From the IMG/VR virus record IMGVR_UViG_3300045044_000009, positions 7,446 through 71,445 of that record: a DNA stretch of 64,000 nt; one strand, written 5' to 3'. The notes under the pieces are model-generated. The model had not been told where the DNA came from. It saw only the letters and a list, made by a program, of their open reading frames with translations, and searched no databases. Positions 1-64,000 of this stretch are shown piece by piece. Source of the DNA: a virus. How positions within the stretch are numbered: position 1 is the first letter of the stretch; every line of letters begins with the position of its first letter. Both the position numbers and the translations under genes were made by a program.

Positions 1-3000
1 CCTGTCGTGCGCCAGCCGTTCGCCTGAAGCGCGACATCCTGACCGTTGGCGAAGATATTCATCCGGTCGATGGTCGCGCCATAGCCGAGGTTCATTCCGC
101 CGTTCGCGCGGATGTTGCCGCTGCGCGTATCGAAGGCGATGCCGGTCAGGCCCACAGGGATCGCCTGACCGCCGCATACCGTGGACAGGCCAACGCCAAA
201 CCATGAGTTCAGGACGAGGTTCGCGCCAGCGAGCCATGCACCATCGACCTTGCCCGGCGCATTGATGAAATTGGCCCCGCTTCCAAAGTTGATCGGCACC
301 GATCCGCTCATGGTGATCGGGCCGGTCATCGTGCCCCCTGAGAGGGGCAGGTAGTTGTTCAGCAGTGCGCGGATCGCGTCGGCATACTGCTTGGTGCAGG
401 CTTGCAGCGGCGCGGTCGGATCACCGGGCAGATTGATCGGCGTCCATGCCCAGATGCCGTTGCTCGCGACGCGGAGCATCAGCGACGTGTTGCAGTAGAA
501 GTCGTGGACGCCGCCGGAATTGTAATTCAGCGTGTTTCCGGTGATGCAGAAGCCGTAATTCGGTGCCCACAGGGTGATGTAGCCTTGCAGGTCTTGTGGG
601 TTCTGCGCGATCGGATTGCTGAAGGTGATGCCGGTGTTGTTGGTGAACCGGAGCGGGCCGGTGAGCGTATCGCCCGCCTTGAACACATACAGCGCATCGC
701 CCGTGCTCTGGTCGAGGATGCCGCCGGAATACACATCGTAGCGGTTCTCGACCGACGACCAGATGATGCGATCGCCCTCATGGATGAGCATCCCCGAGAT
801 GCCGGGGATGTTCGGCGCTGTCTCGGGCACTGCCGGATTGGCGAGCTTCGCATACCACTCATAGGCGTTGGCGTTGGTCGCAATTTTCGCGTTGAGGTCC
901 GGGATGTTCGGCGCGACCTGCCACTCGCCCTGATAGGACGCCGCACTGATCAAATCGACATAGAACTTGGTGGCGGCGTCGTCGGGCTGCACGGGCGCGC
1001 GCAGTGTGCCGAGTTGATACCCGTTCATCTGCAACGGGCCGAGCATCGTGTCGCCCGTGATCAGGACGTATTTTCCGGCAGGACTGTTGAGGTCCACGTA
1101 TTGCTTGGTGGCGGCTTCGAGCAGCAGGGTGGGGTTGTGATCCAGCATCAGGTTGACGCCGTTGAGAACCTGGATGGACCACGGCAAGGCATCGGCCTGG
1201 AAATACAGCAGATCGCCTTGGTAGGAACCGGCGTTGTTGAACACACTCACATAGAAGTAGCCGCCATAATTTTCGATCGACCAGCCGTTGCTCGATGTAT
1301 CGAGGAAGCGGATCGCTGGCCGGGTGCCCTGGATGATGAATTGCGCGCCGAAGCCGCCGGTTCCTTGGGTATTGGACGCGATCGTCAGCGGCCCGGTGAG
1401 TGAGCCACCTGTGAGCGGCAGGAAGTTGTTATCGACATACTGCTTCGGCACGGCCTGTAAGGGCGTGGACGGATTGCCTGCAAGGGTGACGGTGCTGCCG
1501 AACGTCGCCTGCTGATTGACCTGAAGCGTGGTTTGCAGCGTCGTTGCGCCCGAGACGGTGAGTGTGCCGCTGACGCTGAGAGCGTAACCGAAGGCGGCGT
1601 CGCCTGTGGCCCGCGAGACGGTGAACGGCGAGCCGAGATTGCTGCCGGTGTCGGAGAACCGCTGCATGACCCAATCGGAGCCGACATTGCCGCCGGTCTC
1701 AGAAGACGATCCGACATTGGTGCCGATGACCCAGCGCAGGGTGTTCGCCGCATTGGTGAACCAAAGCTGCTTCGCTGTGTCCGTCCGCACGATAAGGCTA
1801 TTCTGCGCAGTGATATTGTAGGTCGCGAGCAAGGAGCCGTTGACCGTCGTGGAGCCGGTGGTCAGCGTGCTATCGAAGGTGACCGCGCCTGTGGCGTGCA
1901 GGGTGCCATTGAGAGTGCTGTTGCCGTTGACGGTCAGTGGGCCGTTGATGCGGAACTCGGCGGTCTGTCGCACGATCCTGAAATACGGCAGTGAGCCGAT
2001 TTGCGCCCCGGTATCGTCGAAGGCCCAGAGGATGACATCGCTGCCTACGTTGCCCCCGGTCTCCGGGTCGGTGGACGGCATCATCAGACGCCACCGCGCG
2101 AGGCCGCCTTTCAGCGCATAGATATTGGCTGACGTGTTGCCTGCCGGGGTGTTCATTTGCAGCGTCACCCAGGCCGTGGCGACGCCTGCGCCCAGCACCA
2201 GCGGCGCGACGTTGGTGCTCGGGATGATCTGCAATTGTCCGGTCAGGGTGCCGCCGGTCAGCGGGAGATAATTCGCCAGCGCAGCGGAGATGGCGTTGTC
2301 GGTGTATTGCTTGGTTGCCGCCTGCATCGCCGAGGCCGGATCGTGCGCCAGCGTGAGCACCGACGATCCGGCGAGGGTGAGCGGCTGATTGTTGACGAAG
2401 ACCCCGGTGCCGCCGGTCTGGAACGTCGTGCTGCCGCTGGTGAATGTCTGGTTGCCCTGGAACAGCGAGTTGCCGACGGTCGTGATAGCGTAGCCGGAGC
2501 TAGGGTTGAATGTCACCGGGCCGGTGAAGGCACCCCCGGTGAACGGCATGAAGGTGTTGTTCGTATAGGTTCGCAGCGCATCGACGTATTGCTTCGTGCT
2601 GGCCTGCAAGGGCTGCGTCGGGTCTGCGGCAAGCGTGGCGGTCGAGCCGAACAGCACCGGGGTGTTCAACTGGATGGTGCCGTTCTGACGGCTGATGCGG
2701 AAGGGATAATCGATCAGACTGCCGTCGTCGTGGTGGCGATGCAGAATGAAGTCGCTGCCAGTGTCACTGCCGGTTTCTTGGTCGGTCGAGGCGAGTTCCA
2801 AGCCCCAGCGCACAGTGCCGAATTTGAAGCCGAAAAATGCTGCGGCGGTGCCGGCCTGGGTCGCGTTGAGCCGGATCGTGGCCCACGCCCCGGCAGTGGG
2901 ATTGGTAATGATTAGGCCGGGGCTGTTGGAGTTCGGCGAAATGGTGAGCGGGCCGCTCATGCTGTCGCCGGTCTTCATCACATAGCCGCCGCCAGCGATC

Positions 3001-3803
3001 GGTGCGTAATTTGCCTGCACCCAATGCATCGTCGCGGCTTCCATCGGCGCTTGCGGATCGCGCGACAGATAGAAGGGCGCATTGACGGTGATCTGGGATT
3101 GCGTGAGCGACGTGACCCAACGGAACTGCATCCAGACGTTGTCGCCACCGCTGAGATTGTAGATGAACTGGAGAAAATTGCTGTAGGCGCCGATGCCGAA
3201 ATAAGTGTTCGCCGTAGGCGATTTCCACCAGATCGCCGGGTAGTGGTTGGTGGGAGTGTCCAGTATGAGGTTGCTGCCCCAGCCTGCCGGGCCATTCTCC
3301 GGCGCGTTGATGGTGATCCCGCCACTCATCGTGCCGCCCGTCAGCGGCAGGTAGTTCCCCAGGCTGGTATTGAGGGCATCGATCTGCTGCTTGGTCGCGG
3401 CACCAAGCGGGTCTGTCGGATTGCCCGACAGGACCAACGGTCCGGTCATCGTGGCACCAGTGAGTGGGATCACCGGCTGCCATGTCTCATCCGACCCGCG
3501 ACGGCCATATGCCTGTCCGTCCGTCGGCGCATCGGGGATGCCCGCCGAGACGCTGCGATCGAACATGATCTTCTGGCCGGTCGGATCGATGCTGGTCGGC
3601 ACCCCGATCCACACCCGCATAGGGGTGCCCATTTCGACGCAGAATTCGCCTTCTGCCAGCGAGTTCGGCGCAGGCGAATGATTGTTGGTCGCGGTGCGGT
3701 AGTGCTGGACGATATTGGTCCGTCCGGCGCTATCGACCGTGCTCCTGCCCGCAGGGCCAGGAATGAACGCAGCCGGGAAGAAGGTGCCACCGTCCATCGG
3801 CAT
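1..3803 (-). CDS. Long fibre/whisker-like structural protein, >1260 aa, truncated at the window edge
   Basis: Absent from the ORF track because there is no stop inside the window. ATG at 3803 (MPMDGGTFFPAAF...). The track lists no complete ORF in this frame, and the frame still reads as protein at base 3 (...VALQANGWRTT). Contains repeated YLPLTGGTMSG / AATKQYxD fibre motifs and a foldon-like GIPDAPTDGQAYGRRGSDETW. Confidence 0.85.
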   Translation of the reverse strand, partial: MPMDGGTFFPAAFIPGPAGRSTVDSAGRTNIVQHYRTATNNHSPAPNSLAEGEFCVEMGTPMRVWIGVPTSIDPTGQKIMFDRSVSAGIPDAPTDGQAYGRRGSDETWQPVIPLTGATMTGPLVLSGNPTDPLGAATKQQIDALNTSLGNYLPLTGGTMSGGITINAPENGPAGWGSNLILDTPTNHYPAIWWKSPTANTYFGIGAYSNFLQFIYNLSGGDNVWMQFRWVTSLTQSQITVNAPFYLSRDPQAPMEAATMHWVQANYAPIAGGGYVMKTGDSMSGPLTISPNSNSPGLIITNPTAGAWATIRLNATQAGTAAAFFGFKFGTVRWGLELASTDQETGSDTGSDFILHRHHDDGSLIDYPFRISRQNGTIQLNTPVLFGSTATLAADPTQPLQASTKQYVDALRTYTNNTFMPFTGGAFTGPVTFNPSSGYAITTVGNSLFQGNQTFTSGSTTFQTGGTGVFVNNQPLTLAGSSVLTLAHDPASAMQAATKQYTDNAISAALANYLPLTGGTLTGQLQIIPSTNVAPLVLGAGVATAWVTLQMNTPAGNTSANIYALKGGLARWRLMMPSTDPETGGNVGSDVILWAFDDTGAQIGSLPYFRIVRQTAEFRINGPLTVNGNSTLNGTLHATGAVTFDSTLTTGSTTVNGSLLATYNITAQNSLIVRTDTAKQLWFTNAANTLRWVIGTNVGSSSETGGNVGSDWVMQRFSDTGSNLGSPFTVSRATGDAAFGYALSVSGTLTVSGATTLQTTLQVNQQATFGSTVTLAGNPSTPLQAVPKQYVDNNFLPLTGGSLTGPLTIASNTQGTGGFGAQFIIQGTRPAIRFLDTSSNGWSIENYGGYFYVSVFNNAGSYQGDLLYFQADALPWSIQVLNGVNLMLDHNPTLLLEAATKQYVDLNSPAGKYVLITGDTMLGPLQMNGYQLGTLRAPVQPDDAATKFYVDLISAASYQGEWQVAPNIPDLNAKIATNANAYEWYAKLANPAVPETAPNIPGISGMLIHEGDRIIWSSVENRYDVYSGGILDQSTGDALYVFKAGDTLTGPLRFTNNTGITFSNPIAQNPQDLQGYITLWAPNYGFCITGNTLNYNSGGVHDFYCNTSLMLRVASNGIWAWTPINLPGDPTAPLQACTKQYADAIRALLNNYLPLSGGTMTGPITMSGSVPINFGSGANFINAPGKVDGAWLAGANLVLNSWFGVGLSTVCGGQAIPVGLTGIAFDTRSGNIRANGGMNLGYGATIDRMNIFANGQDVALQANGWRTT

Positions 3804-3806
3804 GTC

Positions 3807-4346
3807 TTATGACCCCCACGCCAAAAACACGCCCCTGGCCCAAGTATTCACCGTGCCGGACAGATCGACCCCCGGCGTGGTGTCCATCAAGACTTCGTAG
3901 CCGCCTGTGCCGACCAGCATCGCCCAATAGGCGTATTGCTGACCGTAGATGGTGTAATTCCACGGTCCCCATCCCTCCATCATGAACGACGCGATGTCGG
4001 AGCCGACGCTGACCTTCGACACGCTCTTGGAGGTCGGTATCCCCATCGCCATGCCGGCGGGGAACGGCATCCCCTGGCTGCGATACAGGAAGTAGCTCTG
4101 CATGGTCAGGAAGTGCGCCGTGATCAGTTCCATACCCATCGTGGAGAGACAGCCCCAGCGGCACGCATTGATCATGCAGCCCGACACATCCAGGAAGCGC
4201 TGTATCTGGGCATCCGGGAACTTCACGGTGTCGCCGAAGGCGGGGAAGTCGGTGCGGAACTGACCGACGGTCACATAGGGATTGGTCTGCGGCTGATAGG
4301 GTGGCTGGGTGGGATACGGTGCGCTAGTGAGCACGACCGCGCTCAT
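3807..4346 (-). CDS. Head-tail adaptor protein (DUF4054-like)
   Basis: FRTDFPAFGDTVKFPDAQI...WG...ELITAHFL and TIYGQQY...GTGG motifs; lies downstream of the major capsid gene. Confidence 0.75.
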   Translation of the reverse strand: MSAVVLTSAPYPTQPPYQPQTNPYVTVGQFRTDFPAFGDTVKFPDAQIQRFLDVSGCMINACRWGCLSTMGMELITAHFLTMQSYFLYRSQGMPFPAGMAMGIPTSKSVSKVSVGSDIASFMMEGWGPWNYTIYGQQYAYWAMLVGTGGYEVLMDTTPGVDLSGTVNTWARGVFLAWGS

Positions 4347-5017
4347 CGCTTGCCTGCCGCCGTCGCATAGTCGCGCGCCCTGCCGACGATCTTGTCGGGA
4401 GGACGGTCGGCGGCGAGGTTGCGCTGGCCAGCGGCGTCCTTCTTCGGTGACGGCGGTGCCTTCGGCTCCGGATAGGTGGTCGGCGTATAGCCCACTCCCG
4501 AGCCTAGGGAGCCCCAGGACGGCGGTGACCGCCTCTGGGGTGGGGAGGATAGGGACAGGCCGCCTGCGGCGTCTGTGCCGCCTGTGACCGGCTGCGCGGT
4601 GGCAGGTGGCGGTGCAGCGGGAGGCATGCTGGCGCTCGTTGGCGTCGCGGCGGCGGGCGGCATAGCCGGCGTCTGATCGCGCTCCACCGGCTTCTTCTGC
4701 CAGGGATACCCCTGCTTGCGCGCAGCGACGACCATGCGGCGGATGTCGTCCGGCTCCTCCGAGCGTTCCTCGGCGTCCGGCGTCCCGACTGGCGGCGTAG
4801 GGCTTTCGGTCTTGACTGGTCCTTCGTTCGGCAGGTTGCTATGCGTGCCGAAGATGCCTTCATCCAGACCCGGCCCGGCCTCGCCGAAGGTGGCGTCGAT
4901 GCCGGTGATCTTGCCGGCGTTCTTGGAAGCATACAGCACCGACTTCGCCTTCTTCTCCGAGCCGTAGGTCTCCTCCATCGCGTTGAGGATCTTTTCGCCC
5001 TTGGCGTTCAACGGCAT
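4343..5017 (-). CDS. Hypothetical head-region protein, Pro/Ala-rich
   Basis: ORF coupled within the operon; N-terminus MPLNAKGEKILNAMEETYG...LYASKNAGKI followed by low-complexity sequence. Confidence 0.6.
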   Translation of the reverse strand: MPLNAKGEKILNAMEETYGSEKKAKSVLYASKNAGKITGIDATFGEAGPGLDEGIFGTHSNLPNEGPVKTESPTPPVGTPDAEERSEEPDDIRRMVVAARKQGYPWQKKPVERDQTPAMPPAAATPTSASMPPAAPPPATAQPVTGGTDAAGGLSLSSPPQRRSPPSWGSLGSGVGYTPTTYPEPKAPPSPKKDAAGQRNLAADRPPDKIVGRARDYATAAGKR

Positions 5018-5019
5018 GG

Positions 5020-5235
5020 CTATGACCCCTCTGTCCTGAGAACATCATTGACGGCTTCGACCATCGCTTCGTAGCGCTCGGCGATCTGGAGCGTGAGGCG
5101 CTTGAATTCCGCGATGCCTTCCGGGGTGATCGCGTGCGCCGCCATACCGACCTGGAATGGACCGATCATGTGCGTGCAGAGCGCAGCGCGCAGTCCATCC
5201 AATATGGCGACTTTGGTGTCGTCCCTGAATGGCAT
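5020..5235 (-). CDS. Hypothetical protein
   Basis: 71-aa ORF abutting both neighbours in the head operon. Confidence 0.55.
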   Translation of the reverse strand: MPFRDDTKVAILDGLRAALCTHMIGPFQVGMAAHAITPEGIAEFKRLTLQIAERYEAMVEAVNDVLRTEGS

Positions 5236-5672
5236 CAGTGACCTACCCAGGATGGCACGGGCGGTGCGGGCTGGTCTTCCAGCTTGTGCCCGGCGAAGTA
5301 GTGCGCCGCAGGAACGCCCCTCGGACTTACAGCGGGCGGGGGTGCCGCCTCATCGACCGACGTGTTGTTGCGCGCTGCCCGCGCCGCGAGCAACTGGCGC
5401 TGGGCGAAGTCGGCCATGGTCGGCTTTGGCGGCGGTTCCACGAAGCCTTCCAGATGCGCCTGGACATACCAGTGGTTGGCGATGTGCTCAGGCACGTCTA
5501 CCGGGCCAGGAACGAACTCGACCCGCTCGCCCTCCTGCGCATAGACCGGCTTTTCCTCCTTGGTCTTGTCATCGATCACCGTGCCGATCTGCTTGGGATC
5601 GAGTTGCAGGCTGAACGCTTTCAAGACGTTGATCACTGGCACAGGGAGCCTCCTGACAAGGTGGCCTGACAT
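5235..5672 (-). CDS. Hypothetical virion protein downstream of the capsid gene
   Basis: 145-aa ORF with one-base stop/start coupling to the next gene. Confidence 0.55.
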   Translation of the reverse strand: MSGHLVRRLPVPVINVLKAFSLQLDPKQIGTVIDDKTKEEKPVYAQEGERVEFVPGPVDVPEHIANHWYVQAHLEGFVEPPPKPTMADFAQRQLLAARAARNNTSVDEAAPPPAVSPRGVPAAHYFAGHKLEDQPAPPVPSWVGH

Positions 5673-5788
5673 TTTGGCCTGACGATGTGACAGGACATTC
5701 TGTCAGGCCATTTTGTCCGGCGGAATGGGGTGCGGCTGGCGTGCGCTCTCGCGGGATAATCTGCCCGCCGCTTAGCTCAGAGGGGAAG

Positions 5789-5872
5789 ATGAGACGTTGG
5801 TTGCCGCAGGACCGACTGGATTGGATATTGGTCGTGGTGGCTGTGATAGCGGTTGTCGGTCTGCTGTGGTGA
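5789..5872 (+). CDS. Putative antisense small membrane peptide (27 aa)
   Basis: AGGGG RBS-like sequence, then MRRWLPQDRLDWILVVVAVIAVVGLLW; sits in the gap after the capsid stop codon. Confidence 0.35.
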   Translation: MRRWLPQDRLDWILVVVAVIAVVGLLW

Positions 5873-5875
5873 CGG

Positions 5876-6886
5876 TCAGATGCCGTCGCGATAGCCGATC
5901 AGTTCGGGATACACGACCTCGATCATGCCGAGGCGCCCCCAGTAGGTCGTGATATTGTAGAGGCTGCGCCACTCCAACGGCGTCCTTTGCAGCGGCGTCA
6001 TCGGATAGCGGATGTAGTCGTAGTTCTTGGTATACGCGACCATGCGGTTCGCACCCGCAGCACCGCGTCCAGTCAGCCACTTGGCGGGCTGGATCTCCAG
6101 GGTCTTGCCCGCCGTGGCGGCGAGGTTGTTGTCCTGGAGGAACCGCAGGATCGACACGTTGCCCGCGCTGCTGACGATGTTGGACACCAGCAGCGAGAAG
6201 TCCGCAGGCGGCACCAGAACACGGTCTGGCATCACAGCGAAGGCGGAAGTCTGCCATACGCTGGTCAGCAGTTCGTTGATCTGGTTCAGGATGACGCCGG
6301 GGGTCTGCGCGGTGATCGCCGCCGCCCAGGTGCCTCCGGTGACGTTGGTGAGATTGGTCACCAGAGGATGATTGACCAGTCCCGCCGCGCCGACCGTGCT
6401 GTCGCCGATATACACCAACTGGTCGATGTCCATCTGGTGCTTCGTGCGGATGACCTGGAACTTCTGGTCATCGATCGGACGGCCTAGCTGCATCGCCGAC
6501 GCCAGCTCGGGCATGGTGTAGCTGAGTTCCATCCCCCAGAGGAACAACGGCTGCGGTGTCTTGCCGATGTCCAACTGAGCGCCTGTGATCGTGTTGGTGT
6601 CCTTGGCGATCCAGGCGATGCCAGCGGGGTTGATGCCACCAGCGGCAGCGAAGCTGCTGTTGGTGTAGGACGAATATTCATCGCCCACCGTCACGTCTTC
6701 GCGGAGGTCGATGTCGCGGCCCCAGGTCACCGTGAACAGCGGGCCGTGCAATGTCTGGTCGAGGCGTTCGAGTTCCCCGATCAGGAAGGCACCTGTGCTG
6801 TCCTTGGTATACAGGCCGTCGTAGGTGAACATCGGCGACCTGCCCATCGGCGGGCCGCCGTTGTGGCCGATCATGTCCAAAGGCAT
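5876..6886 (-). CDS. Major capsid protein (DUF2184 family)
   Basis: GAFLIGELERLD...TWGRDI...GMELSYTMPEL motifs, 336 aa, follows the scaffold and cement genes. Confidence 0.9.
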   Translation of the reverse strand: MPLDMIGHNGGPPMGRSPMFTYDGLYTKDSTGAFLIGELERLDQTLHGPLFTVTWGRDIDLREDVTVGDEYSSYTNSSFAAAGGINPAGIAWIAKDTNTITGAQLDIGKTPQPLFLWGMELSYTMPELASAMQLGRPIDDQKFQVIRTKHQMDIDQLVYIGDSTVGAAGLVNHPLVTNLTNVTGGTWAAAITAQTPGVILNQINELLTSVWQTSAFAVMPDRVLVPPADFSLLVSNIVSSAGNVSILRFLQDNNLAATAGKTLEIQPAKWLTGRGAAGANRMVAYTKNYDYIRYPMTPLQRTPLEWRSLYNITTYWGRLGMIEVVYPELIGYRDGI

Positions 6887-6900
6887 GACCTATCCTTTCA

Positions 6901-7404
6901 TCAGAGGTTGTAGGCGATCTCGGTCATGCCGTTGGCATCCGCCGGACCCATGAATGTGCCGTTGACCGCGAGCACGGTAGCTCCCGGTGCCGCGCCGGTC
7001 ACACCGCCCGCAGGATTGCCTGCCGACGCCGTGCCGATGAACACCCCGAGCGGCTGTCCCTTGGCGACCGCAGGACTGGCGGCGTTGAGCTTCACCGTCA
7101 TGTAGCCCCGCTTCAGCACGTCGCCATGGCCGGTCGTCGGCGGCGTGGCCTGATATAGCGGGTCGTTCATGGACAGGTTGCTCTGGCGCGGATACGGACG
7201 GACGAAGAAGCCCGCGAACGTCGCCGCCGTGTCGGTCCCGGTCGGCGGCCTGACCGTGCCCGTCGCGGCATCCATGACCAGCATCACGCCGTATCCGAGC
7301 GGCGGCGTGGTGGTGTTGAGCAGTTCGGCCTGGACGGTCGCATCGTGGATGCGATTGACCGCCCCCGGATAGCCGACATCCATGCGGTAGAGGAAAGCTA
7401 CCAC
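6901..7404 (-). CDS. Capsid cement/decoration protein
   Basis: FLYRMDVGYPGAVNR...FVRPYP...LKRGYMTV...GPADANGMTEIAYNL; immediately upstream of the capsid gene. Confidence 0.75.
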   Translation of the reverse strand: MVAFLYRMDVGYPGAVNRIHDATVQAELLNTTTPPLGYGVMLVMDAATGTVRPPTGTDTAATFAGFFVRPYPRQSNLSMNDPLYQATPPTTGHGDVLKRGYMTVKLNAASPAVAKGQPLGVFIGTASAGNPAGGVTGAAPGATVLAVNGTFMGPADANGMTEIAYNL

Positions 7405-7430
7405 TTGTTGCCTCCTAGGTTGTCAGTGGA

Positions 7431-7916
7431 TCAGTGCTGCGATGCAGCGGGGGGAGCCTGCCGTGCCTGCGCTGCCTGCGCCGCACGGTGCTCGGCACGC
7501 TCGCGCGCCGCGTCCCTGGCGTCCTGATGACCGGCAGGGGCGACGGTGCCAGGGGTCGGTTCGTCGGGCGGACGCCTGCCGAGAACCGCGTCACGGATCA
7601 CCGCGAAGTCTTCCGGCGGTTCGTGGGGGTTCTCACCGACCTCGGCGCGCGCGCCTCGGACCAGCGGGCTTTCCCAGGGGAACATACCGATCGGCAGGAC
7701 TTGCTCCTGCTGACCGGCGCCATAGACCTCGGGATAGATCGCCCAATTCTCCAGGGCATACGCCAACCTATCCTGCGGTGACGCATCCTCCGGAAGCGGC
7801 TGGTGCAGCGGTCCGGGACGCGGCATCACGCCTGCCCCATGCGGCTGCGGCTCCTGCGGTGCATTCGGCGGCGGTGCAGGCGGATTGCCCTGCATCGCGC
7901 CGGGTGTCAGTGCCAT
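7431..7916 (-). CDS. Hypothetical Pro-rich protein
   Basis: ATG with GGAGG RBS; in operon between scaffold and cement genes. Confidence 0.5.
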   Translation of the reverse strand: MALTPGAMQGNPPAPPPNAPQEPQPHGAGVMPRPGPLHQPLPEDASPQDRLAYALENWAIYPEVYGAGQQEQVLPIGMFPWESPLVRGARAEVGENPHEPPEDFAVIRDAVLGRRPPDEPTPGTVAPAGHQDARDAARERAEHRAAQAAQARQAPPAASQH

Positions 7917-7917
7917 G

Positions 7918-9012
7918 TTATGCGACCCTCCTTGGTCCCATGTTGGTCACGCCCTGCTTGGTCCAGTAATCGTGGTTGGCGGAGTTGATGCCGCGCACGA
8001 TCTCGACCTGCCTGCTGCGATGGGCGCGCAGATCGCCCGCCATGTCACCGAACATCGGTGACGGCACGCTGGCGGCATTGTTCATGGCACGCATCTTCGC
8101 CGAAGCGTCCGCGAAGATGATGCGCATGGCGTCGTAAGACATGCCGCCGACCGACGGTGCATAGTTGCCGAGGATCTCCTTGCCCTTGTCGGTCTTCGCC
8201 AATTCCACCAGAGCGTTGCGCCGCAGGCCGTGCAGACGCTTCTGGGTCTCCGGCCACTTGGCCTCGCCGCCTGCATCCAGCGTCGGAACCTTGATGCCGG
8301 GATGCAGGATTTCGGCCCGAGCGACAGTATCGCGGACGATATTGCCGATCGCCTGGAGGGTGCGGCTCTTGTAGGCAGCATCACCCATCCGGGTCTTCTC
8401 CTGCTTCAAGGCAGGATCGGCCTCGACCAGTTCTGCGGACGATGCGGGCGGCTTGCTCATGGTGAGACCGCTTTCGCCGTTCTCATTGCCCATGTGCATG
8501 AGATCGCCACCGAGGTCGCTGTCCTCAGACTTCTGCTCGAAGTGCTCCTTGACCTCTGCCGGCATCTCGCCGTCTTCGGTCTCGGGTGTCTCCGGCTTGT
8601 CCTCGCCCTCTTTGCCCCAGTTCTTCTTGAAGCCTTCGGGGAGGTCGGCATCGCGGATGCCCATCTTGTCCGCCATGCGGCCAAGCACGGCACCGATGCC
8701 CTTCACGCCGTCTTCCAGCTTCGTCACGCGATCAGCCAGAGCGCTGTCGCCGTTGCCGCCCGCATGCTCGACATGGATGTGGACATTCTGCGGGTGCTTG
8801 CCCTCATCCCCGTCCGGCTCCCTGTGGCCGGTGTCTTCGTCAGGCGGCACCTGGACGGTGGCCTCCTGTTCTTCCGCCTCATCGGCGAGGCGCGCGAATG
8901 TCGCCTTGTCCTTGGCAAAAAACGCGCGGCTCATCCAATCGCGGATGTTCCGCTTACTCACGTCTATGGCCCTCCTTTTCGCCACGCAGCGATCACACAG
9001 ACAGTCGCTCAT
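7918..9012 (-). CDS. Probable capsid scaffolding protein
   Basis: Acidic, charged and helical; AEILxPGIK and INxANxxYW-type C-terminus resembles the scaffold region of DUF2213 proteins; position upstream of cement and capsid genes. Confidence 0.6.
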   Translation of the reverse strand: MSDCLCDRCVAKRRAIDVSKRNIRDWMSRAFFAKDKATFARLADEAEEQEATVQVPPDEDTGHREPDGDEGKHPQNVHIHVEHAGGNGDSALADRVTKLEDGVKGIGAVLGRMADKMGIRDADLPEGFKKNWGKEGEDKPETPETEDGEMPAEVKEHFEQKSEDSDLGGDLMHMGNENGESGLTMSKPPASSAELVEADPALKQEKTRMGDAAYKSRTLQAIGNIVRDTVARAEILHPGIKVPTLDAGGEAKWPETQKRLHGLRRNALVELAKTDKGKEILGNYAPSVGGMSYDAMRIIFADASAKMRAMNNAASVPSPMFGDMAGDLRAHRSRQVEIVRGINSANHDYWTKQGVTNMGPRRVA

Positions 9013-9215
9013 ATCTCGGCATCCTCGGGTGGCGTATCGAGGCCGAGCATTCCGTAGAACTGGTTGTCATCATCGAACGGGACGCCGATCTGCGCAGCTA
9101 TCGCCAGCAGTTCCATCGCCGCCTCCAATTGCTCCTGCGACAGCCCGGAGATAGTCGGGCAATCGCCGAATTTGTCCTTGTAGTCGTGAGCGGCCTGCAA
9201 CGGATCGTCGCTCAT
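9009..9215 (-). CDS. Small acidic protein (possible immunity or partner of the upstream metallopeptidase)
   Basis: 68 aa, D/E-rich, 4-nt overlaps with both neighbours. Confidence 0.5.
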   Translation of the reverse strand: MSDDPLQAAHDYKDKFGDCPTISGLSQEQLEAAMELLAIAAQIGVPFDDDNQFYGMLGLDTPPEDAEI

Positions 9216-10723
9216 GGCTTCCTCGTTTGCTCGTATTTGCCGCTGCCGATGTCGGCGATGATCCGGTCACACTCGGCGCAGAAGTTCGGTGCCAGCGAAT
9301 GCATGACCGCGCGATACACCTTACCGCCAGGCCCGTTGGTCAGATCGACGTAATTGGCGAATGCTTCGGAGCACTTGGTGTGCGGTCGCGCTGCGTAATA
9401 GCTGTCCGCATGCCCCTGGCCGACCACGTTGCCGGTGAGCGACCCGATGAAGTCCTCGAAGTTGGTCCGCTCCTGACCGACCGCAGCGCCACGCGACACG
9501 TTGCGCCAGCCTGCCAGCGATCCGCCAGAGAGCACCGCATTCAAGGACGCGATACGCATCGGTTCGGACTGCGCGTGGATTTCCAAATCATCGTATGACA
9601 GACCGAGTTGCTTGGCGGTCTTCGACAACGCTCCCTCGGCCCCCACTGTCGGGAACATACCGCCCTTGCGATAGCGTTCGATGATGCTCGCAGCGTCCTT
9701 CTTGCGCGCCTCCTCGCCACGGATAAACGACAGCGGCTTCTTGTCCCAGCCAGTCTCCGGCGCGTTGCCGTAGTCCATCGCGTGACCGAATTCATGGCGC
9801 CATGTATTGGCGTTGCCCCGATCGGGTTGGCCCATACTGATCATGTGCTTATTCGCCATGTAGTAGGCCCCGGCCTTTTCCCGGTGGCTGATCTCGGTCA
9901 GCCTCGGCGTGCGCTGCACCGCCGCCATCGTTGTCCCGGACGCATTGCCCCAGGACTGCTCGTGATAGGCCCGCTCGCGCGGGAGCCAGTCCGTCCTGTT
10001 GGCGATGACCTCGGCGATGTTCTTCGGCGCATTCGCGATCGGCGGCGGTGGTTCCAGCTTGGGCGGCGGTTCGATCGCCCTCGGCGGCGTCTTCGGTGGC
10101 TCGGGTTCGCTCGGCGCAGGCGGCAGCTTCGGCGGCGTCCTGCCCGCCTCCTTGTAGATGTGCGCCACCAGCTTGCGGGCGTAGCCCTGGACGCCGCTGT
10201 GCTTCCACCTGGAAGCCATCTGCATGATCTGGACTTCCGCCTCGTGCGGATCTGTGCCTTTGTCCAGAAGCGCTTGAGCGAGCTGCGCCAGCTTCGGTGC
10301 CGCCGTCTTCGACCAGGATGACTTCGGTGGCGGCTCGGGGATCGGTGCCGCGTCCGGTCCCTCCTCCTTCGCCGCACGCGCCTCCCTGCCCGCTGCCGCC
10401 CGCTCCCTGCCCGCTGCCGCTGCCTCGGCGGCTCCCGCACCGCCTTCGCCCTTGCGGACGAACTGACCGCCCTTGCCAGAGCCTTTCATCCCTCGTGGAT
10501 GCTGGTTTTCCAGCCACGAGGCGTCGTCCTCGGTGTCGATGTCATCGTCCTGCGGATAGTCGATGTCCTCGGCGCTGGCGAATTGCTGGTCGAGCATCGC
10601 GCGCAGTTCTTCCTCGTAGGCGTCCAGGTCCTTCTGGAACTCGGCAAGCACCTCGGGTGGCACATCGACCTCTGTGCCCTCCGGGACTTCGATGTCGTCG
10701 GCGTCGGGCGCGTCGCTCACCAC
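9212..10723 (-). CDS. Virion-associated polyvalent-type protein with zincin metallopeptidase domain
   Basis: HEFGHAMD (HExxH, 9782-9796) plus distal SEAFANY; acidic N-terminus, HPR linker and Pro-rich spacer. Confidence 0.7.
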   Translation of the reverse strand: MVSDAPDADDIEVPEGTEVDVPPEVLAEFQKDLDAYEEELRAMLDQQFASAEDIDYPQDDDIDTEDDASWLENQHPRGMKGSGKGGQFVRKGEGGAGAAEAAAAGRERAAAGREARAAKEEGPDAAPIPEPPPKSSWSKTAAPKLAQLAQALLDKGTDPHEAEVQIMQMASRWKHSGVQGYARKLVAHIYKEAGRTPPKLPPAPSEPEPPKTPPRAIEPPPKLEPPPPIANAPKNIAEVIANRTDWLPRERAYHEQSWGNASGTTMAAVQRTPRLTEISHREKAGAYYMANKHMISMGQPDRGNANTWRHEFGHAMDYGNAPETGWDKKPLSFIRGEEARKKDAASIIERYRKGGMFPTVGAEGALSKTAKQLGLSYDDLEIHAQSEPMRIASLNAVLSGGSLAGWRNVSRGAAVGQERTNFEDFIGSLTGNVVGQGHADSYYAARPHTKCSEAFANYVDLTNGPGGKVYRAVMHSLAPNFCAECDRIIADIGSGKYEQTRKP

Positions 10724-10836
10724 CGTGGCTCCTCAGGGGCCACCTTGTCGGCGACAAGAAGCGCCATCGTCATGATCCCGATGAAGCCACCGGAGAAGAA
10801 AGCGGCGAACAGCCAGGGCCACCAGATCATCGGCAT
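10717..10836 (-). CDS. Small membrane protein (39 aa)
   Basis: Read by eye: MPMIWWPWLFAAFFSGGFIGIMTMALLVADKVAPEEPRW; its stop overlaps the start of the metallopeptidase gene. Confidence 0.4.
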   Translation of the reverse strand: MPMIWWPWLFAAFFSGGFIGIMTMALLVADKVAPEEPRW

Positions 10837-10936
10837 TCCTGTCGGTCAAAGGTCTCACCGGCAAACGCCTCACAGGAAGGGGCAAGCGGAGACTGTCTCG
10901 CACAGGCCGCGAGGAGACACAGGACCACGATCCATC

Positions 10937-11239
10937 TCATGGCATCTCGGTCCCGGAAGCGGCGGCGTAGAACGCCATCTCCGCGCCGAGGTTCACGCCA
11001 TAGTCCCGCTGGAACGTCTGCACGCCGGCCTGATGCAGCTTATCGTGGTGGTAGCGGCACAACGGCACCACGTCCTTGTCGGACGGCTTCAATGCGGTCC
11101 CGGCATTCGCGGCACTGCGGACATGATGCGCCTCGGACGGCCACCTGCCGCACTCGGGCACACAGCACGGCTGGTGCCTGATCCAGGCCAGATGGTCAGT
11201 ATTTGAACGAGCCGACGTAGGCTTTCTGCGCTGCCGCAT
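10937..11239 (-). CDS. DUF968 / HNH-like zinc-binding protein
   Basis: WIRHQPCCVPEC...EAHHVR...PLCRYHHDKLH pattern. Confidence 0.7.
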   Translation of the reverse strand: MRQRRKPTSARSNTDHLAWIRHQPCCVPECGRWPSEAHHVRSAANAGTALKPSDKDVVPLCRYHHDKLHQAGVQTFQRDYGVNLGAEMAFYAAASGTEMP

Positions 11240-13256
11240 TGTTATATCTCAGGTGTAGGTGGAAACCGTCATAGCGATAGATGTCGGCGGTCTTGGTGTC
11301 AGGGTTCAGGATGGTGGTCATCGTGATACCTTTGACCTTCGGACCATACTTCTTCTTGTATTCGTCCAGGACCGCCTGCTTGCGATCCATGATGGCTTGC
11401 AGCTTCTTTTGGTTCCACGCAGCCTTCTTCACCGGACTGGCTTTTGCCAGCCACGCGCGCTCGGCCTTCCCCGGCATGCCGATGGTCGCGCGCCACTTCT
11501 GCGCCCCCTTGCTGTTACTCACCAGCCCGGTCTTCGCCTCGATCAGCATGTGGTCGCCGATCAGGTCGACCGGGAAGTTCGTGGTCTTCAGGTTCAACGG
11601 CCTCGCGTCCTTCAGGCCCATGAACTGCTTCAGGTAATTGACGATCACCGCCTCGCCGATTTCGCCGGTCTCCAATTTGGATAGCTGCGTCTTGGTCGGG
11701 ATCGGCTCTCCGGTGAAGGCTCGGGTGCTAGTCTGTTTCAGGCTGCCGACCTGCTTCGCGAGTGCCGCAGATCGCTGCGCCGCCTCGGTGTGCTTGACCG
11801 CCGCCTCCTGGGCCTTGCCCGCCTGCTCGCGCGCCTCGGCCTTGCCCTCGCGGCCTGACGCCTCGCGCTCCTTCTTCGCCTGCACGCCCTCGCCGATGCC
11901 GCCGCCGGAGCCTTTGACGAACTCGCCGCCCTTGCTGGTCCCCTTGGCCCCGCGTGGGTGCTTGGTCTCCTCGAAGGCGTCTTCGGTGGTCGCCCCGCCG
12001 ATGATATGTGCCACGACATGCGTGCGACCGCCCTCATTGCTCTTGCTGGCGATCCGATACTGATGACCGCCTAGCAGGACTTCGTGTTCGTCGCGAGTGC
12101 CGCCCTGCTGCAAGCCCTGGACATACAGACCATGCGTGCCCTTCGGGGCATGCAATTCCAGGAGACCGGGATCGGCATAGTCCATATTGCCGTGCGCGAC
12201 CTCGTGAGACAGGCTGGTCGAGGTCATGCGCCGGTTGTTATAGGTCTCCCCGACCTTCATCCGCCGCAGCCGTGCGCCGAGCGTGCCGTGATAGAGCGTC
12301 GCGTCGACCGGCGTCCGCGCCTCGCCGATCGCTGTCGAGAGGTTCCGCCGCTGCGTGGGCGACAGGTAATTCGCCCCCCTGGTGTAGGTCTCCACGGCCT
12401 CGCGATGCTCCGGCGGCATCCTGGCGATGTGCGCCGCGGCGTGCTCTGCGAACTTGCCCGCTTGGTCCCGAGGATGTTCGCTCTCCTCGAAACCGTCACC
12501 AAAAGGGTGATCGATGTCCTCGTCCCACCAGGGATCGATGTCCGTCAGCCACTCGGGCCGGGAGAACTCGCGTTCGATGTCCAATTCTGCGTTGTGATAG
12601 CCCTCACGGAACCGCTCGACCTCGCCATGCTCGCCGACATGGAATTCGCCCATGCCGGTCTCGACATGGATGCGGTGACCGCTCGTGGTCTTCCCAGGAA
12701 AGTCCAGGTCGCCCGTGTAGACCGTGAAGCCGTCCATGATCGTGCAGCGACCGCCGCAGCGGCCTTCGTCCACCAGCGCCACATGGTTGCAGTGGATGTC
12801 CTTCTGCCGCCCGAGGCCCGGTGCCGTCTGCTCATAGAAGGCGTTGTATCCAACGCTGATCGCCCGCTTGCCGCCCTTCACGGCATCGATCCCACGCTGA
12901 CAGGTGAAGATCATGTCGGCGATCAGCAGATCGTCGTTCAAGTTCGTGCCCCGACGCGGGTTGCTCACATAGCCGATGGCGAGTTCGTGCCAGTTGCCCG
13001 GACCCACCGGCTCGGACGGATGGTCGTCGCAGATCGGTTTGCCGATGAAACTCTGGACGCTGGCAGGCTTGAACACCTCCGAGGCGTCCCGCGCGACATG
13101 CACCCTGCCGCCCGCGTCGCCTTGCAACGGCGGCACCTCGTGTTCAAAATAAATCTGCGTCCCGGTGCGGGCGATCGGCACATCACGGACGACCAGATAG
13201 CCTTCATCCGTCAGTTCCATGTGCGGCGACAGCCGGGAGACCGTGTGCCACTCCAT
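11196..13256 (-). CDS. DUF2213 (putative prohead protease) fused to an ADP-ribosyltransferase-like domain and a PD-(D/E)xK nuclease-like domain
   Basis: Likely start MEWHTV at 13256 after a GGGGG RBS. N-terminal TDEGYL..RDVPIARTG..Y / SVGY / NHVALVDEGRCG is DUF2213. LYHGT, STS and EHE form an ART core. GEIGE..PVDLIGDHMLIEAKTG is a restriction-endonuclease-fold motif. Confidence 0.8.
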   Translation of the reverse strand: MEWHTVSRLSPHMELTDEGYLVVRDVPIARTGTQIYFEHEVPPLQGDAGGRVHVARDASEVFKPASVQSFIGKPICDDHPSEPVGPGNWHELAIGYVSNPRRGTNLNDDLLIADMIFTCQRGIDAVKGGKRAISVGYNAFYEQTAPGLGRQKDIHCNHVALVDEGRCGGRCTIMDGFTVYTGDLDFPGKTTSGHRIHVETGMGEFHVGEHGEVERFREGYHNAELDIEREFSRPEWLTDIDPWWDEDIDHPFGDGFEESEHPRDQAGKFAEHAAAHIARMPPEHREAVETYTRGANYLSPTQRRNLSTAIGEARTPVDATLYHGTLGARLRRMKVGETYNNRRMTSTSLSHEVAHGNMDYADPGLLELHAPKGTHGLYVQGLQQGGTRDEHEVLLGGHQYRIASKSNEGGRTHVVAHIIGGATTEDAFEETKHPRGAKGTSKGGEFVKGSGGGIGEGVQAKKEREASGREGKAEAREQAGKAQEAAVKHTEAAQRSAALAKQVGSLKQTSTRAFTGEPIPTKTQLSKLETGEIGEAVIVNYLKQFMGLKDARPLNLKTTNFPVDLIGDHMLIEAKTGLVSNSKGAQKWRATIGMPGKAERAWLAKASPVKKAAWNQKKLQAIMDRKQAVLDEYKKKYGPKVKGITMTTILNPDTKTADIYRYDGFHLHLRYNNAAAQKAYVGSFKY

Positions 13257-13799
13257 GATGTCCCCCTTCCGGCGTCGTATCAGCGATCTTCTGAGGCGAC
13301 CGCGCACAGCGCGCTACGACCAGCCATGGCCGCCTGTGCGGCGTCCGCCGTTCTGGCCGTGGGTCATCGTCGCCGTGCTATTCGCGGTCGGTCTGGCGTG
13401 GACGATCTTTCGTGCTGTCACTCATGGTCTGTAGCCAGAGTGCCTTCGCCTGAGTGATCGCCGTCTCCCGCAGCACCTCCAGATGTTCGGCTGCTACCTC
13501 CCGGCCACTCGCTAGATACGGTGCCAGCATAGCTGCGTAGAGCGGCGCGGCGAGCAGACTGATATGCGTGGCGAAGTCGTCAGTCATCCTCGGGCACCGG
13601 ATCACCCCGCAAGGCCGCCGCCGCGCACTCATCAGCCGGCGCGAAGCGACCCTGGATATAGGCCAGCCAGCCGCGCAGCCGCTCAATCTCCAGTTTCTGG
13701 GCGTCGATCACCGCCCATGAGCCGGTGCCCGACATAGGTTTTGGCGGGCGCGATCCTCGCCAGAACCTATACTGTCTCGATGCAGCCACTGACCCGCCA

Positions 13800-14078
13800 T
13801 CAGTCGAAGCCACAGCGCTGGCCGGTCATCCGCTGCACCGCCTCCCAGAACGCCTGCGCCGCCTCGCTCATGGTCAGATTGGTCGGGATGCTGACCTCGC
13901 CGGTCTGCAAGTCAATGCTGATCCCGCATAGGCCGAGACGCAGATAGTTTGGTGGATTAGCTTGAATGGTCATGATCTCGTGCCTGGGGAAGACGTTCTG
14001 CTCAGCGATCAGCGTGGACGGCACATCCACAAATACCTCATCCCACTGATGGTCGTTATCCATGTCACTCACCTCCAT
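13800..14078 (-). CDS. Hypothetical protein
   Basis: 92-aa ORF; one of several small coupled genes between the PEP-CTERM gene and DUF2213. Confidence 0.5.
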   Translation of the reverse strand: MEVSDMDNDHQWDEVFVDVPSTLIAEQNVFPRHEIMTIQANPPNYLRLGLCGISIDLQTGEVSIPTNLTMSEAAQAFWEAVQRMTGQRCGFD

Positions 14079-14213
14079 GCGGCAGGCAAGCGGGATGCTC
14101 GCCTGCCCTCACCTGCGCGATGTCAGCCGCACCGCAATGGCTGTGCCAGTATGGATCGCGCCACGACACCGCCGCCATCGCGATCATCCCGATCGCAAAC
14201 ACCAGCAGGGCGA

Positions 14214-14921
14214 TCAGTGGTGATCGCAGACCCGGCCTCGCAGGCAACCGAGAAGGACTAGACCAACGCCGAGCAGCGCGAGGGACGCAGGCTCGGGCGC
14301 ACTGGTCTGCTGAACCTGGCAATCGACACCGAGCGTGCAAGCAAGGATGCGCGGCTGCTTCAGATCATTCCAGCCGAATTGCTGGGTGCCATTCTGCACG
14401 CTCTCGAAAATCTTCACGTCGGTGATCGCCTCGTTGGTGCCGCTCACCGCATCAACGCGGAAGAAGTTGGAACCCTGCGTCAACGTGTCAGTGAAGATGT
14501 TGCCGAAATTGTCCTCGGCAACGATGCCGACGATGCCTTCGCCAAAGTCCAGGTTGAAGATCATGGTGGTGGCCGCGACAGGCGCGACCATCCTGATCTC
14601 CAGTCCGGTCAACTGCGCACCGTTAGCGCCGCCCTGGCTGAATGGATTGCAATTCGCCGTGCAGATGATATCCGCCTGCCCCGCGCCGGTAGTGCCGATT
14701 TCCTCTGGACCGTAGGTCGAGCCGTTGCGGTTCAGGTTGAGGAACTGGACAGTGTTGGCACCCTTGTTGGTGTCGCCGCTGATGGTTCCCTGGTTCGAGG
14801 TGTGCTGCTCGAATTGCACGACATCGCCGGTCGATCCACCGGCGGCGGTGATCACAAGCGTAGCATTAGCGGCAGCAGGCAGCATGGTCGCGAAGGCACT
14901 GGCGAGTAGCAATCTGCGCAT
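14214..14921 (-). CDS. PEP-CTERM sorting-domain protein
   Basis: N-terminal signal peptide (MRRLLLASAFATMLPAAANA) and C-terminal APEPASLALLGVGLVLLGCLRGR. Confidence 0.85.
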   Translation of the reverse strand: MRRLLLASAFATMLPAAANATLVITAAGGSTGDVVQFEQHTSNQGTISGDTNKGANTVQFLNLNRNGSTYGPEEIGTTGAGQADIICTANCNPFSQGGANGAQLTGLEIRMVAPVAATTMIFNLDFGEGIVGIVAEDNFGNIFTDTLTQGSNFFRVDAVSGTNEAITDVKIFESVQNGTQQFGWNDLKQPRILACTLGVDCQVQQTSAPEPASLALLGVGLVLLGCLRGRVCDHH

Positions 14922-14937
14922 GGAACGTTCCCCCTGT

Positions 14938-16386
14938 TCACGGAGTGATCGTAAGCACCCGCACCGTCGCCGGCAAGGCGATCTGCAACGCGTCGGTGGC
15001 GCCGTGGTCCGTCTGCGCCCCAGAGAGCAGATCGGTCTCGGTGACGGTCATCCGATACGGCAGGGATACGCTCACCGTCTCCGCCTGTCCGCCCGCCTCC
15101 GGCTCGCTGTGCCAGAGGAACAGGGAGAACCTGCCGACGGCGCTCTCCGCCAGCAGCCAGTCGCAGCGCTCAGAACCTCCGGAGACCTGCACGTCCAGGC
15201 TGTCAGGCTCGAATGTCCGCCGCTCATCGTCCTTATCGGGGCAGGCGGTGCAGAGGTTGCGGATCGCCTGCGCAGCCGGACGTGGATTGCTGGCGTTCAC
15301 CGGGAACAGGCCGCAGATATACACCGTGCCGTAATCGAACAGCGCATACCACCACAGGCCGTCCACGCCGCATTTCGCCGCACGCAGCAACGCCAGCAGG
15401 GTGTAATACGCGTCCCGATCGCCGCTCCATGCCTGATTGACCGGAACCTCCGTCTTGCGTTCGCCGACCGCCGACTGACCCCGCTTCGGCCCCACGCGCT
15501 GCGCCTGTGCCGACATCGCTTGCGCCGATGGCTGATGGCCGTCCGAATTATACAGCGTCGGATGGAACTCGGTCAGCGCGATCACGTGCTGGCCATACGC
15601 CGTCCAGAGGCCGCCGACATATTCGCTGAGGCTGGTGCCGTCGCCCGTGAGATCGGGACAATGCGGCGGATAATAGTGGCCGTTGCCGATCGCCATCGCC
15701 TCGTTGACCTCGGCCATGCGGTCCCCGAAATAGCCGGTGATCCAGCCCTCCGGATGCGGCATCCCGGCGACCACGCTCGGCCCCATGGTCGGTGTGGCGT
15801 CCTTGTAGACCGCATGCTGGATCGCCATCGTCTGCTCGACCGGCACCATGCCTGAGCCGAAATCCGTGTTCGGCTCGTTCAGCCCCTCGAACCAATCGGC
15901 GAAGTCCGCCATCGACAGCATCGACGGCACATCATCCACGTTGCCGTTCGCCGCCACACAGAGGGTGATCCGCGTGTCCGGCAACGCCGCCCTGATCTGC
16001 GCCAGCCAGGGCTGCTGGAAGCTCTCGTATCCACTGTAGTGATACTCGCGCAGCCGCAGACTGTGCCCGCTGTCGTTGGTCATCCATTGCAGCGCAGCGA
16101 TCACCTGCTCCGGTCGATAATCGGCAGGCCAACTGCCCCAGCGATTATTTTCGTCCATCGAGGAGAACGTGTTGACGCCGAACGTCTCCACCACATCGGC
16201 GATGCGCATGGCCTTCGTGCCGGTCCCGGACGATGGCGGTCGGTCTGGCTCCGGTGGTTGCGGAGCGGTGCTGCCGTCCCCCTCCAACACCGCGACGCGG
16301 CCTTCCAGATCGTCCACACGGACGACCAGGGCATCGAACTCCTCGCGGGTCGGCACATCGACCTGCGGCGTCGGGCTGCGTGCCAT
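14938..16386 (-). CDS. Putative clan GH-A glycoside hydrolase with short N-terminal coiled coil
   Basis: EGLNEPN acid/base motif (15872-15880), later LTEFH candidate nucleophile, TIM-barrel-sized core and beta-rich C-terminus; N-terminal heptads REEFDALVVRVDDLEGRVAVLEG. Confidence 0.65.
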   Translation of the reverse strand: MARSPTPQVDVPTREEFDALVVRVDDLEGRVAVLEGDGSTAPQPPEPDRPPSSGTGTKAMRIADVVETFGVNTFSSMDENNRWGSWPADYRPEQVIAALQWMTNDSGHSLRLREYHYSGYESFQQPWLAQIRAALPDTRITLCVAANGNVDDVPSMLSMADFADWFEGLNEPNTDFGSGMVPVEQTMAIQHAVYKDATPTMGPSVVAGMPHPEGWITGYFGDRMAEVNEAMAIGNGHYYPPHCPDLTGDGTSLSEYVGGLWTAYGQHVIALTEFHPTLYNSDGHQPSAQAMSAQAQRVGPKRGQSAVGERKTEVPVNQAWSGDRDAYYTLLALLRAAKCGVDGLWWYALFDYGTVYICGLFPVNASNPRPAAQAIRNLCTACPDKDDERRTFEPDSLDVQVSGGSERCDWLLAESAVGRFSLFLWHSEPEAGGQAETVSVSLPYRMTVTETDLLSGAQTDHGATDALQIALPATVRVLTITP

Positions 16387-16390
16387 GGGT

Positions 16391-17269
16391 TCACTCCGTC
16401 ACGATGGGAAGCGCCACACACCGGCAGTTCCAAATCTGGCCGGGATGGCTGTGGTGGTCGGGCGGATCGGACAGCGGCGGATCATCCCAGCGCTGCACCG
16501 TGTTATTCAGCTTGCGATGGCTCTCCCGGACCCGCGCATCGCCTGCCGTCTTCCAGATATAGCTGTCCACGCCGATCGATCGCGCCCGCGCCTCGGTCAG
16601 CACGCTCGCCGTCCTGGCGGTCTCGGTGCGGGCAATCAGCGTGGCGCGGCTGCGCACCCATTCCTCCGTCGCCTTCGGATGCGCTTGCGCGAGCATGGCT
16701 TCGATTTCGGCCTGCTGCTCGGGATAGCGCGAAGCGTGGTTCAGCGCCTCGATGGTCCGTTCGTGGATCCTCTGTGCGGCTTCCAGCGGCAGGCTGGTGA
16801 TGAGTTGCACCTGATACGCCATCAGGGCCTCGACCATGCCACCGACATACGATCCGGTGCTGCGCAGTTCGGCCCGCAGCGCCGCCGACATGCCGCGCGT
16901 ATGCCGTTCCCAGGCGGTGCGGTTCCTGCGATCGACCTCAGCGATCATCCGTGCGGTCGCCGCTCTGGCCCACGGGGCGATGGCGGCGGAATACTGGCGC
17001 ATCGCATGGTCGATGCGGGCGATCTGACCGGGCTGGAACGGCTCTCCCGGTGGCGGTGCATGCGCCTCCACGATATGGGCGACGTGCTGTGCCAGACGAC
17101 GGAGCGCGGCACCGAAAGACCGCTGGGCGGCATGCTGACGGGAAAACCGCTCCTCGGCGCGCGCCTCTGCCTGCTCCCGCCGCTGGCGCTCGCGTCGCTC
17201 CCGTGGTGTCTCAGGACGCCGGGCCACTCTGCGGCACCTGATCCTTGTCATAGACCGAGACGCCGCCAT
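16391..17269 (-). CDS. Minor head / head morphogenesis protein (MuF, SPP1 gp7-like), short form
   Basis: RATLIARTET...YIWKTAGDARVRESH...HPGQIWNCRC motifs; no C-terminal extension. Confidence 0.9.
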   Translation of the reverse strand: MAASRSMTRIRCRRVARRPETPRERRERQRREQAEARAEERFSRQHAAQRSFGAALRRLAQHVAHIVEAHAPPPGEPFQPGQIARIDHAMRQYSAAIAPWARAATARMIAEVDRRNRTAWERHTRGMSAALRAELRSTGSYVGGMVEALMAYQVQLITSLPLEAAQRIHERTIEALNHASRYPEQQAEIEAMLAQAHPKATEEWVRSRATLIARTETARTASVLTEARARSIGVDSYIWKTAGDARVRESHRKLNNTVQRWDDPPLSDPPDHHSHPGQIWNCRCVALPIVTE

Positions 17270-17441
17270 CCAACGCCTGGATCGCCTTGCCCAGCCGCAT
17301 CGAAGCGTCTTCCAGGTGCCGATAAGCCAGCATGACGTTGGCGACGGCCTCGCCGTTCCATTCGTTCTGCACCAGAGGCCGCAGGCGATCAGCGGTGGAT
17401 TTGATTTCGCGCCGCAGCGCCTCGCAGTCCGCGACCTTCAT
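17211..17441 (-). CDS. Small helical-hairpin protein, possibly Acb2/Tad1-like
   Basis: 76 aa, two predicted helices; LAYRHLEDASMRLGKAI resembles the AxTxLEEAxMWxxxAI helix of Acb2/Tad1-type proteins. Confidence 0.4.
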   Translation of the reverse strand: MKVADCEALRREIKSTADRLRPLVQNEWNGEAVANVMLAYRHLEDASMRLGKAIQALDGGVSVYDKDQVPQSGPAS

Positions 17442-18994
17442 TCCTTGCCTCCTACGCTACGCAATGTCGGCTGCGGGGGCGTCCCGCCGCTCGGAGGCCG
17501 CATACCACCCGGCTGACCGCCGCCACCACCACCGAACGGTGACGGTTTGCCTTGGCCCTGTGCCCCAAGCATCCCAGGCATCCCCTGCTGCTGCGCCTCC
17601 GGGTCCCATGGTGCCGGGGCTTCCTCGCTGTCCTTGATGTCCTTGTCCGTGATGTTGGTGAACCGCCCGGTCATGATGGAATTCTGTTTGAGTTCTTTCA
17701 GGGCGATCGTCGTGGTGATGATCCCGGCGTCGTGCAGGAGTTTCAACGTATCGGCGTCGCGCTGGGCGATCTCGGCCTTGGCGTTCTCGTCCGGCTCATC
17801 GATCGATCGGAAGCCGAAGTTCCAGGTATCCGGCGGCTGCCTGCCGAGTTCGCTCTGCCACATGACCTTGAATATCCGGGTCAGCGGTCGGCGCACGCGT
17901 GCCTCCTGCGTCGCCTTGATCATGCTCTCGTAAATCCGCCAGTCGCTATCGCCCGTGGCATTCATCCCCGCAGGCGATTGTCCGAACAGGCGGGTGAGCG
18001 GAATGCCGAGTGCGCCAGCGATCTGCTGGCCGATCATCTGCAAGGTGTCGGGGACGCCTGCGAAGGAATACTGATGCGTCTCGAACTCGTCTTCCTTGTC
18101 GATGACCGTCAGGCCCTCATTGGTTTGCAGATACCGCATCAACTCCATGGTGCGATGGAAGCGCTGCTCCAATTCACCGCCGGCACCAATTAGCTTGCGG
18201 TAGCCATCTACCTTGTAGGTTCGGAGATAAGCCTTATAGAGAAGCTGGCTGGCGCCCATGGTGCCGCTGTCGAAGGCCAGCAATCGGTCGTAGAGCCGTT
18301 CGATGACGGACATGCCCCAGCCGTTTTCTGCGAGACGCTGACGGAATGGCAGGGCGATGCCGTCCATTCTGAGGATACGGCTGTAGTGGATGCGCTGCTT
18401 CGGCATGAACGGGGCCGACTGCACCACGTCATAAAAGACCGGAAGGCCATAGTCGGGTCCAAATTCCTGGATCAGGTGGCTATAGGTCGGCTGCACCATC
18501 CAACGATCCAAGACGATGAAGCCCTTCAAAGCTCCTTGTGGCACGCGTTCGGGAATGAGCGGCGTCGCCATGTCCTGGCCATCGATCGCCAACACCATCA
18601 GCGCGCCGCCATAAAGCCGGGACCATTTGATGGTCTCATTCAGACTTTGCCACAGATACAGGTTATTCATCGCCGTCTGTATCTGTTCAATCTGGTCGGG
18701 CGGCGTCTCCGAGTTCATCTGCACACCAGACCGCGTCATGTCGTCCGCCACCACATCGACCGCAGCGCCGACCACCCATGAGCCGCGATATGCCCATTCG
18801 AGCAACTGCTGAAGGCGGCTGATCGGGAAATAATTCTGCGTGGTCTCGGTCAGCAGATTGCCAGCGCCCAATCCGATGCGGGCGGCGAAATTCACCACAT
18901 TGTCCCCGACATAGATCAGCCGCTCGCCCTCGGGGTTCGCTGCGGTGCCAGCGCGCATAGTGATACGAGGCTTCGGTGGCACTTGGTCACTCAT
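17438..18994 (-). CDS. Portal protein (DUF1073 family)
   Basis: YRGSWVVGAAVDVVADDMTR...WSRLYGGA...GIPLTRLFGQSPAGMNATGDSD motifs. Confidence 0.9.
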   Translation of the reverse strand: MSDQVPPKPRITMRAGTAANPEGERLIYVGDNVVNFAARIGLGAGNLLTETTQNYFPISRLQQLLEWAYRGSWVVGAAVDVVADDMTRSGVQMNSETPPDQIEQIQTAMNNLYLWQSLNETIKWSRLYGGALMVLAIDGQDMATPLIPERVPQGALKGFIVLDRWMVQPTYSHLIQEFGPDYGLPVFYDVVQSAPFMPKQRIHYSRILRMDGIALPFRQRLAENGWGMSVIERLYDRLLAFDSGTMGASQLLYKAYLRTYKVDGYRKLIGAGGELEQRFHRTMELMRYLQTNEGLTVIDKEDEFETHQYSFAGVPDTLQMIGQQIAGALGIPLTRLFGQSPAGMNATGDSDWRIYESMIKATQEARVRRPLTRIFKVMWQSELGRQPPDTWNFGFRSIDEPDENAKAEIAQRDADTLKLLHDAGIITTTIALKELKQNSIMTGRFTNITDKDIKDSEEAPAPWDPEAQQQGMPGMLGAQGQGKPSPFGGGGGGQPGGMRPPSGGTPPQPTLRSVGGKE

Positions 18995-19319
18995 CCGCCG
19001 CCTCCTTCAGGGTTTCATCGTCCCAGATGCCGGGTCCAAGATCGGGCCAGCGCATCATGGCGTCACCGCACCGCTGGCAGAATGCCTGGAAGACCTGGAG
19101 CCTCCTGGCTTTCGGCACCGTCTGGGCAAACAGGCCGGTCACCAAGTGCCCCAGGATGGTCTCCACGCTCTCCGGGCTGAAACGCTCGCCCAGGCTCTCG
19201 GCCAGCGCCTTATAGACCGCACGCTGCGCATCCTGCCGCCATTGCTCGGTGCCACCGAGACGGTGCCTGCCGTCCCGGCGCATGACATAGGCCGGTGCAG
19301 CGAACCGAGGCGGCTTCAC
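18987..19319 (-). CDS. Hypothetical protein
   Basis: Overlap-coupled ORF between TerL and portal. Confidence 0.45.
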   Translation of the reverse strand: MKPPRFAAPAYVMRRDGRHRLGGTEQWRQDAQRAVYKALAESLGERFSPESVETILGHLVTGLFAQTVPKARRLQVFQAFCQRCGDAMMRWPDLGPGIWDDETLKEAADE

Positions 19320-19615
19320 TCCGATCGACCCATCGGCACTGCGGGAACCTTGCGGTCCTCCCAGGTAGCCAGCGGTGCCGAGAGAATGGCGAAATAGGCG
19401 GCGTCCTTGTCCTCGGCGTAATAGCCGTCCTCGATCGGCCCGGGTTTCTTCAGTCTCTCATAGCGCCAGCGCAGCTTGGGGAACGCCGCCTTCACCGCCT
19501 TCATCGACGGATAGACCTGCGGCAGGAACGCGCCGTCGCCTCCGTCGGTATAGCGCATGATCCGTATGATCCGCTCGGGCATCCGCCGATGCGCGGCATC
19601 GCTGATCCGCTTCAT
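19316..19615 (-). CDS. Hypothetical protein
   Basis: Probable start MKRISD at 19615 just after the TerL stop; 4-nt overlap with the next gene. Confidence 0.45.
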   Translation of the reverse strand: MKRISDAAHRRMPERIIRIMRYTDGGDGAFLPQVYPSMKAVKAAFPKLRWRYERLKKPGPIEDGYYAEDKDAAYFAILSAPLATWEDRKVPAVPMGRSE

Positions 19616-19652
19616 AGCACATCTGTATCCACGGGCGCCGTAGAACGCCGCC

Positions 19653-21068
19653 TCACAGCCGCAGCCATTCCGCCAGCCTTCCGTCCGCCACGAGATTGAA
19701 CGCACGTGCCGTCGCGTCGCAATCGTCGTCGTGCGGCAATTCCGGGAAGCCTTCGAGCATCTGGAACCACCGCTCGTTCCAATCGCCCCGCAGCACCAGC
19801 ACGTTGCCAGCCTCACACTGCGCTGAGAACGGGCTGAAGCGGGTGATCTTGTCGCCGGTCTCCGGGCTGAATTCCACGCTATAGCCGGCGAGCATACGCA
19901 CCATGGCACTGACCTGCGCCTTGCCTGCCTGACCGGGGTCCTGCGGGATGCCGACCTTGCACTGATAGCCGTCGTGCGACGCCATGTTCATCACCCGCCG
20001 CTCCACGTCGGCAGGAGTGCCACGGAAGGATGTGGCGTCCATGACAAGATACCGACCGTCGCCGAGCCGCCCCATCTTGACGCTGGTGGTGTAGTCTGGA
20101 TCGTTCTCGGCGGTCTCTGGCGTGGCAGCCAAGTCCCAGCCTCGCACCACGTCGAGAACCTTCGGCGCGATGTCCACCACCTGGACCCAGGCACGGTTGA
20201 AATACAGACCCGCCGAGGGACGGATCTTCCAATTGCCGTTGAGCAGTCGCTCCCGCTCGACCGCCGGCAGCATCATCAGGTTCCCCAGATATTGGGGATC
20301 GTTGCGCATCAGCGCCGGATTGTCTGATAGCTTGGCCGCGATAAACGTGGCGCTCTTGATCGTCTCCGCCGATCGACCGGTGGCTGCCATCGCCTGTCGC
20401 TTGGTGTCGAACCAGATCAACTGATCATCCGGCCCGCGCACGAAATACCGCTTGGTGCCGCTGCGCTCGGGGATCGGATAGCCGGTGACCGGGTCCCACC
20501 ACCACTGGATGAATTCCGCCACCCAACTGCCTGCGTCGGCGTTGCACGAGGCTCTGATGTATGGCCGGACGCCGGTCATGCCACGGTTTCTCGATAGCAG
20601 GTAGAAGAACTGATACCGGGTGAACGTGGTCAATTCATCGAAGCAGATGCATGGCACCTGCGAGCCGTGCCAGTCCAGCACGGTGTGCTCGTATTCCAGG
20701 TGCGACAGCTTCACCGCTCCGCCATGCGGCCATTTCCAGGACAGCGTGTGCGAGATCGGATAGGCACCTGCGTAGGGGAACAGCTTCATGCTCTCGGACC
20801 ACAGGCCACCGGGGCGGCGTATGTCGGTGGTGTTGCGGCGGAACATGACGCTATCGAAGCCGGGATACCGCTTGTCGCCTGGATAGCGCATGGCTTCCAG
20901 CATGAGTGCCCAGGACTTGCCTGAGCCGGCTGCGCCGCCGAACAGGGCGATGTCTGCGTTGCTGCTCAGGAACCGGCGCTGCGGTCCTGGCTGCGGGATG
21001 ATGCGCCGTTCGCCCTCAGGATCAGGACCGAAGTCGCGATCCATGTCCCAGGTGAAGCTGTCAGGCAT
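19653..21068 (-). CDS. terL: Terminase large subunit
   Basis: Walker A GGAAGSGKS, Walker B ICFDELT, nuclease-domain WDLA and HDDDCDA. Confidence 0.95.
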   Translation of the reverse strand: MPDSFTWDMDRDFGPDPEGERRIIPQPGPQRRFLSSNADIALFGGAAGSGKSWALMLEAMRYPGDKRYPGFDSVMFRRNTTDIRRPGGLWSESMKLFPYAGAYPISHTLSWKWPHGGAVKLSHLEYEHTVLDWHGSQVPCICFDELTTFTRYQFFYLLSRNRGMTGVRPYIRASCNADAGSWVAEFIQWWWDPVTGYPIPERSGTKRYFVRGPDDQLIWFDTKRQAMAATGRSAETIKSATFIAAKLSDNPALMRNDPQYLGNLMMLPAVERERLLNGNWKIRPSAGLYFNRAWVQVVDIAPKVLDVVRGWDLAATPETAENDPDYTTSVKMGRLGDGRYLVMDATSFRGTPADVERRVMNMASHDGYQCKVGIPQDPGQAGKAQVSAMVRMLAGYSVEFSPETGDKITRFSPFSAQCEAGNVLVLRGDWNERWFQMLEGFPELPHDDDCDATARAFNLVADGRLAEWLRL

Positions 21069-21451
21069 CGCCGCGCCGCTTTGCGCCGTCCGCCGTCCAC
21101 GACAGCGTGTGACTGATGCTCGGCCTGGGTGGATCGCCGGTCAAATCCGCCGTGGCGACCTCGCCTCGCATGCCCATGTGCGCCTTGATACTCTTGGGTC
21201 CGATGCCGCCGAGATTGATGCGGCGACCTGTGCGCTTGCCCTTGTGGCTGCCGCCCTTGCCTGCCTTCATACGCCCCATCCGTGATATTTGGGCGGGGCG
21301 AACCAGCCGGGAGCCAGATGCACCGCCCATTCCGGGACGCCGACACCGCCTTGCTGGCGGATGAAGGTGTTGGTCCAGCGGTCGGTATCGCTCAGCTTCT
21401 TGGTCGGATCGTCGCAGACCAGCTTGCCCCTGCGATGGTTGCCGTCCGTCG

Positions 21452-21772
21452 TCAGATGCCGAGTAAGCGGTTGACGGTCATCCATATCGGCTCCCCAGGC
21501 CGTTGTGCGCATTTCACCAGTTCAGCAGCGGCGGGCGAGACGTTCAAGGTGGCCCTCGGTGGGTCGCCTCGCTTCGTCCTGACGTTGGCCAATGCCAGTG
21601 CCACGGCGTCCTCCGGCAGCCCCATCTCCTCGGCGACCTCCCATATCTCCAGGCCGGTCTGTCGCCACTGCTTTGCCCGTCTGCGCTGCTCCGGTGTGAG
21701 GATCAGATCGGCACGGATTGCCAGTGTGGCTTTGGCGGTATCGCCGGCATGTGCGCCGACATCGCGTCTCAT
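21452..21772 (-). CDS. Small HTH-containing protein
   Basis: GLEIWEVAEEMGLPEDAV helix-turn-helix pattern; coupled to TerS. Confidence 0.5.
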   Translation of the reverse strand: MRRDVGAHAGDTAKATLAIRADLILTPEQRRRAKQWRQTGLEIWEVAEEMGLPEDAVALALANVRTKRGDPPRATLNVSPAAAELVKCAQRPGEPIWMTVNRLLGI

Positions 21773-22170
21773 GCTGCCTCCTCTGCGGTGCCCTCGATCA
21801 TCGGTGCGTCATCATCGTCCGGTTGATCCCGGCCATTCGACGGCATGTAGAACCTGACCGTTTCGCCTTGCTGGGTCACGGTGCCGGGCGGTGGGTCGTC
21901 GTCATCCTTCACCCGCCATTCCTTGTAGTGGACCGACATCCAGTATTTGGCTGCGTTCAGATCGCCGCCCAGACCTTTCTTGACGATCGCCGCCGCCATA
22001 CGCGCCTTGATGTGCTCACGGGCGTTCTCGAAGTCCTTGCGGTAATACCGTCGCAGCGTGGCTGGTGAGATGCCGAGGATTTCGGCGATGACCTCGTGGG
22101 AGATGGCATTCGCCGAGAGGACCTTGACCAATTGTCGGCTGTCCTCGGTGGCCAAGTGTCGCGCTACCAT
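21769..22170 (-). CDS. terS: Terminase small subunit
   Basis: HEVIAEILGISPATLRRYY HTH followed by GDLNAAKYWM; upstream of TerL. Confidence 0.75.
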   Translation of the reverse strand: MVARHLATEDSRQLVKVLSANAISHEVIAEILGISPATLRRYYRKDFENAREHIKARMAAAIVKKGLGGDLNAAKYWMSVHYKEWRVKDDDDPPPGTVTQQGETVRFYMPSNGRDQPDDDDAPMIEGTAEEAA

Positions 22171-22211
22171 CCCCTTATAGTCCTTACCATCATAGGTTGC
22201 CGAGCCGTGCC

Positions 22212-22553
22212 ATGAGTTCCCGTATCAAGCGACCGCCGCTGTTCATGCCGCTGCGCAGCCGTTGGTTCGATGCGTTCGCCTGGGGCGTGCGGACGGAAGA
22301 ATGGCGCAGGCTCGGTCCTCGGCACAACCTGGAGACCTGCGTGCCGGGACGGGGCGTCATCCTGTCGCGTGGCTATGGCGGCCCAAGGCTGCGCGCCAGG
22401 ATCGCCTCGGTGCGTGTGGCACAGTCGGACGACAACGAAGGCGCCCGTGCCGTCTACGGTCCTGCGGTGGCGTGCGTGGTGCTGGCCCTCTCCGACATCC
22501 GACCGATCAAGCGCCGAGCGACCTCGCGGTCTTCCATCGCCGGGCCGCAATAG
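22212..22553 (+). CDS. ASCH/PUA-like domain protein
   Basis: LFMPLRSRWFDAFAWGVRTEEWRR...VILSRGYG matches the ASCH LxLxxxWFDxIxxGxKTxExR signature; convergent with and overlapping the ATPase-GNAT gene. Confidence 0.6.
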   Translation: MSSRIKRPPLFMPLRSRWFDAFAWGVRTEEWRRLGPRHNLETCVPGRGVILSRGYGGPRLRARIASVRVAQSDDNEGARAVYGPAVACVVLALSDIRPIKRRATSRSSIAGPQ

Positions 22554-23617
22554 GCAAAGTTGGCGTTGGGCCGTCCACCAAAGCCTCGGCGGGGAACACG
22601 GGGGTTGATGGACGGCTTGAGGTTCGGCGTCGAGATACCTGGTTTCTTGTGCAGCCGCCAGTTGGGACTGCGGTCGAAGGCTCGGGTGAACGACGGATGC
22701 GCCGTCGGCATGTGATAGCGGTAGCCGATCGCCTTGAACGCCGAGGCGATGGTGTCGTTGAGCACGAAGGCCAGACCGAGGCCCTGGAAGTCTGGCAGGG
22801 TCACGAGGCGCGACACGCCGAAGATGTCGTCGGCTTTCACCGCAGGCCGCCACATCACGCCGAGGAAGGCAGCCGGCTCTCCGTTGACGCTGAGCACGAA
22901 GCACCGGGCATTCACATGCAGGTTGGCGGTCAGATAGTGAAAGCGAGAGAAGGGTATCCAGGCAGAATGGGCAACGCGCTGGATCGTGCAATGGAGCGCT
23001 GGTCGCCGTAAAACCGACCTCCATCGGAAGGTCATGGTCGCCGGCTCAAGGATCCAGTCCGGCTGAAGCCATTCTTCCAGGTCGAAGTGACAGGTGGCTG
23101 CGACGAAGCGGTGGCTCGGGTCCTGCCGGATGTATTTCGCCACCGCGTGTGCGCCGATCTGTGCCACCTGACGGTCCACGACGGAGGTGAATTCGTCGCA
23201 CAGGACCAGATCGCCGCCTTCCAGCAGCCGCCGAGCGAGGTCTACACGGAACCGCTCCCCGTTGCTGAGCACGCCATACGGACGCAGCCATGCCGGTATG
23301 GTGTTGAAGCCGACAGCTTGGCAGATACGTGCCAGCGCTTCAATCGTGATCGAGGGGTCGAAGTCATCGATCACCGACGGCGCTTGCCATGCGAAGTCCA
23401 GAGGCTCGCCGAAGGTCTGGCGCAGGATGGTGCTCTTGCCTGATCCAGACGGTCCGACGATCAGACCGATCTGCCAGGGTTTCAGATCGATCGGCAGTTC
23501 GCCGTGCCATTCCAGGTGTGCGCGGTCGGCAGCCGGCACATCGAACATCGATGACACCTGCTGGGCGCGGATGGACGTGGAGATCGGGGTGTCCACGGCG
23601 ATGTCGATACGTGGCAT
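22454..23617 (-). CDS. ABC-class ATPase fused to GNAT acetyltransferase
   Basis: GPSGSGKST, LSNGE, DEFTS ABC motifs; C-terminal VSRLVTLPDFQGLGLA acetyl-CoA-binding motif; no transmembrane partner nearby. Confidence 0.85.
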   Translation of the reverse strand: MPRIDIAVDTPISTSIRAQQVSSMFDVPAADRAHLEWHGELPIDLKPWQIGLIVGPSGSGKSTILRQTFGEPLDFAWQAPSVIDDFDPSITIEALARICQAVGFNTIPAWLRPYGVLSNGERFRVDLARRLLEGGDLVLCDEFTSVVDRQVAQIGAHAVAKYIRQDPSHRFVAATCHFDLEEWLQPDWILEPATMTFRWRSVLRRPALHCTIQRVAHSAWIPFSRFHYLTANLHVNARCFVLSVNGEPAAFLGVMWRPAVKADDIFGVSRLVTLPDFQGLGLAFVLNDTIASAFKAIGYRYHMPTAHPSFTRAFDRSPNWRLHKKPGISTPNLKPSINPRVPRRGFGGRPNANFAYCGPAMEDREVARRLIGRMSERASTTHATAGP

Positions 23618-23619
23618 GG

Positions 23620-24000
23620 CTATGGCTCGTAGGTGATGCTGCCGTCAGGCCAGACGATGGTGAGGAGGCGTCCTGCCGCCCTGGCGTAGCGTATCGTCGC
23701 CCAGGTGCCGCTGCGTAGCTCCTCGACCATGCGCGCCGGGGTGGCCACCAGTTCCTCGACCGCCAGGGCGATGTCACGGTCACGCCGCAGATAGTCCGCC
23801 GACTTGATCCCTTTCGCCTTGTGCTCGATCAGCCTGTCCGCCGGGATGCCGAGGGAGAGCGCGATGCCGACCGCCTCCCGATCCGACCCTCTGGCGCCCC
23901 CGTGGTGGACGTAGGAGGCCCTGCGCAGGATGCCCCGCACCGCATCGGCCTGCGCCGCCGTCATGCCCTCACGGGTGCCCGTAAAGCCGAGCACGGTCAT
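23620..24000 (-). CDS. SLOG-superfamily protein (DprA/YspA-like)
   Basis: GFTGTR, HHGGARGSD and SGTWATIRYA motifs. Confidence 0.7.
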   Translation of the reverse strand: MTVLGFTGTREGMTAAQADAVRGILRRASYVHHGGARGSDREAVGIALSLGIPADRLIEHKAKGIKSADYLRRDRDIALAVEELVATPARMVEELRSGTWATIRYARAAGRLLTIVWPDGSITYEP

Positions 24001-24590
24001 AGGATCAGCGGCCTCGCCGCCAAGCCTCTGGCCTGGAGGTCTGCGATCAGATCGGCTTGTTGCCGTTCACCGTCTGGACACTCTATGACCACCTGATAGC
24101 GCAACGTGCCGTCCAACATCGGTGATGCCGCTGTAGACCGTCCGAGCAGCACATCCAACTGATCCTTCGGGAAGCCGGTCAGCGACACGTCGAAATTGTC
24201 CATGGACAGCGCCTTCATTTCGTCCATGAGCAACGCACGATCCCAACCACCGTCCATCGCCAGACGATTGTCTGCGATCACGTAGGCGCGGCGCTCGGTC
24301 GCGGTCAGGTGCGACAGGTCGATGGTCGGTCCCTGCCAGGGGTCGGTCGCCCCTTTGATCGCCTCACCTTCGTGGGCCATGAGCAGCGCTGCCGACAGGC
24401 GCGCATGCCCGGCAATCATCGTGTCATCCGCGATGAGCATGGGGTTAGTCCAGCCGAAGCGCGCCAGGGACGCTCTGATCTTCCGTATCTGGTCGGCAGG
24501 GTGCGTGCGGGCGTTGCGCGCATACGGCAGCAGTTCACGCAGGTCGCGATAGACGACCGCCAAAGGCCGCGTGGATACCTCTGTGATCAT
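23997..24590 (-). CDS. ParB/Srx-like N-terminal domain protein
   Basis: LLPYARNARTH...FGWTNPMLI...IAGHARL...YVIADNRL; no methyltransferase domain attached. Confidence 0.85.
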   Translation of the reverse strand: MITEVSTRPLAVVYRDLRELLPYARNARTHPADQIRKIRASLARFGWTNPMLIADDTMIAGHARLSAALLMAHEGEAIKGATDPWQGPTIDLSHLTATERRAYVIADNRLAMDGGWDRALLMDEMKALSMDNFDVSLTGFPKDQLDVLLGRSTAASPMLDGTLRYQVVIECPDGERQQADLIADLQARGLAARPLIL

Positions 24591-24599
24591 TCCCGTATC

Positions 24600-25500
24600 C
24601 CCGTCCGCGAGTTTCCCCTGTGGCAGCGACGCTAGAGCGGATCAGCGCTGAATTCCAGCCTGTGAAATAAAATTGCGCGTTTCCGCTCGTTTTTCGTTTG
24701 GAGAGCACAGCGAGCGTCTGGAAGTCATTGATTTTGCAGGCGAATAATAGCGATTGAACCACCACCCCAGGGTGCTAGCATGTCAATGAATTCAGCTAAG
24801 ACGTTGAATTGACTAGCTCTTTGACAAGTGAATACGGGTTGCATGTCCTCTCACCCATGCGGGTGACGCGGACGGGAACCGCTTCGGGAAGCCGGGAGGC
24901 CAAGCGCGCGAGCGCAGGTTGAGCCAACCGCCCGGCAACATAGCGAGCGGCCACGTCAGAGAATTGCCGCGATGGACTGCCGACGACCACTGCCGACTAA
25001 CGCGAGGGCAGCGGTCACGCAACCCGGTGACTTGTCAGGGTTCTCGCCCTGATATTTGACAAGTGTATATGCAATGTCTGCCACGATCCTTCGGAGCGCC
25101 GTGAGGCCGCCCCGCATTGACGATCGCCGCAACACCCGTGCCGATGGGGCCGCGCGCACCGCTGCGCATCTAGCGTCCGCGCCTAAGACGAAAGCCGCAC
25201 CCCTGAAAGCCAGTCGTTGCCGTCTGTAGAAGACCGATCCGCCGTGTCGCATGAGAGGCAGCGTTGCATCCCTCACTTGTCAGAGCCGCTTTGTCATTGT
25301 GCATCGCCTGATCAGACCGCTGCCGCAGATACATGCGGGACACGGTCCGATCCCTTTGGTGTGTCCTTTAACCTCTGTTCAAAAACAAACGTATCCACGG
25401 AGCCAAGCGCGTGAGCGCAGGTCGATCCAACTCCGTGGGTGCGTGGGTAATCAGCTTGATACCAGTTGCCAAGCCTGGCGCCGCGTTGTGCGGATCGAGA
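24600..25500. promoter_or_regulatory. Divergent control region between late (minus) and early (plus) operons
   Basis: About 900 bp without a convincing CDS, locally AT-richer; TTGACA at 24821 and 25056; four TGACAAGT copies; 21-bp direct repeat at 24899 and 25402. Confidence 0.55.
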
Positions 25501-25526
25501 GGCCCCATTGAACAAAGGACTAAGCC

Positions 25527-25727
25527 ATGTCTGCCCAGACCATCACCGAGCGTTTCGCCAATCGTGCCGTCACTCTCGCCCGCCGCAAGGTTGGCGTGAC
25601 ACGGGTTGAACTGAAGAAGTTCAACAAGAGCGTCGGCTGGTTCACTTACCTGCAACGCGCGGCATTCGAGACCGAGACGGTCGAGAGCCGCAACATTGAC
25701 GGCGTGACCACCTACTTCGTCCGCTAA
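25527..25727 (+). CDS. Small winged-helix-like early protein, paralogue 1
   Basis: LARRKVGVTRVEL...GWFTYLQR...TYFVR; strong AAAGGA leader. Confidence 0.75.
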   Translation: MSAQTITERFANRAVTLARRKVGVTRVELKKFNKSVGWFTYLQRAAFETETVESRNIDGVTTYFVR

Positions 25728-25740
25728 GCGATCAGCGATT

Positions 25741-25777
25741 TCCCCGGCGCGCCGAGCGTCGGGGATTTCGTGTGCTC
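25741..25777 (+). repeat. GCCGA-loop hairpin + GGGGATTTCGTGTGCTC element, copy 1
   Basis: tccccggcgc-gccga-gcgtcgggga then tttcgtgtgctc. Confidence 0.8.
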
Positions 25778-25809
25778 ACTTTCGAGCGTTGAACAAAGGA
25801 CCAAAGACC

Positions 25810-26010
25810 ATGACTACCCAGAACATCTCCGCGACCTTCTCAGCCCGTGCCGTTCGCATGGCGCGTCGTATCAACGGCGTGCGTCGCAGCGAACTCGCGA
25901 AGCTGGCGAAGAACATCGGATGGTTCACTTACTTGCAGCGCGCGGCGCTGACGACCGAAACCGTGACCAGCGTGCCGCTCGGTCGCGATGTCGTCTATTT
26001 CGTGCGCTGA
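25810..26010 (+). CDS. Small winged-helix-like early protein, paralogue 2
   Basis: Same length as paralogue 1 and shares RAV..ARR..GV.R.EL and GWFTYLQRAA..TETV.S......YFVR. Confidence 0.75.
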   Translation: MTTQNISATFSARAVRMARRINGVRRSELAKLAKNIGWFTYLQRAALTTETVTSVPLGRDVVYFVR

Positions 26011-26022
26011 AGGAGACGGCCA

Positions 26023-26226
26023 GTGAACCTGAACATGCACAACGGCTACGTGATCCCGGTCACGACGGCTTACAGCCGGTTCGAGCAGCGCGACAAGCTG
26101 TCCCGTATCTGGCTGCTAGAAGCCATCGAAAGCCTGGAAGACGCCGCCGATCGCGATGAATACTCCCACATCGCCGATGATTGCCGCGCGATGGCGACTG
26201 TCCTGCGCGTCCAGATCGGCGCGTAA
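26023..26226 (+). CDS. Hypothetical early protein
   Basis: AGGAG RBS; 67-aa ORF. Confidence 0.55.
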   Translation: MNLNMHNGYVIPVTTAYSRFEQRDKLSRIWLLEAIESLEDAADRDEYSHIADDCRAMATVLRVQIGA

Positions 26227-26237
26227 CACGAAACCCA

Positions 26238-26273
26238 CCCCGCTACGCCGAGTAGCGGGGATTTCGTGTGCTC
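26238..26273 (+). repeat. GCCGA-loop hairpin element, copy 2
   Basis: Perfect 9-bp stem ccccgctac/gtagcgggg, loop gccga, then atttcgtgtgctc. Confidence 0.8.
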
Positions 26274-26335
26274 GCACACCTGCGAGCTATTGAACAAAAG
26301 GACAAGAGTATGACTACCAAGAACCGGGCGTCGCC

Positions 26336-26812
26336 ATGAGTGACGCCCTGACGCAACTCTCTCGCGTCCTCGGTATGCTTGGCTCGCAGCACGACGGCGA
26401 AGTCCTGAATGCTGCCAGACATGCTGAGAGGCTGCGCGTGAGGTTGAACAAGTCCTGGCCCGACCTGCTGAAAGGCGGCGGCGGTTCCGATGCCGACTAC
26501 ATGATGCGAGCGCTGCGGGCCGAACGGCTAGTGGCGCAATTGACGCAACGTGTAGAAGCATTGGAGCGCGAACTGCGCGGTCGTGCCGGGTCGATCACCG
26601 ACAGTCCCGATAATGGTGGGCTGTCGGCTGAGAAGGAGCGCGACTTGGTCGCTGCGCTGTCCCGATACTCGCATGACAGCGCGTGGGTCCGCGCCTTCAC
26701 TGGCTGGCCGAAAGGTGTCGTCGTCCTTTACACGCTGCAACGCATCGCCGCCAAACACGGCATGCGCGTGCAACAGTATGGACGCGGCAGCTATAAGTTC
26801 GTCCCTATCTGA
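26336..26812 (+). CDS. Protein with DUF2786-like N-terminus and winged-helix-like C-terminus
   Basis: RVLGMLGSQHDGEVLNAAR N-terminus (shared with 43625-44155); C-terminal FTGW...LQRIAAKHGMRV...SYKF. Confidence 0.6.
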   Translation: MSDALTQLSRVLGMLGSQHDGEVLNAARHAERLRVRLNKSWPDLLKGGGGSDADYMMRALRAERLVAQLTQRVEALERELRGRAGSITDSPDNGGLSAEKERDLVAALSRYSHDSAWVRAFTGWPKGVVVLYTLQRIAAKHGMRVQQYGRGSYKFVPI

Positions 26813-26821
26813 GAACGGAAA

Positions 26822-26857
26822 CCCCGTCGCGCCGAGCGGCGGGGATTTCGTGTGCTC
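26822..26857 (+). repeat. GCCGA-loop hairpin element, copy 3
   Basis: ccccgtcgc-gccga-gcggcgggg then atttcgtgtgctc, directly followed by the TTGAACAAAGGAC leader. Confidence 0.8.
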
Positions 26858-26880
26858 ATTGAACAAAGGACCAAATCACC

Positions 26881-27252
26881 ATGACATTCCGTGCATGGCT
26901 ATTTTGCATGGGCGCTTTCGTCATCCTGGCGCATCTTGTCGTATCGTCCATCGATCCGACCGCCGATCGCCTGCACGATGCACAGGACAAGGTTGAAACC
27001 TTGCAGCGTGCCAGCGCGAATGATCCGCCGTTGACTGCGGATCAGCGGCGTTACAACGCCCGGACGATCCAATGTCTCGCCGATGACCAAACGCTCGGCG
27101 CAGACCGCAATGTCTTCTTTCGACCTCCCTGCGGCCACACGATTGCTGGCGGCGGTGAGCGTGGCGAAGAAGCCCGCAAGCAATTGCCAGTAGCGTTGCG
27201 CGAGCTAGCAGCGGCGAAAGCCGCCTATGCGCAAGCTCACAAGCCGAACTGA
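26881..27252 (+). CDS. Putative membrane-anchored/exported early protein
   Basis: Hydrophobic N-terminus AWLFCMGAFVILAHLVVSS; leader motif upstream. Confidence 0.6.
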   Translation: MTFRAWLFCMGAFVILAHLVVSSIDPTADRLHDAQDKVETLQRASANDPPLTADQRRYNARTIQCLADDQTLGADRNVFFRPPCGHTIAGGGERGEEARKQLPVALRELAAAKAAYAQAHKPN

Positions 27253-27358
27253 ACACAGATGGCAGCGTCCGAAAGGGCGCTGTAATGGGCCACGCGTCCT
27301 GCGTGCCGGTCCACAGCCCGGATCAAACCATTCCATTGAACAAAGGACCAACCGACTA

Positions 27359-27655
27359 ATGTCTGCCAAGAACCATCCGTTTACCGTCGTGCTGATTGAG
27401 GGCAACGACAACGCGTCTCCGCATGAAATGGCGACCGAACCTGTGGTCTCCGTCGTGCGCGTATTCGCGAAGGGCAAAAGATCAGCCGTGACGGCTGCGG
27501 TCAAACAGGTCTCCGATGAAATCGCCGCAGGTTGCAGCGATAACGAAGATCCTGCCGAAATCCTGAGCGATTACCGCTGGCTGCCGATCGCGATATTTCG
27601 GGGTCATCCCGACGATCTCGCGGACGGCACCACATATGACTGGATGACCGCATAG
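27359..27655 (+). CDS. Hypothetical early protein
   Basis: ATG after the TTGAACAAAGGAC leader. Confidence 0.65.
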   Translation: MSAKNHPFTVVLIEGNDNASPHEMATEPVVSVVRVFAKGKRSAVTAAVKQVSDEIAAGCSDNEDPAEILSDYRWLPIAIFRGHPDDLADGTTYDWMTA

Positions 27656-27785
27656 AGTAGAGGCGACCTGCGACCGAGCGGGCCACGATGCGCGAGCGTC
27701 GTCGCCCCCTCGGCCTGGGCCGCAGTTGGCTACAGGGGCGACCGCCGAGCGCGGCGTCTAGCGTTGAACAAAAAGGACCAAAGCT

Positions 27786-28145
27786 ATGGCTACCAAGAAC
27801 ACTGCCCAGACTGCACCGCTGTCTCCGATCCAGAAGATGGCGGCTCGTGGGTTCGACCTCTTGCAGCGTGCCAACGGTGTCACGCGTGCGGAGTTGGTCG
27901 AACTGGGCAAGTCAGGCGGCGCGATCGGTTGGAAGAAGTATCTGACCATAATCGCTGCCAAGCAGGGTTTCGGCGACGAAGCCGTGAAGTCCTCCGACAT
28001 CGTGGAGGACGGCTACATCGTCGGCACCCGCTACACTCTCGCTGCCAAGAAGAAGGCGGCGAAGGTGGCGGCGACGCGCACCGCTTCGGCGGGACGCAAG
28101 GTCGCGGCAAAGAAGTCCGCTGCGAAGCGGACGCGTCGCGGCTGA
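27786..28145 (+). CDS. Winged-helix-like paralogue with histone-H1-like Ala/Lys tail
   Basis: LLQRANGVTRAEL...GWKKYL core, then AAKKKAAKVAATRTASAGRKVAAKKSAAKRTRRG. Confidence 0.7.
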   Translation: MATKNTAQTAPLSPIQKMAARGFDLLQRANGVTRAELVELGKSGGAIGWKKYLTIIAAKQGFGDEAVKSSDIVEDGYIVGTRYTLAAKKKAAKVAATRTASAGRKVAAKKSAAKRTRRG

Positions 28146-28167
28146 CCACACCAGTCTGACAGAAATC

Positions 28168-28196
28168 GGCGGGGGCTTCGGCTCCCGCCTTTTTTT
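28168..28196 (+). terminator. Rho-independent terminator
   Basis: ggcgggggc-ttcg-gctcccgcc followed by T7. Confidence 0.9.
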
Positions 28197-28327
28197 GTGT
28201 TCATGCGGTGGATACAAAACCATCCACGGCAGACAGTGTGCATACGAATGTGTCCCCTAGATAGAAGCATCGTGCGCGGTGCTTCTACCTCGGGTGACCG
28301 AGGGTCCAAGAACAGAAAGGACCATGC

Positions 28328-28837
28328 ATGCCAGACTTCAAGTCCATGAAAGACTTGTGGAACGAAACCTGGGCGTCACGCGATGAAGGCGAAACCGAAT
28401 TGAAGAAGGCTGGTTTCCCTGTATCGAGCGACGATCACGAATTAGGCGAGATAGGCGACGGTCGATGGCATCTGCGCAAGCCACTTGCGAAGAAGGCCAG
28501 CGGTCCGAAGCCCGGTCGCGAGACGTTGCGCAAGAAGGCGGCGCGGATGGCACAGGCAGATGAGCAAGCGCCCGCGTTCGCACAGGAGCCGGAGCCGAAG
28601 AAGAAGGCGAAGGCGCCTGCGAAGAAGGAGCGCGCTGTGCCGAAGCTGGACGCGATTGCCCGAGAGGGCGTTGAACTGGCGAAGCGCAAGCAGGGCGTTC
28701 CACGGCCTGATTTGCTGAAGCTCAACGATAACATCGGGTGGAAGTCCTATCTCGCACGCTACGGCAAGCGCGAAGGCTTGCGCGTAGAGGTCGAGAAGAA
28801 CAAGGACGACGTTATCGTCTACAAACTGGTCAAGTAG
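28328..28837 (+). CDS. Early protein with C-terminal winged-helix-like paralogous domain
   Basis: C-terminal LAKRKQGVPRPDL...IGWKSYL...VYKLVK matches paralogues 1-3; Lys/Ala-rich linker. Confidence 0.7.
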   Translation: MPDFKSMKDLWNETWASRDEGETELKKAGFPVSSDDHELGEIGDGRWHLRKPLAKKASGPKPGRETLRKKAARMAQADEQAPAFAQEPEPKKKAKAPAKKERAVPKLDAIAREGVELAKRKQGVPRPDLLKLNDNIGWKSYLARYGKREGLRVEVEKNKDDVIVYKLVK

Positions 28838-28847
28838 CCGAAACTCG

Positions 28848-28907
28848 GACGGAGTGGGCGCGGCATCTGCGGGTGTCGTGGCCCACTCCGCCTCAGTTTC
28901 GCTGGGG
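28848..28907 (+). repeat. Two-hairpin intergenic element (GA-stem1-stem2), copy A
   Basis: GA cggagtgggc...gcccactccg | cctcag-tttcg-ctgggg. Confidence 0.75.
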
Positions 28908-28951
28908 CCGCCGTAGAACGGCGGGGATTTAGAGCAGAAAGGTTATGCACC

Positions 28952-29185
28952 ATGAAACCCGACAAATCGGCGGGCGGTCGCTATTGGATGGGCAGTCAGC
29001 CCGAGCAATGCGACCTCTGCCAAGCGCCGCTGGACGGCGAGTTCGTTGACGGTGCCACAGTGCGTGGTCCGTGGGCGATGATGTGCGTCAAGTGTCATCG
29101 CATGTTTGGTCACGGCCTCGGAATGGGTCGCGGCCAGAGATATGAACTCGGCGATCAGGATCGCTGGTGGAAGACGGGAGGCTGA
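28952..29185 (+). CDS. Small zinc-finger protein
   Basis: CDLC...CVKCH. Confidence 0.65.
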   Translation: MKPDKSAGGRYWMGSQPEQCDLCQAPLDGEFVDGATVRGPWAMMCVKCHRMFGHGLGMGRGQRYELGDQDRWWKTGG

Positions 29186-29361
29186 CATGATGACAGTCGA
29201 TGAAGCCCGGCGGATTTGGAAGAGACTGCCGACGCCAGAAATCGAGGCAGAAGCCGAACGTCTAGTCGGAGAGGCACTGGATCACGGCTACGAACTCGAT
29301 CTGTCCGATCTGCTGTTCCTGGCCTTTTCCGCTGGCTTGAACGCCGCCGACAAGAACGCCT

Positions 29362-29424
29362 GACCCGAGAGGCGCGCATCCGAACAGGGTGCGTTGCCTC
29401 TCGGGCCTGTCGTTCACCGACAGG
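29362..29424 (+). repeat. Two-hairpin intergenic element, copy B
   Basis: GA cccgagaggc...gcctctcggg | cctgtcg-ttcac-cgacagg; both basal stems perfect. Confidence 0.8.
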
Positions 29425-29450
29425 GTTTCCGAACACGAAAGGACACGACT

Positions 29451-29813
29451 ATGGCAAGACCTGCCAAACCAAACCTTGATGCCTTGCTCCATCAACTGAA
29501 GCTGGCGTCCAACTCCGCACGCTCGGCGGTCCACGCCATGCAACTGCGTCAGTTGGAGCTTAACGAGCGGCAGATGCTTTCGCTGACCAACATGGCGGAA
29601 GAACTGATGGAGACGCGTCGTCGGTGCTTTGTATTGGCGACCGCCACCAGTGATCGCCTGTATGGCATCGTGGTTCCGAGTGCCGCCCGTTCCGGGTCGA
29701 TTGTCCACGCCCTGTCCCCTCGCGAGATCGATCGCAGGCGGCGCAAGGCGAAGGTGCCACCGACGAAGGAACAGGCCGAGCGTGACACCACACGGCGCAG
29801 CGCTCGCAGATAA
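29451..29813 (+). CDS. Hypothetical early protein
   Basis: ATG after the GAACACGAAAGGAC leader. Confidence 0.6.
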   Translation: MARPAKPNLDALLHQLKLASNSARSAVHAMQLRQLELNERQMLSLTNMAEELMETRRRCFVLATATSDRLYGIVVPSAARSGSIVHALSPREIDRRRRKAKVPPTKEQAERDTTRRSARR

Positions 29814-30059
29814 ACGGCACGAACGAGGACGGAGAAGACGTGAGTATGTCTATGGGGGAACTAGACATCAGGCGGCAATCGCGGCGGTTCGCTTTGTCGC
29901 TGCAATTGGATCAGCAGATCAGACGGAGCCGGGCGCTCCGTGTCTGGTCTGACATGCTCCGAATGGAAGCGGTGCAGGCGATCCTGCGATCGATCGAAGC
30001 CTGCACCGAAGCCAGACTTGCACGCCTGGGCAGGACGAAGAACCTGCCAGACTGACCGT

Positions 30060-30121
30060 GACGGAGCGGGCCTGCGTGGCAACGCGCAGCGCCCCCTCCG
30101 CCTCAGCCAGTCGGCTTGAGG
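30060..30121 (+). repeat. Two-hairpin intergenic element, copy C
   Basis: GA cggag...(GCAA loop)...ctccg | cctcagcc-agtc-ggcttgagg. Confidence 0.75.
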
Positions 30122-30155
30122 ACGTGCCTACCATTGAACAAAGGAACTACGGACT

Positions 30156-30647
30156 ATGAGTGAAACTACCACACCAGAGATATGCTCGATTTGCGGACGC
30201 CCGATCCCTCTTGTGGGAGATTGGGCGCATGGCGACAACGCTATGCCAATCACCGATGGACGTTGCTGCGGCGATTGCAATCAGAACATCGTCGTTCCGG
30301 AGCGGCTGAAGCGGATGCGAACCAAACAGGACCCGCGTCAAGTTAAGCCGTTTCATCCATTCCCCGGCACCGACGAACAGGTGGCGAAGGGGTGGATGAA
30401 TATCCTGCTGGAGCCGGAAGGCGACGGCGCTGCGGGCTACACTCAGCCATGCCCAGTGTGGCTGAATACCGCAGAGGTCCACAATCTGATTGTGATCTTG
30501 CAGAAGGATATCGATGGCCGTTCCTACTATGCCGAAGACGGCACGTATCTGCACGCCAAGCGGATGCTGGTCGAATTAGCAGAGAAGCTGGATGCGTCGT
30601 TTAAGTCGGCGCTCCGGGGTCACTATCGGGACGGACGGCGGCGATGA
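30156..30647 (+). CDS. Zinc-finger-containing early protein
   Basis: CSIC...CCGDC; leader motif upstream. Confidence 0.65.
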   Translation: MSETTTPEICSICGRPIPLVGDWAHGDNAMPITDGRCCGDCNQNIVVPERLKRMRTKQDPRQVKPFHPFPGTDEQVAKGWMNILLEPEGDGAAGYTQPCPVWLNTAEVHNLIVILQKDIDGRSYYAEDGTYLHAKRMLVELAEKLDASFKSALRGHYRDGRRR

Positions 30648-30928
30648 GATCACATTACTTCCTGATCGAGCATCCCACACGCGGCGTGTATTACTCGACC
30701 GAATACGAGTTCCATCCGCGTGGCTCTGTGCCGAAACATCACTTCTCCTGGTCCAAGCCGCGCACCGATCCTGGCATGAAGAGGTTCTACAACCTCGAAG
30801 AAGCCAAGCGGGTGTGCAGTTTGATGATGATCCGGGGATGCTACGTGCTCGAACTTTTCCGCGAGCGCGGCAAGCATCCGGTTCGTCATGTGCCGACCAA
30901 GGATGGATGGGTCGAGCGTAGCGACTGA
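30644..30928 (+). CDS. Hypothetical early protein
   Basis: ATGA-coupled to the upstream gene. Confidence 0.55.
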   Translation: MRSHYFLIEHPTRGVYYSTEYEFHPRGSVPKHHFSWSKPRTDPGMKRFYNLEEAKRVCSLMMIRGCYVLELFRERGKHPVRHVPTKDGWVERSD

Positions 30929-30932
30929 CCGT

Positions 30933-30989
30933 GACGGGGACGGCGCAGGCGAAAGTCTGTGGCCGTCGCCGCCTGGGCCAGTGTCCAGG
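30933..30989 (+). repeat. Two-hairpin intergenic element, copy D
   Basis: GA cgg...gacggc-gcaggc-gaaa-gtctgt-ggccgtc...ccg | cctgg...ccagg. Confidence 0.7.
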
Positions 30990-31028
30990 CACGCGTGAGC
31001 GTGTGAACAGGAAAGGACAAACTACACG

Positions 31029-31538
31029 ATGAAAGCCATTTTCATCGATGCCGTTAAGCAGGAATTCCGTGAGGTCGAATATGACGCCCTGGCATCCGCC
31101 AGCGGTGCCCCGACCATGCAGGATCACCTGGGAGGCTGGATCGACTGCGCTTTCCGGTTTCCGAACGGCGATGTGCTCTATGTGGACGAGGAAGGGTATC
31201 TGAAACCGACGATGCACTTTTTCATCTGCTCATTCCGCGCCGACCAGCCGATGGCTGGATGCGGAATAATTGTAGGCCGGGAAGTCGAGGACGACGATGC
31301 GCCGGGCGGGTTCTACACCCTTCCGCCGCAGACCAAGATCGACTGGCTGAAACGCAACATCGCCTGGATGACCCGCGAGGGTTTCGACCACTGGATGTCG
31401 CTGCACAAAGACGATCCTGCCGGTTACATCAAGATCGTGAATAGCAAGGGCGAGGTGGTTCGCACCGAAGTCCTGCACACGTATGGCGAACTGCATGACG
31501 GCATGAAGAAGGAGGCGGACAATGATACCGGGGCGTGA
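31029..31538 (+). CDS. DUF3846-like protein
   Basis: MKAIFID...LGGWID...GDVLYVDEEG.LK...MAGCGIIVG. Confidence 0.65.
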   Translation: MKAIFIDAVKQEFREVEYDALASASGAPTMQDHLGGWIDCAFRFPNGDVLYVDEEGYLKPTMHFFICSFRADQPMAGCGIIVGREVEDDDAPGGFYTLPPQTKIDWLKRNIAWMTREGFDHWMSLHKDDPAGYIKIVNSKGEVVRTEVLHTYGELHDGMKKEADNDTGA

Positions 31539-31941
31539 CAATCCAGACCTCGGCAATCAGATCCGTCGCCATCGCGAGCGGGCGAAACTGACCCGTTTCC
31601 AACTCGCCGAAAAGCTGGGCTGTTCCGACGCATTCATCGCCATGATTGAGCGCGGTAAGGGAAGGCCGGGACCGGACATCTACAATGGGTTGGTCGAGAT
31701 ATTCAACCACCCCGAGGTGGCCGAGCCTGCGACGCGTGTGCCGTTCAACGAGCGGGCGCAGGCAGCGGCGATACTGCACGAGCAGGATGGCATCCTGCGA
31801 CAGCAGCAAGAGGCCAGAGAGGTCACCGCCTTGCGCGAATTGACCGCTCGGGCAAGCGAGGTTCTGTCACTCGAAACCCTGATCCAGATGATTGTGGAGA
31901 AAGGCTACGAGGTGACGGTGACGAAGCGGACTTCGTCGTAG
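31522..31941 (+). CDS. XRE-family HTH DNA-binding protein
   Basis: IRRHRERAKLTRFQLAEKLGCSDAFIAMIERG; no S24 peptidase domain. Confidence 0.75.
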   Translation: MIPGRDNPDLGNQIRRHRERAKLTRFQLAEKLGCSDAFIAMIERGKGRPGPDIYNGLVEIFNHPEVAEPATRVPFNERAQAAAILHEQDGILRQQQEAREVTALRELTARASEVLSLETLIQMIVEKGYEVTVTKRTSS

Positions 31942-31954
31942 CGTTCCTGACCAG

Positions 31955-32019
31955 GACCAGAGCACCCCATGCAGCGATGCGTGGCGGTGCTGTGGCCTCG
32001 GCCAGACAATCTGCCGGGG
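31955..32019 (+). repeat. Two-hairpin intergenic element, copy E
   Basis: GA ccagagcacc...(GCGA loop)...ggtgctgtgg | cctcggc...gccgggg. Confidence 0.75.
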
Positions 32020-32053
32020 ACTTCACATTGAACCAGAGAGGACACTACACACC

Positions 32054-33223
32054 ATGGCTAAGAAGCCAGACAAGCGTGACAAGAGAGGACCCACGCTTGC
32101 CGACCGTGTGCTGGCTAGGACGCTTTCGGCGCATGAGAAAATCATCCATCCGAAGACCTACGACCAGCTTATGCAAGGCGTCCGCAGCGCCCACCGTTTC
32201 GTCTTTGACGAAGAGGCGGCGCGGCGGGTCGCCCAGGTCGTGCTGGACATCCCCTCGTTGTTGGTTCGCGAGCATGGCTTTGCCCGCGCGCCATTCGAGG
32301 TCACCTGGATCGAGTATCCTTCATACGCATACTGGAACAGGCTGCACGACGCCGACCCGGAACGCTATACCGGGCAAGGCGAATGGGGCGACAAATCGAC
32401 CGCCGATCACACGGTCGGCTACCTGATCGACCACAACCGCATCAACACGTTCGTTGGCGGCACGGTGACGGAGCCTGATCTGCTGCCGGATATCACGCCG
32501 ATGCAGTATCGGCTGCGCACCGAGTGGGATGTCAACGACCAGATCGAGTTCGCTCGGCTGGTCGGGTGCTCCCGCATGATGCTGGACATGATCATGTGGG
32601 GCAGCACCTATGACGTGCTGTCCGACGACGAACGCAGGCTGCTCCGTGCCTACAACGTGATGGAGCAGACGCCGCTGAACCCGAGCCATCGCACATATCA
32701 CACCCTGACGGCAGATGCCGGCATGGGGGCGGCAGCGCGTGGCTCGGTCGGCGACATGCGCACCATCATCGCCCTGCTGTTGATGCTCAACCGACCGTCG
32801 CTGACCACCTACAAGCAGACATTGCCCAATTCGCACGGGTTCATCCGTGGCAAATACCGGGCGTATCTGAACCATACGACAGTGACGATTGCGATCGATC
32901 CGGTGCCGACCCTACGATTGGTCGGGACGCCTGCCGGTGACGCGGTGGCGCGTCGCAGACATGAGGTGCGCGGTCACTACGCGCACAACAGGGAAGCGCG
33001 AGACTATGCCAAGATCGCCGGTTGCATCCACAATTTCGAGCCGAACCACGGACCGCCCAAGTGGCTGCCGTGGCCCGATGCCGGACCTGACGACCCGGAC
33101 AATTGGGTGTGCTCGGAATGCGGCGGCAAGCGCTGGTGGATACCGGAGCACGAGCGTGGGGACGAAAGCCTCGGCTACGTCATCCACGACGAATACAATG
33201 TGGTCCGTCGCCATAAATACTGA
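32054..33223 (+). CDS. Uncharacterised phage protein with C-terminal RRHEVRGH and CxxC motifs
   Basis: 389-aa ORF with leader motif; RRRHEVRGHYAH, CSECGG, WWIPEHERG. Confidence 0.7.
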   Translation: MAKKPDKRDKRGPTLADRVLARTLSAHEKIIHPKTYDQLMQGVRSAHRFVFDEEAARRVAQVVLDIPSLLVREHGFARAPFEVTWIEYPSYAYWNRLHDADPERYTGQGEWGDKSTADHTVGYLIDHNRINTFVGGTVTEPDLLPDITPMQYRLRTEWDVNDQIEFARLVGCSRMMLDMIMWGSTYDVLSDDERRLLRAYNVMEQTPLNPSHRTYHTLTADAGMGAAARGSVGDMRTIIALLLMLNRPSLTTYKQTLPNSHGFIRGKYRAYLNHTTVTIAIDPVPTLRLVGTPAGDAVARRRHEVRGHYAHNREARDYAKIAGCIHNFEPNHGPPKWLPWPDAGPDDPDNWVCSECGGKRWWIPEHERGDESLGYVIHDEYNVVRRHKY

Positions 33224-33227
33224 TCCT

Positions 33228-33292
33228 GACGGAAACAGCGGCGCCCGTAGAACGCGGGCGTCGGCTGCTTCCGCCTCGATCAGAGATCGAGG
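33228..33292 (+). repeat. Two-hairpin intergenic element, copy F
   Basis: GA cggaa.cagc...gctg.ttccg | cctcgatc-aga-gatcgagg. Confidence 0.75.
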
Positions 33293-33332
33293 GCATCGGC
33301 ATAGTGCCGGTGTGACAGAGGGAAAACACCAT

Positions 33333-33995
33333 ATGAAGAAAGCACTGCTAGCCGCAAGTGTGCTCGGCGGGATGGCGCTTGCCGTCTCGCCTGTGCATGC
33401 TGGTCAGATCATCAATTTTGCCCAGGTGGGCAATGCCTCTGATGTGACGGCCACGGACACCGCTGGGGTGACAACCATCTCCATCAGCGGCGCTCTGGTG
33501 ACGGTATCGGCTATCTCCCCAGATAGCTCGATCTCTGCGCCAGTGGCGGCAGACGTGACGTTGAATGCCACGAGCATCGATGCCGCCCAGGCTATCGGGG
33601 CGTCGATCTTGCAGCACTACAGCGGCACGTTCTCGGTGACGACGGCGGTTGGCGGCGTCAACCTCCTGAGCGGTTCCTTCACTGACGCGGCGTTTGGCGC
33701 TGGTGGCGGTCCTGGTCTGGTGGTGAACGTCAACAATCCGCCTGACACCCTGAACTTCAACAGTGCGACGATACCGGCGAAGGATTTGCTACCGCCGTCA
33801 TCGTTGAACTTTGGGTTCACGGCGTTGACGAACCCGCTGGCGATCGTCAACGGGTCGATCGGTAGCTTTGGCGCGGCCTTCATCGGCAACGCCAGTGCCA
33901 CCCCGCAGGCTGCGGCTCCGGAGCCTGCGACGCTCGGGCTGCTCGGTGTCGGTCTGCTTGGCACCGTCGCACTCGCGCGCCGTCGTCGCGCCTAA
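33333..33995 (+). CDS. PEP-CTERM sorting-domain protein
   Basis: Start MKKALLAASVLGGMALAVSPVHA (signal peptide); C-terminal APEPATLGLLGVGLLGTVALARRRRA. Confidence 0.9.
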   Translation: MKKALLAASVLGGMALAVSPVHAGQIINFAQVGNASDVTATDTAGVTTISISGALVTVSAISPDSSISAPVAADVTLNATSIDAAQAIGASILQHYSGTFSVTTAVGGVNLLSGSFTDAAFGAGGGPGLVVNVNNPPDTLNFNSATIPAKDLLPPSSLNFGFTALTNPLAIVNGSIGSFGAAFIGNASATPQAAAPEPATLGLLGVGLLGTVALARRRRA

Positions 33996-34022
33996 CAAGT
34001 CTCGTTTACGCTAGACTAACGG

Positions 34023-34052
34023 GGGAGGGCCTTGTGCCCTCCCTTTCTTTTT
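34023..34052 (+). terminator. Rho-independent terminator
   Basis: gggagggc-cttgt-gccctccc then tttcttttt, after the PEP-CTERM gene. Confidence 0.85.
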
Positions 34053-34060
34053 CTGATCCG

Positions 34061-34107
34061 GACGCAGGTAGCATACGCTATCTGCGCCTCGACCAGAGTG
34101 GACGGGG
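34061..34107 (+). repeat. Two-hairpin intergenic element, copy G
   Basis: GA cgcaggtagc-atac-gctatctgcg | cctcg...cgggg. Confidence 0.75.
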
Positions 34108-34127
34108 AATGAACAGAAGGACACTGA

Positions 34128-34610
34128 ATGACAATACCACCAGCATTTTTCGAGGCCATCGAGGATACGTCTGTGCCGTTCAGAAAGCGGCTACAGCACG
34201 CGATTTCGATGACCACTGGCGATGCGGAACACGCCGCCGAAATCAAGGCACATCCCCGCTGGGATGCCTGGGTCAGTAAGAACCGGGCCGCCCTGACAAG
34301 GTTTCGCAACCGCATGGCTGAGAAGATCGAGAAGGGCGATGCCGACGGTGTTCCCTTCTCGGAGATGGTCGAAAGGCCGTTGATCCGAGCGATCCTCGAA
34401 AGGATGCGACAGACCGGCGAAATCGACCGCACTCTGTCCAAGGTTATCGATGGCGTGACACCGGCTCATTGGACCCTGATTTACACCAGCGATGAAGGTG
34501 TCAGCATCCTCACGTCCCTGTCGGTCGAAAATACCATCGACCTCCTGGAAAACACCGTGGAGGGGATGAAGAGTGGGGACAAATTGATCAATCGGGGTCG
34601 ACCCCGATGA
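34128..34610 (+). CDS. Hypothetical early protein
   Basis: ATG after the TGAACAGAAGGAC leader. Confidence 0.65.
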   Translation: MTIPPAFFEAIEDTSVPFRKRLQHAISMTTGDAEHAAEIKAHPRWDAWVSKNRAALTRFRNRMAEKIEKGDADGVPFSEMVERPLIRAILERMRQTGEIDRTLSKVIDGVTPAHWTLIYTSDEGVSILTSLSVENTIDLLENTVEGMKSGDKLINRGRPR

Positions 34611-34876
34611 CGCTCGGTGAATATGTCGCTGACCGCTCCCTCAAGGAAATAATTGAGGGGAAGGCGCAGAAACCGACCACCAAGCGGATACTGCGTCGCT
34701 GCCTGCCGTCGCTGAAACAGGTGGTCGATAGCGTCGCCTCGCCAGAAGCGGGCGGCATGGCGCTTTCCAGAACCTCAGGCACAAGCAGCTTAGAAGTCCT
34801 GACGCCAGGGGCCTGCGCTTAACGGCGCAGCGCCCTTTGCGCCAGCACTTCGCTGGAAACTGAGAAAGGACACCAA

Positions 34877-35314
34877 ATGCTTAAAGACAAGCTGCCGCCC
34901 AGGGGGTCGTTTGACTACCTTCTGGACGGCAACGCCTACCACGATGAACCGCCGCAACCGCCTCGCAAAGAGGATCCACGGCGGGTCAAGATCGAGATCG
35001 AGATCATCGAACGGCAGCAAGGCCGCAAGGCCGAGCGCCGTCAGGATCGTCGCTCTGCGCTGTGGTGGATTGTCGGCGCGATGATCGGCGTGGCGCTGGT
35101 CGCATCGATGCGGCACGCACACGGCGAGCAGCGCTGGCAGGAGAACCGCGTGGGCAATCAGACCTACTGGTATAACCCAGAGACCGGCGTGCGAGGCCAG
35201 GAGTGGCCGATGCCGGACGGGTCTGTGCGCAGCACTTGGCAGGACCCGTCAGGTCACGTCAAGGACTGCGTGGTCCAGCGGTTCGGAAACGCCGTCAGCA
35301 CAAGGTGCCAGTGA
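34877..35314 (+). CDS. Single-pass membrane protein
   Basis: ALWWIVGAMIGVALVASM transmembrane segment, then a small Trp-rich domain with two Cys; followed by two tiny TM ORFs (35311-35406, 35403-35510). Confidence 0.65.
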   Translation: MLKDKLPPRGSFDYLLDGNAYHDEPPQPPRKEDPRRVKIEIEIIERQQGRKAERRQDRRSALWWIVGAMIGVALVASMRHAHGEQRWQENRVGNQTYWYNPETGVRGQEWPMPDGSVRSTWQDPSGHVKDCVVQRFGNAVSTRCQ

Positions 35315-35514
35315 GGCGCTGGATACCGGCGGCTGTGATGGCCGCCGTTGTCTGGGCGGTCGTAATCGTCTGCCTCCTCGTTCTGAAGGAGCTTCATCAA
35401 CGATGATCGGGTTTCTGATAGCTGGCGGCGTAGTCATCGCGCTCGCCGTGCTGATCTATATCGTCATGTGCGTAGCAGGACAGGCAGTCGAAGACCACTC
35501 CAACGACTGATCTG

Positions 35515-35565
35515 GATGAGAGCAGCGCGGGCCTCGCCCGTGGCTGCTGTCACCCCGATCAGGGG
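35515..35565 (+). repeat. Two-hairpin intergenic element, copy H (covariant)
   Basis: GA tga.agcagc...gctgct.tca | cccc-gatca-gggg; the basal CGG/CCG pair is replaced by TGA/TCA. Confidence 0.65.
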
Positions 35566-35585
35566 AACAGCAGAGGGACACCAAA

Positions 35586-36206
35586 ATGACCAAACCAAAG
35601 ATGCGTCGTGCCGTCGATAAGGACGGCAATATCGATTGGCTGAAGCAGACGCGCTTCGATTACCACTTTGCCAAGACGGCGCTACTTTCGCAGGGCAGCG
35701 TGGCTCCGATGTATATCGTCCACAGCAGGAACGGCATCATACCGATCCTGGCGACATATAACGACGGCGCGCAGAAGAATGCCGTGCATAACGTGGTGCG
35801 GATGTTCTGCATCGCAGAAGACGCCGACGCCGTCGGATATATCGGTGAGGCGTGGTCTGCGAAAGCGATGCCAGAAGATGCCGCACACCCCGATCGACCG
35901 ACCGTGATGCCGAAAGACCGCGAGGATCGCATGGAGGTCGTCGTGTGCCAGATTATCTATCGTGGCCTGGATGGCCCTATGGGCACATTCATGCAAGGCG
36001 AGATCGACCGTGATACCAGCGGCAAGGCAGTTGGGCTCATCAACGAGATGTCGGCACAAAGCCATCAGATCGGTGGCTCATTCGCCGATTTACTGCCACC
36101 GCGTCGCCCAACACCAGCAGAGCAACAGGCGGCGCGAACGCTGCTGAAGATGTTCCAGCAGCACGGCGGCATGCAGCAATTCGATGACCCGGCAGGTCGC
36201 GCATGA
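35586..36206 (+). CDS. Hypothetical early protein
   Basis: 206-aa ORF with leader motif; YIGEAW motif. Confidence 0.65.
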   Translation: MTKPKMRRAVDKDGNIDWLKQTRFDYHFAKTALLSQGSVAPMYIVHSRNGIIPILATYNDGAQKNAVHNVVRMFCIAEDADAVGYIGEAWSAKAMPEDAAHPDRPTVMPKDREDRMEVVVCQIIYRGLDGPMGTFMQGEIDRDTSGKAVGLINEMSAQSHQIGGSFADLLPPRRPTPAEQQAARTLLKMFQQHGGMQQFDDPAGRA

Positions 36207-36392
36207 TCAATCCACGCGACTGCGCCATGGTGGTCGAGGGTATCACCGTGCTCTCCGATCTGCTGCTGGATATGGCAGACGGTGCCGAGGACAGTGATGC
36301 CGACTTCCTGCAAGCCCTCGCGGGCAAGCTACGCGAAATCATGGCGGTGATCGAAGCCTACGAGCGAAAGGGACGACGGATGAACTGACTTT

Positions 36393-36451
36393 GACGGGGA
36401 CAGCGCCGCAGACGCCGCGCTTTCCTCGCCTCAGCCAGGAGCGGTCTGAGG
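36393..36451 (+). repeat. Two-hairpin intergenic element, copy I
   Basis: GA cgggga.agcgc...gcgct.tcctcg | cctcag...ctgagg. Confidence 0.7.
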
Positions 36452-36476
36452 AAACTGAACAGAAAGGACAAACTGA

Positions 36477-37526
36477 ATGGTAACTCCGGGTTTTATCAAG
36501 TCACCGGACGGATCGGTCGTGTTCGGTGCCGAGATGCCCTTCGACCCGCTGAACCTGGAATGGCGACCGACCGTCGCCCAGGTGCGCGAAGCCATCCTGG
36601 CGTATCACGTCACCGGCTTCAACGACACCGGATTGCCGCTCTTGCCGGAAAGCAAGGACTACGCGGCGACCCAGTGGGAGGTGCATCGCATGAGTGCCTT
36701 GTGCCGCGATGCGGTGCAGGCTGGGCGGTTCATCGATTTCGGCCATCTGCCGAATGCGGTGATCAAGTCCTGCTCGATGCGTGGCGGCGATATGTGGAAC
36801 GCGGGTGCCCTCGGGTTTCCGTTTCGCGATCCATGGATCTGCTACCACACATGGGATCATGACGTGCCGCGTTTGGCTGAGATAGAAGCCGAATTCGGCC
36901 CACGCGATCCTGCGCCAGCCGTGGCGGTCTATCTGGTCAATCAGCCCGCAGATGAGATATTCGAGGTCTGCGAGCTACAGCCGATCAGGTTCGCCACCGA
37001 ATGCCTTCTGGTGATCGGTGACCGCGGGCATTTCAAGGTGCCGGAAAGTCGCGTCGGCCATTTATCGATGATCGCACCGAGCATGGTGCGGTTCATTGAT
37101 GATGACCACGCCCGATCGATCCAGAACAACGGCCAGACGCCGCATCAGGCAGCCGCAGCGAATATCGGTGATCCGGTAATTACCTGCGTGCTGATCCTGG
37201 CGACGCGCGGTGTCGGTCGTGAGACCATCAAGGCTGATGCCAAGCTACAGCGTGCCAGGGCGAAGAACCGCAAGCCACCAATCCCTGACTATGATCGGGT
37301 GGATACCAAGCCGTATGTTACCGCCGTTCTGTCCCGAGGACAGCGCGAACGGAGCGAGGGCCTGGGCGGCACACACGCCAGTCCGCAGTTTCACATCCGC
37401 ATGGGCCATCCGAGGCACTACGCCACGGGTCGGTCGATCTGGATCGCGGACACCTTGGTCAACGCGACCGAGGAGCAGCGGCGCAGCTTCAAGTCGAACC
37501 GCAGTCACTACGCGGTGCGGCCATGA
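36477..37526 (+). CDS. Uncharacterised phage protein with C-terminal HASPxxHxRxGH motif
   Basis: 349-aa ORF after the TGAACAGAAAGGAC leader; HASPQFHIRMGHPRHY. Confidence 0.7.
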   Translation: MVTPGFIKSPDGSVVFGAEMPFDPLNLEWRPTVAQVREAILAYHVTGFNDTGLPLLPESKDYAATQWEVHRMSALCRDAVQAGRFIDFGHLPNAVIKSCSMRGGDMWNAGALGFPFRDPWICYHTWDHDVPRLAEIEAEFGPRDPAPAVAVYLVNQPADEIFEVCELQPIRFATECLLVIGDRGHFKVPESRVGHLSMIAPSMVRFIDDDHARSIQNNGQTPHQAAAANIGDPVITCVLILATRGVGRETIKADAKLQRARAKNRKPPIPDYDRVDTKPYVTAVLSRGQRERSEGLGGTHASPQFHIRMGHPRHYATGRSIWIADTLVNATEEQRRSFKSNRSHYAVRP

Positions 37527-37949
37527 CCAGGACGACGGAATGCCTACTGATGACGATCATCGTCCTGTCGGTGATCGACAGCGCCGTTATGACCTTCCGG
37601 ATAATGGCATGGTTTGTGCGATGAGCGATGACAAGGAAGACTTCGCCGAGGTGTTCGAGGTAGTCGCCAAAATCAGACCGTTGCTTGCAGGCAGGAGCCC
37701 TGCGTTCCAAGGCTCCGTCATTGCCGAACTGGCATCGATCTGGCTGTCTGGATACATCGGCGAAAACGACGAACATACCGCCAAGATACGGGCAAAAGTC
37801 CTCTCACTGCATATGAATATGATCCTGGACCTGACCCTCGCGGAGGACATAGCGCGCGAGGCGACGAAACACTGATGCCTGGGGCCGGTGCGGCAACGCA
37901 CCGTGCTCCATGCACCAGCGCTTCGCTGGGAACCGAGAAAGGACACCGA

Positions 37950-38183
37950 ATGACGGACAGTCGTCTACTGACATCCGAATTGATAGTGGACTTCATGAGC
38001 CACACGATGCCGGAACCGGCAGAGTGGATTTTGGTCTGGCGACCTACTCACAACAGCGTCGGTCAGGCCATCTCGCATCTCGATCGCCAAACCGCGATGG
38101 ACCTGCTGAGAATGGCACTCCATCGGCTTGATACGTTGGCTCCTGCCGACGTTTACGTGGTCAAGCCGAGGGAGCCGCACTGA
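37950..38183 (+). CDS. Hypothetical early protein
   Basis: ATG after the GAACCGAGAAAGGAC leader. Confidence 0.55.
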   Translation: MTDSRLLTSELIVDFMSHTMPEPAEWILVWRPTHNSVGQAISHLDRQTAMDLLRMALHRLDTLAPADVYVVKPREPH

Positions 38184-38516
38184 TGGAAGGCATCGCAAAA
38201 GGCACGCTGCACAGCAGGGCGGAATGGATCGAAATCCTACGGAACCAGCCATTGTTCAACATGACGCGGCTGATCCTCAATAGCCTGTCGGGCTACGGCG
38301 TGAACCACGACCAGGATCGGATGACGCTGAGCGCCGCCCTGGAAGCGGTGGTTCAGATCGCTCGGGACGTTCCGACATGGAAGGAACACCCATGATTAGC
38401 TTCAAGACGTGGCTCATGACCGGCACCAGCCATCGGTCGGTGATGTGGCTCGAACTGCCGATGATACTGCGCCGCTGGCTGATGCAGATGGCGGCACACG
38501 CAAGGGAGGGGCAGGC

Positions 38517-38729
38517 ATGAGCGATCACCCCTGCCGCATCTTTCAATACATGCACTGCCGTAAGTGCCTGGAGGAACTGCCCGCTGGGGTCTCGCCACAA
38601 ACGTGGTCGAGAAACGAGTGCGGCTGGACGCCGCAGGGCTTCCAGGTGTGGTGCCGACGACACGACTGCAATGTGGTCGATCTAGACTTCATGGGGCAGA
38701 AGGTGCAGCCATGGCGACCGCGTAGCTGA
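38517..38729 (+). CDS. Small Cys-rich protein
   Basis: HCRKC...VWCRRHDC; last gene before the terminator. Confidence 0.6.
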   Translation: MSDHPCRIFQYMHCRKCLEELPAGVSPQTWSRNECGWTPQGFQVWCRRHDCNVVDLDFMGQKVQPWRPRS

Positions 38730-38766
38730 CATACCAAAGGGATCAGATCAGGCGATAACGCAATGC

Positions 38767-38800
38767 ACCCCGCATGGCTTCGGCTGTGCGGGGGTTTTTT
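38767..38800 (+). terminator. Rho-independent terminator ending the early region
   Basis: ccccgcatggc-ttcg-gctgtgcgggg followed by T6. Confidence 0.9.
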
Positions 38801-39080
38801 GTGCTCCGCCGTCAGAGCCACCTATCCGTGACGGTAAGAAACCCTGCCACCGCTCATATTGCGCGGTCAAGCGTTCGTGTGCCCAAGATGTGGCACCGAG
38901 CCGGGCCGAGGGACATGCGACCTCGACCCGACTGGCTCATTGAACAGAAAGGACACCTGACGGGAGCGGCGACCCTGCGGGGTATAGCTCCCCGCACCAC
39001 CATCCTGGCTTGCGCTTTCACCGAGCCACCGTGGTCAAGTGCCACGACTATGTGGTCTCACCACGAGTTATGCAAGCAAA

Positions 39081-39617
39081 TCATGGCTTTCGGGTAGCTC
39101 CTAACCATCGCTTGCCGCGCAAGTCCTGGCTGCCTCTGCGAGGCCCCATGCGCAGATAGCCATCGATCACGGGCGGCGTCGCCGGACCGATGTAGTCCAG
39201 ATGTGCCATATCCTTCGGTTCCACGAAGCAGCCCAGGTAGCTGATCACCCACATTTCCAGGCTGTCGTCCCAGGGGCGCTTGCCCTGATCATCAGACAGC
39301 ACGCCAACGCCTGACCACTGCGCCATCATGAGCACGCCGGTCTCCGGCCACATGACCCAATGGAAGCCGTGGTCGGTCTTCGGCGGCACACCGGGTCGGC
39401 GAGGGTCGGGCCAACCGCGCCCGACGCTGCGAGCTGGATCATCCTCTAGCGGAGTGCCCATGGCTGGGACGTGCTGCCACAGCCAGCGCGCCGTCTCGAA
39501 CCGCGTCGTAGGCTCGCCGTCTATGTCCTTGATCCTCACCCCGTCCGGGCCGATGGCGTCCATCAGCTTCACGAAGGCAGTATGAGCCTCCTCGATGTCC
39601 TTCCTGCCGACCATCAC
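39081..39617 (-). CDS. Hypothetical protein
   Basis: 178-aa ORF coupled to the DUF6456-like gene. Confidence 0.55.
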   Translation of the reverse strand: MMVGRKDIEEAHTAFVKLMDAIGPDGVRIKDIDGEPTTRFETARWLWQHVPAMGTPLEDDPARSVGRGWPDPRRPGVPPKTDHGFHWVMWPETGVLMMAQWSGVGVLSDDQGKRPWDDSLEMWVISYLGCFVEPKDMAHLDYIGPATPPVIDGYLRMGPRRGSQDLRGKRWLGATRKP

Positions 39618-40237
39618 GCCGCCACCCCTGCCTGGATGTCCTCCCGGACCTCGGTATCGAAGTGCTCGACCAGACGGTTCAACGAACCCACCAGCCGCGC
39701 CATCTCTCGTTGTGGCGTTGTCTGCTCGTGCAACCTGCGGGATCTAGTCCAATAAGTAACCGACAAATTCTTCAACACAATGGTGTAGAGCATAGCCCGA
39801 CCGAGATCATCAAACATGGCCCAAGCTCGGCGAAATTCCCGATCCGCCCGCCACATAGCCATTGCCTGGGCTGTGGGGCCGCTACGCGGGCTTTGGAACT
39901 TATGCTCGCCATGCTGTATCCCCCCTAGCCAGGAAGGCCCTGGCAGCCCTCCTAGCCGCCCTTGATCGTAGGCGCGACGCAGGCGGTCGGCGGCGACCAC
40001 GTGCTCCTCGGTGATCTGCGACCTGTCACCGTGACGGGCGCGGATGCGGCGCAGGGGATCATACGCCCTGAACCCTCGGATCGTGCGGGCCTGTCGTGCC
40101 GCCGTGGGCGTGGTATCGGTCGGATCACGCCAGTCCGCCTGCATGACTGCGATAGGACCATGGCTCAGGAGCAGCCGGTTCGCGGCGGGGATCAGTTCGT
40201 CCGGCACCAGGACCGGACGGGTGCGACGCTTCTTCAT
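39614..40237 (-). CDS. DUF6456-like protein (possible late transcription regulator)
   Basis: DPLRRI...ITEEHVVAADRLRRAY...LNRLVEHF; located at the end of the replication operon, where Q-like genes usually sit. Confidence 0.55.
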   Translation of the reverse strand: MKKRRTRPVLVPDELIPAANRLLLSHGPIAVMQADWRDPTDTTPTAARQARTIRGFRAYDPLRRIRARHGDRSQITEEHVVAADRLRRAYDQGRLGGLPGPSWLGGIQHGEHKFQSPRSGPTAQAMAMWRADREFRRAWAMFDDLGRAMLYTIVLKNLSVTYWTRSRRLHEQTTPQREMARLVGSLNRLVEHFDTEVREDIQAGVAA

Positions 40238-40725
40238 GGCCGCCTCCGATGCGCCGCGTCGGGCGGCGGCTTCTCGAATAGCGACGGCGGCGGCTCTGTC
40301 CCGGTCAGGATTTCCTGCGCCATCGCCGCCCCGATCGTGGTGGGGTCGAGTTTCAGATGCGGTGCCAGCCACCGCGCGACCGCCTGCCCGAGCCAACAAA
40401 CCGACATCAGCAAAGTCTCTGCGTCCATCTTGGGCGGTAATTGGGCAGCCCAGCGACGCACCAGGGCAGCAGCCTTGTCGTGGTCGCCGTCCTGCATGAG
40501 TGCCACCAGTTCATCGATCGCCGCATTCACGGCGTCGTCGGTGTCATCCTCTACCATGGCTGCTGCCTGGACCTGCTTTCCGCTTCTGCGGCGAAGCGTT
40601 CCAAGACTGTCGCGAGATCGATGCGCTGATACAGGTCAAGACGCTCTCCCAGCGTCCGTTCGATTTCCTCAACCGTCCGGTCGATGGCTTCGTCGCGCGG
40701 GTTTTGTGACATAGTTTCCCCCTTT

Positions 40726-42558
40726 TCATGCCGAAAATTGTTCGTCCGCGTCCTCGTTCCTTTCATAGTAACTGCCCTTCGGCGGGTCTTTGGGTGTCGT
40801 CTCTGGCTTGATCGGCTGATGATAGGTGCCGGTGTCGGCCTTGAAGAACGCCGAGGTCATGGAATTACTGACGCCCCACCGTTGCGTGCGGGACTTCCAG
40901 ATGTGCAATTCGACATCACCCGCCGCACCTGGACGCCAGACGGTAAATCCCAGATCGGGTTTATTTGCCCAATTCGCCGAACCCGCGCAGTCGTATCCGT
41001 CTGGCGGCTTTCGCTCGTAACCCTGCGGCTTTGCTGGATGCGCGACGATCCAGACATTGCACGAGTTCTCCCGCGCGAAGGCTTTGGCACGCTGTAGCGT
41101 CCTGCCGATGTGCTGGGTCTGGGTCATGGTGCCGTGTTCGTAGGCGTCCTCGACCTCGTTGAACGGGTCGATCAACAGATCGGTCGTGCCATCTTGCAGG
41201 ATCGAGAACCGTGCCCGCTCGAAGATTTTGTCCATGGTCGGTGCGCTGCGCTCGCCATCGAATTGCAGGATGCGCAGTGCGCCGTTCATAAACAGCTTGC
41301 CAGCAGACTTGCGATCCTCTGGCCGGATTTCGGTGAACGCCCGCTCGGCATGGATCTTGGTGCAGTCGATCACGTAGTCCTCGAAGTCGTCCTCCTGGAC
41401 GAACGCCAGCCAACGCCGCTTGTGTCGCATGATGGTGCGGACAGCGACGAAGCGCATGAACGTGGATTTACCGTGCGAAGGGACGCCAGTAATTACGATC
41501 AGCTTGCCCTCTGCCGGGAATTTCAGACGGTCATCGATGCCCGAAACACCAAGCGTGAGAACGCCAGGGTGCGTGCGTGTGAAGGCGAAGTCGATGACCT
41601 CTGGCGTCAGATCGAGAACGCCTTCCAGAGGAAACCGCCGTGCATCAGCTATCGCCGAGTGGATCGAAATCGCCTGGGCGTCATCGAAGCCAACTTCTGA
41701 TGCCATGCGCAGGGTATCAGAGGCATCCTTGCGCCCTTTCGGCCAACGCACAAAGCGACATTTGTGCCGACCGAGACGCCGCGATAGTTCTTCCAGCCAC
41801 GCGTCGCCTGGACTGTCGCTATCTGGGCACAAGATATGCTCGGATGCGGTTGCCAGAATTTCGGCGTGGGTGTGCAGTGCCTCGAACCGCTTGTCGCCCT
41901 GCCCCACCTTCTGCGGCGCTCCGTCGCGAAGGCTGACGGTGGCGGGATACCCGGCTTCGTGCATCGACATAACGTCGATCTCGCCTTCGACCCAATACAA
42001 CGGTTGATCGGCAACAACGGCATCGATGTTATAGATCGTTGGCGTGCTGCCAGCCTCGTTGCGAAAATCCTTGTTCGGATAGGCGCGGAATTTGCGATTG
42101 ACCTGCTTGCCCTGCCAGACATACGGGAAGACGATGCAGTCGCCGAGGTCTTTGCGATTGCTGGCATAGACGCCGAAGTGCCGCAGGGTCTTAGCGCCGA
42201 TGTGCCTGTCGTCCCAGAACTTCCAGAACCACTCGGGCTGAATTTCTGGGTTGCGCTCATAGGAGCGCGAGAATGGTCCGGCATATTTCCCTTCCGGTGG
42301 CGGACCAGGACGGGGTTCAGATTGTGCCCGACGTTCTCGCACCACGACCTTACCCGAGAACCCGTCGCAATTGCCACGGTGACACTGCCACATGGCACTC
42401 ATGCCATCGCTCCCGATAGTCACCGACAGGCAGTGATCCTTGGTGCGACCGCCACCGCAGCGGGGACAGACCAGCTTTTCGGTGGCACCTGGGGCGTAGG
42501 ATTTCAGCCGTGGCACCCCGGCGTCGGCGAGCAGTTCGAACAGGGTCTTGTCAAGCAT
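40726..42558 (-). CDS. Primase-helicase (Zn-binding + TOPRIM + DnaB-like; T7 gp4/Twinkle type)
   Basis: CPRC...CHRGNC, VEGEIDVMS, CPDSD, Walker A TGVPSHGKS, LIDP, VAHPAK; probable start MLDKTL at 42558. Confidence 0.9.
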   Translation of the reverse strand: MLDKTLFELLADAGVPRLKSYAPGATEKLVCPRCGGGRTKDHCLSVTIGSDGMSAMWQCHRGNCDGFSGKVVVRERRAQSEPRPGPPPEGKYAGPFSRSYERNPEIQPEWFWKFWDDRHIGAKTLRHFGVYASNRKDLGDCIVFPYVWQGKQVNRKFRAYPNKDFRNEAGSTPTIYNIDAVVADQPLYWVEGEIDVMSMHEAGYPATVSLRDGAPQKVGQGDKRFEALHTHAEILATASEHILCPDSDSPGDAWLEELSRRLGRHKCRFVRWPKGRKDASDTLRMASEVGFDDAQAISIHSAIADARRFPLEGVLDLTPEVIDFAFTRTHPGVLTLGVSGIDDRLKFPAEGKLIVITGVPSHGKSTFMRFVAVRTIMRHKRRWLAFVQEDDFEDYVIDCTKIHAERAFTEIRPEDRKSAGKLFMNGALRILQFDGERSAPTMDKIFERARFSILQDGTTDLLIDPFNEVEDAYEHGTMTQTQHIGRTLQRAKAFARENSCNVWIVAHPAKPQGYERKPPDGYDCAGSANWANKPDLGFTVWRPGAAGDVELHIWKSRTQRWGVSNSMTSAFFKADTGTYHQPIKPETTPKDPPKGSYYERNEDADEQFSA

Positions 42559-43195
42559 GGTAGCCGCCTCCCCACATCGGTCGGACGGCGCTGACGGTCT
42601 TCTCTGTTGCTTTGCGTGCCGCTTCCTCCTTGAACCGAACGTAATTCGCGCACCACGAAATCCACGACGCCGCCCAACTGGCAGACAATGTGCCATTGCG
42701 CTGATGGTAGTTTACGAACTTTGCAACCTCTGATCGTGGGACATTGCGTTCGTTGGCATAGACCTGCCCCCTCTTGTCGGGCCACCAGTTGTCCGGCACG
42801 GGAGTTCTGGGAAGCTGGCGCACACGCACACGCCTGCCTGTTGGTTTGTCTGTCTGTTGGTTGTTTAGGGGTAAGTAAGGTATAGAAGTAGAGGTCTGAG
42901 TAGGGACCTGTGACAAATGTCCCAGGTTTGTCCCAGGTGATGTCACAGGTGATGTCCCAGGTATCGGTGATTGCAATACTCGTAAGTAGGGATCCAAATT
43001 GTATATGCTGGGATACCCATTCCGCCGTGTGACCTCGATGCCAACGGCACATATCGCAGGTTGCAATCGCAGCACCGTCTTGCGATGCACACCCGCCTTA
43101 TTGGCAATGGTCTGATCGCTATGCGCGCCGTTGCCCAACTCACGAAGCGCATGAAGAACCGCCTCCAAGGCGGACATAGCGGCGCTCATTGGCAT
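42551..43195 (-). CDS. Replication initiator-like protein (N-terminal HTH, C-terminal DnaT-like)
   Basis: SDQTIANKAGVHRKTV HTH; VPDNWWPD...EVAKFVNYH...WAASWISWC C-terminus; internal iterons. Confidence 0.65.
   Translation of the reverse strand: MPMSAAMSALEAVLHALRELGNGAHSDQTIANKAGVHRKTVLRLQPAICAVGIEVTRRNGYPSIYNLDPYLRVLQSPIPGTSPVTSPGTNLGHLSQVPTQTSTSIPYLPLNNQQTDKPTGRRVRVRQLPRTPVPDNWWPDKRGQVYANERNVPRSEVAKFVNYHQRNGTLSASWAASWISWCANYVRFKEEAARKATEKTVSAVRPMWGGGYHA
42906..42962. repeat. Iteron-like repeats, putative replication origin
   Basis: TGTC(C/A)CAGGT at 42918, 42929, 42941 and 42953, plus an inverted copy ACCTGTGACA at 42906; adjacent lower-GC strand-biased tract at 42841-42900. Confidence 0.7.
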
Positions 43196-43624
43196 CCGCT
43201 CCACTCCCGCACCCAGCGTTCGACCTTCTCCATGTCCTCGAACATGTCGGGGTAGGGTGTGAAAACGCCGTCCTTGCAGCGCGGGCGGATGACTATCTGA
43301 TCGATCCAATAGTCGATCACATCGTCTAGTCTCTGATCGTTCACCGGAAATTCAGGCATCTGTCGCACTCCCCTATTGCAATCAGGCAGGAAGTGCGCTT
43401 ATGTCCGCGTCGAAGGGTTCGGCGCTCGCACTAGCGCACGGCTTTCGACTTGGCCCCGGTGTCCAACGCCGGGGCTTAGTCGTCTCTGGGGTCAGAGAAC
43501 CTTCACGATACGCGCACCCGAACGGCAGTCAAGCACGAAGATCGGCAATAACTTATCCACAGGATTGCTGTATCCGCGAATAAATCCACACAGACTTAAC
43601 GCGCGGAGGAATAACGAAATATGG

Positions 43625-44155
43625 CTATGCCGCCGACGCTGCCATCCCGCATTTGGTAGCCAGCCGCGTCAGCACCGCCCGCTGCTTGTCTGACAGGCTT
43701 GGGAACCGGTGCAGCCCTTCCAGAAACTCGATCTCCCATTCGTTGAACAGGGCACGGTGGTGCCAGAGCATGGAGCGGACGAGGTGGTTCCAGTAGCCGC
43801 CAGGGCGTGGCGGGTCCTGGTGCCCCTGCGCCTGGAACGGCGGCGGCTCGGGCTTCGGGCGCTTCTTCTTCCGCTTGTGCTGAGGATCGTAGTCTGCCGC
43901 CGTGGGCTGCGGGGCGTCGCGGTAGATCACCCGGTCGCGATAGACCACCCGGTCACGATAGACGATCCTGACCTCGGGCACGGCGAAGCGGGCCGCCGAT
44001 CCGTTGCTGAGTGCCTGTGACCAGTCACAGCCCCGCTCCCGGATCAGCTTGTTCGCTAGTCGTGCCGCATTCAGCGCCTCGCCGTCCGAAGACGAACCGA
44101 TCATGCCGAGCAGTTTGACCAGTCTCTCGCGGTCATTCTGATCCAGGGGCATCAT
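43625..44155 (-). CDS. Protein with DUF2786-like N-terminus
   Basis: RLVKLLGMIGSSSDGEALNAARLA; C-terminal WEIEFL...LSDKQRAVL. Confidence 0.6.
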   Translation of the reverse strand: MMPLDQNDRERLVKLLGMIGSSSDGEALNAARLANKLIRERGCDWSQALSNGSAARFAVPEVRIVYRDRVVYRDRVIYRDAPQPTAADYDPQHKRKKKRPKPEPPPFQAQGHQDPPRPGGYWNHLVRSMLWHHRALFNEWEIEFLEGLHRFPSLSDKQRAVLTRLATKCGMAASAA

Positions 44156-44344
44156 CTTCGCCCGACAGTTCGTCCTCGGACAAGAGTTCCTCCCGCAAGA
44201 GTTCTTCGATGCGGTCTAGCATGGTCTCGAATGCTACCGCGACGGCGATCTGCTGGCGATTGTCCAGCTTAGCCGCCTTGTGAACCTCGATCTTGCAGTC
44301 GCCGACGTGTTCTTCGATCGCCTGCATCATTTCATCGATGGTGT

Positions 44345-44869
44345 TCATGCCGCTTCCCACAGAGGCCCTGGAATGTGCCCTACGCGGTAGCGGTGCCAGA
44401 GCCAGATCACCGCCGCATCGGCTGCGTCATGTCGCTTGGCATCGATCTTCTTCTGTCTGATCCGCTTGAGGATTTCGGTCTTCCGGTGCTTGTCGGTCAT
44501 GCCCATCAGGGTCGTGCCAAGAACCTCCCGACGCGCCGTGATGGCGTCGATTTCCGACACGCTGATCGACTGGTTATACGCTTCTGCGTAGACCATATAC
44601 GCCATCCCGAATGCCTGGAGGGCAGCGCTGCGGTTGTTCAGCGCGGGGAGCGGCAGCGTGCTTTCCATGATGATGTGCCCCGGCTTCACCTCTTTCAGGA
44701 ACTCGAATAGCGTCTCCTGGAAGCTATAGCCGATGCAGCCAGTGCCGCCGAATTTCGGCATTTCCCAGGTGTCGGAGTGGATCGGTATGCGCTCGGTCAG
44801 CGGGCCGTATGCCACGCCGATGAACCGGGCGAGGTCGAGCGCCAGCAATCCACCCCGAGGTAGCTTCAT
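44345..44869 (-). CDS. RuvC-like Holliday junction resolvase
   Basis: LALDL, IIMES and HDAADA catalytic pattern. Confidence 0.8.
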   Translation of the reverse strand: MKLPRGGLLALDLARFIGVAYGPLTERIPIHSDTWEMPKFGGTGCIGYSFQETLFEFLKEVKPGHIIMESTLPLPALNNRSAALQAFGMAYMVYAEAYNQSISVSEIDAITARREVLGTTLMGMTDKHRKTEILKRIRQKKIDAKRHDAADAAVIWLWHRYRVGHIPGPLWEAA

Positions 44870-45088
44870 TCAGCGGCCTGGGCGAAGGGTTCCTCCTCCT
44901 TCTTGCCCGTCCTGGTCGGTCGCAGGCGATAGACCTCGCAGCCCGCCCACTGGATTTCGCCGTTGAACTCCGTGGCGTTGGGACTGTGCAGGACGTGGCT
45001 CAGATCCTTCATCACCGCATCCTGGGCAATGTCGCCCTCGACCACGACGGCGACGCCCAACCTGACGATCCTCATACTCGGTCTCCTC

Positions 45089-45748
45089 TCACTGTGCCGC
45101 GTGCGGAAAATCAACCACTTGCGGCGTGTTGCGCATCTTCCGTGGGCCACGCTTCTGACCCGCGTCCGAGCGCTGCTTGCGCTTGGCCTTCTTCGACCGT
45201 CGCATCGCCCGGCGCGGGCTGTCCTGGGTGGCCTCGGTGCCTTCCATACGCGTCTGGCGGCCTTTGCGACCCCGTGGCACCGACTTCATCTTGGACCCCG
45301 GCTGTTCGACGGCGCGCTGCTCGACCCCGTTCTTCCACCACTTGCGCCAGGACTGGATCAACTCCGGGTCGGAATACGGACAGTCGTCGCGCGTCTTGCC
45401 CATGCGACCGTCCTGGAAGCCCCGGCTCTCTGCGCTCATCACGTCGTCGGCGTGGCGGGTGCTGTTGGTCACCTGGGTGTCCAGGCCGTCCAAGAGGTCT
45501 GCGCCGCTGAGATCGAGGCGCATGAACAGCCGAGCGTAGTGCAGTTCGTCGGTCAACTGCTTGACGACCTCCTCCGGGGTCATCCTTCCGGCCATCCCGA
45601 TCATTCGGGTTAGTGCTTTGGTATTAACCCCCTGGTCGCCATACTTCTTCAGGCCAGCGCGCAGCTTGCCCTGGTTGCTATCCCGCGTCCGCCGGTTTTG
45701 CCGATACTCCCGCCCAGCCTCGCAGATCAGATCGTTGCTTGTTGCCAT
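45089..45748 (-). CDS. GapR (DUF2312)-like protein fused to a ribosome-modulation-factor-like motif
   Basis: N-terminal helical region (KKYGDQGVNTKALTRMI...LHYARLF); AESRGFQDGRMGKTRDDCPY...SWRKWWKNG resembles RMF; basic tail. Confidence 0.55.
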   Translation of the reverse strand: MATSNDLICEAGREYRQNRRTRDSNQGKLRAGLKKYGDQGVNTKALTRMIGMAGRMTPEEVVKQLTDELHYARLFMRLDLSGADLLDGLDTQVTNSTRHADDVMSAESRGFQDGRMGKTRDDCPYSDPELIQSWRKWWKNGVEQRAVEQPGSKMKSVPRGRKGRQTRMEGTEATQDSPRRAMRRSKKAKRKQRSDAGQKRGPRKMRNTPQVVDFPHAAQ

Positions 45749-46199
45749 AGTCTGGTTCCTTCATACGTTGCCGTGCGCACGCCTTCATCGTGCGCAGTGT
45801 GAGATTGTGGATGCCCGCCTGACGCCCGGCTTCCAGGAAATCGTCCCAATACTGCACCGGGACGGCATTCCTGATCGCCCATGATCGCACCGTGCCAGGG
45901 GCGACCTGGACGGCGCGCGCGAGCCACGTCACGGTCGGGAATAGGTCGATCAGTTCGGCGAAGCTGGTGACGTTCATCGCAGTCGGTAGGCGACGCAGTA
46001 GCGTGGTCGTCACCCCCTTGACCCCGGCACGTTTCGCGCCCCGTATCAGCGCACCCCATTGCTCCTCGGGCACCCTGCCGATGTGCAGCCAATAGACCGC
46101 CTCGGCGTGTCGAATACCGCACGCGGCAGAGACCTCTTTCGCCCCACCGATCAAGGCGAGGACTTGCTTGAAGTTCGTTGAATTCTGAGCGTTTCCCAT
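45678..46199 (-). CDS. Tandem Cro-like HTH protein
   Basis: Two similar units: LIGGAKEVSAACGI...YWLHIGRVPEEQWGAL and LFPTVTWLARAVQV...SWAIRNAVPVQYWDDF. Confidence 0.7.
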   Translation of the reverse strand: MGNAQNSTNFKQVLALIGGAKEVSAACGIRHAEAVYWLHIGRVPEEQWGALIRGAKRAGVKGVTTTLLRRLPTAMNVTSFAELIDLFPTVTWLARAVQVAPGTVRSWAIRNAVPVQYWDDFLEAGRQAGIHNLTLRTMKACARQRMKEPDYGNKQRSDLRGWAGVSAKPADAG

Positions 46200-46330
46200 G
46201 CCGTGCGCAAATTGCGCGCTATCGCCCGGATATGTCAATCGTTCTGCGATTTATTCGCCGCCGCATGATTGACATCGTGTCGCGTATCATGCAAGCATCA
46301 TGTCGTGTTCTTGGTAGACACATAACTGGC
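46200..46330. promoter_or_regulatory. Divergent promoter region
   Basis: Outward-facing TTGACA hexamers (minus strand 46233-46238, plus strand 46269-46274) between divergent operons; -10 boxes not clear. Confidence 0.5.
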
Positions 46331-46723
46331 ATGGCACGTTCTGAAAGGCATGCTTTAGGACAGGAACGACAGGTCGATCATGTCGATCCGGGGTTCTACC
46401 GGCTTGCTCTCGTAAAGGGGGGATGGCGGGTGCCATGTCGCATTTGTCACGAGGACAACGGCTTCGACCCCTACTGGTGGGGCGAGATCGACGGCGAGGC
46501 GAACGGACTGCGCGTGCGTGATCCGTTCGACTGCCCGGTCATCGTCCAAATCCACGAGTGGGGCGAGAAGATCAGCGACCGGCAATTCGACTGGCTGGTC
46601 GCCATCAAGCAATGGGCTGCGCAGCACGACCCATCGCATCCGTGCCTACACCCGCGCAGGCGCATCGATCACATGAACCTGCGCCCACTCATACCGAGGA
46701 AACCATGGCAGAAGGACACCTGA
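46331..46723 (+). CDS. Hypothetical protein
   Basis: First gene of the plus-strand operon; GFYRLALVKGGWRVPCRI. Confidence 0.6.
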   Translation: MARSERHALGQERQVDHVDPGFYRLALVKGGWRVPCRICHEDNGFDPYWWGEIDGEANGLRVRDPFDCPVIVQIHEWGEKISDRQFDWLVAIKQWAAQHDPSHPCLHPRRRIDHMNLRPLIPRKPWQKDT

Positions 46724-47304
46724 TAAACGAGCCACAGCGCCCCGCTGTGTGCAGTGCGCAGGAGATGGCCGACTGGATCGCGTTCATCTCCGATCCCCTG
46801 GTGCGTCGCTGGGCCGAGCTAGCGCCGACGCTGCAACAGATGCCAGAGAAGATCACCGACGACGAAACGGCGGGCGTATTTGCCGAGAATATCAAGATGG
46901 CGAATGCGGTCCTCGCAGAGATCGCCGATCTGCATCGCGCCGAGAAAACTCCCTACTGGGATCACGGCAAGACGTGGGACTACTGGAAGAACGACTTCGT
47001 GGCACAGATCGATGCGGTCATGGAGCCGCTGCGTGCCACGCTGAAGGCATACGGCGAGCGCAAGGAGGCTGCCAGCCTGTTCGATGAGCCGCGCCCGGTG
47101 CGCGGGGTGTATGGCAGCACGGCATCGATCAAGCATTTCTGGACCTACGAGGTAGTGGACATCACCAAAGTCCCCATGGACTACATGATGGTGGACGACG
47201 ATGCCGTGAAGCGGACGATGCGTGTCAAGGATAAGTCGGGTCGTCCGAGGGTGGAAATCCCCGGCATCAGATGGGTGCAGAAGACCCAACTGGCGGTGTC
47301 CTGA
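46705..47304 (+). CDS. Gam-like / recombination-associated coiled-coil protein
   Basis: Helical N-terminus (HRAEKTPY) and WTYEVVDITKVPMDYMMVD...IPGIRW C-terminus, typical of genes beside SSAPs. Confidence 0.55.
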   Translation: MAEGHLINEPQRPAVCSAQEMADWIAFISDPLVRRWAELAPTLQQMPEKITDDETAGVFAENIKMANAVLAEIADLHRAEKTPYWDHGKTWDYWKNDFVAQIDAVMEPLRATLKAYGERKEAASLFDEPRPVRGVYGSTASIKHFWTYEVVDITKVPMDYMMVDDDAVKRTMRVKDKSGRPRVEIPGIRWVQKTQLAVS

Positions 47305-47612
47305 TGGGCAGGAAACCGAACATCAATCCGCCGACGCGCCCTGGCCTGAGCGTGCAACTGATGCTGCACGAGGTTCGCAGACTGAAGATCAACAAGACGC
47401 AGGGCGGCTGGCAAGACCTGGAGAATTGGATCGTGGGCAACATCGACAGCAATCTGTCGATCTTCCTCGATCCCGTGCATCTGGAACGCATCGAACGGTG
47501 CTGCCTGAACTACGGACCCGGAGGACCGAACGCACGCATCCGTGGCGTATTCATCCCTGCGCTGCGCCGACACGGCATCGATCTGGCACCTGAATGGAGG
47601 AACGACCCATGA
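47304..47612 (+). CDS. Small hypothetical protein
   Basis: GGWQDL...LERIERCCLNYGPGGPNARIR. Confidence 0.6.
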   Translation: MGRKPNINPPTRPGLSVQLMLHEVRRLKINKTQGGWQDLENWIVGNIDSNLSIFLDPVHLERIERCCLNYGPGGPNARIRGVFIPALRRHGIDLAPEWRNDP

Positions 47613-47954
47613 GGATTGTCAACGTCATGATGCGTATTGTTGTCAGTGACGACACGAAGCTGGAAGCCCTGCTTCACCTGATCCCTGATCTGCTGCGTCA
47701 GGAGCGGCATGGAACGATCCTGGACGCGGAAGTCACGTCCATCGAGGCGGAGACCGATCGAGGTGACCCATGACCGACATCGAGCGCGTGCTGTTCGCCA
47801 CCATCGACCCCGAGACGCTGATAGACGGTCGCCCGGTCATGGCTCTGACCACCATGCTTTATCGGGTGTGCGACGGCGATGACCGCAAATACAAGGAGGC
47901 CACTCGGCTGGTCGAACTGTTCATCGCCGAAGCATTGAAAAGGAGGACACCGAC

Positions 47955-49433
47955 ATGAGTGAACAAGTGATCGAGAAAACCAACGGCAACGGACAGCATG
48001 CCGTCGAACCTGCGCCCGCCCGCGATCTATCGTTCATGGAGCGGATGATCGCCAGTGCCATCGACCGAGGGGGCGAGGTCGAGACGCTGAAAGGTCTACT
48101 GGCAGCGCGCAATGGGGAAATCGACCGCGAGCGGGAGATTGCCTTCAATCAGGCGTTCGTCAGGATGCGCAACAAAATCCCGGTGATCAAGGGCACGGAG
48201 AAGGCGGGCGGCACGACACGGCGCGGCGCTGATTTCCAATACGGCTACGCCGATCTTGCCAAGGATATCGATCCTATCATCCAGCCGATCATGAAGGAGG
48301 ACGGCTTCGCGTTCACCTTCCTGCCGATCGAACAGACAACCGACTATGTGGTGGTCGAAGGCAGGCTGATTTACGAGCGCAACGGCTGGATGATCACCGC
48401 GCGCAAGCGGGAATACATCGACAAGGAAGCGTCGATGGGCCTTAACCAGAAAGGCGGCGCTGCGCAGACCTATGCGATCAGATACCTCACTGTGGCAATG
48501 CTTTCCTTGCGTATCCTCGGTGAGGACACTGATGGCAAGGGAAGGTCCGTAGAACGCGGGCCTGCGAAGTCGCCACCACCATCGCAGAAGTCGCACGAGA
48601 ACGCCTGGGCGAAGGAGCGCGAGAAAGCCCTGGCAGGCGAGGAATGGTGGCGCACTGCGATGGAGACATTCGCCGCCGCCGAGACCAGCGAAAACTTGGA
48701 AGCCTTTGTCGATCTGATCCGCAATGAGGTCGGCAAGGAGAGCGAACAGGTGCAAAACGAGATGGGCACAGCACTACAGAAGGCGCGGCTGCGTTTGAGC
48801 AGGGCGAAGGAGACGCATGCGGCGACCTCGCATTTCGATCACCCGGTTCATGACGCCCAGGGCGAAACCGACGGCGAGATATTCACTGACCACAAGGCGT
48901 GGGCGAGCGAGTTCATGAACTACTGGGCGGCTGCGAAGAACGCCGACGACCGGGAGAACCTCATTCACCACAACACCGACGCCCTGGCGCAGGCGATGCA
49001 GGCCGGCGCCTCACACCAGCTTGCCGAGGTCAAGCGTTGGATGGACGACGTGGCCTCCGGTCAGCAGACGACCGAAGACCCGGAGTTTCCCTTCGAGGCG
49101 TGGGTGGAGACGCAGCGCGAGGTTCTGCCTCGCCAGCCGATCCTGGACCGACAGATCACCATTCGCGAAATCGCCGCGAGATGCAACGGGAGGGAGATTG
49201 TGCCGCCCGCATGGCTGCGCGAGATGATCCTGCCGGTGAAAGCCGCTGGCAGCCACCAGGAATGGGCAGAAGCGCGTCTCGCAGACTTGGAGTTCATCGC
49301 TGACAAACCGGCGTTCCTTGAGGCGGTGAAGGCAGCCAAGCCGCGCATGGCGATCATCAAGAAGGACGACCCGAAGCTATGGGATCGGGTCAACGCCGCC
49401 TTCACTGCCAAGCAGGCAGAAATCAAGGAATGA
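47955..49433 (+). CDS. erf: ERF-family ssDNA-annealing recombinase with long C-terminal extension
   Basis: YGYADL...GFAFTF...QKGGAAQTYAIRY...EDTDG ERF core in the first ~200 aa. Confidence 0.85.
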   Translation: MSEQVIEKTNGNGQHAVEPAPARDLSFMERMIASAIDRGGEVETLKGLLAARNGEIDREREIAFNQAFVRMRNKIPVIKGTEKAGGTTRRGADFQYGYADLAKDIDPIIQPIMKEDGFAFTFLPIEQTTDYVVVEGRLIYERNGWMITARKREYIDKEASMGLNQKGGAAQTYAIRYLTVAMLSLRILGEDTDGKGRSVERGPAKSPPPSQKSHENAWAKEREKALAGEEWWRTAMETFAAAETSENLEAFVDLIRNEVGKESEQVQNEMGTALQKARLRLSRAKETHAATSHFDHPVHDAQGETDGEIFTDHKAWASEFMNYWAAAKNADDRENLIHHNTDALAQAMQAGASHQLAEVKRWMDDVASGQQTTEDPEFPFEAWVETQREVLPRQPILDRQITIREIAARCNGREIVPPAWLREMILPVKAAGSHQEWAEARLADLEFIADKPAFLEAVKAAKPRMAIIKKDDPKLWDRVNAAFTAKQAEIKE

Positions 49434-49699
49434 AGCCGAACCGCGATCTCATGGCGCTGCTATCCCGGCGCGGCGTCATGACGATGGCAGAGATGGCGGG
49501 GAACCTGGGTCTGTCGAAGGCCCAGGTGTCTCGCCTGTGCCGGGATTTGGTGCGTCGTGGCTGGGTCGAGCGACAATCCGATCCGGACGATCGCAGACTG
49601 TCATGGTTCGCGCTGACCAAAGCGGGCCGTGCCGAGATGAAAGGAGGCAGAGATGATCGGCGTGGTGTGTATCGTCTGTCAGGAGCGGCAGCAGACTGA
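49430..49699 (+). CDS. MarR-type winged HTH protein
   Basis: MTMAEMAGNLGLSKAQVSRLCRDLVRRGWVERQSDPDDRR...LTKAG. Confidence 0.8.
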   Translation: MKPNRDLMALLSRRGVMTMAEMAGNLGLSKAQVSRLCRDLVRRGWVERQSDPDDRRLSWFALTKAGRAEMKGGRDDRRGVYRLSGAAAD

Positions 49700-49755
49700 C
49701 GGCGGTATGATCTGCAACGAATGTCGGGACGACGGCTATCGGGAGGGGGAGATCG

Positions 49756-50190
49756 ATGGCAGCGGTATGGACACCCGAGATGTATGTGATCCTCGATCAG
49801 ATGTGGATCGAGGGGCACTCTCTGACCGTCATCGGCAAGAAATTAGGCGTTTCCAAGAACGCGGTCGCCGGAAAGCGCTGGCGCAGACCGCACCTGAGCC
49901 CCCGGAGGCCGCATAGGAACCTGATACCGGGCGGCGGCAAGGCCAGGAAGCTGAAACCTGCGCGCCCTGTCCTGGCGCTCGTGCCGATGGAGGAACCGGT
50001 GCCGAAGAAGGTCGAACCGCCGAAGCCACCGAAGCCGCCGAGCAAGTGTCTGTGGCCCACAGAACCGACGGGCAAGCGTGGCTGGCTCTCCTGCGACGCC
50101 GCCACCGAACCAGGAAAGGTCTACTGCCCGGATCACTGCAAGATGGCCTACGTGAGGGTGCGCGACCGGAGGGAGGATCAGGCGGCATGA
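49756..50190 (+). CDS. gcrA: GcrA-like cell-cycle regulator
   Basis: WTPE...LDQMWIEGHS...LGVSKNAVAGK N-terminus; CLWP...C...YCPDHCKMAY C-terminus. Confidence 0.85.
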   Translation: MAAVWTPEMYVILDQMWIEGHSLTVIGKKLGVSKNAVAGKRWRRPHLSPRRPHRNLIPGGGKARKLKPARPVLALVPMEEPVPKKVEPPKPPKPPSKCLWPTEPTGKRGWLSCDAATEPGKVYCPDHCKMAYVRVRDRREDQAA

Positions 50191-50467
50191 AAGACCAATG
50201 GACTGATGCCCTGCAATACGAATTCACCGCAATCGAGAACGTGCCGTCGCACATCCTCGCGCTGAGCCACGGCATGCATAGCTTTCTCGATGCGGCAATG
50301 GACCACGGCTACCATCCGAGCGAACTGCTGACGGTGCTGATGCAATGCACGGTGGACAGCGCCGTGCGTCTGTCCATCGCTGCCCAGCTACCACAAGGAG
50401 AACTGCTGAAGATGGTCGTCCACTATTTCATGGACGCCATGAAGCATCACGCCCCGGAGCAGATGCA

Positions 50468-50989
50468 ATGAGCCGATGGATCAAGGTCGTGGAGCACGGC
50501 TATGGGCGCGAGACCTACGTCAACCTCGATCATGTCGTGAAGGCGGCGTCCGTTCGCGAGCGGGCGGGCGAGCCGAACATGGGTGAGAAGTGGTGGTGGG
50601 GCTGGCGGCTCACTTTAAGCAACGGCGAGGTCGAGCAGACCGAATTGCACGCGCACTCGCCGTCCTGGGATGAGGTTGCTGGGGAAATCATTCCGGCATT
50701 CAGCCAGGAAGTCCTCATGGTTGAAACGGGCATAGGTAGTCGGCGACCAACCAAGTGCTATTCGACCCGCATGCAGGTGATCGCGTGGCGGGTGTTCGGA
50801 GATCAGATCGATCCGCTCTTCCTGGAACCGATGCCGGATAACGTCGATTGGCTGCTGATTTTGCCCGACGGGCACTTTCTGGCACCGAACGACTGCGAAT
50901 ACGAGACCATGGAACTGGTCGAGGAAGAATATCTGCGCAGGTTGCAAAAGGCATGGGATGCGGCACATGAAGCGACCGCCCAAAGTTAA
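50468..50989 (+). CDS. Hypothetical protein
   Basis: ATGA-coupled; YVNLDHVV motif. Confidence 0.55.
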   Translation: MSRWIKVVEHGYGRETYVNLDHVVKAASVRERAGEPNMGEKWWWGWRLTLSNGEVEQTELHAHSPSWDEVAGEIIPAFSQEVLMVETGIGSRRPTKCYSTRMQVIAWRVFGDQIDPLFLEPMPDNVDWLLILPDGHFLAPNDCEYETMELVEEEYLRRLQKAWDAAHEATAQS

Positions 50990-51222
50990 GATGCCGGTGC
51001 CGATGCGGCGAGACTTCGGTCTTTCCTGCACCCGCTGCGGCGCAGACGCATCGTTCGGCTACACCAAGGCACAGAACCCAAAGATCCGTGACGGCGTGCG
51101 CCTGTGCATGAATTGCTATCAGCGCGCCAAGGTCGCTGAAACAAAGAAGGCCCCGCTGGGAGAGCGGGGCCGATAGGTGAGAGGAGGAAACGTCCTAAGC
51201 CTCTAGACGGTCACAGGCTACC

Positions 51223-51393
51223 TTAGAGGTAGCCCAGCAGCAACAGAATAATCAGGATGATCAGGATCACCCCGATGATGCCGAAGCCAGGACCGGCATA
51301 GGCGTAAGGCGCATACCATCCCCGATAGTAGCCGCCGCCGCCGAGCAGCGCGACCACCACGAGGATGATAATGAGGACGACGAGCAGGTTCAC
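51223..51393 (-). CDS. DUF3309-like small membrane protein
   Basis: Read by eye: VNLLVVLIIILVVVALLGGGGYYRGWYAPYAYAGPGFGIIGVILIILIILLLLGYL. Confidence 0.7.
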   Translation of the reverse strand: MNLLVVLIIILVVVALLGGGGYYRGWYAPYAYAGPGFGIIGVILIILIILLLLGYL

Positions 51394-51620
51394 GACGGAA
51401 GTTGCCTGTGCGGGCTGTCCTCGCCGTTGCCGCGTGGCTGCTGCTGCGCCTCGAACTGCTGAAGCTGTTGGTTGCCCTGTTCTTCCAGCATGCGGATGAT
51501 ACCGCTTACCTGCTCATACGGCTGCTTGGCGACGATGGACAGGACGGTGCGCGCGATCGACAGCGGCATGGTCCAGGTAATATCCGGCTCCTGCATGGGA
51601 CGGGTGGCGGTGCCTGACAT
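51390..51620 (-). CDS. Hypothetical protein downstream of the tail fibre
   Basis: LSIVAKQPYEQVSGIIRML; coupled ORF. Confidence 0.55.
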   Translation of the reverse strand: MSGTATRPMQEPDITWTMPLSIARTVLSIVAKQPYEQVSGIIRMLEEQGNQQLQQFEAQQQPRGNGEDSPHRQLPS

Positions 51621-51825
51621 CAGTGCATTCTCCTTTCAGGGTGGGGTCGGCGGGTCGGGAGGGGGGTCGGTGATCGGCGGCAGGACGACATCGTTGAGCG
51701 GTCGTCCGTGCGCAGGCGGTGGTGGCGGTGGCTGCGACGGGGGCACCGCAGGGTGCTCGGGCACATGATCCGGCGGCGTGGGCGGATCGACCGGCGGCGG
51801 ATCGCGCGGCGCCGGTTCCGGCTTG

Positions 51826-53685
51826 TCAGACATGAGACCTCCTTAGCTGATCGATAAGATCGGCAAGCTGGCTTATCGCCTTGAAAGCGTGGCAAAGCAA
51901 CGCGGTGTGATCCATGTAGTCCATGTCGTCTATCCCCGGCACGATGGCGTCGGGCAGGACGCGCTTGATTTCGTCGGCGATCATCCCGACCGGCACAGCG
52001 ACGCCTTTCATCTTGTAGCTGTGCATATCAATACGACGGATGGCATCCAGGCTGTCGAATTGGGCTGGTTCGATGTCAGTTTTCAACCTGCGATCTGACG
52101 GGGTGCCGACATGGCCGGAAACGAACAGCCATCCTGCATCCGTCAGCACCAACGCCACGTTGTAGATGCTGCCGTCACCGCCCGCGAGGCCAATCGAGTA
52201 AGAACTGGAACCATACGCGTTCGGCCCGTAGGATGTCGCAATCGCGCCATATGCCACGCCGAGATTGGTCGCCCAGGTCGTGATGGAGGGGTAGCCCGAG
52301 GCGATGATGAGGCGGTCGGTGCCATAGAACCTGCCACCGGCTGTGACCTGTCCGCTCGCCTGCATGGATCCGTAGGTGACGATGCCGTTCCAGACCGTGT
52401 ATGTGCCGTCGTTGCCGAGCAGGGCGAGGCCGCGTGTCGGATTGCCGTCGGTGCCTGACCAGCCGAACCACAGGCCGGACGGATCGGCCCACATACCCTG
52501 GCTGGTGCTGCCTGATTGCACGGTGACTGCGCCGTTGTTCAGTCCGACGAAGTGCCCGCCATAGGCGATGAAGTTACCCGAGGAGGTCAGCGACGCGGTG
52601 CCGGGGTCCATCGTCATGCTGGTGCCGTTGTAATTCACCCAGGACCGGGCACCGCTGCTGCCGTTCCAATAGTCATACCAATAGCTGGCCCACTGCCGGA
52701 AGCGGTTGCCGCCGCTCTGGAAGTTGGCGAAGTCACCCGCGTTCGCGAAGGCCACGGAGGAGCGGAACAGCACGCCGCCCGTGACCCACATGGAGCCTTC
52801 GATGTCGAGATTGCCGGGGTTCTGTAGCGTGCCGCCAGTGAGCGGCAGATAGCCTGCGGCGACGCTCTGCACCCAGTTGACCGAGGCGATCGCATAGACC
52901 GCCGTGCCGTCCACTACAGCCCATTCCCAGGTGCCATCCCAGAAGAACTGATGGCTGTGCGCGTAGCCGCCGTAATTGAACTGAATGCCGGGTGATCCAA
53001 GAAAGCCGGTCATGCGACCGCCGCTGATCGGCACGTAAGGCAGGAACCCGCCATTGACCTGTGGTGGCTGCGAGAAATTCACCACGCCGGTTCGACGGCT
53101 GATACTGATCGGCTCATCCAGGAAAGCGCCGGTGTCGTTGTAGCGGGCGATGCCGAAGTTGCTTCCGGCATTGCCGCCGCTTTCCGTCTCCAGGCTGGCC
53201 AGCACGACCATCCAGCGCAGTGACGCATTGCTCTGCGCGAATATCTGCGCCTGCTGACCTGGATTGCGGCTGATGCCGAAGCTGGCGTCCTGTCCGGTCG
53301 TCGCATTGATCGCGAGTTGCGTCGCCCCGCAAGTGATATTGAGCGCGCCGGACAGCGTGCCGCCTGCGAGCGGGAGATAGTTGCCTGCGAGGCCCGCGCC
53401 GCTCGCGGCATGGATGGCATTCTTGAAGTTCGTGAGCAGCGTTGCCTGTCCGGCTGTGCTGCCGTCATCCAGCATGTCTGCGCCGGTTTCATCGACGGTG
53501 AATTGGCTGACCATCGCCGCGATCAGCGACGACTGCCGCCAGACCTTATTCAACTGATTGGAGATCGCAGTGCCGGTCTGGAAGCCGAGGATGCGCGGCG
53601 TGAAGCCCCCGGCGATATAGTCGGTCTGTAGCATCACGTTAGCCGCAGGGTCGGCTGCGAACGGCATGAAATCGTTGGTCGCCAT
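51826..53685 (-). CDS. Tail fibre with C-terminal intramolecular chaperone (peptidase S74-like)
   Basis: MATNDFMPFA...NKVWRQSS baseplate-anchor N-terminus; YLPLAGGTL repeats; SDRRLKTDI...GMIADEI C-terminus. Confidence 0.9.
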   Translation of the reverse strand: MATNDFMPFAADPAANVMLQTDYIAGGFTPRILGFQTGTAISNQLNKVWRQSSLIAAMVSQFTVDETGADMLDDGSTAGQATLLTNFKNAIHAASGAGLAGNYLPLAGGTLSGALNITCGATQLAINATTGQDASFGISRNPGQQAQIFAQSNASLRWMVVLASLETESGGNAGSNFGIARYNDTGAFLDEPISISRRTGVVNFSQPPQVNGGFLPYVPISGGRMTGFLGSPGIQFNYGGYAHSHQFFWDGTWEWAVVDGTAVYAIASVNWVQSVAAGYLPLTGGTLQNPGNLDIEGSMWVTGGVLFRSSVAFANAGDFANFQSGGNRFRQWASYWYDYWNGSSGARSWVNYNGTSMTMDPGTASLTSSGNFIAYGGHFVGLNNGAVTVQSGSTSQGMWADPSGLWFGWSGTDGNPTRGLALLGNDGTYTVWNGIVTYGSMQASGQVTAGGRFYGTDRLIIASGYPSITTWATNLGVAYGAIATSYGPNAYGSSSYSIGLAGGDGSIYNVALVLTDAGWLFVSGHVGTPSDRRLKTDIEPAQFDSLDAIRRIDMHSYKMKGVAVPVGMIADEIKRVLPDAIVPGIDDMDYMDHTALLCHAFKAISQLADLIDQLRRSHV

Positions 53686-53694
53686 TGTTTCCCC

Positions 53695-54378
53695 TTACGT
53701 CGATTGGATCACGACGCCCCAAGAGCCGTGGTCGAAACCACCGATGATGTTGTTGTCCACGTCGAAGCCGAAGATGGCGGTCTGGGTGACCGTGCTTTCA
53801 ATGACGTTGACATGCACGCCAGACGGTTTGATCGGGAAGTCCTGTTCGAGTGCCGCGAGTTCCAGGCTGTTCATCTCGATGCCGGGGATCAGCACTTCCA
53901 TCGTCATGATGCCGCCGGCCACGTCGCCCCGGTCGTTCACCACGACGCCTGGGTAGACTGCGTTGAACGCCGCCTGGATCGACGGGATGGTGCCGTCCCA
54001 CTCGTTGGCGATGGCTTGCAGCTTGAGGATTTTGCGATAGGTGCCGTCGTCCATCGCGACGATGCCGGTGGTCGGATCGTAGGGTCCGAGCCAGACGCCC
54101 TGATCGAAGCCGTCGCGCTGCACGGTGTCAGTCGGCGCATGGAGGGTGAAATAGACGCCAGTGATCGGCACTTGCAGATAACGTGTGCGGCCGATCCACT
54201 GGCCCACGATGTCGAGTTGCACGCCGACGGCGGTGTCGAGGTCGAAGTCTGCGGTCAGCGCGGCGAGGACTTCCTGGGCATCCAGGACTGGCTGCAACAG
54301 CGCGGCCAGCATGTTCATGAAGCGTGGCTTGGTCGCGTTGAACGGCGGGACCAGCGCCAGATATTCTTCCAGGGTCAT
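53695..54378 (-). CDS. Baseplate wedge protein (DUF2612)
   Basis: FDLDTAVGVQLDIVGQWIGRTR...DDGTYRKILK. Confidence 0.85.
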   Translation of the reverse strand: MTLEEYLALVPPFNATKPRFMNMLAALLQPVLDAQEVLAALTADFDLDTAVGVQLDIVGQWIGRTRYLQVPITGVYFTLHAPTDTVQRDGFDQGVWLGPYDPTTGIVAMDDGTYRKILKLQAIANEWDGTIPSIQAAFNAVYPGVVVNDRGDVAGGIMTMEVLIPGIEMNSLELAALEQDFPIKPSGVHVNVIESTVTQTAIFGFDVDNNIIGGFDHGSWGVVIQST

Positions 54379-55622
54379 GAGGCGGTGACGATCACGTCAG
54401 CGGCCTTGCACTGCGCGACCTCGAAAATGGTGATCGGAATATTCGCCATGCCGTAGGTGGCACCGGAGTGGTCGACCGGGGTGCCGCTGGTCAGGCTGGT
54501 GATGTCATAGCTGGCGGTCGCGTTGCCGGGCAGCGCGAGGCCGGTGGTCGCATCGCAGAGGTTCGCGGGCAGCCACAGCTTCGACCAGACGACCGGCTCT
54601 CCCGATCCGAGGCCGTTGATGTAATCCGCCACCGCCTGCGAGATGCCGTTGCCGATGATGGTGCTGTAGCCCGCCCCGGCTTTCAGGGCGATGTTGACGC
54701 CGACCTGGACCACGGTGGGGATGAAGAAACCGATGTCGTGCGGCAGACCGTAATTGTCGTCCACCGTGTGACGCGTGGTGCCGTAGGTGTAGCAGCCGGG
54801 CGTCTTGTGATCGAGGATGGTCTGGCAGATCGCCACCGGATCGCCGCCCTCGACCACCATGGAGATGCTATGGGCGGGTAGCGGATCGACACCGATCGGC
54901 GGTGTGATCCCGGTGTAGTCGGTGCCGGTGTCGTTCTCATAGGGCTTGCAGGCGGTGACACCGGGCAGCGCCAGGATGGCGCCGACGATCCCCGACAGGA
55001 CGGTCATGGACGGCTCTGCGGTGCTGGTCGCCTGTCGCTGTCGCAGCGCCGCATCGCTCTCTAGCGGGGCACCGAGCACGGCGGCGGCGGGGTTCGTCAC
55101 CGCCTGCCAACCGAGGGTGACCGTGGCGATCCGGGTGATGGTATTCGGGAGCGCCTGCGTGGCACCAGGGACGGTGCATGTGCCGGTGACGGTGATCTGG
55201 CCCGAGGCGGGGATTTCGACCGCCGCAGGCAGCGCCCAGGAATTGCCAGCATCATCCTGGGCGATGCCGTTGGTGATGACGGTGTAAGCCTCGCCCGTCA
55301 GCAGAAGTTGCACTGTAGACTGGCTGGGAACCTCGCGCGCCAGTCCATTGATTTTGACCACCGACGACAGGCCGACGCCTTGTGCGGTGCTCGGGCTGAA
55401 GGAGTTGTAGACCGCGATGCAGGCGGCGTTGAGATCGCTGATCGCCAGGGCGAAGATGCCGATCATCTGCCCGTCCTGGCTGTCCGGCGTGGTCACGATG
55501 TCCTGGCCGTAGATCGCCTGGAACTGCGAAGTCAGGTAGTTGACCACCTGGACGTAGCTCGGCGCATGGATGCCGGTGGCATCGACATAGGCGGCGGTCG
55601 GGCTTCCCTGCGTGCCACTCAT
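54375..55622 (-). CDS. Baseplate J-like protein
   Basis: YGQDI...DSQDGQ...FSPSTAQG..L...ESDAALRQR...YENDTG. Confidence 0.9.
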   Translation of the reverse strand: MSGTQGSPTAAYVDATGIHAPSYVQVVNYLTSQFQAIYGQDIVTTPDSQDGQMIGIFALAISDLNAACIAVYNSFSPSTAQGVGLSSVVKINGLAREVPSQSTVQLLLTGEAYTVITNGIAQDDAGNSWALPAAVEIPASGQITVTGTCTVPGATQALPNTITRIATVTLGWQAVTNPAAAVLGAPLESDAALRQRQATSTAEPSMTVLSGIVGAILALPGVTACKPYENDTGTDYTGITPPIGVDPLPAHSISMVVEGGDPVAICQTILDHKTPGCYTYGTTRHTVDDNYGLPHDIGFFIPTVVQVGVNIALKAGAGYSTIIGNGISQAVADYINGLGSGEPVVWSKLWLPANLCDATTGLALPGNATASYDITSLTSGTPVDHSGATYGMANIPITIFEVAQCKAADVIVTAS

Positions 55623-56026
55623 CAGAAGGTGCCTGCGTCGAGGCTGTTGATGGTGAAGTCGGCGATGTAGGTGATCGGGCCGATCATGAGGTTAGCTGGC
55701 GTGCTTGTCACGTTGGTTCCGCCTGCCGGGACAAGTGCCACAGATGTCGCGAAGTTGGTCGGGCCATAGATGATCGGTGGCGGCGTCGGCGGCGGCGTCG
55801 TGGTCAACGGCATCGGTGCCTCGCGTCCGGGGACGCTGACCTGCGGCTCCTCGAATGCCATGCGCCAGCGCTGCGGCGGCGCTGGGCGGCTCTCGGCGGC
55901 CTGGACGGGTCGGAGGTGCGGGGCCGGCTCAGGAGCCGCCAGCGACCGCCTGGGCGGCGGGAACAGGGGCATCGGGTTCCTGCCGGGCACGATGACCATC
56001 GGCGATGGGGCGAGCACCGTGTTCAT
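55622..56026 (-). CDS. Pro-rich hypothetical baseplate-region protein
   Basis: In-operon ORF; C-terminus IADFTINSLDAGTF. Confidence 0.5.
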   Translation of the reverse strand: MNTVLAPSPMVIVPGRNPMPLFPPPRRSLAAPEPAPHLRPVQAAESRPAPPQRWRMAFEEPQVSVPGREAPMPLTTTPPPTPPPIIYGPTNFATSVALVPAGGTNVTSTPANLMIGPITYIADFTINSLDAGTF

Positions 56027-56598
56027 CAGAACCTCCCGCTTTCGACCCTGGTGATCTGGAAGTCGGCGATCTGCGCCTGACCGGGCTGCGAGAGGTCGGC
56101 GGGGCGCATGACGGTGCCGGTGCGCGGGATGCCCCCGCCGACCAGTCCGAGAAGCTGTGCACTCCCGCTCGGTCGCGGCAGCGGGGGCACCGTGGCCGGC
56201 AGGGCCGGGGCGATGATCTGCACGCGGGCACCGTAGGCCGTGTCTATCGTCACGGCGGCGGCGAAGGAGCGGGTGTTCGGATTGACCGCCGACGCATAGG
56301 CGGCGATCCCGGTGACGCCGAAGGTGGTCTGCACGCGCTCCTGGACCACGATGTCACGGGTCCAGCGGGTGCCGGTGCCGAGAACCTGGGCGGCCCAGGG
56401 AGTGCCCTCCGTGAGGTCGGCGAACCACTGCCCGGTCCAGAGCATCAACCGGGTGTAGACGCTCTGGCCGACACCCTCTGGCTGATTGATGAAGAAGTCG
56501 CCCTGGCCCCTGCCGAAGCTATAGTCGCCAGTGCCGGGTTCCAGCTTGCGATAGCGCATGGCTATTGCCTCACTGCGGCGGGTCCGTGGTGGCGGCAC
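56026..56598 (-). CDS. Baseplate wedge initiator (gp25/gp46-like) with C-terminal extension
   Basis: MRYRKL...GDYSFG...RLMLWTGQWFADLTEGTPW. Confidence 0.75.
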   Translation of the reverse strand: MPPPRTRRSEAIAMRYRKLEPGTGDYSFGRGQGDFFINQPEGVGQSVYTRLMLWTGQWFADLTEGTPWAAQVLGTGTRWTRDIVVQERVQTTFGVTGIAAYASAVNPNTRSFAAAVTIDTAYGARVQIIAPALPATVPPLPRPSGSAQLLGLVGGGIPRTGTVMRPADLSQPGQAQIADFQITRVESGRF

Positions 56599-57412
56599 CG
56601 CGAACGATGCCGGTGTGGACGTGGTGCGCGCCAGACTTTCCAGCGGCTACGACATCGGTGTCCGCGGTGACGGTCTCGGTGGCATGCAAGTTGCCGATAA
56701 GATCGACGGCGTTGGACGCGTTGTTCTGGTTGTTCACGGTCAGATAGCCGGTGATCTCTACGATCGGTGCATCCAGCACGACGCGGAGCGGCGCGGTCAC
56801 CGTGATCTGGTTCTTGCTCATGTCCATATCGACCACCAGCGTGCCGTCGTCACTGCGTAGCTGGCAGGTGCCGGAACTGGCTGGTGGCGTGCTGCCGCGA
56901 AGCTGCCCGCTGCCGCCGAGGACGCGCTTCTGGCTGCGCACGCCCATGACCACGAAGGCGTCGGTGATGTCGTGCATACGCCAGTCGGACGGCGACTGCG
57001 TGCCACCGTGCGCGAACCAATTGTCGATCGAGCGCTCGGAGAAGCAGATCAGGCATTCATCGCCAGCGGCGACCGGGAATGTCAGGATGTAGCCACCGCC
57101 CTGCGGGAAGTGGACCGGGCAGTCCTGGATCGGCTTGATGTCGAAGGACGTGCGTTTGCCGTTCTTGTTGAGTTGGATGGCCTTGATCGCCGGCTGCACC
57201 GTCGCCGTCATCTTCGCGGCGTTGTAGCTGACGATGTATCCCGGCATCGACGTGTGGGTCTGCGCCTGTCTGCCATCCATTGCCGCCTGGAGCACCTCGA
57301 TGTCGTGCGGAAACCGCTCGCGATCATCGAAGGCGTCCTGGCTGGTGCTCTGGTTCTTGGCGGTGACGACCGTATCGTTCATGGCGACGGTGATCCGGGG
57401 AAGGGGATCCAA
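56570..57412 (-). CDS. Baseplate central spike (Gp138-like)
   Basis: PGYIVSY..ATVQP...PVHFPQGGG...GDECL..FSERSID.W; C-terminal HHVH metal-binding apex. Confidence 0.85.
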   Translation of the reverse strand: MDPLPRITVAMNDTVVTAKNQSTSQDAFDDRERFPHDIEVLQAAMDGRQAQTHTSMPGYIVSYNAAKMTATVQPAIKAIQLNKNGKRTSFDIKPIQDCPVHFPQGGGYILTFPVAAGDECLICFSERSIDNWFAHGGTQSPSDWRMHDITDAFVVMGVRSQKRVLGGSGQLRGSTPPASSGTCQLRSDDGTLVVDMDMSKNQITVTAPLRVVLDAPIVEITGYLTVNNQNNASNAVDLIGNLHATETVTADTDVVAAGKSGAHHVHTGIVRGAATTDPPQ

Positions 57413-57726
57413 TAGAGATGCCCACCGGGCACCGTGCCGAGGGTGGTGAAACCCGGCACCGCATCGGGGAAGCCGTCCGACTGCACCACCAGCGCGCCGC
57501 CAAATTCCAGATAGCGATACTGCGCCAGCAGATCGGCTCCGGTGACCAGCGGCACCCCGCAGAGGATGGGCACCCCGGCAGCGTCGGCGAAGTCCACGAC
57601 CCAGCCGCCCATGCCGATCTGGCTGTCGCGATAGCTGAAGGTCAGCGTCAGACGATTGCCCGCTAGCGTGATCGGGAAGACCTGCGGCTGTCCTGTCAGC
57701 GGTATCTCATAGATCGAACCGCTCAA
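57379..57726 (-). CDS. Baseplate plug / tail-tip small protein (DUF6983-like)
   Basis: IYEIPL...GVPLVTGADLLAQY.YL..GG.L.V. Confidence 0.7.
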   Translation of the reverse strand: MSGSIYEIPLTGQPQVFPITLAGNRLTLTFSYRDSQIGMGGWVVDFADAAGVPILCGVPLVTGADLLAQYRYLEFGGALVVQSDGFPDAVPGFTTLGTVPGGHLYWIPFPGSPSP

Positions 57727-58547
57727 TCATTGCCTCCGCCGAAGATGCCACGGAAAATCGTGCCAAGCGTGCCGCCCATCGGCAGTTTGCCCTGACTGCC
57801 TCCCGTGGCATGCAGGATGCTCTCGGGCTGGGTCTGGCCGGTGCTCTCGGGCGATTGCGTCTGGCTGGGCTTGCTCTGGTTGCTGCTCGCGGGCTGCTGC
57901 GTCGTGCTCGCCTGGGCGAACATGATCTCCTGCATCCTGACTTCGAGGATACAGGCGTATTCCGTGTGATGGTCGTTGCGCACGGAGATGTTGGTGATCA
58001 CCATCGCCGGATAGGTGCGCTTGCCCGCCGTCAGTTGGAACGGCTTCACCGACCCGACCGGGCTGGTCTGGTTCTGCGTGACGTTCGTGGTGTATTGCAG
58101 ATCCAGGAGCTTCTTATACATCTCCTTGGCGCGCTGCTCGGTCGCAGAACTCCATAGGCTCTGTCCCGCCGACAGCAAGCCGCTGCCGATGTCACCTGTC
58201 GAGATGCCGGTGGAGATGCCCGTGCTGATCGCGCTGCCGATCGCCCCCGAATTCGAGAACCCGATCCGCATCGTGCATTGGCTCGGCTGACGGAACGCAT
58301 GGTCGTTCATCGGCGAGCCGGTGGCGACCGGATGTGACGTGACTTCCAGCCGATCCTCGAAATTCTCCTCGATCGTTACATCCGGGATGATGGACCCGAT
58401 GCTGCGGGGCTGGCGGATGAAGGCGAGTGCCTGCCCGAGCAGGCTGTCCGTGCCGACCTGCTGGGCGACAGCGGGGAGCGCCTGCAAGCCGATATTGGTG
58501 AGCGTGCTGCCTGCGCCGCCGAACGCACCGGAGATCAGCCCGCTCAT
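57723..58547 (-). CDS. Tail tube initiator / Dit-like baseplate protein
   Basis: EENFEDRLEVTSHPVATG..MNDHAF...YPAMVITNI. Confidence 0.7.
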   Translation of the reverse strand: MSGLISGAFGGAGSTLTNIGLQALPAVAQQVGTDSLLGQALAFIRQPRSIGSIIPDVTIEENFEDRLEVTSHPVATGSPMNDHAFRQPSQCTMRIGFSNSGAIGSAISTGISTGISTGDIGSGLLSAGQSLWSSATEQRAKEMYKKLLDLQYTTNVTQNQTSPVGSVKPFQLTAGKRTYPAMVITNISVRNDHHTEYACILEVRMQEIMFAQASTTQQPASSNQSKPSQTQSPESTGQTQPESILHATGGSQGKLPMGGTLGTIFRGIFGGGND

Positions 58548-60712
58548 CGGACAGCCTGTCGCAGACTGCGGACCTGTTCGCGATTGACCTGGGTCTGCTT
58601 ATCAGCCACCGCCGTCGCCGTCGAAGGCGCATTCGGGCCGTGCTGAAGGTTGATATTAGTGTTGTTGTTCTGCACCACCTGAGAACCCTTGCCACCGACG
58701 CCGCTGACCGGAGCTACACTCGGCATCGCGGTAAGCGGCCCATAGCGTGCCACGTGACCAGGGCCATACTTTTCCAATCCGGGATCGCCGCCGCTCTCGC
58801 CTTCATGAAAGACGGTCCAGGCTTTCTCCTGCCCGTGCGCGCGTGCCAGATGTTCCCAGATGCGACGATACTGCGGGCTATGGCTTTCCTCCCACCAGAA
58901 CGCCAACTGCGTATCCAGCTTGCGGATATCCATGTGATGCTCTGCGGCGAATTTGCGCAGCGCAGCGAGGCGTGGGCCGATCCACTGCATGAGACCGTAG
59001 GCCCGACTGCTTGCTTCGTTGTAGCCGCCACCGCCCGAGGTGATGTCGGGCCGCAGACCGCTTTCAGCTTCCCAATTGCTGACCCAGGCGGCAGCATCCT
59101 CCTTGGACAGCCCGTATTTGCTTTGCAGGATACCCATGACCTCGGCTTCTTTCGCCGGGTCGCCTGATGGGCCAACGCCACCAGCGCCTTGGAACAACCG
59201 ACCGACGATGCCCTGCGGCTGCTGCACCGATCCGGTCGTCGGGTCCATCTCGCTCTGGTTCTGGAAGATCGATTTGAGGAAGTCCCAGAAGCCCTCCGCG
59301 CCCTCCTTCAGGACCTCCTGCACCTCCTTGTTGGTGAACAGCCATTCGCCCGCCTTGTAGATCAGTGCCGCAATGGCTGCGCCGATCAGTATCTCGCCGA
59401 CACCGGATGCGAAGGCCGCGACACCCGTGCCCGCAGCAAGCGCGCCACCAGCCGCCGCGCCCGCTCTTCTTGCGGCGACGCCGCCGAGCAGACGACCGAG
59501 GCCACCGAGACCGAGCGCCCCGCCGACGCGACCGAGGATGCCGCCGATCATCCGGAAGAAACCGCGCGGGCCGAAGATCAGCATGCCCCACAGCGCGATG
59601 TTCTCCAGGTGCCCGGCGACCTTCTCCAACCAACCGAGCCACCCGTCATCCGGCTTCGACTTGAACGCCTTGTCAAAGGCGCTCCAATCGAACATCGATT
59701 TGCCCTTCTGCTGCCAGACCATGTAATCGTCCAACAACAAGAGCAGCATCGACAGCGCGGCGATCGTTTTGCCGAACGGGGTGCGTAGGAGCGCAAGGCC
59801 GAGCAGAGCGATGGCATCGAAGACGTATTTCAGCCCGGTCGGTAGTCGCTCGAACCACGTCAGCATGCGGTCGAAGACGCTGGCCGCGACATCCAGCAGC
59901 CGGAAGAACATGCCCACGAGATCAGCCATGATCCGCAGGAAGTCACGGATCGTCGGCATGTGCTTCTGGATGAGTTCAAACCAGTGCTGGAAGACCGGGA
60001 TCAACTGGTTGAATAGCTGCGCCCCGAAATACTGGCGCATCGCCGAGAACATGATGCCGAATTCCCGGAAGACGTGCATCATCTTCTCGGCCTGTTCGGA
60101 CCATGTCTTCATCCAGCTATCGACGCCGCCGGCACCGACACCGAAAACGTTGCCGCGTATGCCTCGGGCCTCTTCTTCCTCTCGGGCGAACCTCCCCGTC
60201 GCCAGTCGCAGACCGAGTTCAGGCGAGATGCCCATGCGCTGCTCCCAGCGCAGCGCCAGCCAGTAATTCGGATTGTTGGGATCGGCCCCGCCCATGCGGG
60301 CCAGGATCGGACCGAGTTGCCGTAGCTGCCCGACCGTATCGGTCGCGGTGACGCCGAGGCCGCGCATCAATGACTGCGCAGCAGGCCCCATGTAGCGCGT
60401 CCAATTGCTGAAGCCTGCGAGACTGGCATTGGCGGCATCGGTGGACATGCCGAGCAGTTGCAGAGCATCGGAGGCGGCCATCAGGTCGCCAACGCTCTGG
60501 CCCATCTGCTGACCCATCCAATACCATTTCTCGCCGGTCTCAGCGAGCTTCTTGGTCAACTCCGTCAGGCCACCGATCAGCGTGGCGATTTCGAGGTTGA
60601 TGCCGAGCGCCGAATGGGCGAAGTGCTTTAGACCTTCGAGGAACTTGTTCTCGGACGCCTTATCGACGACGTATTTAACCGATACGAGATATTCTTCGAG
60701 GATGTTTGCCAT
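58544..60712 (-). CDS. Tape measure protein with C-terminal phage-tail-lysozyme domain
   Basis: Helical, Ala/Gly-rich with hydrophobic stretches; AAAWVSNWEAESG...AYGLMQW..PR...LDTQLAF. Confidence 0.85.
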   Translation of the reverse strand: MANILEEYLVSVKYVVDKASENKFLEGLKHFAHSALGINLEIATLIGGLTELTKKLAETGEKWYWMGQQMGQSVGDLMAASDALQLLGMSTDAANASLAGFSNWTRYMGPAAQSLMRGLGVTATDTVGQLRQLGPILARMGGADPNNPNYWLALRWEQRMGISPELGLRLATGRFAREEEEARGIRGNVFGVGAGGVDSWMKTWSEQAEKMMHVFREFGIMFSAMRQYFGAQLFNQLIPVFQHWFELIQKHMPTIRDFLRIMADLVGMFFRLLDVAASVFDRMLTWFERLPTGLKYVFDAIALLGLALLRTPFGKTIAALSMLLLLLDDYMVWQQKGKSMFDWSAFDKAFKSKPDDGWLGWLEKVAGHLENIALWGMLIFGPRGFFRMIGGILGRVGGALGLGGLGRLLGGVAARRAGAAAGGALAAGTGVAAFASGVGEILIGAAIAALIYKAGEWLFTNKEVQEVLKEGAEGFWDFLKSIFQNQSEMDPTTGSVQQPQGIVGRLFQGAGGVGPSGDPAKEAEVMGILQSKYGLSKEDAAAWVSNWEAESGLRPDITSGGGGYNEASSRAYGLMQWIGPRLAALRKFAAEHHMDIRKLDTQLAFWWEESHSPQYRRIWEHLARAHGQEKAWTVFHEGESGGDPGLEKYGPGHVARYGPLTAMPSVAPVSGVGGKGSQVVQNNNTNINLQHGPNAPSTATAVADKQTQVNREQVRSLRQAVR

Positions 60713-61737
60713 CAGCCACCTCCTCCCGGCGGCACGATGGGATTGGTCACGATGTCTGTATACCAGGGCTGCCCGCGATTATCGCCGTGGTGATGCACCG
60801 AGTAGACGCCATATTTGCCGTCGTCCTCGACCGGCGCTGTGGCGGACAATTCAGCCACGGTGTCGGCATCCGGGCTGACCGATGAGCCGTCGCTTTTCTG
60901 AACCTGCTTGATGATGTCCTTGTTGTTGATCCGGATGGTCATGCCGGGACGGATCTGATAGTGCAGCAGGCATTGCACATGCAGACCTTGGCCGATTTCC
61001 TGCGATGGGATGTTGATCAGGCCGTTGCCGATGTTCAGTTCGATGTCGCTGGTGGACAGTTGCTCGCCGGGGCCGAGCATGTAGAGTTTGCCGCCGTCGA
61101 TGAAGCAGCGCGCATCCAAGGTCTGCGAGAGGTCGCGCAGGATGTCCATCGGCATGCCGTAGAGCGTGCGACCACGCGGATCGGCGGGCATGTTTTTGGC
61201 GAGAGCGGTGATCTGCCCCTTGGTCACACCGTAGGGTGCCATCACCGCCAGGACGGCGTTGATCACGTCCTCCCCGGTGCTACCGGCGGGCAGCGCATGA
61301 TTGACCGGGGTCCAATTATAGATTTGGTCCTTTGTCGCAGCGAAGATTTCCAACACGGTATCGACCGGACTGGACTTGCCCTTCTTGAAGTAGGTGATGG
61401 TGCCGCTGAATAGCTCGCCGTAGCGTGCCTTCTCGTAGCCGCCATAGAGCGAGACGCTGCTGTATTGCTGAAGCACGTCCTTGACCAGCAATTCCGGCGG
61501 CGGGTTATGGACCACCATGTGCGCGGTCTGGAAGGTCTGCATGCAGGCGAGATTGACATCGAATTGGATGTGGAAATTCGCCAGCGATGTCGCATCGGCC
61601 TCGGTCTTCTCACCGCTGTCGGTCGCGATCACCAAGTCCCAACGGCGCATCCACAGCGCGGACGGCGGCGGGGGATCGCGCTTCGCGGTGACGACGGTTT
61701 CCGGCAGGGTGGCGTTGACATCGCTATTGTCGGTCAT
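60712..61737 (-). CDS. Baseplate hub protein
   Basis: FHIQFDV...VVHNPP...LYGGY..LFSGTI...G.Y.VYSVHHHGDNRGQPWYT. Confidence 0.75.
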   Translation of the reverse strand: MTDNSDVNATLPETVVTAKRDPPPPSALWMRRWDLVIATDSGEKTEADATSLANFHIQFDVNLACMQTFQTAHMVVHNPPPELLVKDVLQQYSSVSLYGGYEKARYGELFSGTITYFKKGKSSPVDTVLEIFAATKDQIYNWTPVNHALPAGSTGEDVINAVLAVMAPYGVTKGQITALAKNMPADPRGRTLYGMPMDILRDLSQTLDARCFIDGGKLYMLGPGEQLSTSDIELNIGNGLINIPSQEIGQGLHVQCLLHYQIRPGMTIRINNKDIIKQVQKSDGSSVSPDADTVAELSATAPVEDDGKYGVYSVHHHGDNRGQPWYTDIVTNPIVPPGGGG

Positions 61738-61991
61738 CGGTCACGGTTCCGCTCCTGCCATTCATGGAGACGATATTCGTTTTCGTCGGTAACGTTCAGA
61801 GCGTCGTTGGCGACCAGGACGTATTCGAGGTCTAGCGTGCCATCCAGCAGGCTCTCCATGCGATAGACGCCGCGTATCGCCGGTCGCATGAGATACATTT
61901 CGCCGTCATCTAAGGAGACGAACTCAATGTCTGGAGTTCGGTCTGGACCTCGTTGCCGACCCCCTCCGGCAAGACGCCGAAGAAAAAACCC
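61734..61991 (-). CDS. Tail assembly chaperone C-terminal (-1 frameshift) segment
   Basis: The -1 frame is open from slippery G GGT TTT (61991-61985) to TGA at 61734; encodes YLMRP..RG...LLDGTLDL..V..ANDAL.V. Confidence 0.65.
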   Translation of the reverse strand, partial: GFFLRRLAGGGRQRGPDRTPDIEFVSLDDGEMYLMRPAIRGVYRMESLLDGTLDLEYVLVANDALNVTDENEYRLHEWQERNRDR

Positions 61992-62422
61992 GTCAGATTG
62001 TCCTGCAAGACCTCATTGCAGATACGCATGAGCGTCGGCAGGTTGTCGATGTCGTCGAACATGATCCGGTTCGCCCTGGGGTTCCACACATCGGCCCAGG
62101 TGGCTGCCGAGCCGTTGGCCCCTGATAGCCTCTGGGTCATTTGCAGGCACATTTGCAGGACGTAGTTACAGTCCTCATCGGTGACGTGACTGAGCGCGCG
62201 GGCGAACGGCTTCGCCACCACCAGGAAACCCTTCAGTCCATCCAGCCCGGTCGTAGCGTCGTCCTGGCGCGTCGCCTGCGCCGCTTCCAGGGCCTCCCGT
62301 AGCTCCTCGTTGGTAAAGACTTCCGAGATCACCGGAGCCAGCCTGCGAGCGCAGTGGAACTGCTGGAAGGCATTCATCTTGCGCGCCCGGTAGTTATGCG
62401 CGCCCACCTTGAACTCGATCAT
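61910..62422 (-). CDS. Tail assembly chaperone
   Basis: YRARKMNAFQQFHCARRLAP...VLQDNLTGFF; directly after the tube gene. Confidence 0.8.
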   Translation of the reverse strand: MIEFKVGAHNYRARKMNAFQQFHCARRLAPVISEVFTNEELREALEAAQATRQDDATTGLDGLKGFLVVAKPFARALSHVTDEDCNYVLQMCLQMTQRLSGANGSAATWADVWNPRANRIMFDDIDNLPTLMRICNEVLQDNLTGFFFGVLPEGVGNEVQTELQTLSSSP

Positions 62423-62424
62423 GA

Positions 62425-62883
62425 TCAGTTACCTGTGCCGTCTCCGAGGATGTGATTGATCGCACCGCAATCGAATACCCATTCGAGTATGCCGCCGTCC
62501 TTCGCGTAGGCGATATTCGGTGCCCTCTGGATCGCGACACCGCTGCAAGTGATCGTATCGCCACGTGCCGGATCAGATACCTGGATGGTGTTCTGGCCCC
62601 ACAGCGCCGACGACACCCGCTGCGTGTCATAGAGTTGCATGAGCATCTGATTGGTCGGCGAGGTCTTCAGGAACCGGATGGTCGCCGTGCCACCGTTGCC
62701 TGCGTGCAGGCTGTGCATCCATGAGCCGTCTGCGCCCATGGTCATCGTGTTCTTCGGTTCCAGCATCGCGACGGTGATGCCCTCTTCGGCATTGGCGCTG
62801 CCGTAGCCAAGTGCGAAGGAGCCGCCCGGCCCGACGATCGAGGCGGTGACATCCATGAACGAGTATGTGCTGCCGGTTGCCAT
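62425..62883 (-). CDS. Tail tube protein (DUF3277)
   Basis: TYSFMDV.A...AEEGI..AM...KNTMT.GADG..MHSL...LLKTSP.N. Confidence 0.9.
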   Translation of the reverse strand: MATGSTYSFMDVTASIVGPGGSFALGYGSANAEEGITVAMLEPKNTMTMGADGSWMHSLHAGNGGTATIRFLKTSPTNQMLMQLYDTQRVSSALWGQNTIQVSDPARGDTITCSGVAIQRAPNIAYAKDGGILEWVFDCGAINHILGDGTGN

Positions 62884-63065
62884 CAGGGCTTCCTTTCAGG
62901 AGCAGGACCGATTGTGACATGGTTTGGGTCCGCGACGACAGGTTCAGGATCGCAGAAGACCCGGACGTTCCACCCGAAAATGTAGCAGATAGAGTGCCCT
63001 GGCGGAGCAGAGCAGGCTGTCAGAGACAGCAGCGCCGCCCACAGCCATAGCCATGAGCGGCGCAT
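62883..63065 (-). CDS. Small putative lipoprotein
   Basis: MRRSWLWLWAALLSLTAC lipobox; Pro-rich mature part. Confidence 0.55.
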   Translation of the reverse strand: MRRSWLWLWAALLSLTACSAPPGHSICYIFGWNVRVFCDPEPVVADPNHVTIGPAPERKP

Positions 63066-63080
63066 GAAGGTCAGTCTAGA

Positions 63081-63704
63081 TTACTTGTGCGGGGTCGGGT
63101 GCTCGCCTTCGGGTAGCTGCGAGCCGACCGGGATGACGACATAGCCCACGCCCGGCACCCAGACAACGATCATGCCTGGATTGCCCGGAGGTGCCGGATC
63201 ACCCGGAGGCGGGATCACGATGGGATGCGAGGGAATGCCAACGATAGGATGCGTCGGATACACCGGAGCATCGCCGCCCGGAGGATTGTAGATCGGGTGC
63301 TCAGGCTTACCGCCAGAAGGAGGCGGCTCGACAATCGGATGCGTCGGCTGCCCTGGCGGTGGCGTCGGCTGGATCGGATGCGTCGGCTGACCCGGAGGCG
63401 TCCCACCGGACGGCGGCTGCTCGCCACCCTCACCAGGAGGCACGATAGGATGTGCTGGGTGCGGTGGCTTCGGCCAGATACCCACGGGCGGATCAGGCGG
63501 CAGCACGATGGGATGACCTGGCAGGATCGGCCAGATCATATCGGGCGGCGGCGGGATCGGCGGCAGGACGATCGGATGGCCCGGCGAAGGCGGGATCGGG
63601 TGGGTCGGATACCCTGGCGATCCTCCTCCTGGCGGGACTATCGGCCCGCCGCCGACCTCCGGCAGATGGACCTTGCCGACGATAACGGCATCGAAGGTAG
63701 GCAT
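63081..63704 (-). CDS. Pro-rich PxHPI-repeat protein
   Basis: Probable start MPTFDA at 63704 after AAGGA; nine P-x-H-P-I repeats. Confidence 0.7.
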   Translation of the reverse strand: MPTFDAVIVGKVHLPEVGGGPIVPPGGGSPGYPTHPIPPSPGHPIVLPPIPPPPDMIWPILPGHPIVLPPDPPVGIWPKPPHPAHPIVPPGEGGEQPPSGGTPPGQPTHPIQPTPPPGQPTHPIVEPPPSGGKPEHPIYNPPGGDAPVYPTHPIVGIPSHPIVIPPPGDPAPPGNPGMIVVWVPGVGYVVIPVGSQLPEGEHPTPHK

Positions 63705-63755
63705 ACAGGTTCCTTTCAGTTGGTGATGCGTCAGTGCCGCGTGTAGCATGGATGC

Positions 63756-63881
63756 ATGGAGCGTGTCTCGGTCTCTCTCACGACCCAACAGTTGGCATGG
63801 CTCCGCAAGGAGGCGAAGCGGCTCGGGATCAGTATCGGAGAGCTTTTGCGCCGCCTCATAGATCAGTCGAGGAGCAGATGA
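63756..63881 (+). CDS. Ribbon-helix-helix (CopG-like) protein
   Basis: Read by eye: MERVSVSLTTQQLAWLRKEAKRLGISIGELLRRLIDQSRSR. Confidence 0.7.
   Translation: MERVSVSLTTQQLAWLRKEAKRLGISIGELLRRLIDQSRSR

Positions 63882-64000: not shown

Follow-up and report, generated by a model that had tools for sequence, protein, structure and literature searches.

A peptide tag that leads each cargo module in a phage head-gene cluster and recurs across thousands of phage proteins

The window analysed here is a 64,000-nucleotide stretch of a virus record that amounts to a 75-kb genome of an uncultured phage (CheckV completeness 100%). Two neighboring genes on its minus strand, P0001 and P0002, carry three copies of a short peptide motif, referred to below as the tag, and lie among virion morphogenesis genes, with the portal and MuF genes on one side and the scaffold, cement and major capsid genes on the other. 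The features of this region, in window coordinates, are as follows.

7918..9012, minus strand: scaffold-like protein P0050, matching positions 182-416 of phrog_1961 and equivalent to the C-terminal half of canonical DUF2213-scaffold fusions
9212..10723, minus strand: gene P0002, consisting of an acidic leader (aa 1-60), tag copy 3, an Ala/Pro-rich spacer and a HEFGH module (aa 225-503)
9215..10051, minus strand: HEFGH...EAFANY module of P0002, a candidate zincin-like metallopeptidase cargo
10433..10543, minus strand: tag copy 3 (P0002 aa 61-97; core WLENQHPRGMKGSGKGGQF; profile 45.1 bits), at the junction of the acidic leader and the HExxH module
10544..10723, minus strand: acidic leader of P0002, with a free-standing counterpart in a related phage
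11196..13256, minus strand: P0001, the DUF2213-tag-ART-tag-nuclease gene, with a likely ATG start at 13256 that gives 686 aa, as in database record P0003; the open frame extends to 13307
11211..11669, minus strand: PD-(D/E)xK nuclease cargo module (P0001 aa 547-699), assigned from a predicted fold
11751..11891, minus strand: long predicted helix before the nuclease module (P0001 aa 473-519)
11892..11996, minus strand: tag copy 2 (P0001 aa 438-472; core FEETKHPRGAKGTSKGGEF; long-loop class; profile 38.6 bits), at the ART/nuclease junction
11997..12425, minus strand: ART cargo module (P0001 aa 295-437; PF03496, 29.4 bits against a cut-off of 23.4)
12426..12518, minus strand: tag copy 1 (P0001 aa 264-294; core FEESEHPRDQAGKF; short-loop class; profile 34.2 bits), at the DUF2213/ART junction
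12732..13214, minus strand: DUF2213 / Pa193 gp24 N-terminal domain (PF09979, E 3e-43; phrog_530, phrog_1961)

The N-terminal domain of P0001 covers aa 32-192 and matches PF09979 above the gathering score (148.1 bits against a cut-off of 22). Annotated in PHROGs as a head maturation protease, it probably acts as a head-internal anchor; His79, Ser134 and His158 are invariant in 68 homologues, and the AF2 model of the domain is poor. Pa193 gp24 itself is described solely as a putative scaffolding protein, residues 286-326 of which bind the capsid interior (PMC11456595). P0050, which shares an ARAEILxPGxKxPTLD motif with Magia gp05, is the scaffold-like neighbor, and the three cassettes (tag-ART, tag-nuclease and tag-HExxH) occupy the place of the single DUF2213-scaffold gene of relatives. 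The ART module has the STS and E-H-E motifs, with His in place of the usual first Arg, such that the first motif reads LYHGT here versus LYRG in Orisa03 and P0015. The second cargo module is, according to its structural model (pLDDT >90), a PD-(D/E)xK nuclease fold with a D...(D/E)xK motif, matching NhoI (Z 9.1), I-Ssp6803I (Z 8.6) and Hjc (Z 8.0) over 101-119 residues, and the catalytic D, E and K residues are invariant in 38 sequences. Less can be said of the HEFGH module of P0002, for which a Pfam search gave no match, a protein atlas gave M90, ATLF and LPD1 as leads, and the AF2 model was unusable (pLDDT 38). The HEFGH string and the Glu of EAFANY are both kept in the single homologue found, a module of the DUF2213-led polyprotein P0175; identity as a peptidase is only partly supported. 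The original prediction had placed each copy of the motif ahead of a different enzymatic module; the arrangement holds, as does the nuclease identity; the ART is probable and the metallopeptidase a candidate.

The same prediction had located all three copies, and reading the minus strand directly gives DGFEESEHPRDQAGKF at 12450-12497 and DAFEETKHPRGAKGTSKGGEF at 11919-11981, both within P0001, and DASWLENQHPRGMKGSGKGGQF at 10460-10525 in the next gene, ahead of the HExxH module; the end first given for the last copy, 10528, includes one extra Asp. The pattern [FW]-x-E-x-x-H-P-R...G-x-F occurs exactly three times in a six-frame translation of the 64-kb window, always on the minus strand, where roughly 0.04 occurrences would be expected by chance, and the shorter string E-x-x-H-P-R is likewise found only at these three sites. 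A motif profile run against the whole 75,005-bp virus record returned the same three sites and nothing else (E 1e-14 to 7e-11). Copies 2 and 3 had been noted as closely similar despite lying in different genes, and they are indeed 46% identical over 54 aa (E 3e-8). The H-P-R codons of the three copies (CAT CCT CGG, CAC CCA CGC and CAT CCA CGA) differ, indicating that it is the peptide that is conserved and that the copies are not a recent DNA repeat. In the AF2 model, copy 2 is predicted to form a short helix and hairpin with a pLDDT of ~75, versus ~50 in its flanks. The tag is real and under selection at the peptide level.

To follow the motif beyond this virus, the original prediction had proposed a profile search with a tabulation of downstream domains, and that census bore out the association of tags with domain-sized modules and with head proteins. 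A 36-position motif profile was compared with the cluster representatives (50%-identity clusters) of 1.84 billion proteins, yielding 3,622 representatives at E<=1e-3, of which 542 reached E<=1e-10. The consensus is A-A-[WF]-[DE]-E-S-K-H-P-R-[DG]-loop-G-x-[FW], ~20-35 residues in length and followed by a Gly/Ala/Ser-rich spacer; conservation over 659 instances is 97% for H, 98% for P, 88% for the Glu and 93% for the aromatic residue of [WF]-x-E. There are three loop-length classes with the same anchor residues, and because classes are mixed in 78 of 155 multi-tag proteins, one machinery would have to read all variants. A single protein can hold as many as 20 tags. In a sample of 174 proteins with 681 tags, the median spacing was 248 aa (5-95% range, 109-692), fewer than 40 aa followed the last tag in just 2.7% of proteins, making C-terminal tags rare, and the first tag lay within 60 aa of the N-terminus in 44% of proteins, most tags being internal. 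The tag invariably leads a module.

The modules that follow include ART, GNAT, topoisomerase IB, NUDIX, Acb1, ParB-like nuclease and LAGLIDADG domains, although the majority of modules have no Pfam family. Domains from two portal families, as well as MuF, DUF2213, S78, NUDIX, 2H and InPase, are among those ahead of the first tag. For the nuclease module by itself, fusion partners comprise four portal families together with MuF, S78 and DUF2213; MuF-toxin fusions in the sample also carry tags, and the complete cultured Pseudomonas phage Orisa03 encodes a portal-tag-ART protein. Some free-standing proteins have tags that begin at residues 3-10. Among free-standing proteins with N-terminal tags, P0176 and P0113 are encoded in head-gene clusters adjoining a portal and/or MuF gene, and P0085 between an unidentified 790-aa gene and a capsid gene. 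These associations support a tie between the tag and head-internal proteins (portal, MuF, DUF2213 and S78 protease), and since the same peptide heads modules in thousands of phage proteins, it probably marks proteins that are carried in the phage head. No description of the tag was found in Pfam, NCBIfam, PDB or the literature.

Comparison with related complete genomes, together with the census, also upholds the proposal that the motif is a modular site letting cargo be swapped. One related complete phage encodes a DUF2213-tag-nuclease protein without the ART, with breakpoints inside the tags, and aa 18-280 and 445-703 of P0001 align to aa 1-272 and 265-545 of P0008, which places the ART between two tags that merge into one in P0008. 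The ART module is missing from relatives P0006-P0009, and its slot is filled by two other unrelated modules, one in P0005 and one in P0010/P0020. The acidic leader of P0002 corresponds, in a related complete phage, to a separate gene of 78 aa (L010 3702-3938; blastn, window 10541-10697 to L010 3746-3902, 77% identity) that ends where the tag starts here, and in L029 a gene boundary falls immediately ahead of the tag. Tags directly follow the domain in 16 of the 20 closest DUF2213 proteins (L014-L033), while all 60 of 60 more distant ones are canonical, tag-free proteins of 379-541 aa (one of 203 aa). The complete relatives G004 and G005 have no tag, and tag-free relatives are without cargo; G001 and G002, also complete, have tags and no homologue of the P0002 HExxH module. 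As read from these alignments, gain and loss, splitting and fusion of cassettes all take place exactly at the tag, which supports its being a modular leader at which cargo is exchanged.

Short leaders on head-packaged proteins have a precedent in phage T4, where the N-terminal capsid targeting sequence (CTS) of internal proteins and Alt, including an ART, directs enzymes into the prohead core and has at its end a hydrophobic-x-Glu site for the prohead protease. The tag is also a short leader, and its [WF]-x-E resembles the CTS protease site, but the two have no sequence relationship and cleavage at the tag is only putative. Moreover, the CTS is single, N-terminal and confined to one phage lineage, whereas the tag is also internal, is repeated up to 20 times and occurs in many head-assembly lineages; the three local copies are internal (starting at aa 264, 438 and 61), and so the locus is not a case of a T4-type single leader at the extreme N-terminus. 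A second likeness is to the demarcation motifs of polymorphic toxins, such as VENN in CdiA, reportedly described by Zhang et al. in 2012 as preceding the variable toxin domain. Both are short conserved peptides at the point where toxin modules recombine, but they differ in sequence, in delivery (a phage head here, a secretion system there) and in the tag's repetition within one protein.

The effectors themselves fall into known classes. Polyvalent and head-fused effectors combine ART, restriction-endonuclease-fold nuclease, metallopeptidase, Nudix and 2H domains in one polypeptide, or fuse them to MuF, portal or capsid-processing peptidase. Their genes lie among those of the virion, and both packaging and injection are predicted (PMC5512222; Iyer et al. 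2022, PMC9503650); for packaging there is the precedent of phi24B gp47, detected in virions (bioRxiv 10.64898/2026.04.10.717836). Several effector enzymes are likewise strung together among virion genes here, and P0001, with an ART (PF03496) and a PD-(D/E)xK nuclease fold in addition to DUF2213, has the at least two effector-type domains expected of a polyvalent protein. Those papers cover domains and architectures, whereas the tag is a separate element marking the start of each module. The MuF polymorphic toxins of temperate phages join a conserved head-associated N-terminal part to highly variable C-terminal toxins (Jamet et al. 2017, PMC5576092; Bxa, PMC11699363). A conserved head part with variable cargo is common to both systems, but the locus does not belong with the MuF toxins: its MuF gene (16391-17269, 292 aa) has no extra domain, fused toxin or cargo, the local anchors being DUF2213 and the small acidic protein of P0002, both of which bear cargo. 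Text searches of PMC5512222, PMC9503650 and the MuF-toxin paper did not turn up any conserved leader separating modules, and neither PMC5576092 nor PMC11699363 describes a junction motif.

The reading we favor, to which we give an even chance, is that the three copies are local instances of a very widespread leader bounding each effector cassette, which would signal processing or release and may, in addition, help cargo without an anchor to dock. The leader would form the N-terminal boundary of every effector cassette on procapsid-internal proteins of tailed phages (portal, MuF, DUF2213, S78 protease and small scaffold-adjacent proteins), or of separate adjoining genes. Fused cargo would enter the head by way of the anchor rather than the tag, and the tag would meet a need common to all cassettes, irrespective of anchor and enzyme. 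It would most likely be a signal by which cargo is recognized inside the head and cut from the anchor and from neighboring modules; on anchorless cargo it may act in docking, like the T4 CTS. T4-type prohead proteases cut at hydrophobic-x-Glu sites, and the candidate scissile site lies after the conserved Glu of [WF]-x-E, which would leave H-P-R...G-x-F on the released module.

The alternative that survives best, though we judge it unlikely, is that the tag serves for docking alone: by binding some component inside the procapsid it would load the cargo, and it would never be cut. The many N-terminal first tags, some from residue 3, would fit such a signal, as would the local structure predicted at the tag and the free-standing tagged proteins that are encoded inside head-gene clusters without a recognizable anchor. 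Docking, however, would need just one tag per polypeptide, whereas a single protein may conserve as many as 20, and a conserved receptor would be needed across unrelated portal, capsid and scaffold families. The original prediction's two candidate functions, packaging tag and maturation-protease cleavage site, each meet a difficulty. Packaging alone leaves unexplained both these repeats and the tags on proteins already anchored; that tags persist behind covalent anchors and ahead of every module, and that half of the multi-tag proteins mix loop-length classes, suggests, from sequence, release over packaging alone. Cleavage alone, in turn, leaves unexplained the tags at the extreme N-terminus of many free-standing proteins.

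Distinctly less probable is a role for the tag in the infected cell, following ejection, as a portal or tail-channel handle, a refolding nucleus, a host-factor site or a degron for each injected module. This would account for one copy per module and for independence from phage lineage, anchor and enzyme type, but the sequence shows no match to a testable host-factor motif, and the exact coincidence of gene and module boundaries with the tag is left unaccounted for. A merely passive element, either a linker or a scar of recombination, devoid of any recognition function and shared through cassette descent and recombination, is also very unlikely. Breakpoints of module gain and loss do lie inside tags, and decayed copies exist, such as WQESDVKRDQIGRF in P0004; yet H, P and R are near invariant over thousands of 50%-identity clusters with unalignable flanks, three loop-length classes retain the same anchor residues, and synonymous differences among the three local copies show that it is not DNA homology that is maintained. 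Finally, we give very little credence to the tag being the cleavage site of a cargo-encoded zincin metallopeptidase (MPTase), here the HEFGH module of P0002, which is itself tag-led and in P0175 is part of a polyprotein: MPTase domains have been proposed to divide polyvalent proteins into their units (Iyer et al. 2017, PMC5512222), and an HExxH string occurs in 73 of 662 modules, above chance by a rough estimate, but Orisa03 encodes no HExxH protein of at least 120 aa, the tagged relatives G001 and G002 lack the module, and no recognized peptidase family was found among 148 sampled modules, making a cargo-encoded peptidase unlikely as a general processor.

Several observations also weigh against the favored reading, a processing or release signal with possible docking. 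The anchors that accompany the tag come from several lineages of head assembly (four portal families, and both S78 and DUF2213), and several tagged head-gene clusters encode no Pfam-recognizable protease, so that a single conserved phage-encoded reader is hard to name. The protease activity of DUF2213 is only putative, tags at residues 3-10 of free-standing proteins would gain little from a cut, and the putative P1 Glu is less conserved than either H-P-R or G-x-F, such that the main function may lie elsewhere. A broader proposition, which we regard as possible but doubtful, is that the tag is a portable and nearly universal address and release label for the protein cargo of tailed-phage heads. 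Comparable to a signal peptide, but for the capsid, it would be recognized by head machinery conserved among many unrelated phage lineages.

Head-packaged effectors, including anti-defence enzymes, ARTs and nucleases, are a growing theme in phage biology, and we know of no account, outside T4, of how they are loaded, separated and released. The window offers a clean natural comparison, with three cassettes here and one or none in closely related complete genomes. By its sequence the tag would allow candidate injected proteins, the majority without a known family, to be catalogued; it would also explain the shuffling of cargo between phages and open a way into the mechanism by which cargo is loaded and released. 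A further potential use is as a tool for putting proteins into phage capsids. Should the universal-label reading prove true, the injected-effector repertoire of any phage would be readable from sequence, and adding ~30 residues would allow any protein to be loaded into capsids.

The tagged genes sit within the head-gene cluster of the window, all on the minus strand. The source record is a linear IMG/VR virus of 75,005 bp that is 100% complete by CheckV, and the G+C content of the window is 62%.

Head-gene cluster of the window (position, strand, feature)
17438-18994, minus: portal (PF06381)
16391-17269, minus: MuF
within 14214-16386, minus: a 482-aa gene and a 235-aa gene, between MuF and the DUF2213 gene
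11196-13256/13307, minus: P0001, the DUF2213-tag-ART-tag-nuclease protein, next after these two genes
10937-11239, minus: small HNH-like ORF of 100 aa, matching DUF968 and HNHc_6
9212-10723, minus: P0002, the acidic leader-tag-HEFGH protein, after the HNH-like ORF
7918-9012, minus: P0050, the scaffold-like gene, after P0002
minus: a 161-aa gene, between the scaffold-like gene and the cement protein
6901-7404, minus: cement protein
5876-6886, minus: major capsid protein (PF09950)

The 482-aa protein has no family match and the 235-aa protein is a PEP-CTERM protein. A related complete phage has three small unrelated ORFs in this place (L010, 594-1344); the two genes of the window look like inserted accessory genes (morons) of the head operon. 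The HNH-like ORF (10937-11239, minus), situated between the two cargo genes, overlaps P0001 at the 3' end of that gene; a DUF968-like ORF occupies the same position in the related phage (L010 3099-3254), and this ORF could be a homing-type or a packaging-associated HNH nuclease. A 68-aa ORF (9009-9215, minus), again with no family match, overlaps P0002 at its stop and the scaffold-like gene at its start.

Translation of the window located the three tag peptides, [FW]-x-E-x-x-H-P-R...G-x-F, at the positions named in the original prediction. The core E-x-x-H-P-R occurs three times in the six frames of the 64 kb, each occurrence being one of the tag copies, and a search of the complete virus record with the tag profile hits these sites alone (E-values of 1e-14 to 7e-11). 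The claimed similarity of copies 2 and 3 was borne out, with 46% identity over 54 residues that include the Gly-rich, charged stretch after the motif, and the three copies do head three different modules: an ART, a restriction-endonuclease-fold domain, and the HEFGH module. The codons of the invariant H-P-R are different in all three copies, so selection acts on the peptide.

The ART module matches PF03496 with 29.4 bits against a cut-off of 23.4. Its STS and E-x-E motifs are retained, and the first motif reads LYHGT (12100-12200, minus; P0001 residues ~375-380). The catalytic LYRG is present in the related tag-led ARTs of the cultured Pseudomonas phage Orisa03 and of P0015, while the His is common to P0004, another protein with a related ART. 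The window ART may have an altered chemistry or be inactive. The nuclease module is predicted with pLDDT >90, resembles NhoI, I-Ssp6803I, and Hjc (Z of 9.1, 8.6, and 8.0), and has D, E, and K residues that are invariant among its homologues; when the 686-aa database record of the full-length protein (P0003) was modelled with AF2, good confidence was obtained for the nuclease domain only. After tag 2 and its Gly-rich spacer, a single helix that is long and charged is predicted with confidence (P0001 residues 473-519; 11751-11891, minus), and a comparable Ala/Arg/Glu-rich stretch comes after tag 3. The helix may serve as a coiled coil or spacer and move together with the long-loop tag.

The third module carries the motifs HEFGH...EAFANY and has one homologue, and leads from the protein atlas point to M90, ATLF, and LPD1; these observations make it a candidate peptidase. 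With an alignment of two rows, AF2 gave no usable model of this module (pLDDT 38), and word-indexed searches with P0002 returned no match besides P0002 itself. Upstream of tag 1, P0001 and its close relatives have a lineage-specific acidic element with D-I-D-[YFW]-P repeats (12498-12560, minus), and the leader of P0002 (10544-10723, minus) is made of it too. Within the lineage, this element may be the part that holds such proteins to scaffold or capsid.

Canonical DUF2213 proteins, such as gp05 of Burkholderia phage Magia, combine a protease-like domain, an acidic linker, and a scaffold domain in one polypeptide, and residues 286-326 in the C-terminal part of Pa193 gp24 bind the capsid interior (PMC11456595). 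In the window, by contrast, the scaffold part is a gene of its own (P0050), and cargo lies between the two. Among 80 DUF2213 genes compared from IMG/VR, 16 of the 20 closest have a tag right after the domain, followed by cargo, and all 60 of the more distant genes are canonical and lack a tag. The complete relative L010 (75,088 bp), which is 70-80% identical at the DNA level across the head-gene cluster, encodes a DUF2213-tag-nuclease protein to which P0001 residues 18-280 and 445-703 both align. Because both alignments end on the single tag of the relative, the ART is a cassette between two tags; the same slot holds two further unrelated modules in other relatives. Furthermore, the first 60 residues of P0002 correspond to a free-standing 78-aa acidic gene in L010, the stop of which (..EDIDYPEGEK*) falls at the exact point where P0002 runs on into the tag and HEFGH module. 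The same module is found within a DUF2213-led polyprotein (P0175), a gene boundary lies just before the tag in another relative (L029), and the tag is missing altogether from G004 and G005, two complete relatives whose DUF2213-scaffold genes are canonical. This comparison shows gain, loss, splitting, and fusion of tag-plus-enzyme cassettes at the tag, and upholds the proposal that cargo is swapped at a modular motif, as the ART is absent, the slot contents vary, and the leader is split off at the tag in relatives.

In ~28 of 46 proteins homologous to the P0001 cargo part, the tag lies at domain junctions. The original prediction had also suggested a profile search across phage proteomes with tabulation of downstream domains. 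A profile built from 29 aligned instances, searched against one representative per 50%-identity cluster of ~15 billion proteins, had matches in 3,622 proteins at E<=1e-3, 542 of them at E<=1e-10 and 22 of them at E<=1e-30, with varied modules after the tags; the best-matching proteins have up to 20 tag stretches and up to 7,334 residues. Local re-scanning of the 150 best matches and the first matches gave 681 tags in 174 proteins, with a tag-to-tag spacing of domain size (median 248 aa; 5-95%, 109-692). Only 2.7% of these proteins have <40 residues past the last tag, and in 44% the first tag is <=60 residues from the N-terminus, in some from residue 3. Thus, the tag is a leader, neither a trailer nor a mere spacer.

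From 659 instances comes the consensus A-A-[W56/F34]-[D55]-E88-S-K-H97-P98-R-[D42/G31], followed by a loop of 3, 6, or 8 residues (59%, 17%, and 14%), then G-x-[FW] and a Gly/Ala/Ser-rich stretch. Loop-length classes are mixed in 78 of 155 multi-tag proteins, P0001 likewise, and in other proteins the nuclease module is headed by the variant forms Q-P-R and N-P-x-H-D..G-R-F. In P0004, a decayed tag (residues 88-101, WQESDVKRDQIGRF), with H-P changed to V-K, heads an ART 61% identical to that of the window; single tags can be lost. The tag profile had no match at E<=10 among all PDB sequences, no Pfam or NCBIfam model covers the tag, and tblastn of 50,697 cultured-phage records with the tag alone or the nuclease module gave no match, as expected of so short a query.

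Among 148 randomly sampled post-tag modules, most have no Pfam family; those recognized include ARTs of two families, GNAT, topoisomerase IB, NUDIX, Acb1, ParB-like nuclease, LAGLIDADG, and PFIN. Recognizable regions before the first tag (67 sampled) are two portal families, MuF, DUF2213, S78 protease, NUDIX, 2H, InPase, and Acb1, and domains of conjugative elements are found in neither sample. Fusions of the P0001 nuclease module alone involve four portal families, MuF, S78, and DUF2213. Two of three free-standing tag-first proteins adjoin a portal and/or MuF gene, and the third is flanked by an unidentified 790-aa gene and by the capsid gene. One cultured example is Pseudomonas phage Orisa03 (PP179327; host P. 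syringae 7C), in which the gene at 2270-4381 encodes a 704-aa protein with a portal, an acidic linker, SDADFDENKHPRSDDGKF, and an ART. A tag of P0113 (residues 198-226; L009 8001-9332) matches positions 996-1024 of phrog_113, the PHROG 'portal protein' profile, so this curated portal family probably contains portal-tag-cargo fusions of sequenced phages.

The anchor would already secure encapsidation of a fused cargo, and a role in packaging only would be insufficient, because the tag is kept behind anchors and, in very large proteins, ahead of each module. For internal tags, the most parsimonious role would be that of a release signal, since portal-tethered cargo must be cut free to leave with the DNA. 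T4-type prohead proteases cleave at hydrophobic-x-Glu sites, which the conserved [WF]-x-E resembles. N-terminal tags on anchorless proteins suggest that the same element is also recognized for loading, by analogy with the T4 capsid targeting sequence. The observation behind the original prediction is confirmed and its interpretation is partly supported: the modular motif and the exchange of cargo at it are borne out, and packaging tag and cleavage site are candidate roles.

As to the reader of such a signal, the diversity of tag-carrying head lineages argues against a single phage-encoded one. DUF2213, with its invariant His, Ser, and His, is a putative protease only, and the structural paper on Pa193 gp24 calls that protein a putative scaffold (PMC11456595). 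The complex predicted from a 68-row DUF2213 alignment and a 29-row tag alignment scored 0.02 against a mark of 0.32, which speaks neither for nor against binding. A role as general processor is unlikely for the cargo metallopeptidase, because Orisa03 has no HExxH protein (>=120 aa) and complete relatives with tags have no P0002 module. The variant F-N-P-x-H-D..G-R-F resembles the self-cleaving N-P-T-H loop in switch proteins of type III secretion, but self-cleavage cannot be the shared function, as Asn is missing from the H-P-R form. AT-hook-like DNA binding was dismissed as well: long-loop tags read P-R-G-Q-P-K, yet Asp follows the Arg in 42% of all tags.

Effectors of this kind are known from fusions to MuF, portal, and the capsid-processing peptidase, an arrangement read as a sign of head packaging (PMC5512222; PMC9503650). 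No description of the tag was found in the literature searched for the motif or in the text of the polyvalent-protein and MuF-toxin papers, a search of incomplete coverage that is not proof of novelty. In its architecture, the system falls within the known theme of phage-type polyvalent and head-fused effectors; the tag is a new conserved element within this known kind of system, and the comparison of relatives is the part specific to the window.

What the first reader, a model, noticed from the sequence alone, without database searches (positions are those of the whole stretch)
11196..13256. Prohead-protease (DUF2213) gene fused to ADP-ribosyltransferase and nuclease domains while MuF is toxin-free
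Seen: after the DUF2213 domain the ORF continues through LYHGT (12282-12296), TSTS (12213-12224) and EHE (12081-12089), then GEIGE...PVDL...IEAK (about 11526-11667). Known: phage head-packaged toxins, including VIP2/Alt-like ARTs and nucleases, are described mainly as C-terminal extensions of MuF or as polyvalent proteins. Here MuF (16391-17269) is the short form and the enzymes ride on the putative protease instead. The ART has His at the first catalytic position combined with STS and ExE, mixing H-Y-E and R-S-E clade signatures. Inference: the effectors are packaged via the protease, released by maturation cleavage and injected for host takeover or anti-defence.
Basis: partly seen in the sequence, partly recalled or inferred. 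Interest (0 to 1): 0.8.

Follow-up and report, generated by a model that had tools for sequence, protein, structure and literature searches.

The report
Phage head protease carrying enzyme cargo
In an uncultured soil phage, the enzyme that normally trims the capsid during assembly is fused to two further enzymes, a protein-modifying ADP-ribosyltransferase and a nuclease-like domain. This is a new variation on the known phage habit of packing host-attacking enzymes into the head.

Summary

- **N-terminal domain:** DUF2213/Pa193_gp24. Its model matches the T4 gp21/herpes assemblin protease fold, and His79, Ser134 and His158 are invariant. It is the only recognisable prohead protease in this complete 75-kb phage genome.
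- **Middle domain:** an Alt/VIP2-type ADP-ribosyltransferase. His323 sits where the family's catalytic Arg should be, while STS and ExE are intact. Activity is therefore uncertain.
- **C-terminal domain:** a PD-(D/E)xK nuclease fold with an invariant E...D...ExK signature. This family has no Pfam or PHROG model and no match in 50,697 GenBank phages. It has 458 metagenomic cluster representatives and nearly always sits at the C-terminus of portals, MuF, DUF2213 or polyvalent proteins.
- **Linkers:** each cargo domain is preceded by a conserved [FW]xExxHPR...GxF linker.

Related phages of about 46-75 kb share the layout: a short MuF, a scaffold half split off into its own gene, and variable cargo on the protease (topoisomerase IB, NUDIX, ART, nuclease).

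Packaging, cleavage and injection are inferred, not shown. Effector fusions to head proteins, including capsid peptidases, are already in the literature, so this is a new variant of a known kind. The scan's index holds no similar finding on other DNA.

The parts
11196..13256 (-). Whole gene, 686 aa (P0001): protease, linker, ART, linker, nuclease-fold domain. Stop codon at 11196-11198.
   Evidence: Junctions are bridged by independent contigs.
12732..13214 (-). DUF2213 / Pa193_gp24 N-domain (aa 15-175), an assemblin/gp21-like protease fold. Invariant His79 (13020-13022), Ser134 (12855-12857) and His158 (12783-12785).
   Evidence: Pfam E 2.9e-43. PHROG 'head maturation protease' families. AF2 model pLDDT 86.9. 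T4 gp21 5jbl Z 11.4, VZV protease Z 9.3. Foldseek top rows are herpes assemblins and gp21. Invariant columns in 35 sequences.
12492..12731 (-). Spacer aa 176-255, shared with the closest relatives P0002-P0005. No family assignment.
   Evidence: BLAST blocks q1-263. No Pfam hit.
12450..12491 (-). Linker 1: F-E-E-S-E-HPR-DQA-G-K-F (aa 256-269).
11976..12449 (-). Alt/VIP2-type ADP-ribosyltransferase domain (aa 270-427). His323 (12288-12290) sits at the Arg position. S346-T347-S348 at 12213-12221. E390-H391-E392 at 12081-12089.
   Evidence: Pfam ADPrib_exo_Tox 29.5-32.9 bits, cut-off 23.4. phrog_3895. Alignment to Lmo0066 8za7 puts LYRGT over LYHGT. Motif alignment. Atlas structure TM 0.72-0.82 to ADPrib_exo_Tox clusters.
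11898..11975 (-). Linker 2: F-E-E-T-K-HPR-GAKGTSKG-G-E-F followed by a Gly-rich tail (aa 428-453).
11742..11897 (-). Lys/Glu/Ala-rich charged spacer (aa 454-505).
   Evidence: Read from the sequence. No family hit above threshold.
11199..11741 (-). C-terminal PD-(D/E)xK nuclease-fold domain (aa 506-686). Signature residues: Glu535 (11652-11654), Asp564 (11565-11567), Glu573 (11538-11540) and Lys575 (11532-11534).
   Evidence: AF2 pLDDT 93.9. VIA-align: NhoI Z 8.5, I-Ssp6803I 8.1, Hjc 7.7/7.5, Hje 7.2, PvuII 7.0. E, D and K are invariant in 56 sequences; Glu573 is conserved in at least 90%. Atlas neighbours are Tox-REase and UPF0102/Hjc/NERD. 458 cluster representatives. C-terminal in 153 of 165 proteins.
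7918..9012 (-). Separate 364-aa gene that carries the C-terminal (scaffold / capsid-binding) half of canonical DUF2213 proteins.
   Evidence: phrog_1961 positions 182-416 match this ORF, while positions 1-178 match P0001. BLAST to the C-termini of P0089 (E 2e-10) and P0062 (E 8e-7). 58% identical orthologue in relative L001.
9212..10723 (-). Neighbouring 503-aa protein with the genome's third linker copy (10460-10516) after an acidic N-terminus, and an HEFGH zincin motif. Probable further cargo.
   Evidence: No Pfam, PHROG or homologue hit.
16391..17269 (-). Short MuF (292 aa) without an effector extension.
   Evidence: Pfam Phage_Mu_F at aa 166-286.
17438..18994 (-). Portal (Phage_portal_3), no C-terminal cargo.
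5876..6886 (-). Major capsid protein, downstream end of the head module.
   Evidence: phrog_264 E 5e-73.

Best explanation
The gene encodes a head-module polyprotein of an uncultured soil phage related to PB1/Pa193/E217.

**Shown.**
- The N-terminal DUF2213 domain has the assemblin/gp21 capsid-protease fold, with conserved His79, Ser134 and His158.
- The half that usually tethers this protease to the capsid (the scaffold/capsid-binding part) sits in a separate gene at 7918-9012.
- Two cargo domains follow the protease: an Alt/VIP2-type ADP-ribosyltransferase with His in place of the catalytic Arg, and a PD-(D/E)xK nuclease-fold domain with an intact E-D-ExK site.
- Each cargo domain is preceded by a conserved [FW]xExxHPR...GxF linker.
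- The ART is an insertion between two linker copies of an older protease-nuclease fusion.

**Inferred.**
- The protease domain takes the whole polypeptide into the procapsid.
- Maturation proteolysis then frees the cargo domains inside the head. This may be self-digestion of the protease, as in HK97 and T4, with cuts at or near the linkers.
- The cargo leaves with the DNA at infection. The ART then modifies host proteins, and the nuclease acts on host or invading DNA, or on DNA structures.

Confidence in the domain identities is about 0.9. Confidence in the packaging, processing and injection scenario is about 0.55.
For: - **Domains:**
- **Only protease candidate:** no Peptidase_S78, ClpP or S49 match in the complete genome (CheckV completeness 100%).
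- **Position:** the gene lies in the head module between portal/MuF and scaffold half/cement/MCP.
- **Conserved layout with varying cargo:** relatives carry nuclease only (L001), topoisomerase IB + ART (L069) or NUDIX + ART (L070).
- **C-terminal domain on head-internal carriers:** Portal_Mu 18, MuF 8, three other portal families 5 each and DUF2213 2, out of 57 long representatives.
- **Linkers mark domain boundaries:** 91 instances in 260 proteins, up to five per protein. Only three copies exist in this 75-kb genome, all in the two head-module proteins.
- **Cultured example:** Pseudomonas phage Orisa03 has portal-linker-ART.
- **Precedent in the literature:** T4 Alt is packaged in the head and injected, and MuF/portal effector fusions are known (PMC5512222). 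Nudix is fused to MuF, portal and the capsid-processing serine peptidase (PMC9503650). Pa193 gp24, a DUF2213 protein, is found in virions with its residues 286-326 bound to the capsid interior (PMC11456595).
Against: - There is no experimental or proteomic evidence that this protein is in virions, is cleaved, or is injected.
- Without the scaffold half, how the protease fusion enters the procapsid is unknown.
- The linker is not tied to DUF2213. Only 1 of 10 other viral records carrying the C-terminal domain has a DUF2213 match (those records are 42-80% complete). In some proteins the motif sits within 20 residues of the N-terminus. That placement fits a docking signal as well as a cleavage site.
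- His at the Arg position may mean the ART is inactive. Mouse ART4, regarded as acatalytic, has the same replacement (PMC2576468).
- The nuclease domain is 45-70% identical across very different carriers. That is unusually conservative for an arms-race effector.
Confidence: 0.6

Rival explanations
1. The ART domain is a pseudo-enzyme or has a changed chemistry because the NAD-binding Arg is replaced by His. It could be an NAD-binding module, an NAD glycohydrolase only, or act on a different acceptor. This rival concerns the ART only and is compatible with the rest of the best explanation.
For: LYRG of the solved homologue Lmo0066 aligns with LYHG here. All other DUF2213-linked ARTs and the Orisa03 portal ART keep the Arg. 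Mouse ART4 has R-to-H and is regarded as acatalytic (PMC2576468).
Against: STS and ExE are intact, and the fold is well predicted. The His is shared by the only close homologue, P0007 (57-63% identity by the two searches). The gene is kept open and unchanged in several soil samples. His is the NAD-contacting residue in the other ART clade (own knowledge).
Confidence: 0.4
2. The C-terminal PD-(D/E)xK domain is not an anti-host toxin. It is a structure-specific nuclease serving the phage's own DNA, for example by debranching or resolving junctions, or by processing genome ends at packaging or entry. It is kept at the portal vertex or head interior for that purpose.
For: The closest folds include the Holliday-junction resolvases Hjc and Hje (Z 7.2-7.7). 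Portals are the commonest carriers: 33 of 57 long representatives. Conservation of 45-70% identity across carriers suits a fixed DNA-structure substrate better than an arms-race target. From own knowledge, T4 endonuclease VII is reported to associate with the T4 portal.
Against: The domain sits behind long flexible linkers at the C-terminus of portals, MuF and proteases, which places it inside the capsid, not where DNA enters. It co-occurs with typical counter-defence cargo: Acb1, 2H phosphoesterases, NUDIX and ARTs. Atlas feature neighbours are the Tox-REase toxin families.
Confidence: 0.25
3. The fusion is only a co-expression device. The cargo domains act in the producing cell late in infection and are not packaged.
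For: There is no direct evidence of packaging. The scaffold/capsid-binding half is missing from this polypeptide.
Against: The same cargo domains are fused to portals and MuF, which are obligate virion-internal proteins. The location is conserved inside the head module. Precedents exist in T4 Alt and MuF fusions (PMC5512222).
Confidence: 0.12
4. The long ORF is an assembly chimera or a decaying pseudogene.
For: The exact architecture is a singleton cluster (1 member, 1 contig).
Against: Sequence is identical across four runs from four studies, with contigs bridging both junctions and no variants or indels. All catalytic signatures except the ART Arg are intact. GC3 of 0.82 is typical of this genome's genes. 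Parallel architectures occur on independent contigs.
Confidence: 0.02

Closest known systems
Polyvalent and head-protein-fused effectors of phages (Iyer et al. 2017, PMC5512222; Iyer et al. 2022, PMC9503650)
   Same: Disparate enzymatic domains (ART, nuclease) sit in one polypeptide encoded in the head module and attached to a virion-internal protein. They are predicted to be packaged and injected. ART and NUDIX are typical cargo.
   Different: The carrier is an N-terminal DUF2213 assemblin-like protease. [quoted passage not shown] I did not find the HPR linker described in the passages searched.
T4 Alt (head-packaged ADP-ribosyltransferase)
   Same: An Alt/VIP2-type ART that travels in the head and is injected with the DNA (PMC5512222). 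From own knowledge, it is processed by the assemblin-like prohead protease gp21.
   Different: Alt is a separate protein with its own capsid-targeting peptide and a canonical R-S-E site. Here the ART is covalently joined to the protease itself and has His for Arg.
Pa193 gp24 / canonical DUF2213 proteins; herpesvirus protease-scaffold fusion
   Same: Homologous N-terminal domain (PDB 9b40_G, E 8.8e-13). In canonical members the protease-fold domain is followed by a capsid-binding scaffold part (PMC11456595). From own knowledge this resembles herpesvirus pUL26.
   Different: Here and in its clade the scaffold half is a separate gene (7918-9012), and enzymatic cargo takes its place.
Pseudomonas phage Orisa03 gp4 (PP179327.1), annotated as a hypothetical protein
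   Same: A cultured-phage head protein joined through the same ...F-D-E-N-K-HPR...G-K-F linker to an Alt/VIP2-type ART. The genome also has a DUF2213 gene.
   Different: The carrier is the portal, the ART keeps Arg (LYRG), and there is no PD-(D/E)xK domain.
Hjc/Hje resolvases, small type II restriction endonucleases and Tox-REase toxin domains (PD-(D/E)xK superfamily)
   Same: Core fold and the E...D...ExK metal-site signature.
   Different: No sequence-level family membership: no Pfam hit at E up to 10. A long helical hairpin (model residues 98-138) is inserted. The domain has its own conserved motifs and a fixed location at the C-terminus of phage head proteins.

Membership tests
DUF2213 / Pa193_gp24 (Pfam PF09979) | Match to the family HMM above the curated cut-off | tested here: met
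   148.2 bits against a 22-bit cut-off, aa 15-175 covering profile positions 3-166 of 167.
Assemblin-like capsid maturation serine protease (T4 gp21 / herpes assemblin fold) | Shared fold | tested here: met
   5jbl_A Z 11.4, rmsd 2.7, 130 aligned. 1vzv Z 9.3. Next unrelated rows have Z of 6.2 or less. Foldseek probability up to 0.99.
Assemblin-like capsid maturation serine protease (T4 gp21 / herpes assemblin fold) | Catalytic His and Ser (plus a third residue) at the active site | tested here: inconclusive
   His79, Ser134 and His158 are invariant in 35 sequences, including all fused forms sampled. I could not superpose coordinates to show that they fall on the gp21/assemblin catalytic residues.
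Assemblin-like capsid maturation serine protease (T4 gp21 / herpes assemblin fold) | Proteolytic processing of capsid or scaffold proteins | not testable with these tools
   Supporting context only: no S78, ClpP or S49 protease elsewhere in the complete genome.
R-S-E ADP-ribosyltransferases (Pfam ADPrib_exo_Tox, Alt/VIP2 type) | HMM above cut-off, and the ART fold | tested here: met
   29.5-32.9 bits against a 23.4-bit cut-off. Atlas model TM 0.72-0.82 to ADPrib_exo_Tox clusters.
R-S-E ADP-ribosyltransferases (Pfam ADPrib_exo_Tox, Alt/VIP2 type) | Catalytic Arg in the aromatic-R-G motif | tested here: not met
   His323 aligns with the Arg of Lmo0066 and of five other DUF2213-linked ARTs.
R-S-E ADP-ribosyltransferases (Pfam ADPrib_exo_Tox, Alt/VIP2 type) | STS motif and ExE catalytic loop | tested here: met
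   S346-T347-S348 and E390-H391-E392 are aligned with the family motifs.
PD-(D/E)xK nuclease superfamily | Alpha-beta-beta-beta-alpha-beta core fold | tested here: met
   Sixteen of the 17 top VIA-align rows are PD-(D/E)xK enzymes, Z 8.5-5.4 (the other, 3fov, is of unknown function). Foldseek's top rows, though weak, are mostly the same enzymes. Atlas agrees. The Z values are middling by the tool's own caveat, so the motif is needed as well.
PD-(D/E)xK nuclease superfamily | Acidic and Lys signature (E ... D ... E-x-K) on helix 1 and strands 2 and 3 | tested here: met
   Glu535, Asp564 and Lys575 are invariant, and Glu573 is conserved in at least 90% of 56 sequences. Their positions fit the helix at model residues 28-47 and the strands at 66-68 and 71-79.
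PD-(D/E)xK nuclease superfamily | Metal-dependent nuclease activity | not testable with these tools
   -
Polyvalent protein sensu Iyer et al. 2017 | Two or more biochemically disparate domains in one polypeptide of a phage, in a virion-packaging gene context | tested here: met
   Peptidase, ART and nuclease-fold domains sit in one ORF inside the head module.
MuF-toxin fusion | Effector domain fused C-terminally to a MuF domain | tested here: not met
   MuF is a separate 292-aa protein that ends with the MuF domain.

The most novel reading that the evidence does not exclude
The [FW]xExx(H/Q)PR...Gx[FW]...GGG element may be a general, so far undescribed capsid-cargo signal. It could be a processing or a docking site, used across phages with different portals and proteases to attach exchangeable effector cassettes to any head-internal protein. 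The conserved PD-(D/E)xK end-cap may be a new, widely shared ejected nuclease. In this phage lineage the prohead protease would then have become a self-destructing delivery vehicle after losing its scaffold half.
Probability: 0.3. Interest if true: 0.75.

Novelty: new variant of a known kind. Interest (0 to 1): 0.55.

Why it matters
Phage proteins injected with the DNA act before any phage gene is expressed. They are therefore a main route for overcoming bacterial defences and taking over the host.

- **A third carrier.** This case adds the prohead protease to MuF and portal as a carrier of such cargo. It also shows a whole lineage of soil phages in which the protease gene is the variable cargo slot.
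- **Two reusable parts that look uncatalogued.** One is a conserved nuclease-fold end-cap with 458 cluster representatives and no cultured-phage example. The other is a short linker that marks cargo boundaries.
- **Practical use.** If the linker proves to be the processing or docking signal, it would give a simple sequence rule for finding packaged effectors in metagenomes. It would also offer a handle for loading proteins into phage heads.
- **A natural test of the ART site.** The His-for-Arg ART tests whether the R-S-E active site tolerates that change.

Tried and rejected
- **Complex prediction, protease domain with linker 2 (aa 415-475):** score 0.00, so no answer either way.
- **Word-index search for relatives of the ART segment:** found only P0007, so how far the His is conserved cannot be judged beyond two sequences.
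- **Pfam (E up to 10) and PHROG scans of the C-terminal domain:** no hit.
- **tblastn of the C-terminal domain against 50,697 GenBank phage records:** no match.
- **Pattern scan of 185,579 species genomes:** one locus only, in a Vicinamibacterales MAG. The scan needs exact pattern matches, so this is a lower bound.
- **Foldseek against PDB:** only weak E-values for both models. The exhaustive VIA-align search was used for Z-scores instead.
- **Idea that the HPR linker is the specific cleavage site of DUF2213 proteases:** not supported. Only 1 of 10 other viral records carrying the C-terminal domain has DUF2213. Those records are incomplete, so the idea is weakened, not excluded.
- **Alignment of aa 180-267 to canonical DUF2213 proteins:** shows no real similarity beyond the protease domain, so the function of that spacer stays open.
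- **DNA comparison of the linker-coding segments:** shows only the similarity expected from the shared peptide. It gives no evidence for or against cassette recombination.
- **Homologue search for the 503-aa neighbour:** found nothing.
- **Tiemann et al. 2004 on ModA/ModB mutants:** not held in the paper library.
- **Assembly artefact:** rejected.
Full report
**What is there**

The window is part of a 75,005-bp IMG/VR virus record that CheckV rates 100% complete. Identical sequence occurs in soil metagenomes. On the minus strand lies a head module in this order:

- large terminase, 19653-21068
- portal, 17438-18994 (Phage_portal_3)
- short MuF, 16391-17269
- a 482-aa ORF
- a PEP-CTERM protein
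- two small ORFs
- the target gene, 11196-13256
- a DUF968/HNH-like gene that overlaps the target's 3' end
- a 503-aa ORF, then a 68-aa ORF
- a 364-aa ORF
- a 161-aa ORF, then a cement/decoration-type protein
- the major capsid protein, 5876-6886

These assignments rest.

The target is an uninterrupted 686-aa ORF starting at an ATG with a good ribosome-binding site.

Contigs from four soil runs in four studies carry the stretch with no differences, although one run may be the source sample. Separate contigs bridge both interdomain junctions. The fusion is therefore real DNA, not an assembly chimera.

**The N-terminal domain is a capsid protease fold**

- Pfam gives DUF2213 at aa 15-175, E 2.9e-43. 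Newer Pfam releases call this family Pa193_gp24.
- Several PHROG families labelled 'head maturation protease' match the same stretch.
- A profile of 35 DUF2213 domains finds one solved entry, Pa193 gp24, deposited as 'scaffolding protein' (9b40_G, E 8.8e-13). In that phage, residues 286-326 form a helix-turn-helix bound to the capsid interior. The N-terminal part was not seen (PMC11456595).
- An AlphaFold model of aa 1-185 (pLDDT 86.9) matches T4 gp21 best: Z 11.4, rmsd 2.7 over 130 residues. VZV protease follows at Z 9.3, well above unrelated rows.
- Foldseek's list is almost entirely herpesvirus assemblins plus gp21.
- His79, Ser134 and His158 are invariant across the 35 sequences, fused forms included. 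This pattern is what an assemblin-type His/Ser/His site would give. I could not superpose coordinates to prove the match.
- No Peptidase_S78, ClpP or S49 match exists anywhere in the genome. This is the only recognisable prohead-protease candidate.

**The protease has been separated from its scaffold half**

PHROG 1961 is a 417-position family. Its first 178 positions match the target, and positions 182-416 match the separate 364-aa ORF at 7918-9012. The C-terminus of that ORF aligns with the C-termini of canonical 436-446-aa DUF2213 proteins (E 2e-10 and 8e-7).

The same split is present in three relatives: L001, L069 and L070.

**The middle domain is an Alt/VIP2-type ART with His for Arg**

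- Pfam ADPrib_exo_Tox is above its curated cut-off (29.5 to 32.9 bits against 23.4), and phrog_3895 agrees.
- The Atlas model of aa 268-420 superposes on ADPrib_exo_Tox clusters at TM 0.72-0.82. Several of those clusters are fused to MuF or portals.
- The alignment with the solved Listeria ART Lmo0066 places its LYRGT on LYHGT.
- In an alignment with the ARTs of other DUF2213 fusions, those keep Arg. P0001 and its one close homologue P0007 (57-63% identity) have His. STS and ExE are conserved in all.
- This is an Arg-to-His change inside an R-S-E family member, not a hybrid of ART clades.
- Mouse ART4, regarded as acatalytic, has the same replacement together with a change in the first Glu (PMC2576468). 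Activity cannot be assumed.

**The C-terminal domain is a nuclease fold of an uncatalogued family**

- No Pfam or PHROG model matches aa 500-686.
- An exhaustive HMMER search of 1.84 billion cluster representatives finds 458 proteins at E of 0.001 or better, 274 of them below 1e-30.
- In 153 of 165 proteins examined, the domain ends within 10 residues of the C-terminus.
- A 56-sequence alignment has Glu535, Asp564 and Lys575 invariant and Glu573 nearly so. This is the E...D...ExK signature.
- The AlphaFold model is confident (pLDDT 93.9). In the exhaustive structural search, 16 of the 17 best rows are PD-(D/E)xK enzymes: NhoI Z 8.5, I-Ssp6803I 8.1, Hjc 7.7 and 7.5, Hje 7.2, PvuII 7.0.
- These Z values are middling by the tool's own caveat. 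However, they agree with the motif, with Foldseek's weak list and with Atlas neighbours: Tox-REase-2/5/7, UPF0102/YraN, NERD and Hjc.
- Among 57 long representatives, the carriers are Portal_Mu (18), MuF (8), three further portal families (5 each) and DUF2213 (2). Co-cargo includes Acb1, ART-PolyVal, NUDIX, 2H phosphoesterases and InPase.
- The domain is absent from 50,697 GenBank phage records and present in 64 IMG/VR loci.
[quoted passage not shown] This end-cap therefore seems not to have been catalogued there.

**The linkers**

Each cargo domain is preceded by [FW]-x-E-x-x-H-P-R-x(3-9)-G-x-F followed by a Gly-rich run. The copies sit at aa 256-269 and aa 428-453. A third copy lies after the acidic N-terminus of the neighbouring 503-aa HEFGH protein. 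These are the only three copies in any frame of the whole genome.

Across the 260 proteins collected there are 91 strict instances. They fall at domain boundaries, with up to five per protein. Looser Q-P-R...G-x-W variants also occur upstream of the nuclease domain.

Pseudomonas phage Orisa03, a cultured phage, has a portal joined by this linker to a canonical R-S-E ART. It is annotated only as a hypothetical protein.

**How the architecture arose**

- The closest relatives (P0002-P0005, 68-73% identical over the N-terminal part, aa 1-263) are DUF2213-linker-nuclease. They lack aa 264-427.
- The ART is thus a cassette inserted between two linker copies.
- Other members of the same phage group carry topoisomerase IB, NUDIX and/or ART on the protease. 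That group has contigs of about 46-75 kb and shares a Phage_portal_3 portal, short MuF, cement protein, PF09950 capsid and E217_gp27.
- In this lineage the protease gene, not MuF, is the variable cargo slot.

**Mechanism**

Shown: the domain identities, the head-module context, the split from the scaffold half, the modular linkers and the cassette-like variation.

Inferred: the protease brings the polypeptide into the procapsid, proteolysis during maturation frees the cargo, and the cargo leaves with the DNA. These steps follow T4 Alt and the MuF/portal fusions (PMC5512222, PMC9503650), and, from own knowledge, the self-digesting proteases of HK97 and T4.

Open points:
- How the fusion is recruited without the scaffold half is unknown.
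- Whether the linker is a cleavage site or a docking peptide is unknown. It is not confined to phages with DUF2213 (1 of 10 other records). It sometimes lies at the extreme N-terminus.
- Whether the His-ART is active is unknown.
- Whether the strongly conserved nuclease is an anti-host weapon or a structure-specific enzyme for phage DNA is unknown.

**Comparison and verdict**

The general principle, enzymes fused to head-internal proteins for injection, is established. PMC9503650 already mentions Nudix fused to the capsid-processing serine peptidase.

What is new here:
- the N-terminal DUF2213 carrier, uncoupled from its scaffold half;
- a lineage-wide use of that gene as the cargo locus;
- the uncatalogued PD-(D/E)xK end-cap;
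- the linker element;
- the His variant of the ART.

I rate it a new variant of a known kind, of moderate interest.

Noticed in passing
window:9212-10723 (-): A 503-aa ORF with an acidic N-terminus, one copy of the HPR linker (10460-10516), a Pro-rich spacer and an HEFGH zincin motif. It has no Pfam, PHROG or homologue hit, and is absent from relatives L001, L069 and L070. It is probably an independently targeted cargo protein.
   Followed up: partly
window:14214-16386 (-): A PEP-CTERM protein (Pfam 21.2 bits, just above the cut-off) and a 482-aa ORF with no family hit lie between MuF and the protease gene. Relatives have only small ORFs there, so this looks like a moron insertion in the head module.
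   Followed up: partly
L068:1938-4049 (Pseudomonas phage Orisa03, PP179327.1 gp4): This protein, annotated as hypothetical, is a portal joined through the same HPR linker to a canonical R-S-E ART (LYRG, STS, EKE). It is a cultured system in which linker processing and packaging could be tested.
   Followed up: partly
P0240 (1941 aa), P0220 (1095 aa): Metagenomic polyvalent proteins with five and four HPR linkers at roughly 170-670-residue spacing. In both, the nuclease-fold domain is internal, not terminal.
   Followed up: no
window:10937-11239 (-): A DUF968/HNH-like gene whose start overlaps the last 44 nt of the target gene. A short DUF968-like ORF holds the same position in relative L001.
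   Followed up: no
window:11100-13400: The phage is present with identical sequence in contigs from four soil-metagenome runs belonging to four studies, which suggests a widespread or abundant soil phage population.
   Followed up: partly
window:22454-23617 (-): A 387-aa protein matching phrog_11143 with ABC-ATPase-like and acetyltransferase-like parts, about 1.4 kb beyond the large terminase gene on the same strand.
   Followed up: no
L030:2420-5524: In one IMG/VR contig, a gene ending in the nuclease-fold domain is immediately followed by a separate DUF2213 gene. This could be an intermediate arrangement between the portal-borne and protease-borne forms.
   Followed up: no

Follow-up and report, generated by a model that had tools for sequence, protein, structure and literature searches.

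PEP-CTERM/exosortase sorting is widespread among environmental Gram-negative bacteria, with few of its substrates characterized, and to our knowledge no viral user of this pathway has been reported. The locus considered here, a window of 64,000 nucleotides from IMG/VR record IMGVR_UViG_3300045044_000009, raises the question of whether a phage may send proteins of its own through this host route. Two open reading frames, at 14214-14921 on the minus strand (P0001) and at 33333-33995 on the plus strand (P0002), each encode a protein that starts with a signal peptide, continues with a beta-rich body and ends in a PEP-CTERM tail; our literature search returned no paper describing phage-encoded PEP-CTERM families of this kind.

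Viral Record and Its Environmental Context

The complete record comprises 75,005 bp and belongs to an uncultured soil tailed phage. It carries phage genes for TerL, portal, MuF and prohead protease, and its head genes point loosely to phages of Pseudomonadota. Neither tRNA genes nor a tyrosine integrase were found in the record, megablast against phages gave no match for it, and a TerL scan of species genomes returned a Clostridium prophage (48%) as the sole match. All runs containing the record's DNA are soil metagenomes. In addition, one soil metatranscriptome run shares 9% of the words; its single 280-nt contig corresponds to 32851-33130, inside the 389-aa gene upstream of P0002, and covers neither PEP-CTERM gene.

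PEP-CTERM Tags of the Two Proteins

The reference system is the cargo of bacterial PEP-CTERM/exosortase (EpsH, Xrt) sorting, represented by the profiles TIGR02595 and PF07589 (Haft et al. 2006, PMC1569441, cited via PMC4886054). When the complete 75-kb record was scanned with PF07589 in six frames, exactly two matches emerged, both above the cut-off (31.8 bits for P0002 and 24.1 bits for P0001), and none of 14 control genomes reached the cut-off. At the protein level, the tail of P0002 scores 22.9 bits with TIGR02595 (cut-off 16) and 27.7 bits with PF07589 (cut-off 20.7), while that of P0001 is borderline, passing PF07589 at 21.2 bits and reaching 15.6 bits with TIGR02595, 0.4 under the cut-off. 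A preliminary description of this DNA, made from the sequence alone, had proposed two phage-encoded PEP-CTERM genes, which the reading frames and the Pfam matches bear out; the TIGR02595 confirmation that it suggested was obtained for P0002 and narrowly missed for P0001.

By inspection, both proteins begin with a Sec signal peptide consisting of a basic n-region, a hydrophobic core and an AxA-type site, a pattern conserved across their respective families, A2 (P0001) and A1 (P0002). Both end in the C-terminal motif, a transmembrane helix and a basic cluster, with 0-4 residues beyond the cluster. In these features, as in their small beta-rich bodies, they resemble bacterial cargo. They differ from it in being encoded by a phage that has neither an exosortase nor an EPS locus, and in having bodies found mainly on viral contigs. 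As the preliminary description had noted, no exosortase is in view, and PF09721 is absent from the entire 75,005-bp record.

Gene Context and Predicted Folds

The features of the P0002 locus are as follows.

33224..33332, plus strand: structured leader of 109 nt with three hairpins, between the 389-aa gene and P0002 (MFE -58.6 kcal/mol, z = -5.9 against shuffles)
upstream of 33333, plus strand: Shine-Dalgarno sequence GAGGG, 5' of the start, read from the sequence
33333..33995, plus strand: P0002 gene, 220 aa, family A1, with signal peptide, closed beta-barrel body and PEP-CTERM tail (ORF, PF07589, TIGR02595, homologues, AF2 model with pLDDT 85)
33333..33401, plus strand: P0002 signal peptide, aa 1-23, MKK and a hydrophobic stretch, with a predicted cut between VHA and G (read from the sequence; conserved in the A1 alignment)
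33915..33992, plus strand: P0002 PEP-CTERM tail, aa 195-220, with PEP, hydrophobic helix and RRRR (six-frame PF07589 match at 33912-33986; E197/P198 invariant in A1)
34021..34054, plus strand: intrinsic-terminator-like hairpin of 10 pairs with a T run, 26 nt past the P0002 stop, read from the sequence

P0002 lies in an early-type block, and the homologous spacer in L004 retains two hairpins of its leader. The leader and the terminator-like hairpin agree with the earlier claim that this gene has both elements of its own; no sigma-70-like promoter was found for it. Gene calling based on GC3 preferred two antisense ORFs at this position, which were ruled out by homology, as 89 loci match the sense frame. 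The mature body is rich in A/S/G/T and is predicted to be all-beta, forming a small closed barrel that is followed by a C-terminal helix (198-219).

The P0001 locus is situated in the late head operon.

14214..14921, minus strand: P0001 gene, 235 aa, family A2, with signal peptide, jelly-roll body containing four cysteines and PEP-CTERM tail (ORF, PF07589, TIGR02595, homologues, AF2 model with pLDDT 86)
14862..14921, minus strand: P0001 signal peptide, aa 1-20, basic then hydrophobic, with a predicted cut between ANA and T (read from the sequence; N-terminal pattern conserved in the A2 alignment)
by 14921, minus strand: Shine-Dalgarno sequence GGGGGA, 8 nt 5' of the ATG, read from the sequence
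14217..14300, minus strand: P0001 PEP-CTERM tail, aa 208-235, with PEP, hydrophobic helix and R-G-R (six-frame PF07589 match at 14232-14300; model helix 212-234)
14938..16386, minus strand: candidate glycoside hydrolase of 482 aa, clan GH-A-like, lacking a signal peptide, its stop 16 nt upstream of P0001 (ESM Atlas look-alikes)

Neither a sigma-70-like promoter nor a terminator was found for P0001, which looks co-transcribed with the head genes, and the positions of the two genes match the earlier assignment of one to a late and the other to an early region. The basic cluster of P0001 is weak, being R-G-R only, and the protein ends in CDHH. The adjoining 482-aa protein gave no match in Pfam, PHROG or PDB sequence searches; the clusters that it resembles in the ESM Atlas are of the cellulase/GH5/GH39/GH42 type (score 0.92, TM 0.62-0.70), and its homologues lie between portal and MuF in other phages that bear PEP-CTERM genes.

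The P0001 body is rich in G/T/N and all-beta in the model. The earlier picture of Thr/Gly/Asn-rich beta bodies agrees with the predicted beta content of both proteins and with the composition of P0001. A jelly-roll or galactose-binding-like fold is predicted for the P0001 body (residues ~30-199), which resembles carbohydrate-binding modules (CBM15, 22, 29, 32) and discoidin domains. A putative Aeromonas salmonicida CBM gives the best superposition (9q5u_A; Z 8.7, rmsd 3.7 Å, 141 residues), and most rows at Z 5-6.4 are CBM or discoidin-type domains, although these Z values fall within the chance range of common folds, identity is 3-14%, and no binding residues were identified. In the A2 alignment, C195/C201 are invariant together with E210/P211, and these conserved cysteines and the CBM-like fold of the model suggest a ligand-binding extracytoplasmic domain.

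In line with the preliminary description, which saw no obvious similarity, the two bodies are unrelated at the level of family profiles, since a profile-profile comparison of A1 with A2 aligns only the C-terminal 59 columns. A complex prediction for the two bodies scored 0.00, a value that counts neither for nor against binding. Foldseek searches of the PDB with both models gave no match at E <= 0.001. Overall, the fold matches are middling (Z <= 8.7) and indicate no function.

Conservation and Distribution of the Two Families

Family A1 has more than 312 homologues, with 105 places confirmed by tblastn in IMG/VR, and family A2 has 29 full-length homologues and 8 places confirmed in the same way. 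The xEP motif is invariant in about 30 aligned homologues per family, and dN/dS relative to the closest homologues is 0.24-0.28; A1 and A2 are conserved full-length families under purifying selection. No homologue of either family was found in cultured-phage records, nor any P0002 homologue in plasmid records. The nearest ESM Atlas cluster (171 members) is labelled 91% Viruses, and all homologue contexts that were looked up independently are phage-like.

The survey covered 50 related viral records, of which 11 have terminal repeats and 22 are at least 90% complete. PF07589 exceeds its cut-off in 43 of them, about 18 having two matches, usually in tandem; exosortase exceeds its cut-off in none, and an integrase is present in seven. 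In these phages, a third PEP-CTERM family with a Cys motif may replace A2 as the partner of A1; in the present phage, the A1/A2 pair is split between the early region (A1) and the head operon (A2). Terminator-like sites are 4.9 times commoner after PEP-CTERM genes than after control ORFs (11/79 versus 19/591, p = 2.6e-4). The earlier picture of PEP-CTERM proteins as chromosomal genes must be corrected for these two: going by the contigs that carry them, both families occur predominantly on viral DNA and were not borrowed by one phage.

The same data bear on the explanation that these are passenger genes, recently captured from a host or mis-assembled into the record and without a role for the phage. 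PEP-CTERM proteins are otherwise known as chromosomal, the nearest predicted structures of both models are cellular PEP-CTERM proteins, and one further Atlas look-alike cluster is labelled 100% Bacteria. On the other hand, both genes lie deep within phage modules, members of the two families are present at about 90 viral loci, some of them in genomes with terminal repeats, and dN/dS is low, as given above. Moreover, a search of 185,579 bacterial species genomes with one conserved A1 motif yielded no relative, and none of the best 120 A1 homologues is on a contig exceeding 83 kb. Parts of window positions 14000-22000, a segment that includes P0001 and excludes P0002, also occur in another five soil metagenome runs, each from a different study, with word shares of 0.80-0.10, which is weak evidence against capture or mis-assembly. 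We consider the passenger explanation very improbable.

A role in lysis or in the virion, either as a spanin-like bridge of inner and outer membrane or, given the position of P0001 in the head operon, as a head-associated protein, is another explanation. The unimolecular spanin of phage T1 reportedly combines an N-terminal signal with a C-terminal membrane helix, as both proteins do, and A1 adjoins the TerL or major capsid gene in some other phages. However, no cysteine is present in either signal peptide, so that the lipobox of the T1 gp11 type is missing, and the bodies are globular beta domains of 170-185 residues instead of extended linkers. Furthermore, a spanin has no need of an invariant xEP, gene position differs from phage to phage with no tie to a lysis cassette, and capsids are assembled in the cytoplasm, which is incompatible with a signal peptide. 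Such a role is thus hardly to be expected.

Proposed Use of the Host Exosortase

Given phage-encoded tags, an invariant xEP motif and about 90 viral loci without an exosortase, the most economical reading is that the phage relies on the exosortase of its host, a conclusion that is well supported but indirect. In the proposed mechanism, P0001 and P0002 would be exported by Sec and their C-terminal PEP-CTERM signals read by the exosortase of a Gram-negative host, so that the phage would route two proteins of its own into a host pathway for envelope- or exopolysaccharide-associated proteins. P0002, with its structured leader and a terminator of its own, would be a self-contained cassette in the early-type region, and P0001 would be expressed with the head genes, directly after the glycoside-hydrolase-like gene. 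From the signal architecture, the conservation and viral distribution of the families and the lack of an exosortase in the phage, we infer export, exosortase processing, a surface location and a biological effect: proteins encoded by these phages probably end up in the surface or slime layer of the cell that they infect, which P0001 and P0002 would most likely alter. They could bind or retain exopolysaccharide, mask receptors so that further phage are kept off or progeny are not lost on cell debris, or promote aggregation. The preliminary description had likewise proposed that host exosortase is used for remodeling the cell surface; the tags and the distribution support the first part, and the surface change follows as a conditional step. 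Taken as a whole, this chain of export, exosortase sorting and surface change is, in our judgment, reasonably probable.

The tag architecture would also fit if the proteins were exported without being true cargo, tying up the host exosortase as decoy substrates or inhibitors, or simply staying in the inner membrane, to which the C-terminal helix would anchor them. They would then stop or redirect the host's sorting of EPS-associated proteins, which might loosen the matrix for phage release. Since most carriers lack an integrase, the proteins would act in productive infection, a stage at which it could be of advantage to block assembly of the host surface, and the glycoside-hydrolase-like neighbor of P0001 is also compatible with this possibility. 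A decoy would need no more than a tail, though, and not the two or three bodies seen here, which are unrelated to one another, well folded and conserved; the A2 cysteines and CBM-like fold suggest a ligand-binding domain. We regard a decoy function as unlikely and favor surface modification.

A more far-reaching version of surface modification can be advanced tentatively. Soil phages may carry a phage-specific, usually two-gene PEP-CTERM cassette, comprising the A1 barrel and either the CBM-like A2 or the third Cys-motif protein, which would hijack the host exosortase and decorate exopolysaccharide, with the two genes split between early and late regions in the present phage. This would represent an undescribed route by which phages modify surfaces, whether to exclude superinfecting phage, to protect progeny from debris or to induce aggregation; we see it as conceivable and somewhat short of probable. 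The classical rationale of lysogenic conversion is not directly applicable, because most related phages have no integrase.

If phages routinely use exosortase sorting, exosortase would count among the host factors that matter to phages and could serve as a marker when the hosts of uncultured soil phages are predicted. The compact conserved phage proteins could then serve as probes of exosortase recognition and cargo release, and phages may take an active part in how far exopolysaccharide is retained, cells flocculate and phages can infect them in soils and sludge.

Comparison with Characterized Systems

Phage morons and envelope proteins, such as Llp of T5 and Lom and Bor of lambda, block superinfection or protect progeny, and the known examples reach the outer membrane as lipoproteins or beta-barrels; we know of none that uses the exosortase route. 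The present proteins resemble morons in being small and predicted to be exported and in the variable insertion of such genes between conserved phage genes, often with a terminator of their own, but differ in their exosortase-type tag and in that most carriers lack an integrase. P0002 has a terminator and a position that differs between phages, with no sigma-70-like promoter found; for P0001 both elements are missing, and it appears to share the transcription of the head genes.

Among bacterial PEP-CTERM proteins, PepA (NCBIfam NF033554), a flocculation-associated protein of Zoogloea and Aquincola, raises cell-bound and lowers soluble exopolysaccharide (PMC9850573). It is similar in size, and weak matches to its profile reach into the bodies (P0001 residues 18-229, P0002 residues 78-219), with A1 members reaching E = 6e-12. 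Nevertheless, P0001 and P0002 are not members, scoring 23.5 and 28.7 bits against a cut-off of 80 bits, and they are phage-borne, whereas PepA is the product of a sigma-54-regulated chromosomal gene by prsK/prsR/prsT. The other named subfamilies (FxDxF, THxN, EDSAP-1, XDP1 and others) were likewise rejected with scores far below their cut-offs, as was MYXO-CTERM (15.9 against a cut-off of 20). For the FxDxF family (NF038126), P0002 scores 18.6 against 50 bits, and the A1 motif reads F-T-D-A-A-F instead of FxDxF; matches to this profile at E <= 0.01 occur in 24 of 29 A1 members, the best at 1.5e-10.

A phage with two PEP-CTERM genes and no exosortase

The IMG/VR record is linear, 75,005 bp long and 62% G+C, with the window covering its bases 7446-71445, and its completeness is estimated by CheckV at 100%. 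The two ORFs named in the preliminary description are present exactly as it had placed them:

14214-14921, minus strand: P0001, 235 aa; basic-then-hydrophobic leader ending ANA before T; C-terminal PEP, hydrophobic helix and R-G-R
33333-33995, plus strand: P0002, 220 aa; MKK and hydrophobic core ending VHA before G; C-terminal PEP, hydrophobic helix and RRRR

Their assignment as PEP-CTERM proteins holds for P0002 with both curated models (TIGR02595, 22.9 against a cut-off of 16; PF07589, 27.7 against 20.7) and for P0001 with PF07589 only (21.2 against 20.7), TIGR02595 being missed by 0.4 bit. In a six-frame scan of the record, these were the only places matching PF07589, both over the cut-off, while none of 14 control genomes gave a match at the cut-off, which together excludes chance. 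The lack of an exosortase noticed in the window extends to the entire 75,005-bp record in profile searches, and no tyrosine integrase was found in that record.

Conservation and viral distribution

Full-length homologues number more than 312 for P0002 (family A1) and 29 for P0001 (family A2). The motif's E and P do not vary in either family alignment (28-29 members each), and comparison with the nearest homologues gives a dN/dS of 0.24-0.28. By tblastn, 105 IMG/VR places were confirmed for A1, using two peptide patterns only, and 8 for A2. All contexts looked up independently were phage-like, with small ORFs, ERF, Gp157, Acb2/Tad1, a sheath initiator, tail-fibre peptidase S74, helicases and HNH among the neighbouring genes, and the contigs of the best 120 A1 homologues never exceeded 83 kb. 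Screening 185,579 bacterial and archaeal species (one genome each) with a conserved A1 motif returned no relative, a new observation, and no homologues were found in cultured-phage or plasmid records. In the ESM Atlas, the nearest cluster comprises 171 members and bears the label 91% Viruses; another look-alike cluster has the label Bacteria, with Planctomycetota predominating. A1 and A2 are thus conserved, largely viral families. A full-text literature search found no paper in which tailed phages carry PEP-CTERM proteins as cargo; a PEP-CTERM domain is mentioned in one preprint, for a mobile element of Dehalococcoides.

Of the 50 related viral records examined, 11 have direct terminal repeats and 22 reach a completeness of 90% or more. 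PF07589 exceeded its cut-off in 43 of the 50, with two matches in about 18, and exosortase in none, an absence that is also newly described. When 93 fetched loci were screened by motif and HMM, 87 PEP-CTERM ORFs fell into A1 and 14 into A2; about 16 others were genuine PEP-CTERM ORFs outside both families, most with a Cys motif, and are treated as a third family. The latter proteins have about 230-260 aa, a signal peptide and a C-P-D-C-V-I-N-P-type motif right before the PEP tail, and their genes usually lie immediately downstream of an A1 gene. Examples from individual viral loci, among others, are:

L005, 8745-9449
L008, 10621-11412
L049, 8027-8725
L063, 4776-5519

Genes of these families often form tandem pairs: A1 is paired with A2 in three or more distinct phage lineages and with the third family in many; the definition of these two or three body families, with their folds and recurrent pairing, is new. 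The arrangement in the window is unusual, since its A1 and A2 genes lie 19 kb apart in different transcription blocks, an early/late split that is likewise newly described. Across phages, the A1 gene may closely precede TerL, follow the major capsid gene or the ERF module, or lie beside the conserved 389-aa early gene described below, and terminator-like sites are 4.9 times as frequent after PEP-CTERM genes as after control ORFs (p = 2.6e-4). Given this variable position and terminator excess, PEP-CTERM genes appear to behave as a mobile, moron-like cassette kept by selection in phages; that they are mere passengers is less well supported.

Genomic settings

The record is a phage, and P0001 lies within its head genes, which stand on the minus strand in this order:

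19653-21068, minus strand: large terminase (TerL)
17438-18994, minus strand: portal
16391-17269, minus strand: MuF-like head morphogenesis protein
14938-16386, minus strand: 482-aa protein, followed by P0001
11196-13307, minus strand: DUF2213 prohead protease with a fused ADP-ribosyltransferase domain

P0001 starts 16 nt past the stop of the 482-aa gene, behind a good Shine-Dalgarno site. It has no terminator and so appears to share a transcript with the head genes. The 482-aa protein has an N-terminal coiled-coil-like stretch, no signal peptide and no sequence match in Pfam, PHROG or PDB. In the ESM Atlas it resembles clan GH-A glycoside hydrolases (cellulase/GH5/GH39/GH42). Other phages with PEP-CTERM genes have homologues (45-50% identity) encoded between portal and MuF, and the protein is a possible polysaccharide depolymerase of the head module. 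The gene shortly upstream of the packaging genes (22454-23617, minus) joins an ABC-type ATPase P-loop to a GNAT acetyltransferase region (phrog_11143, E = 7e-92). Next to the head/neck genes, the minus strand holds one ORF of 3021 aa (about 2184-11248 of the complete record, G000:C1; window 3-3803 is its 3' part), fragments of which match several related phages at 30-60% identity.

P0002 belongs to a plus-strand block of small genes, with HTH and DUF3846 domains in the block's homologues in viral locus L004. On either side of the block lie genes for a Toprim/DnaB-type primase-helicase and an ERF recombinase. The leader and terminator attributed to it earlier are borne out: a 109-nt three-hairpin leader (33224-33332, plus; z = -5.9), whose hairpins show some conservation and some compensation in L004, precedes the gene, and a terminator-like hairpin with a T run follows it. 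The adjoining 389-aa protein (32054-33223, plus; L004 3385-4542; L011 10772-11920) has a C-terminal Cys-rich ribbon and belongs to no known family. An A1 gene adjoins its gene in three phages, with the order swapped in L011, and an identical 280-nt soil metatranscriptome contig falls inside it at 32851-33130. A 349-aa early protein (36477-37526, plus) has an L004 homologue (7419-8492) with a weak precomputed AcrVA2-like (PF26125) match, and Acb2/Tad1-hairpin genes also occur in related PEP-CTERM phages (L005, L098); on these grounds, the early regions appear rich in anti-defence candidates.

Predicted folds

In profile-profile comparison, only the last 59 columns, the tail, align between A1 and A2, so that, judged from sequence, the bodies of P0001 and P0002 are unrelated. 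Confident AlphaFold2 models built on the family alignments (pLDDT 85 and 86) predict a small closed beta-barrel for P0002, with generic matches only (Z of 8.0 or less), and a jelly roll for P0001. The best solved neighbour of the latter is a putative carbohydrate-binding module (9q5u_A; Z 8.7, 141 residues), followed at Z 5-6.4 mostly by CBM and discoidin-type domains; these values are middling, so carbohydrate binding by the modelled P0001 is a lead rather than a finding. The nearest AlphaFold DB predicted structures to both models are cellular PEP-CTERM proteins. In the A2 alignment, two invariant cysteines lie shortly before the PEP motif and many members have another Cys pair, which fits an oxidising, extracytoplasmic location.

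Proposed role and host

Since the motif is invariant, signal peptides are present and the phage has no exosortase, we infer that P0001 and P0002 would be exported by Sec and passed to the host's exosortase; a decoy that blocks exosortase is a less well supported reading. In bacteria, PepA increases the cell-bound share of exopolysaccharide and decreases the soluble one (PMC9850573). The phage proteins handed to exosortase would, by analogy, probably be found in the outer envelope or the slime layer and alter what is bound there. A spanin-like or virion role has less support. Only 7 of the 50 related viral records carry a tyrosine integrase, so the benefit probably falls during productive infection, where it might consist in excluding further phage, sparing progeny adsorption to debris or holding infected cells within aggregates.

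All sequencing runs containing the phage DNA are soil metagenomes. The head genes share 50-60% identity with their counterparts in Burkholderia, Bordetella and Acinetobacter phages, and TerL shares 56% with that of Rhizobium phages, similarities that only loosely suggest a Pseudomonadota host. A 219-aa protein (45089-45748, minus) carries a ribosome modulation factor (RMF) domain, scoring 34.7 bits with PF04957 (cut-off 27.9). As RMF is known largely as a gammaproteobacterial protein, it is a possible host clue, and possibly also a phage tool for silencing ribosomes.
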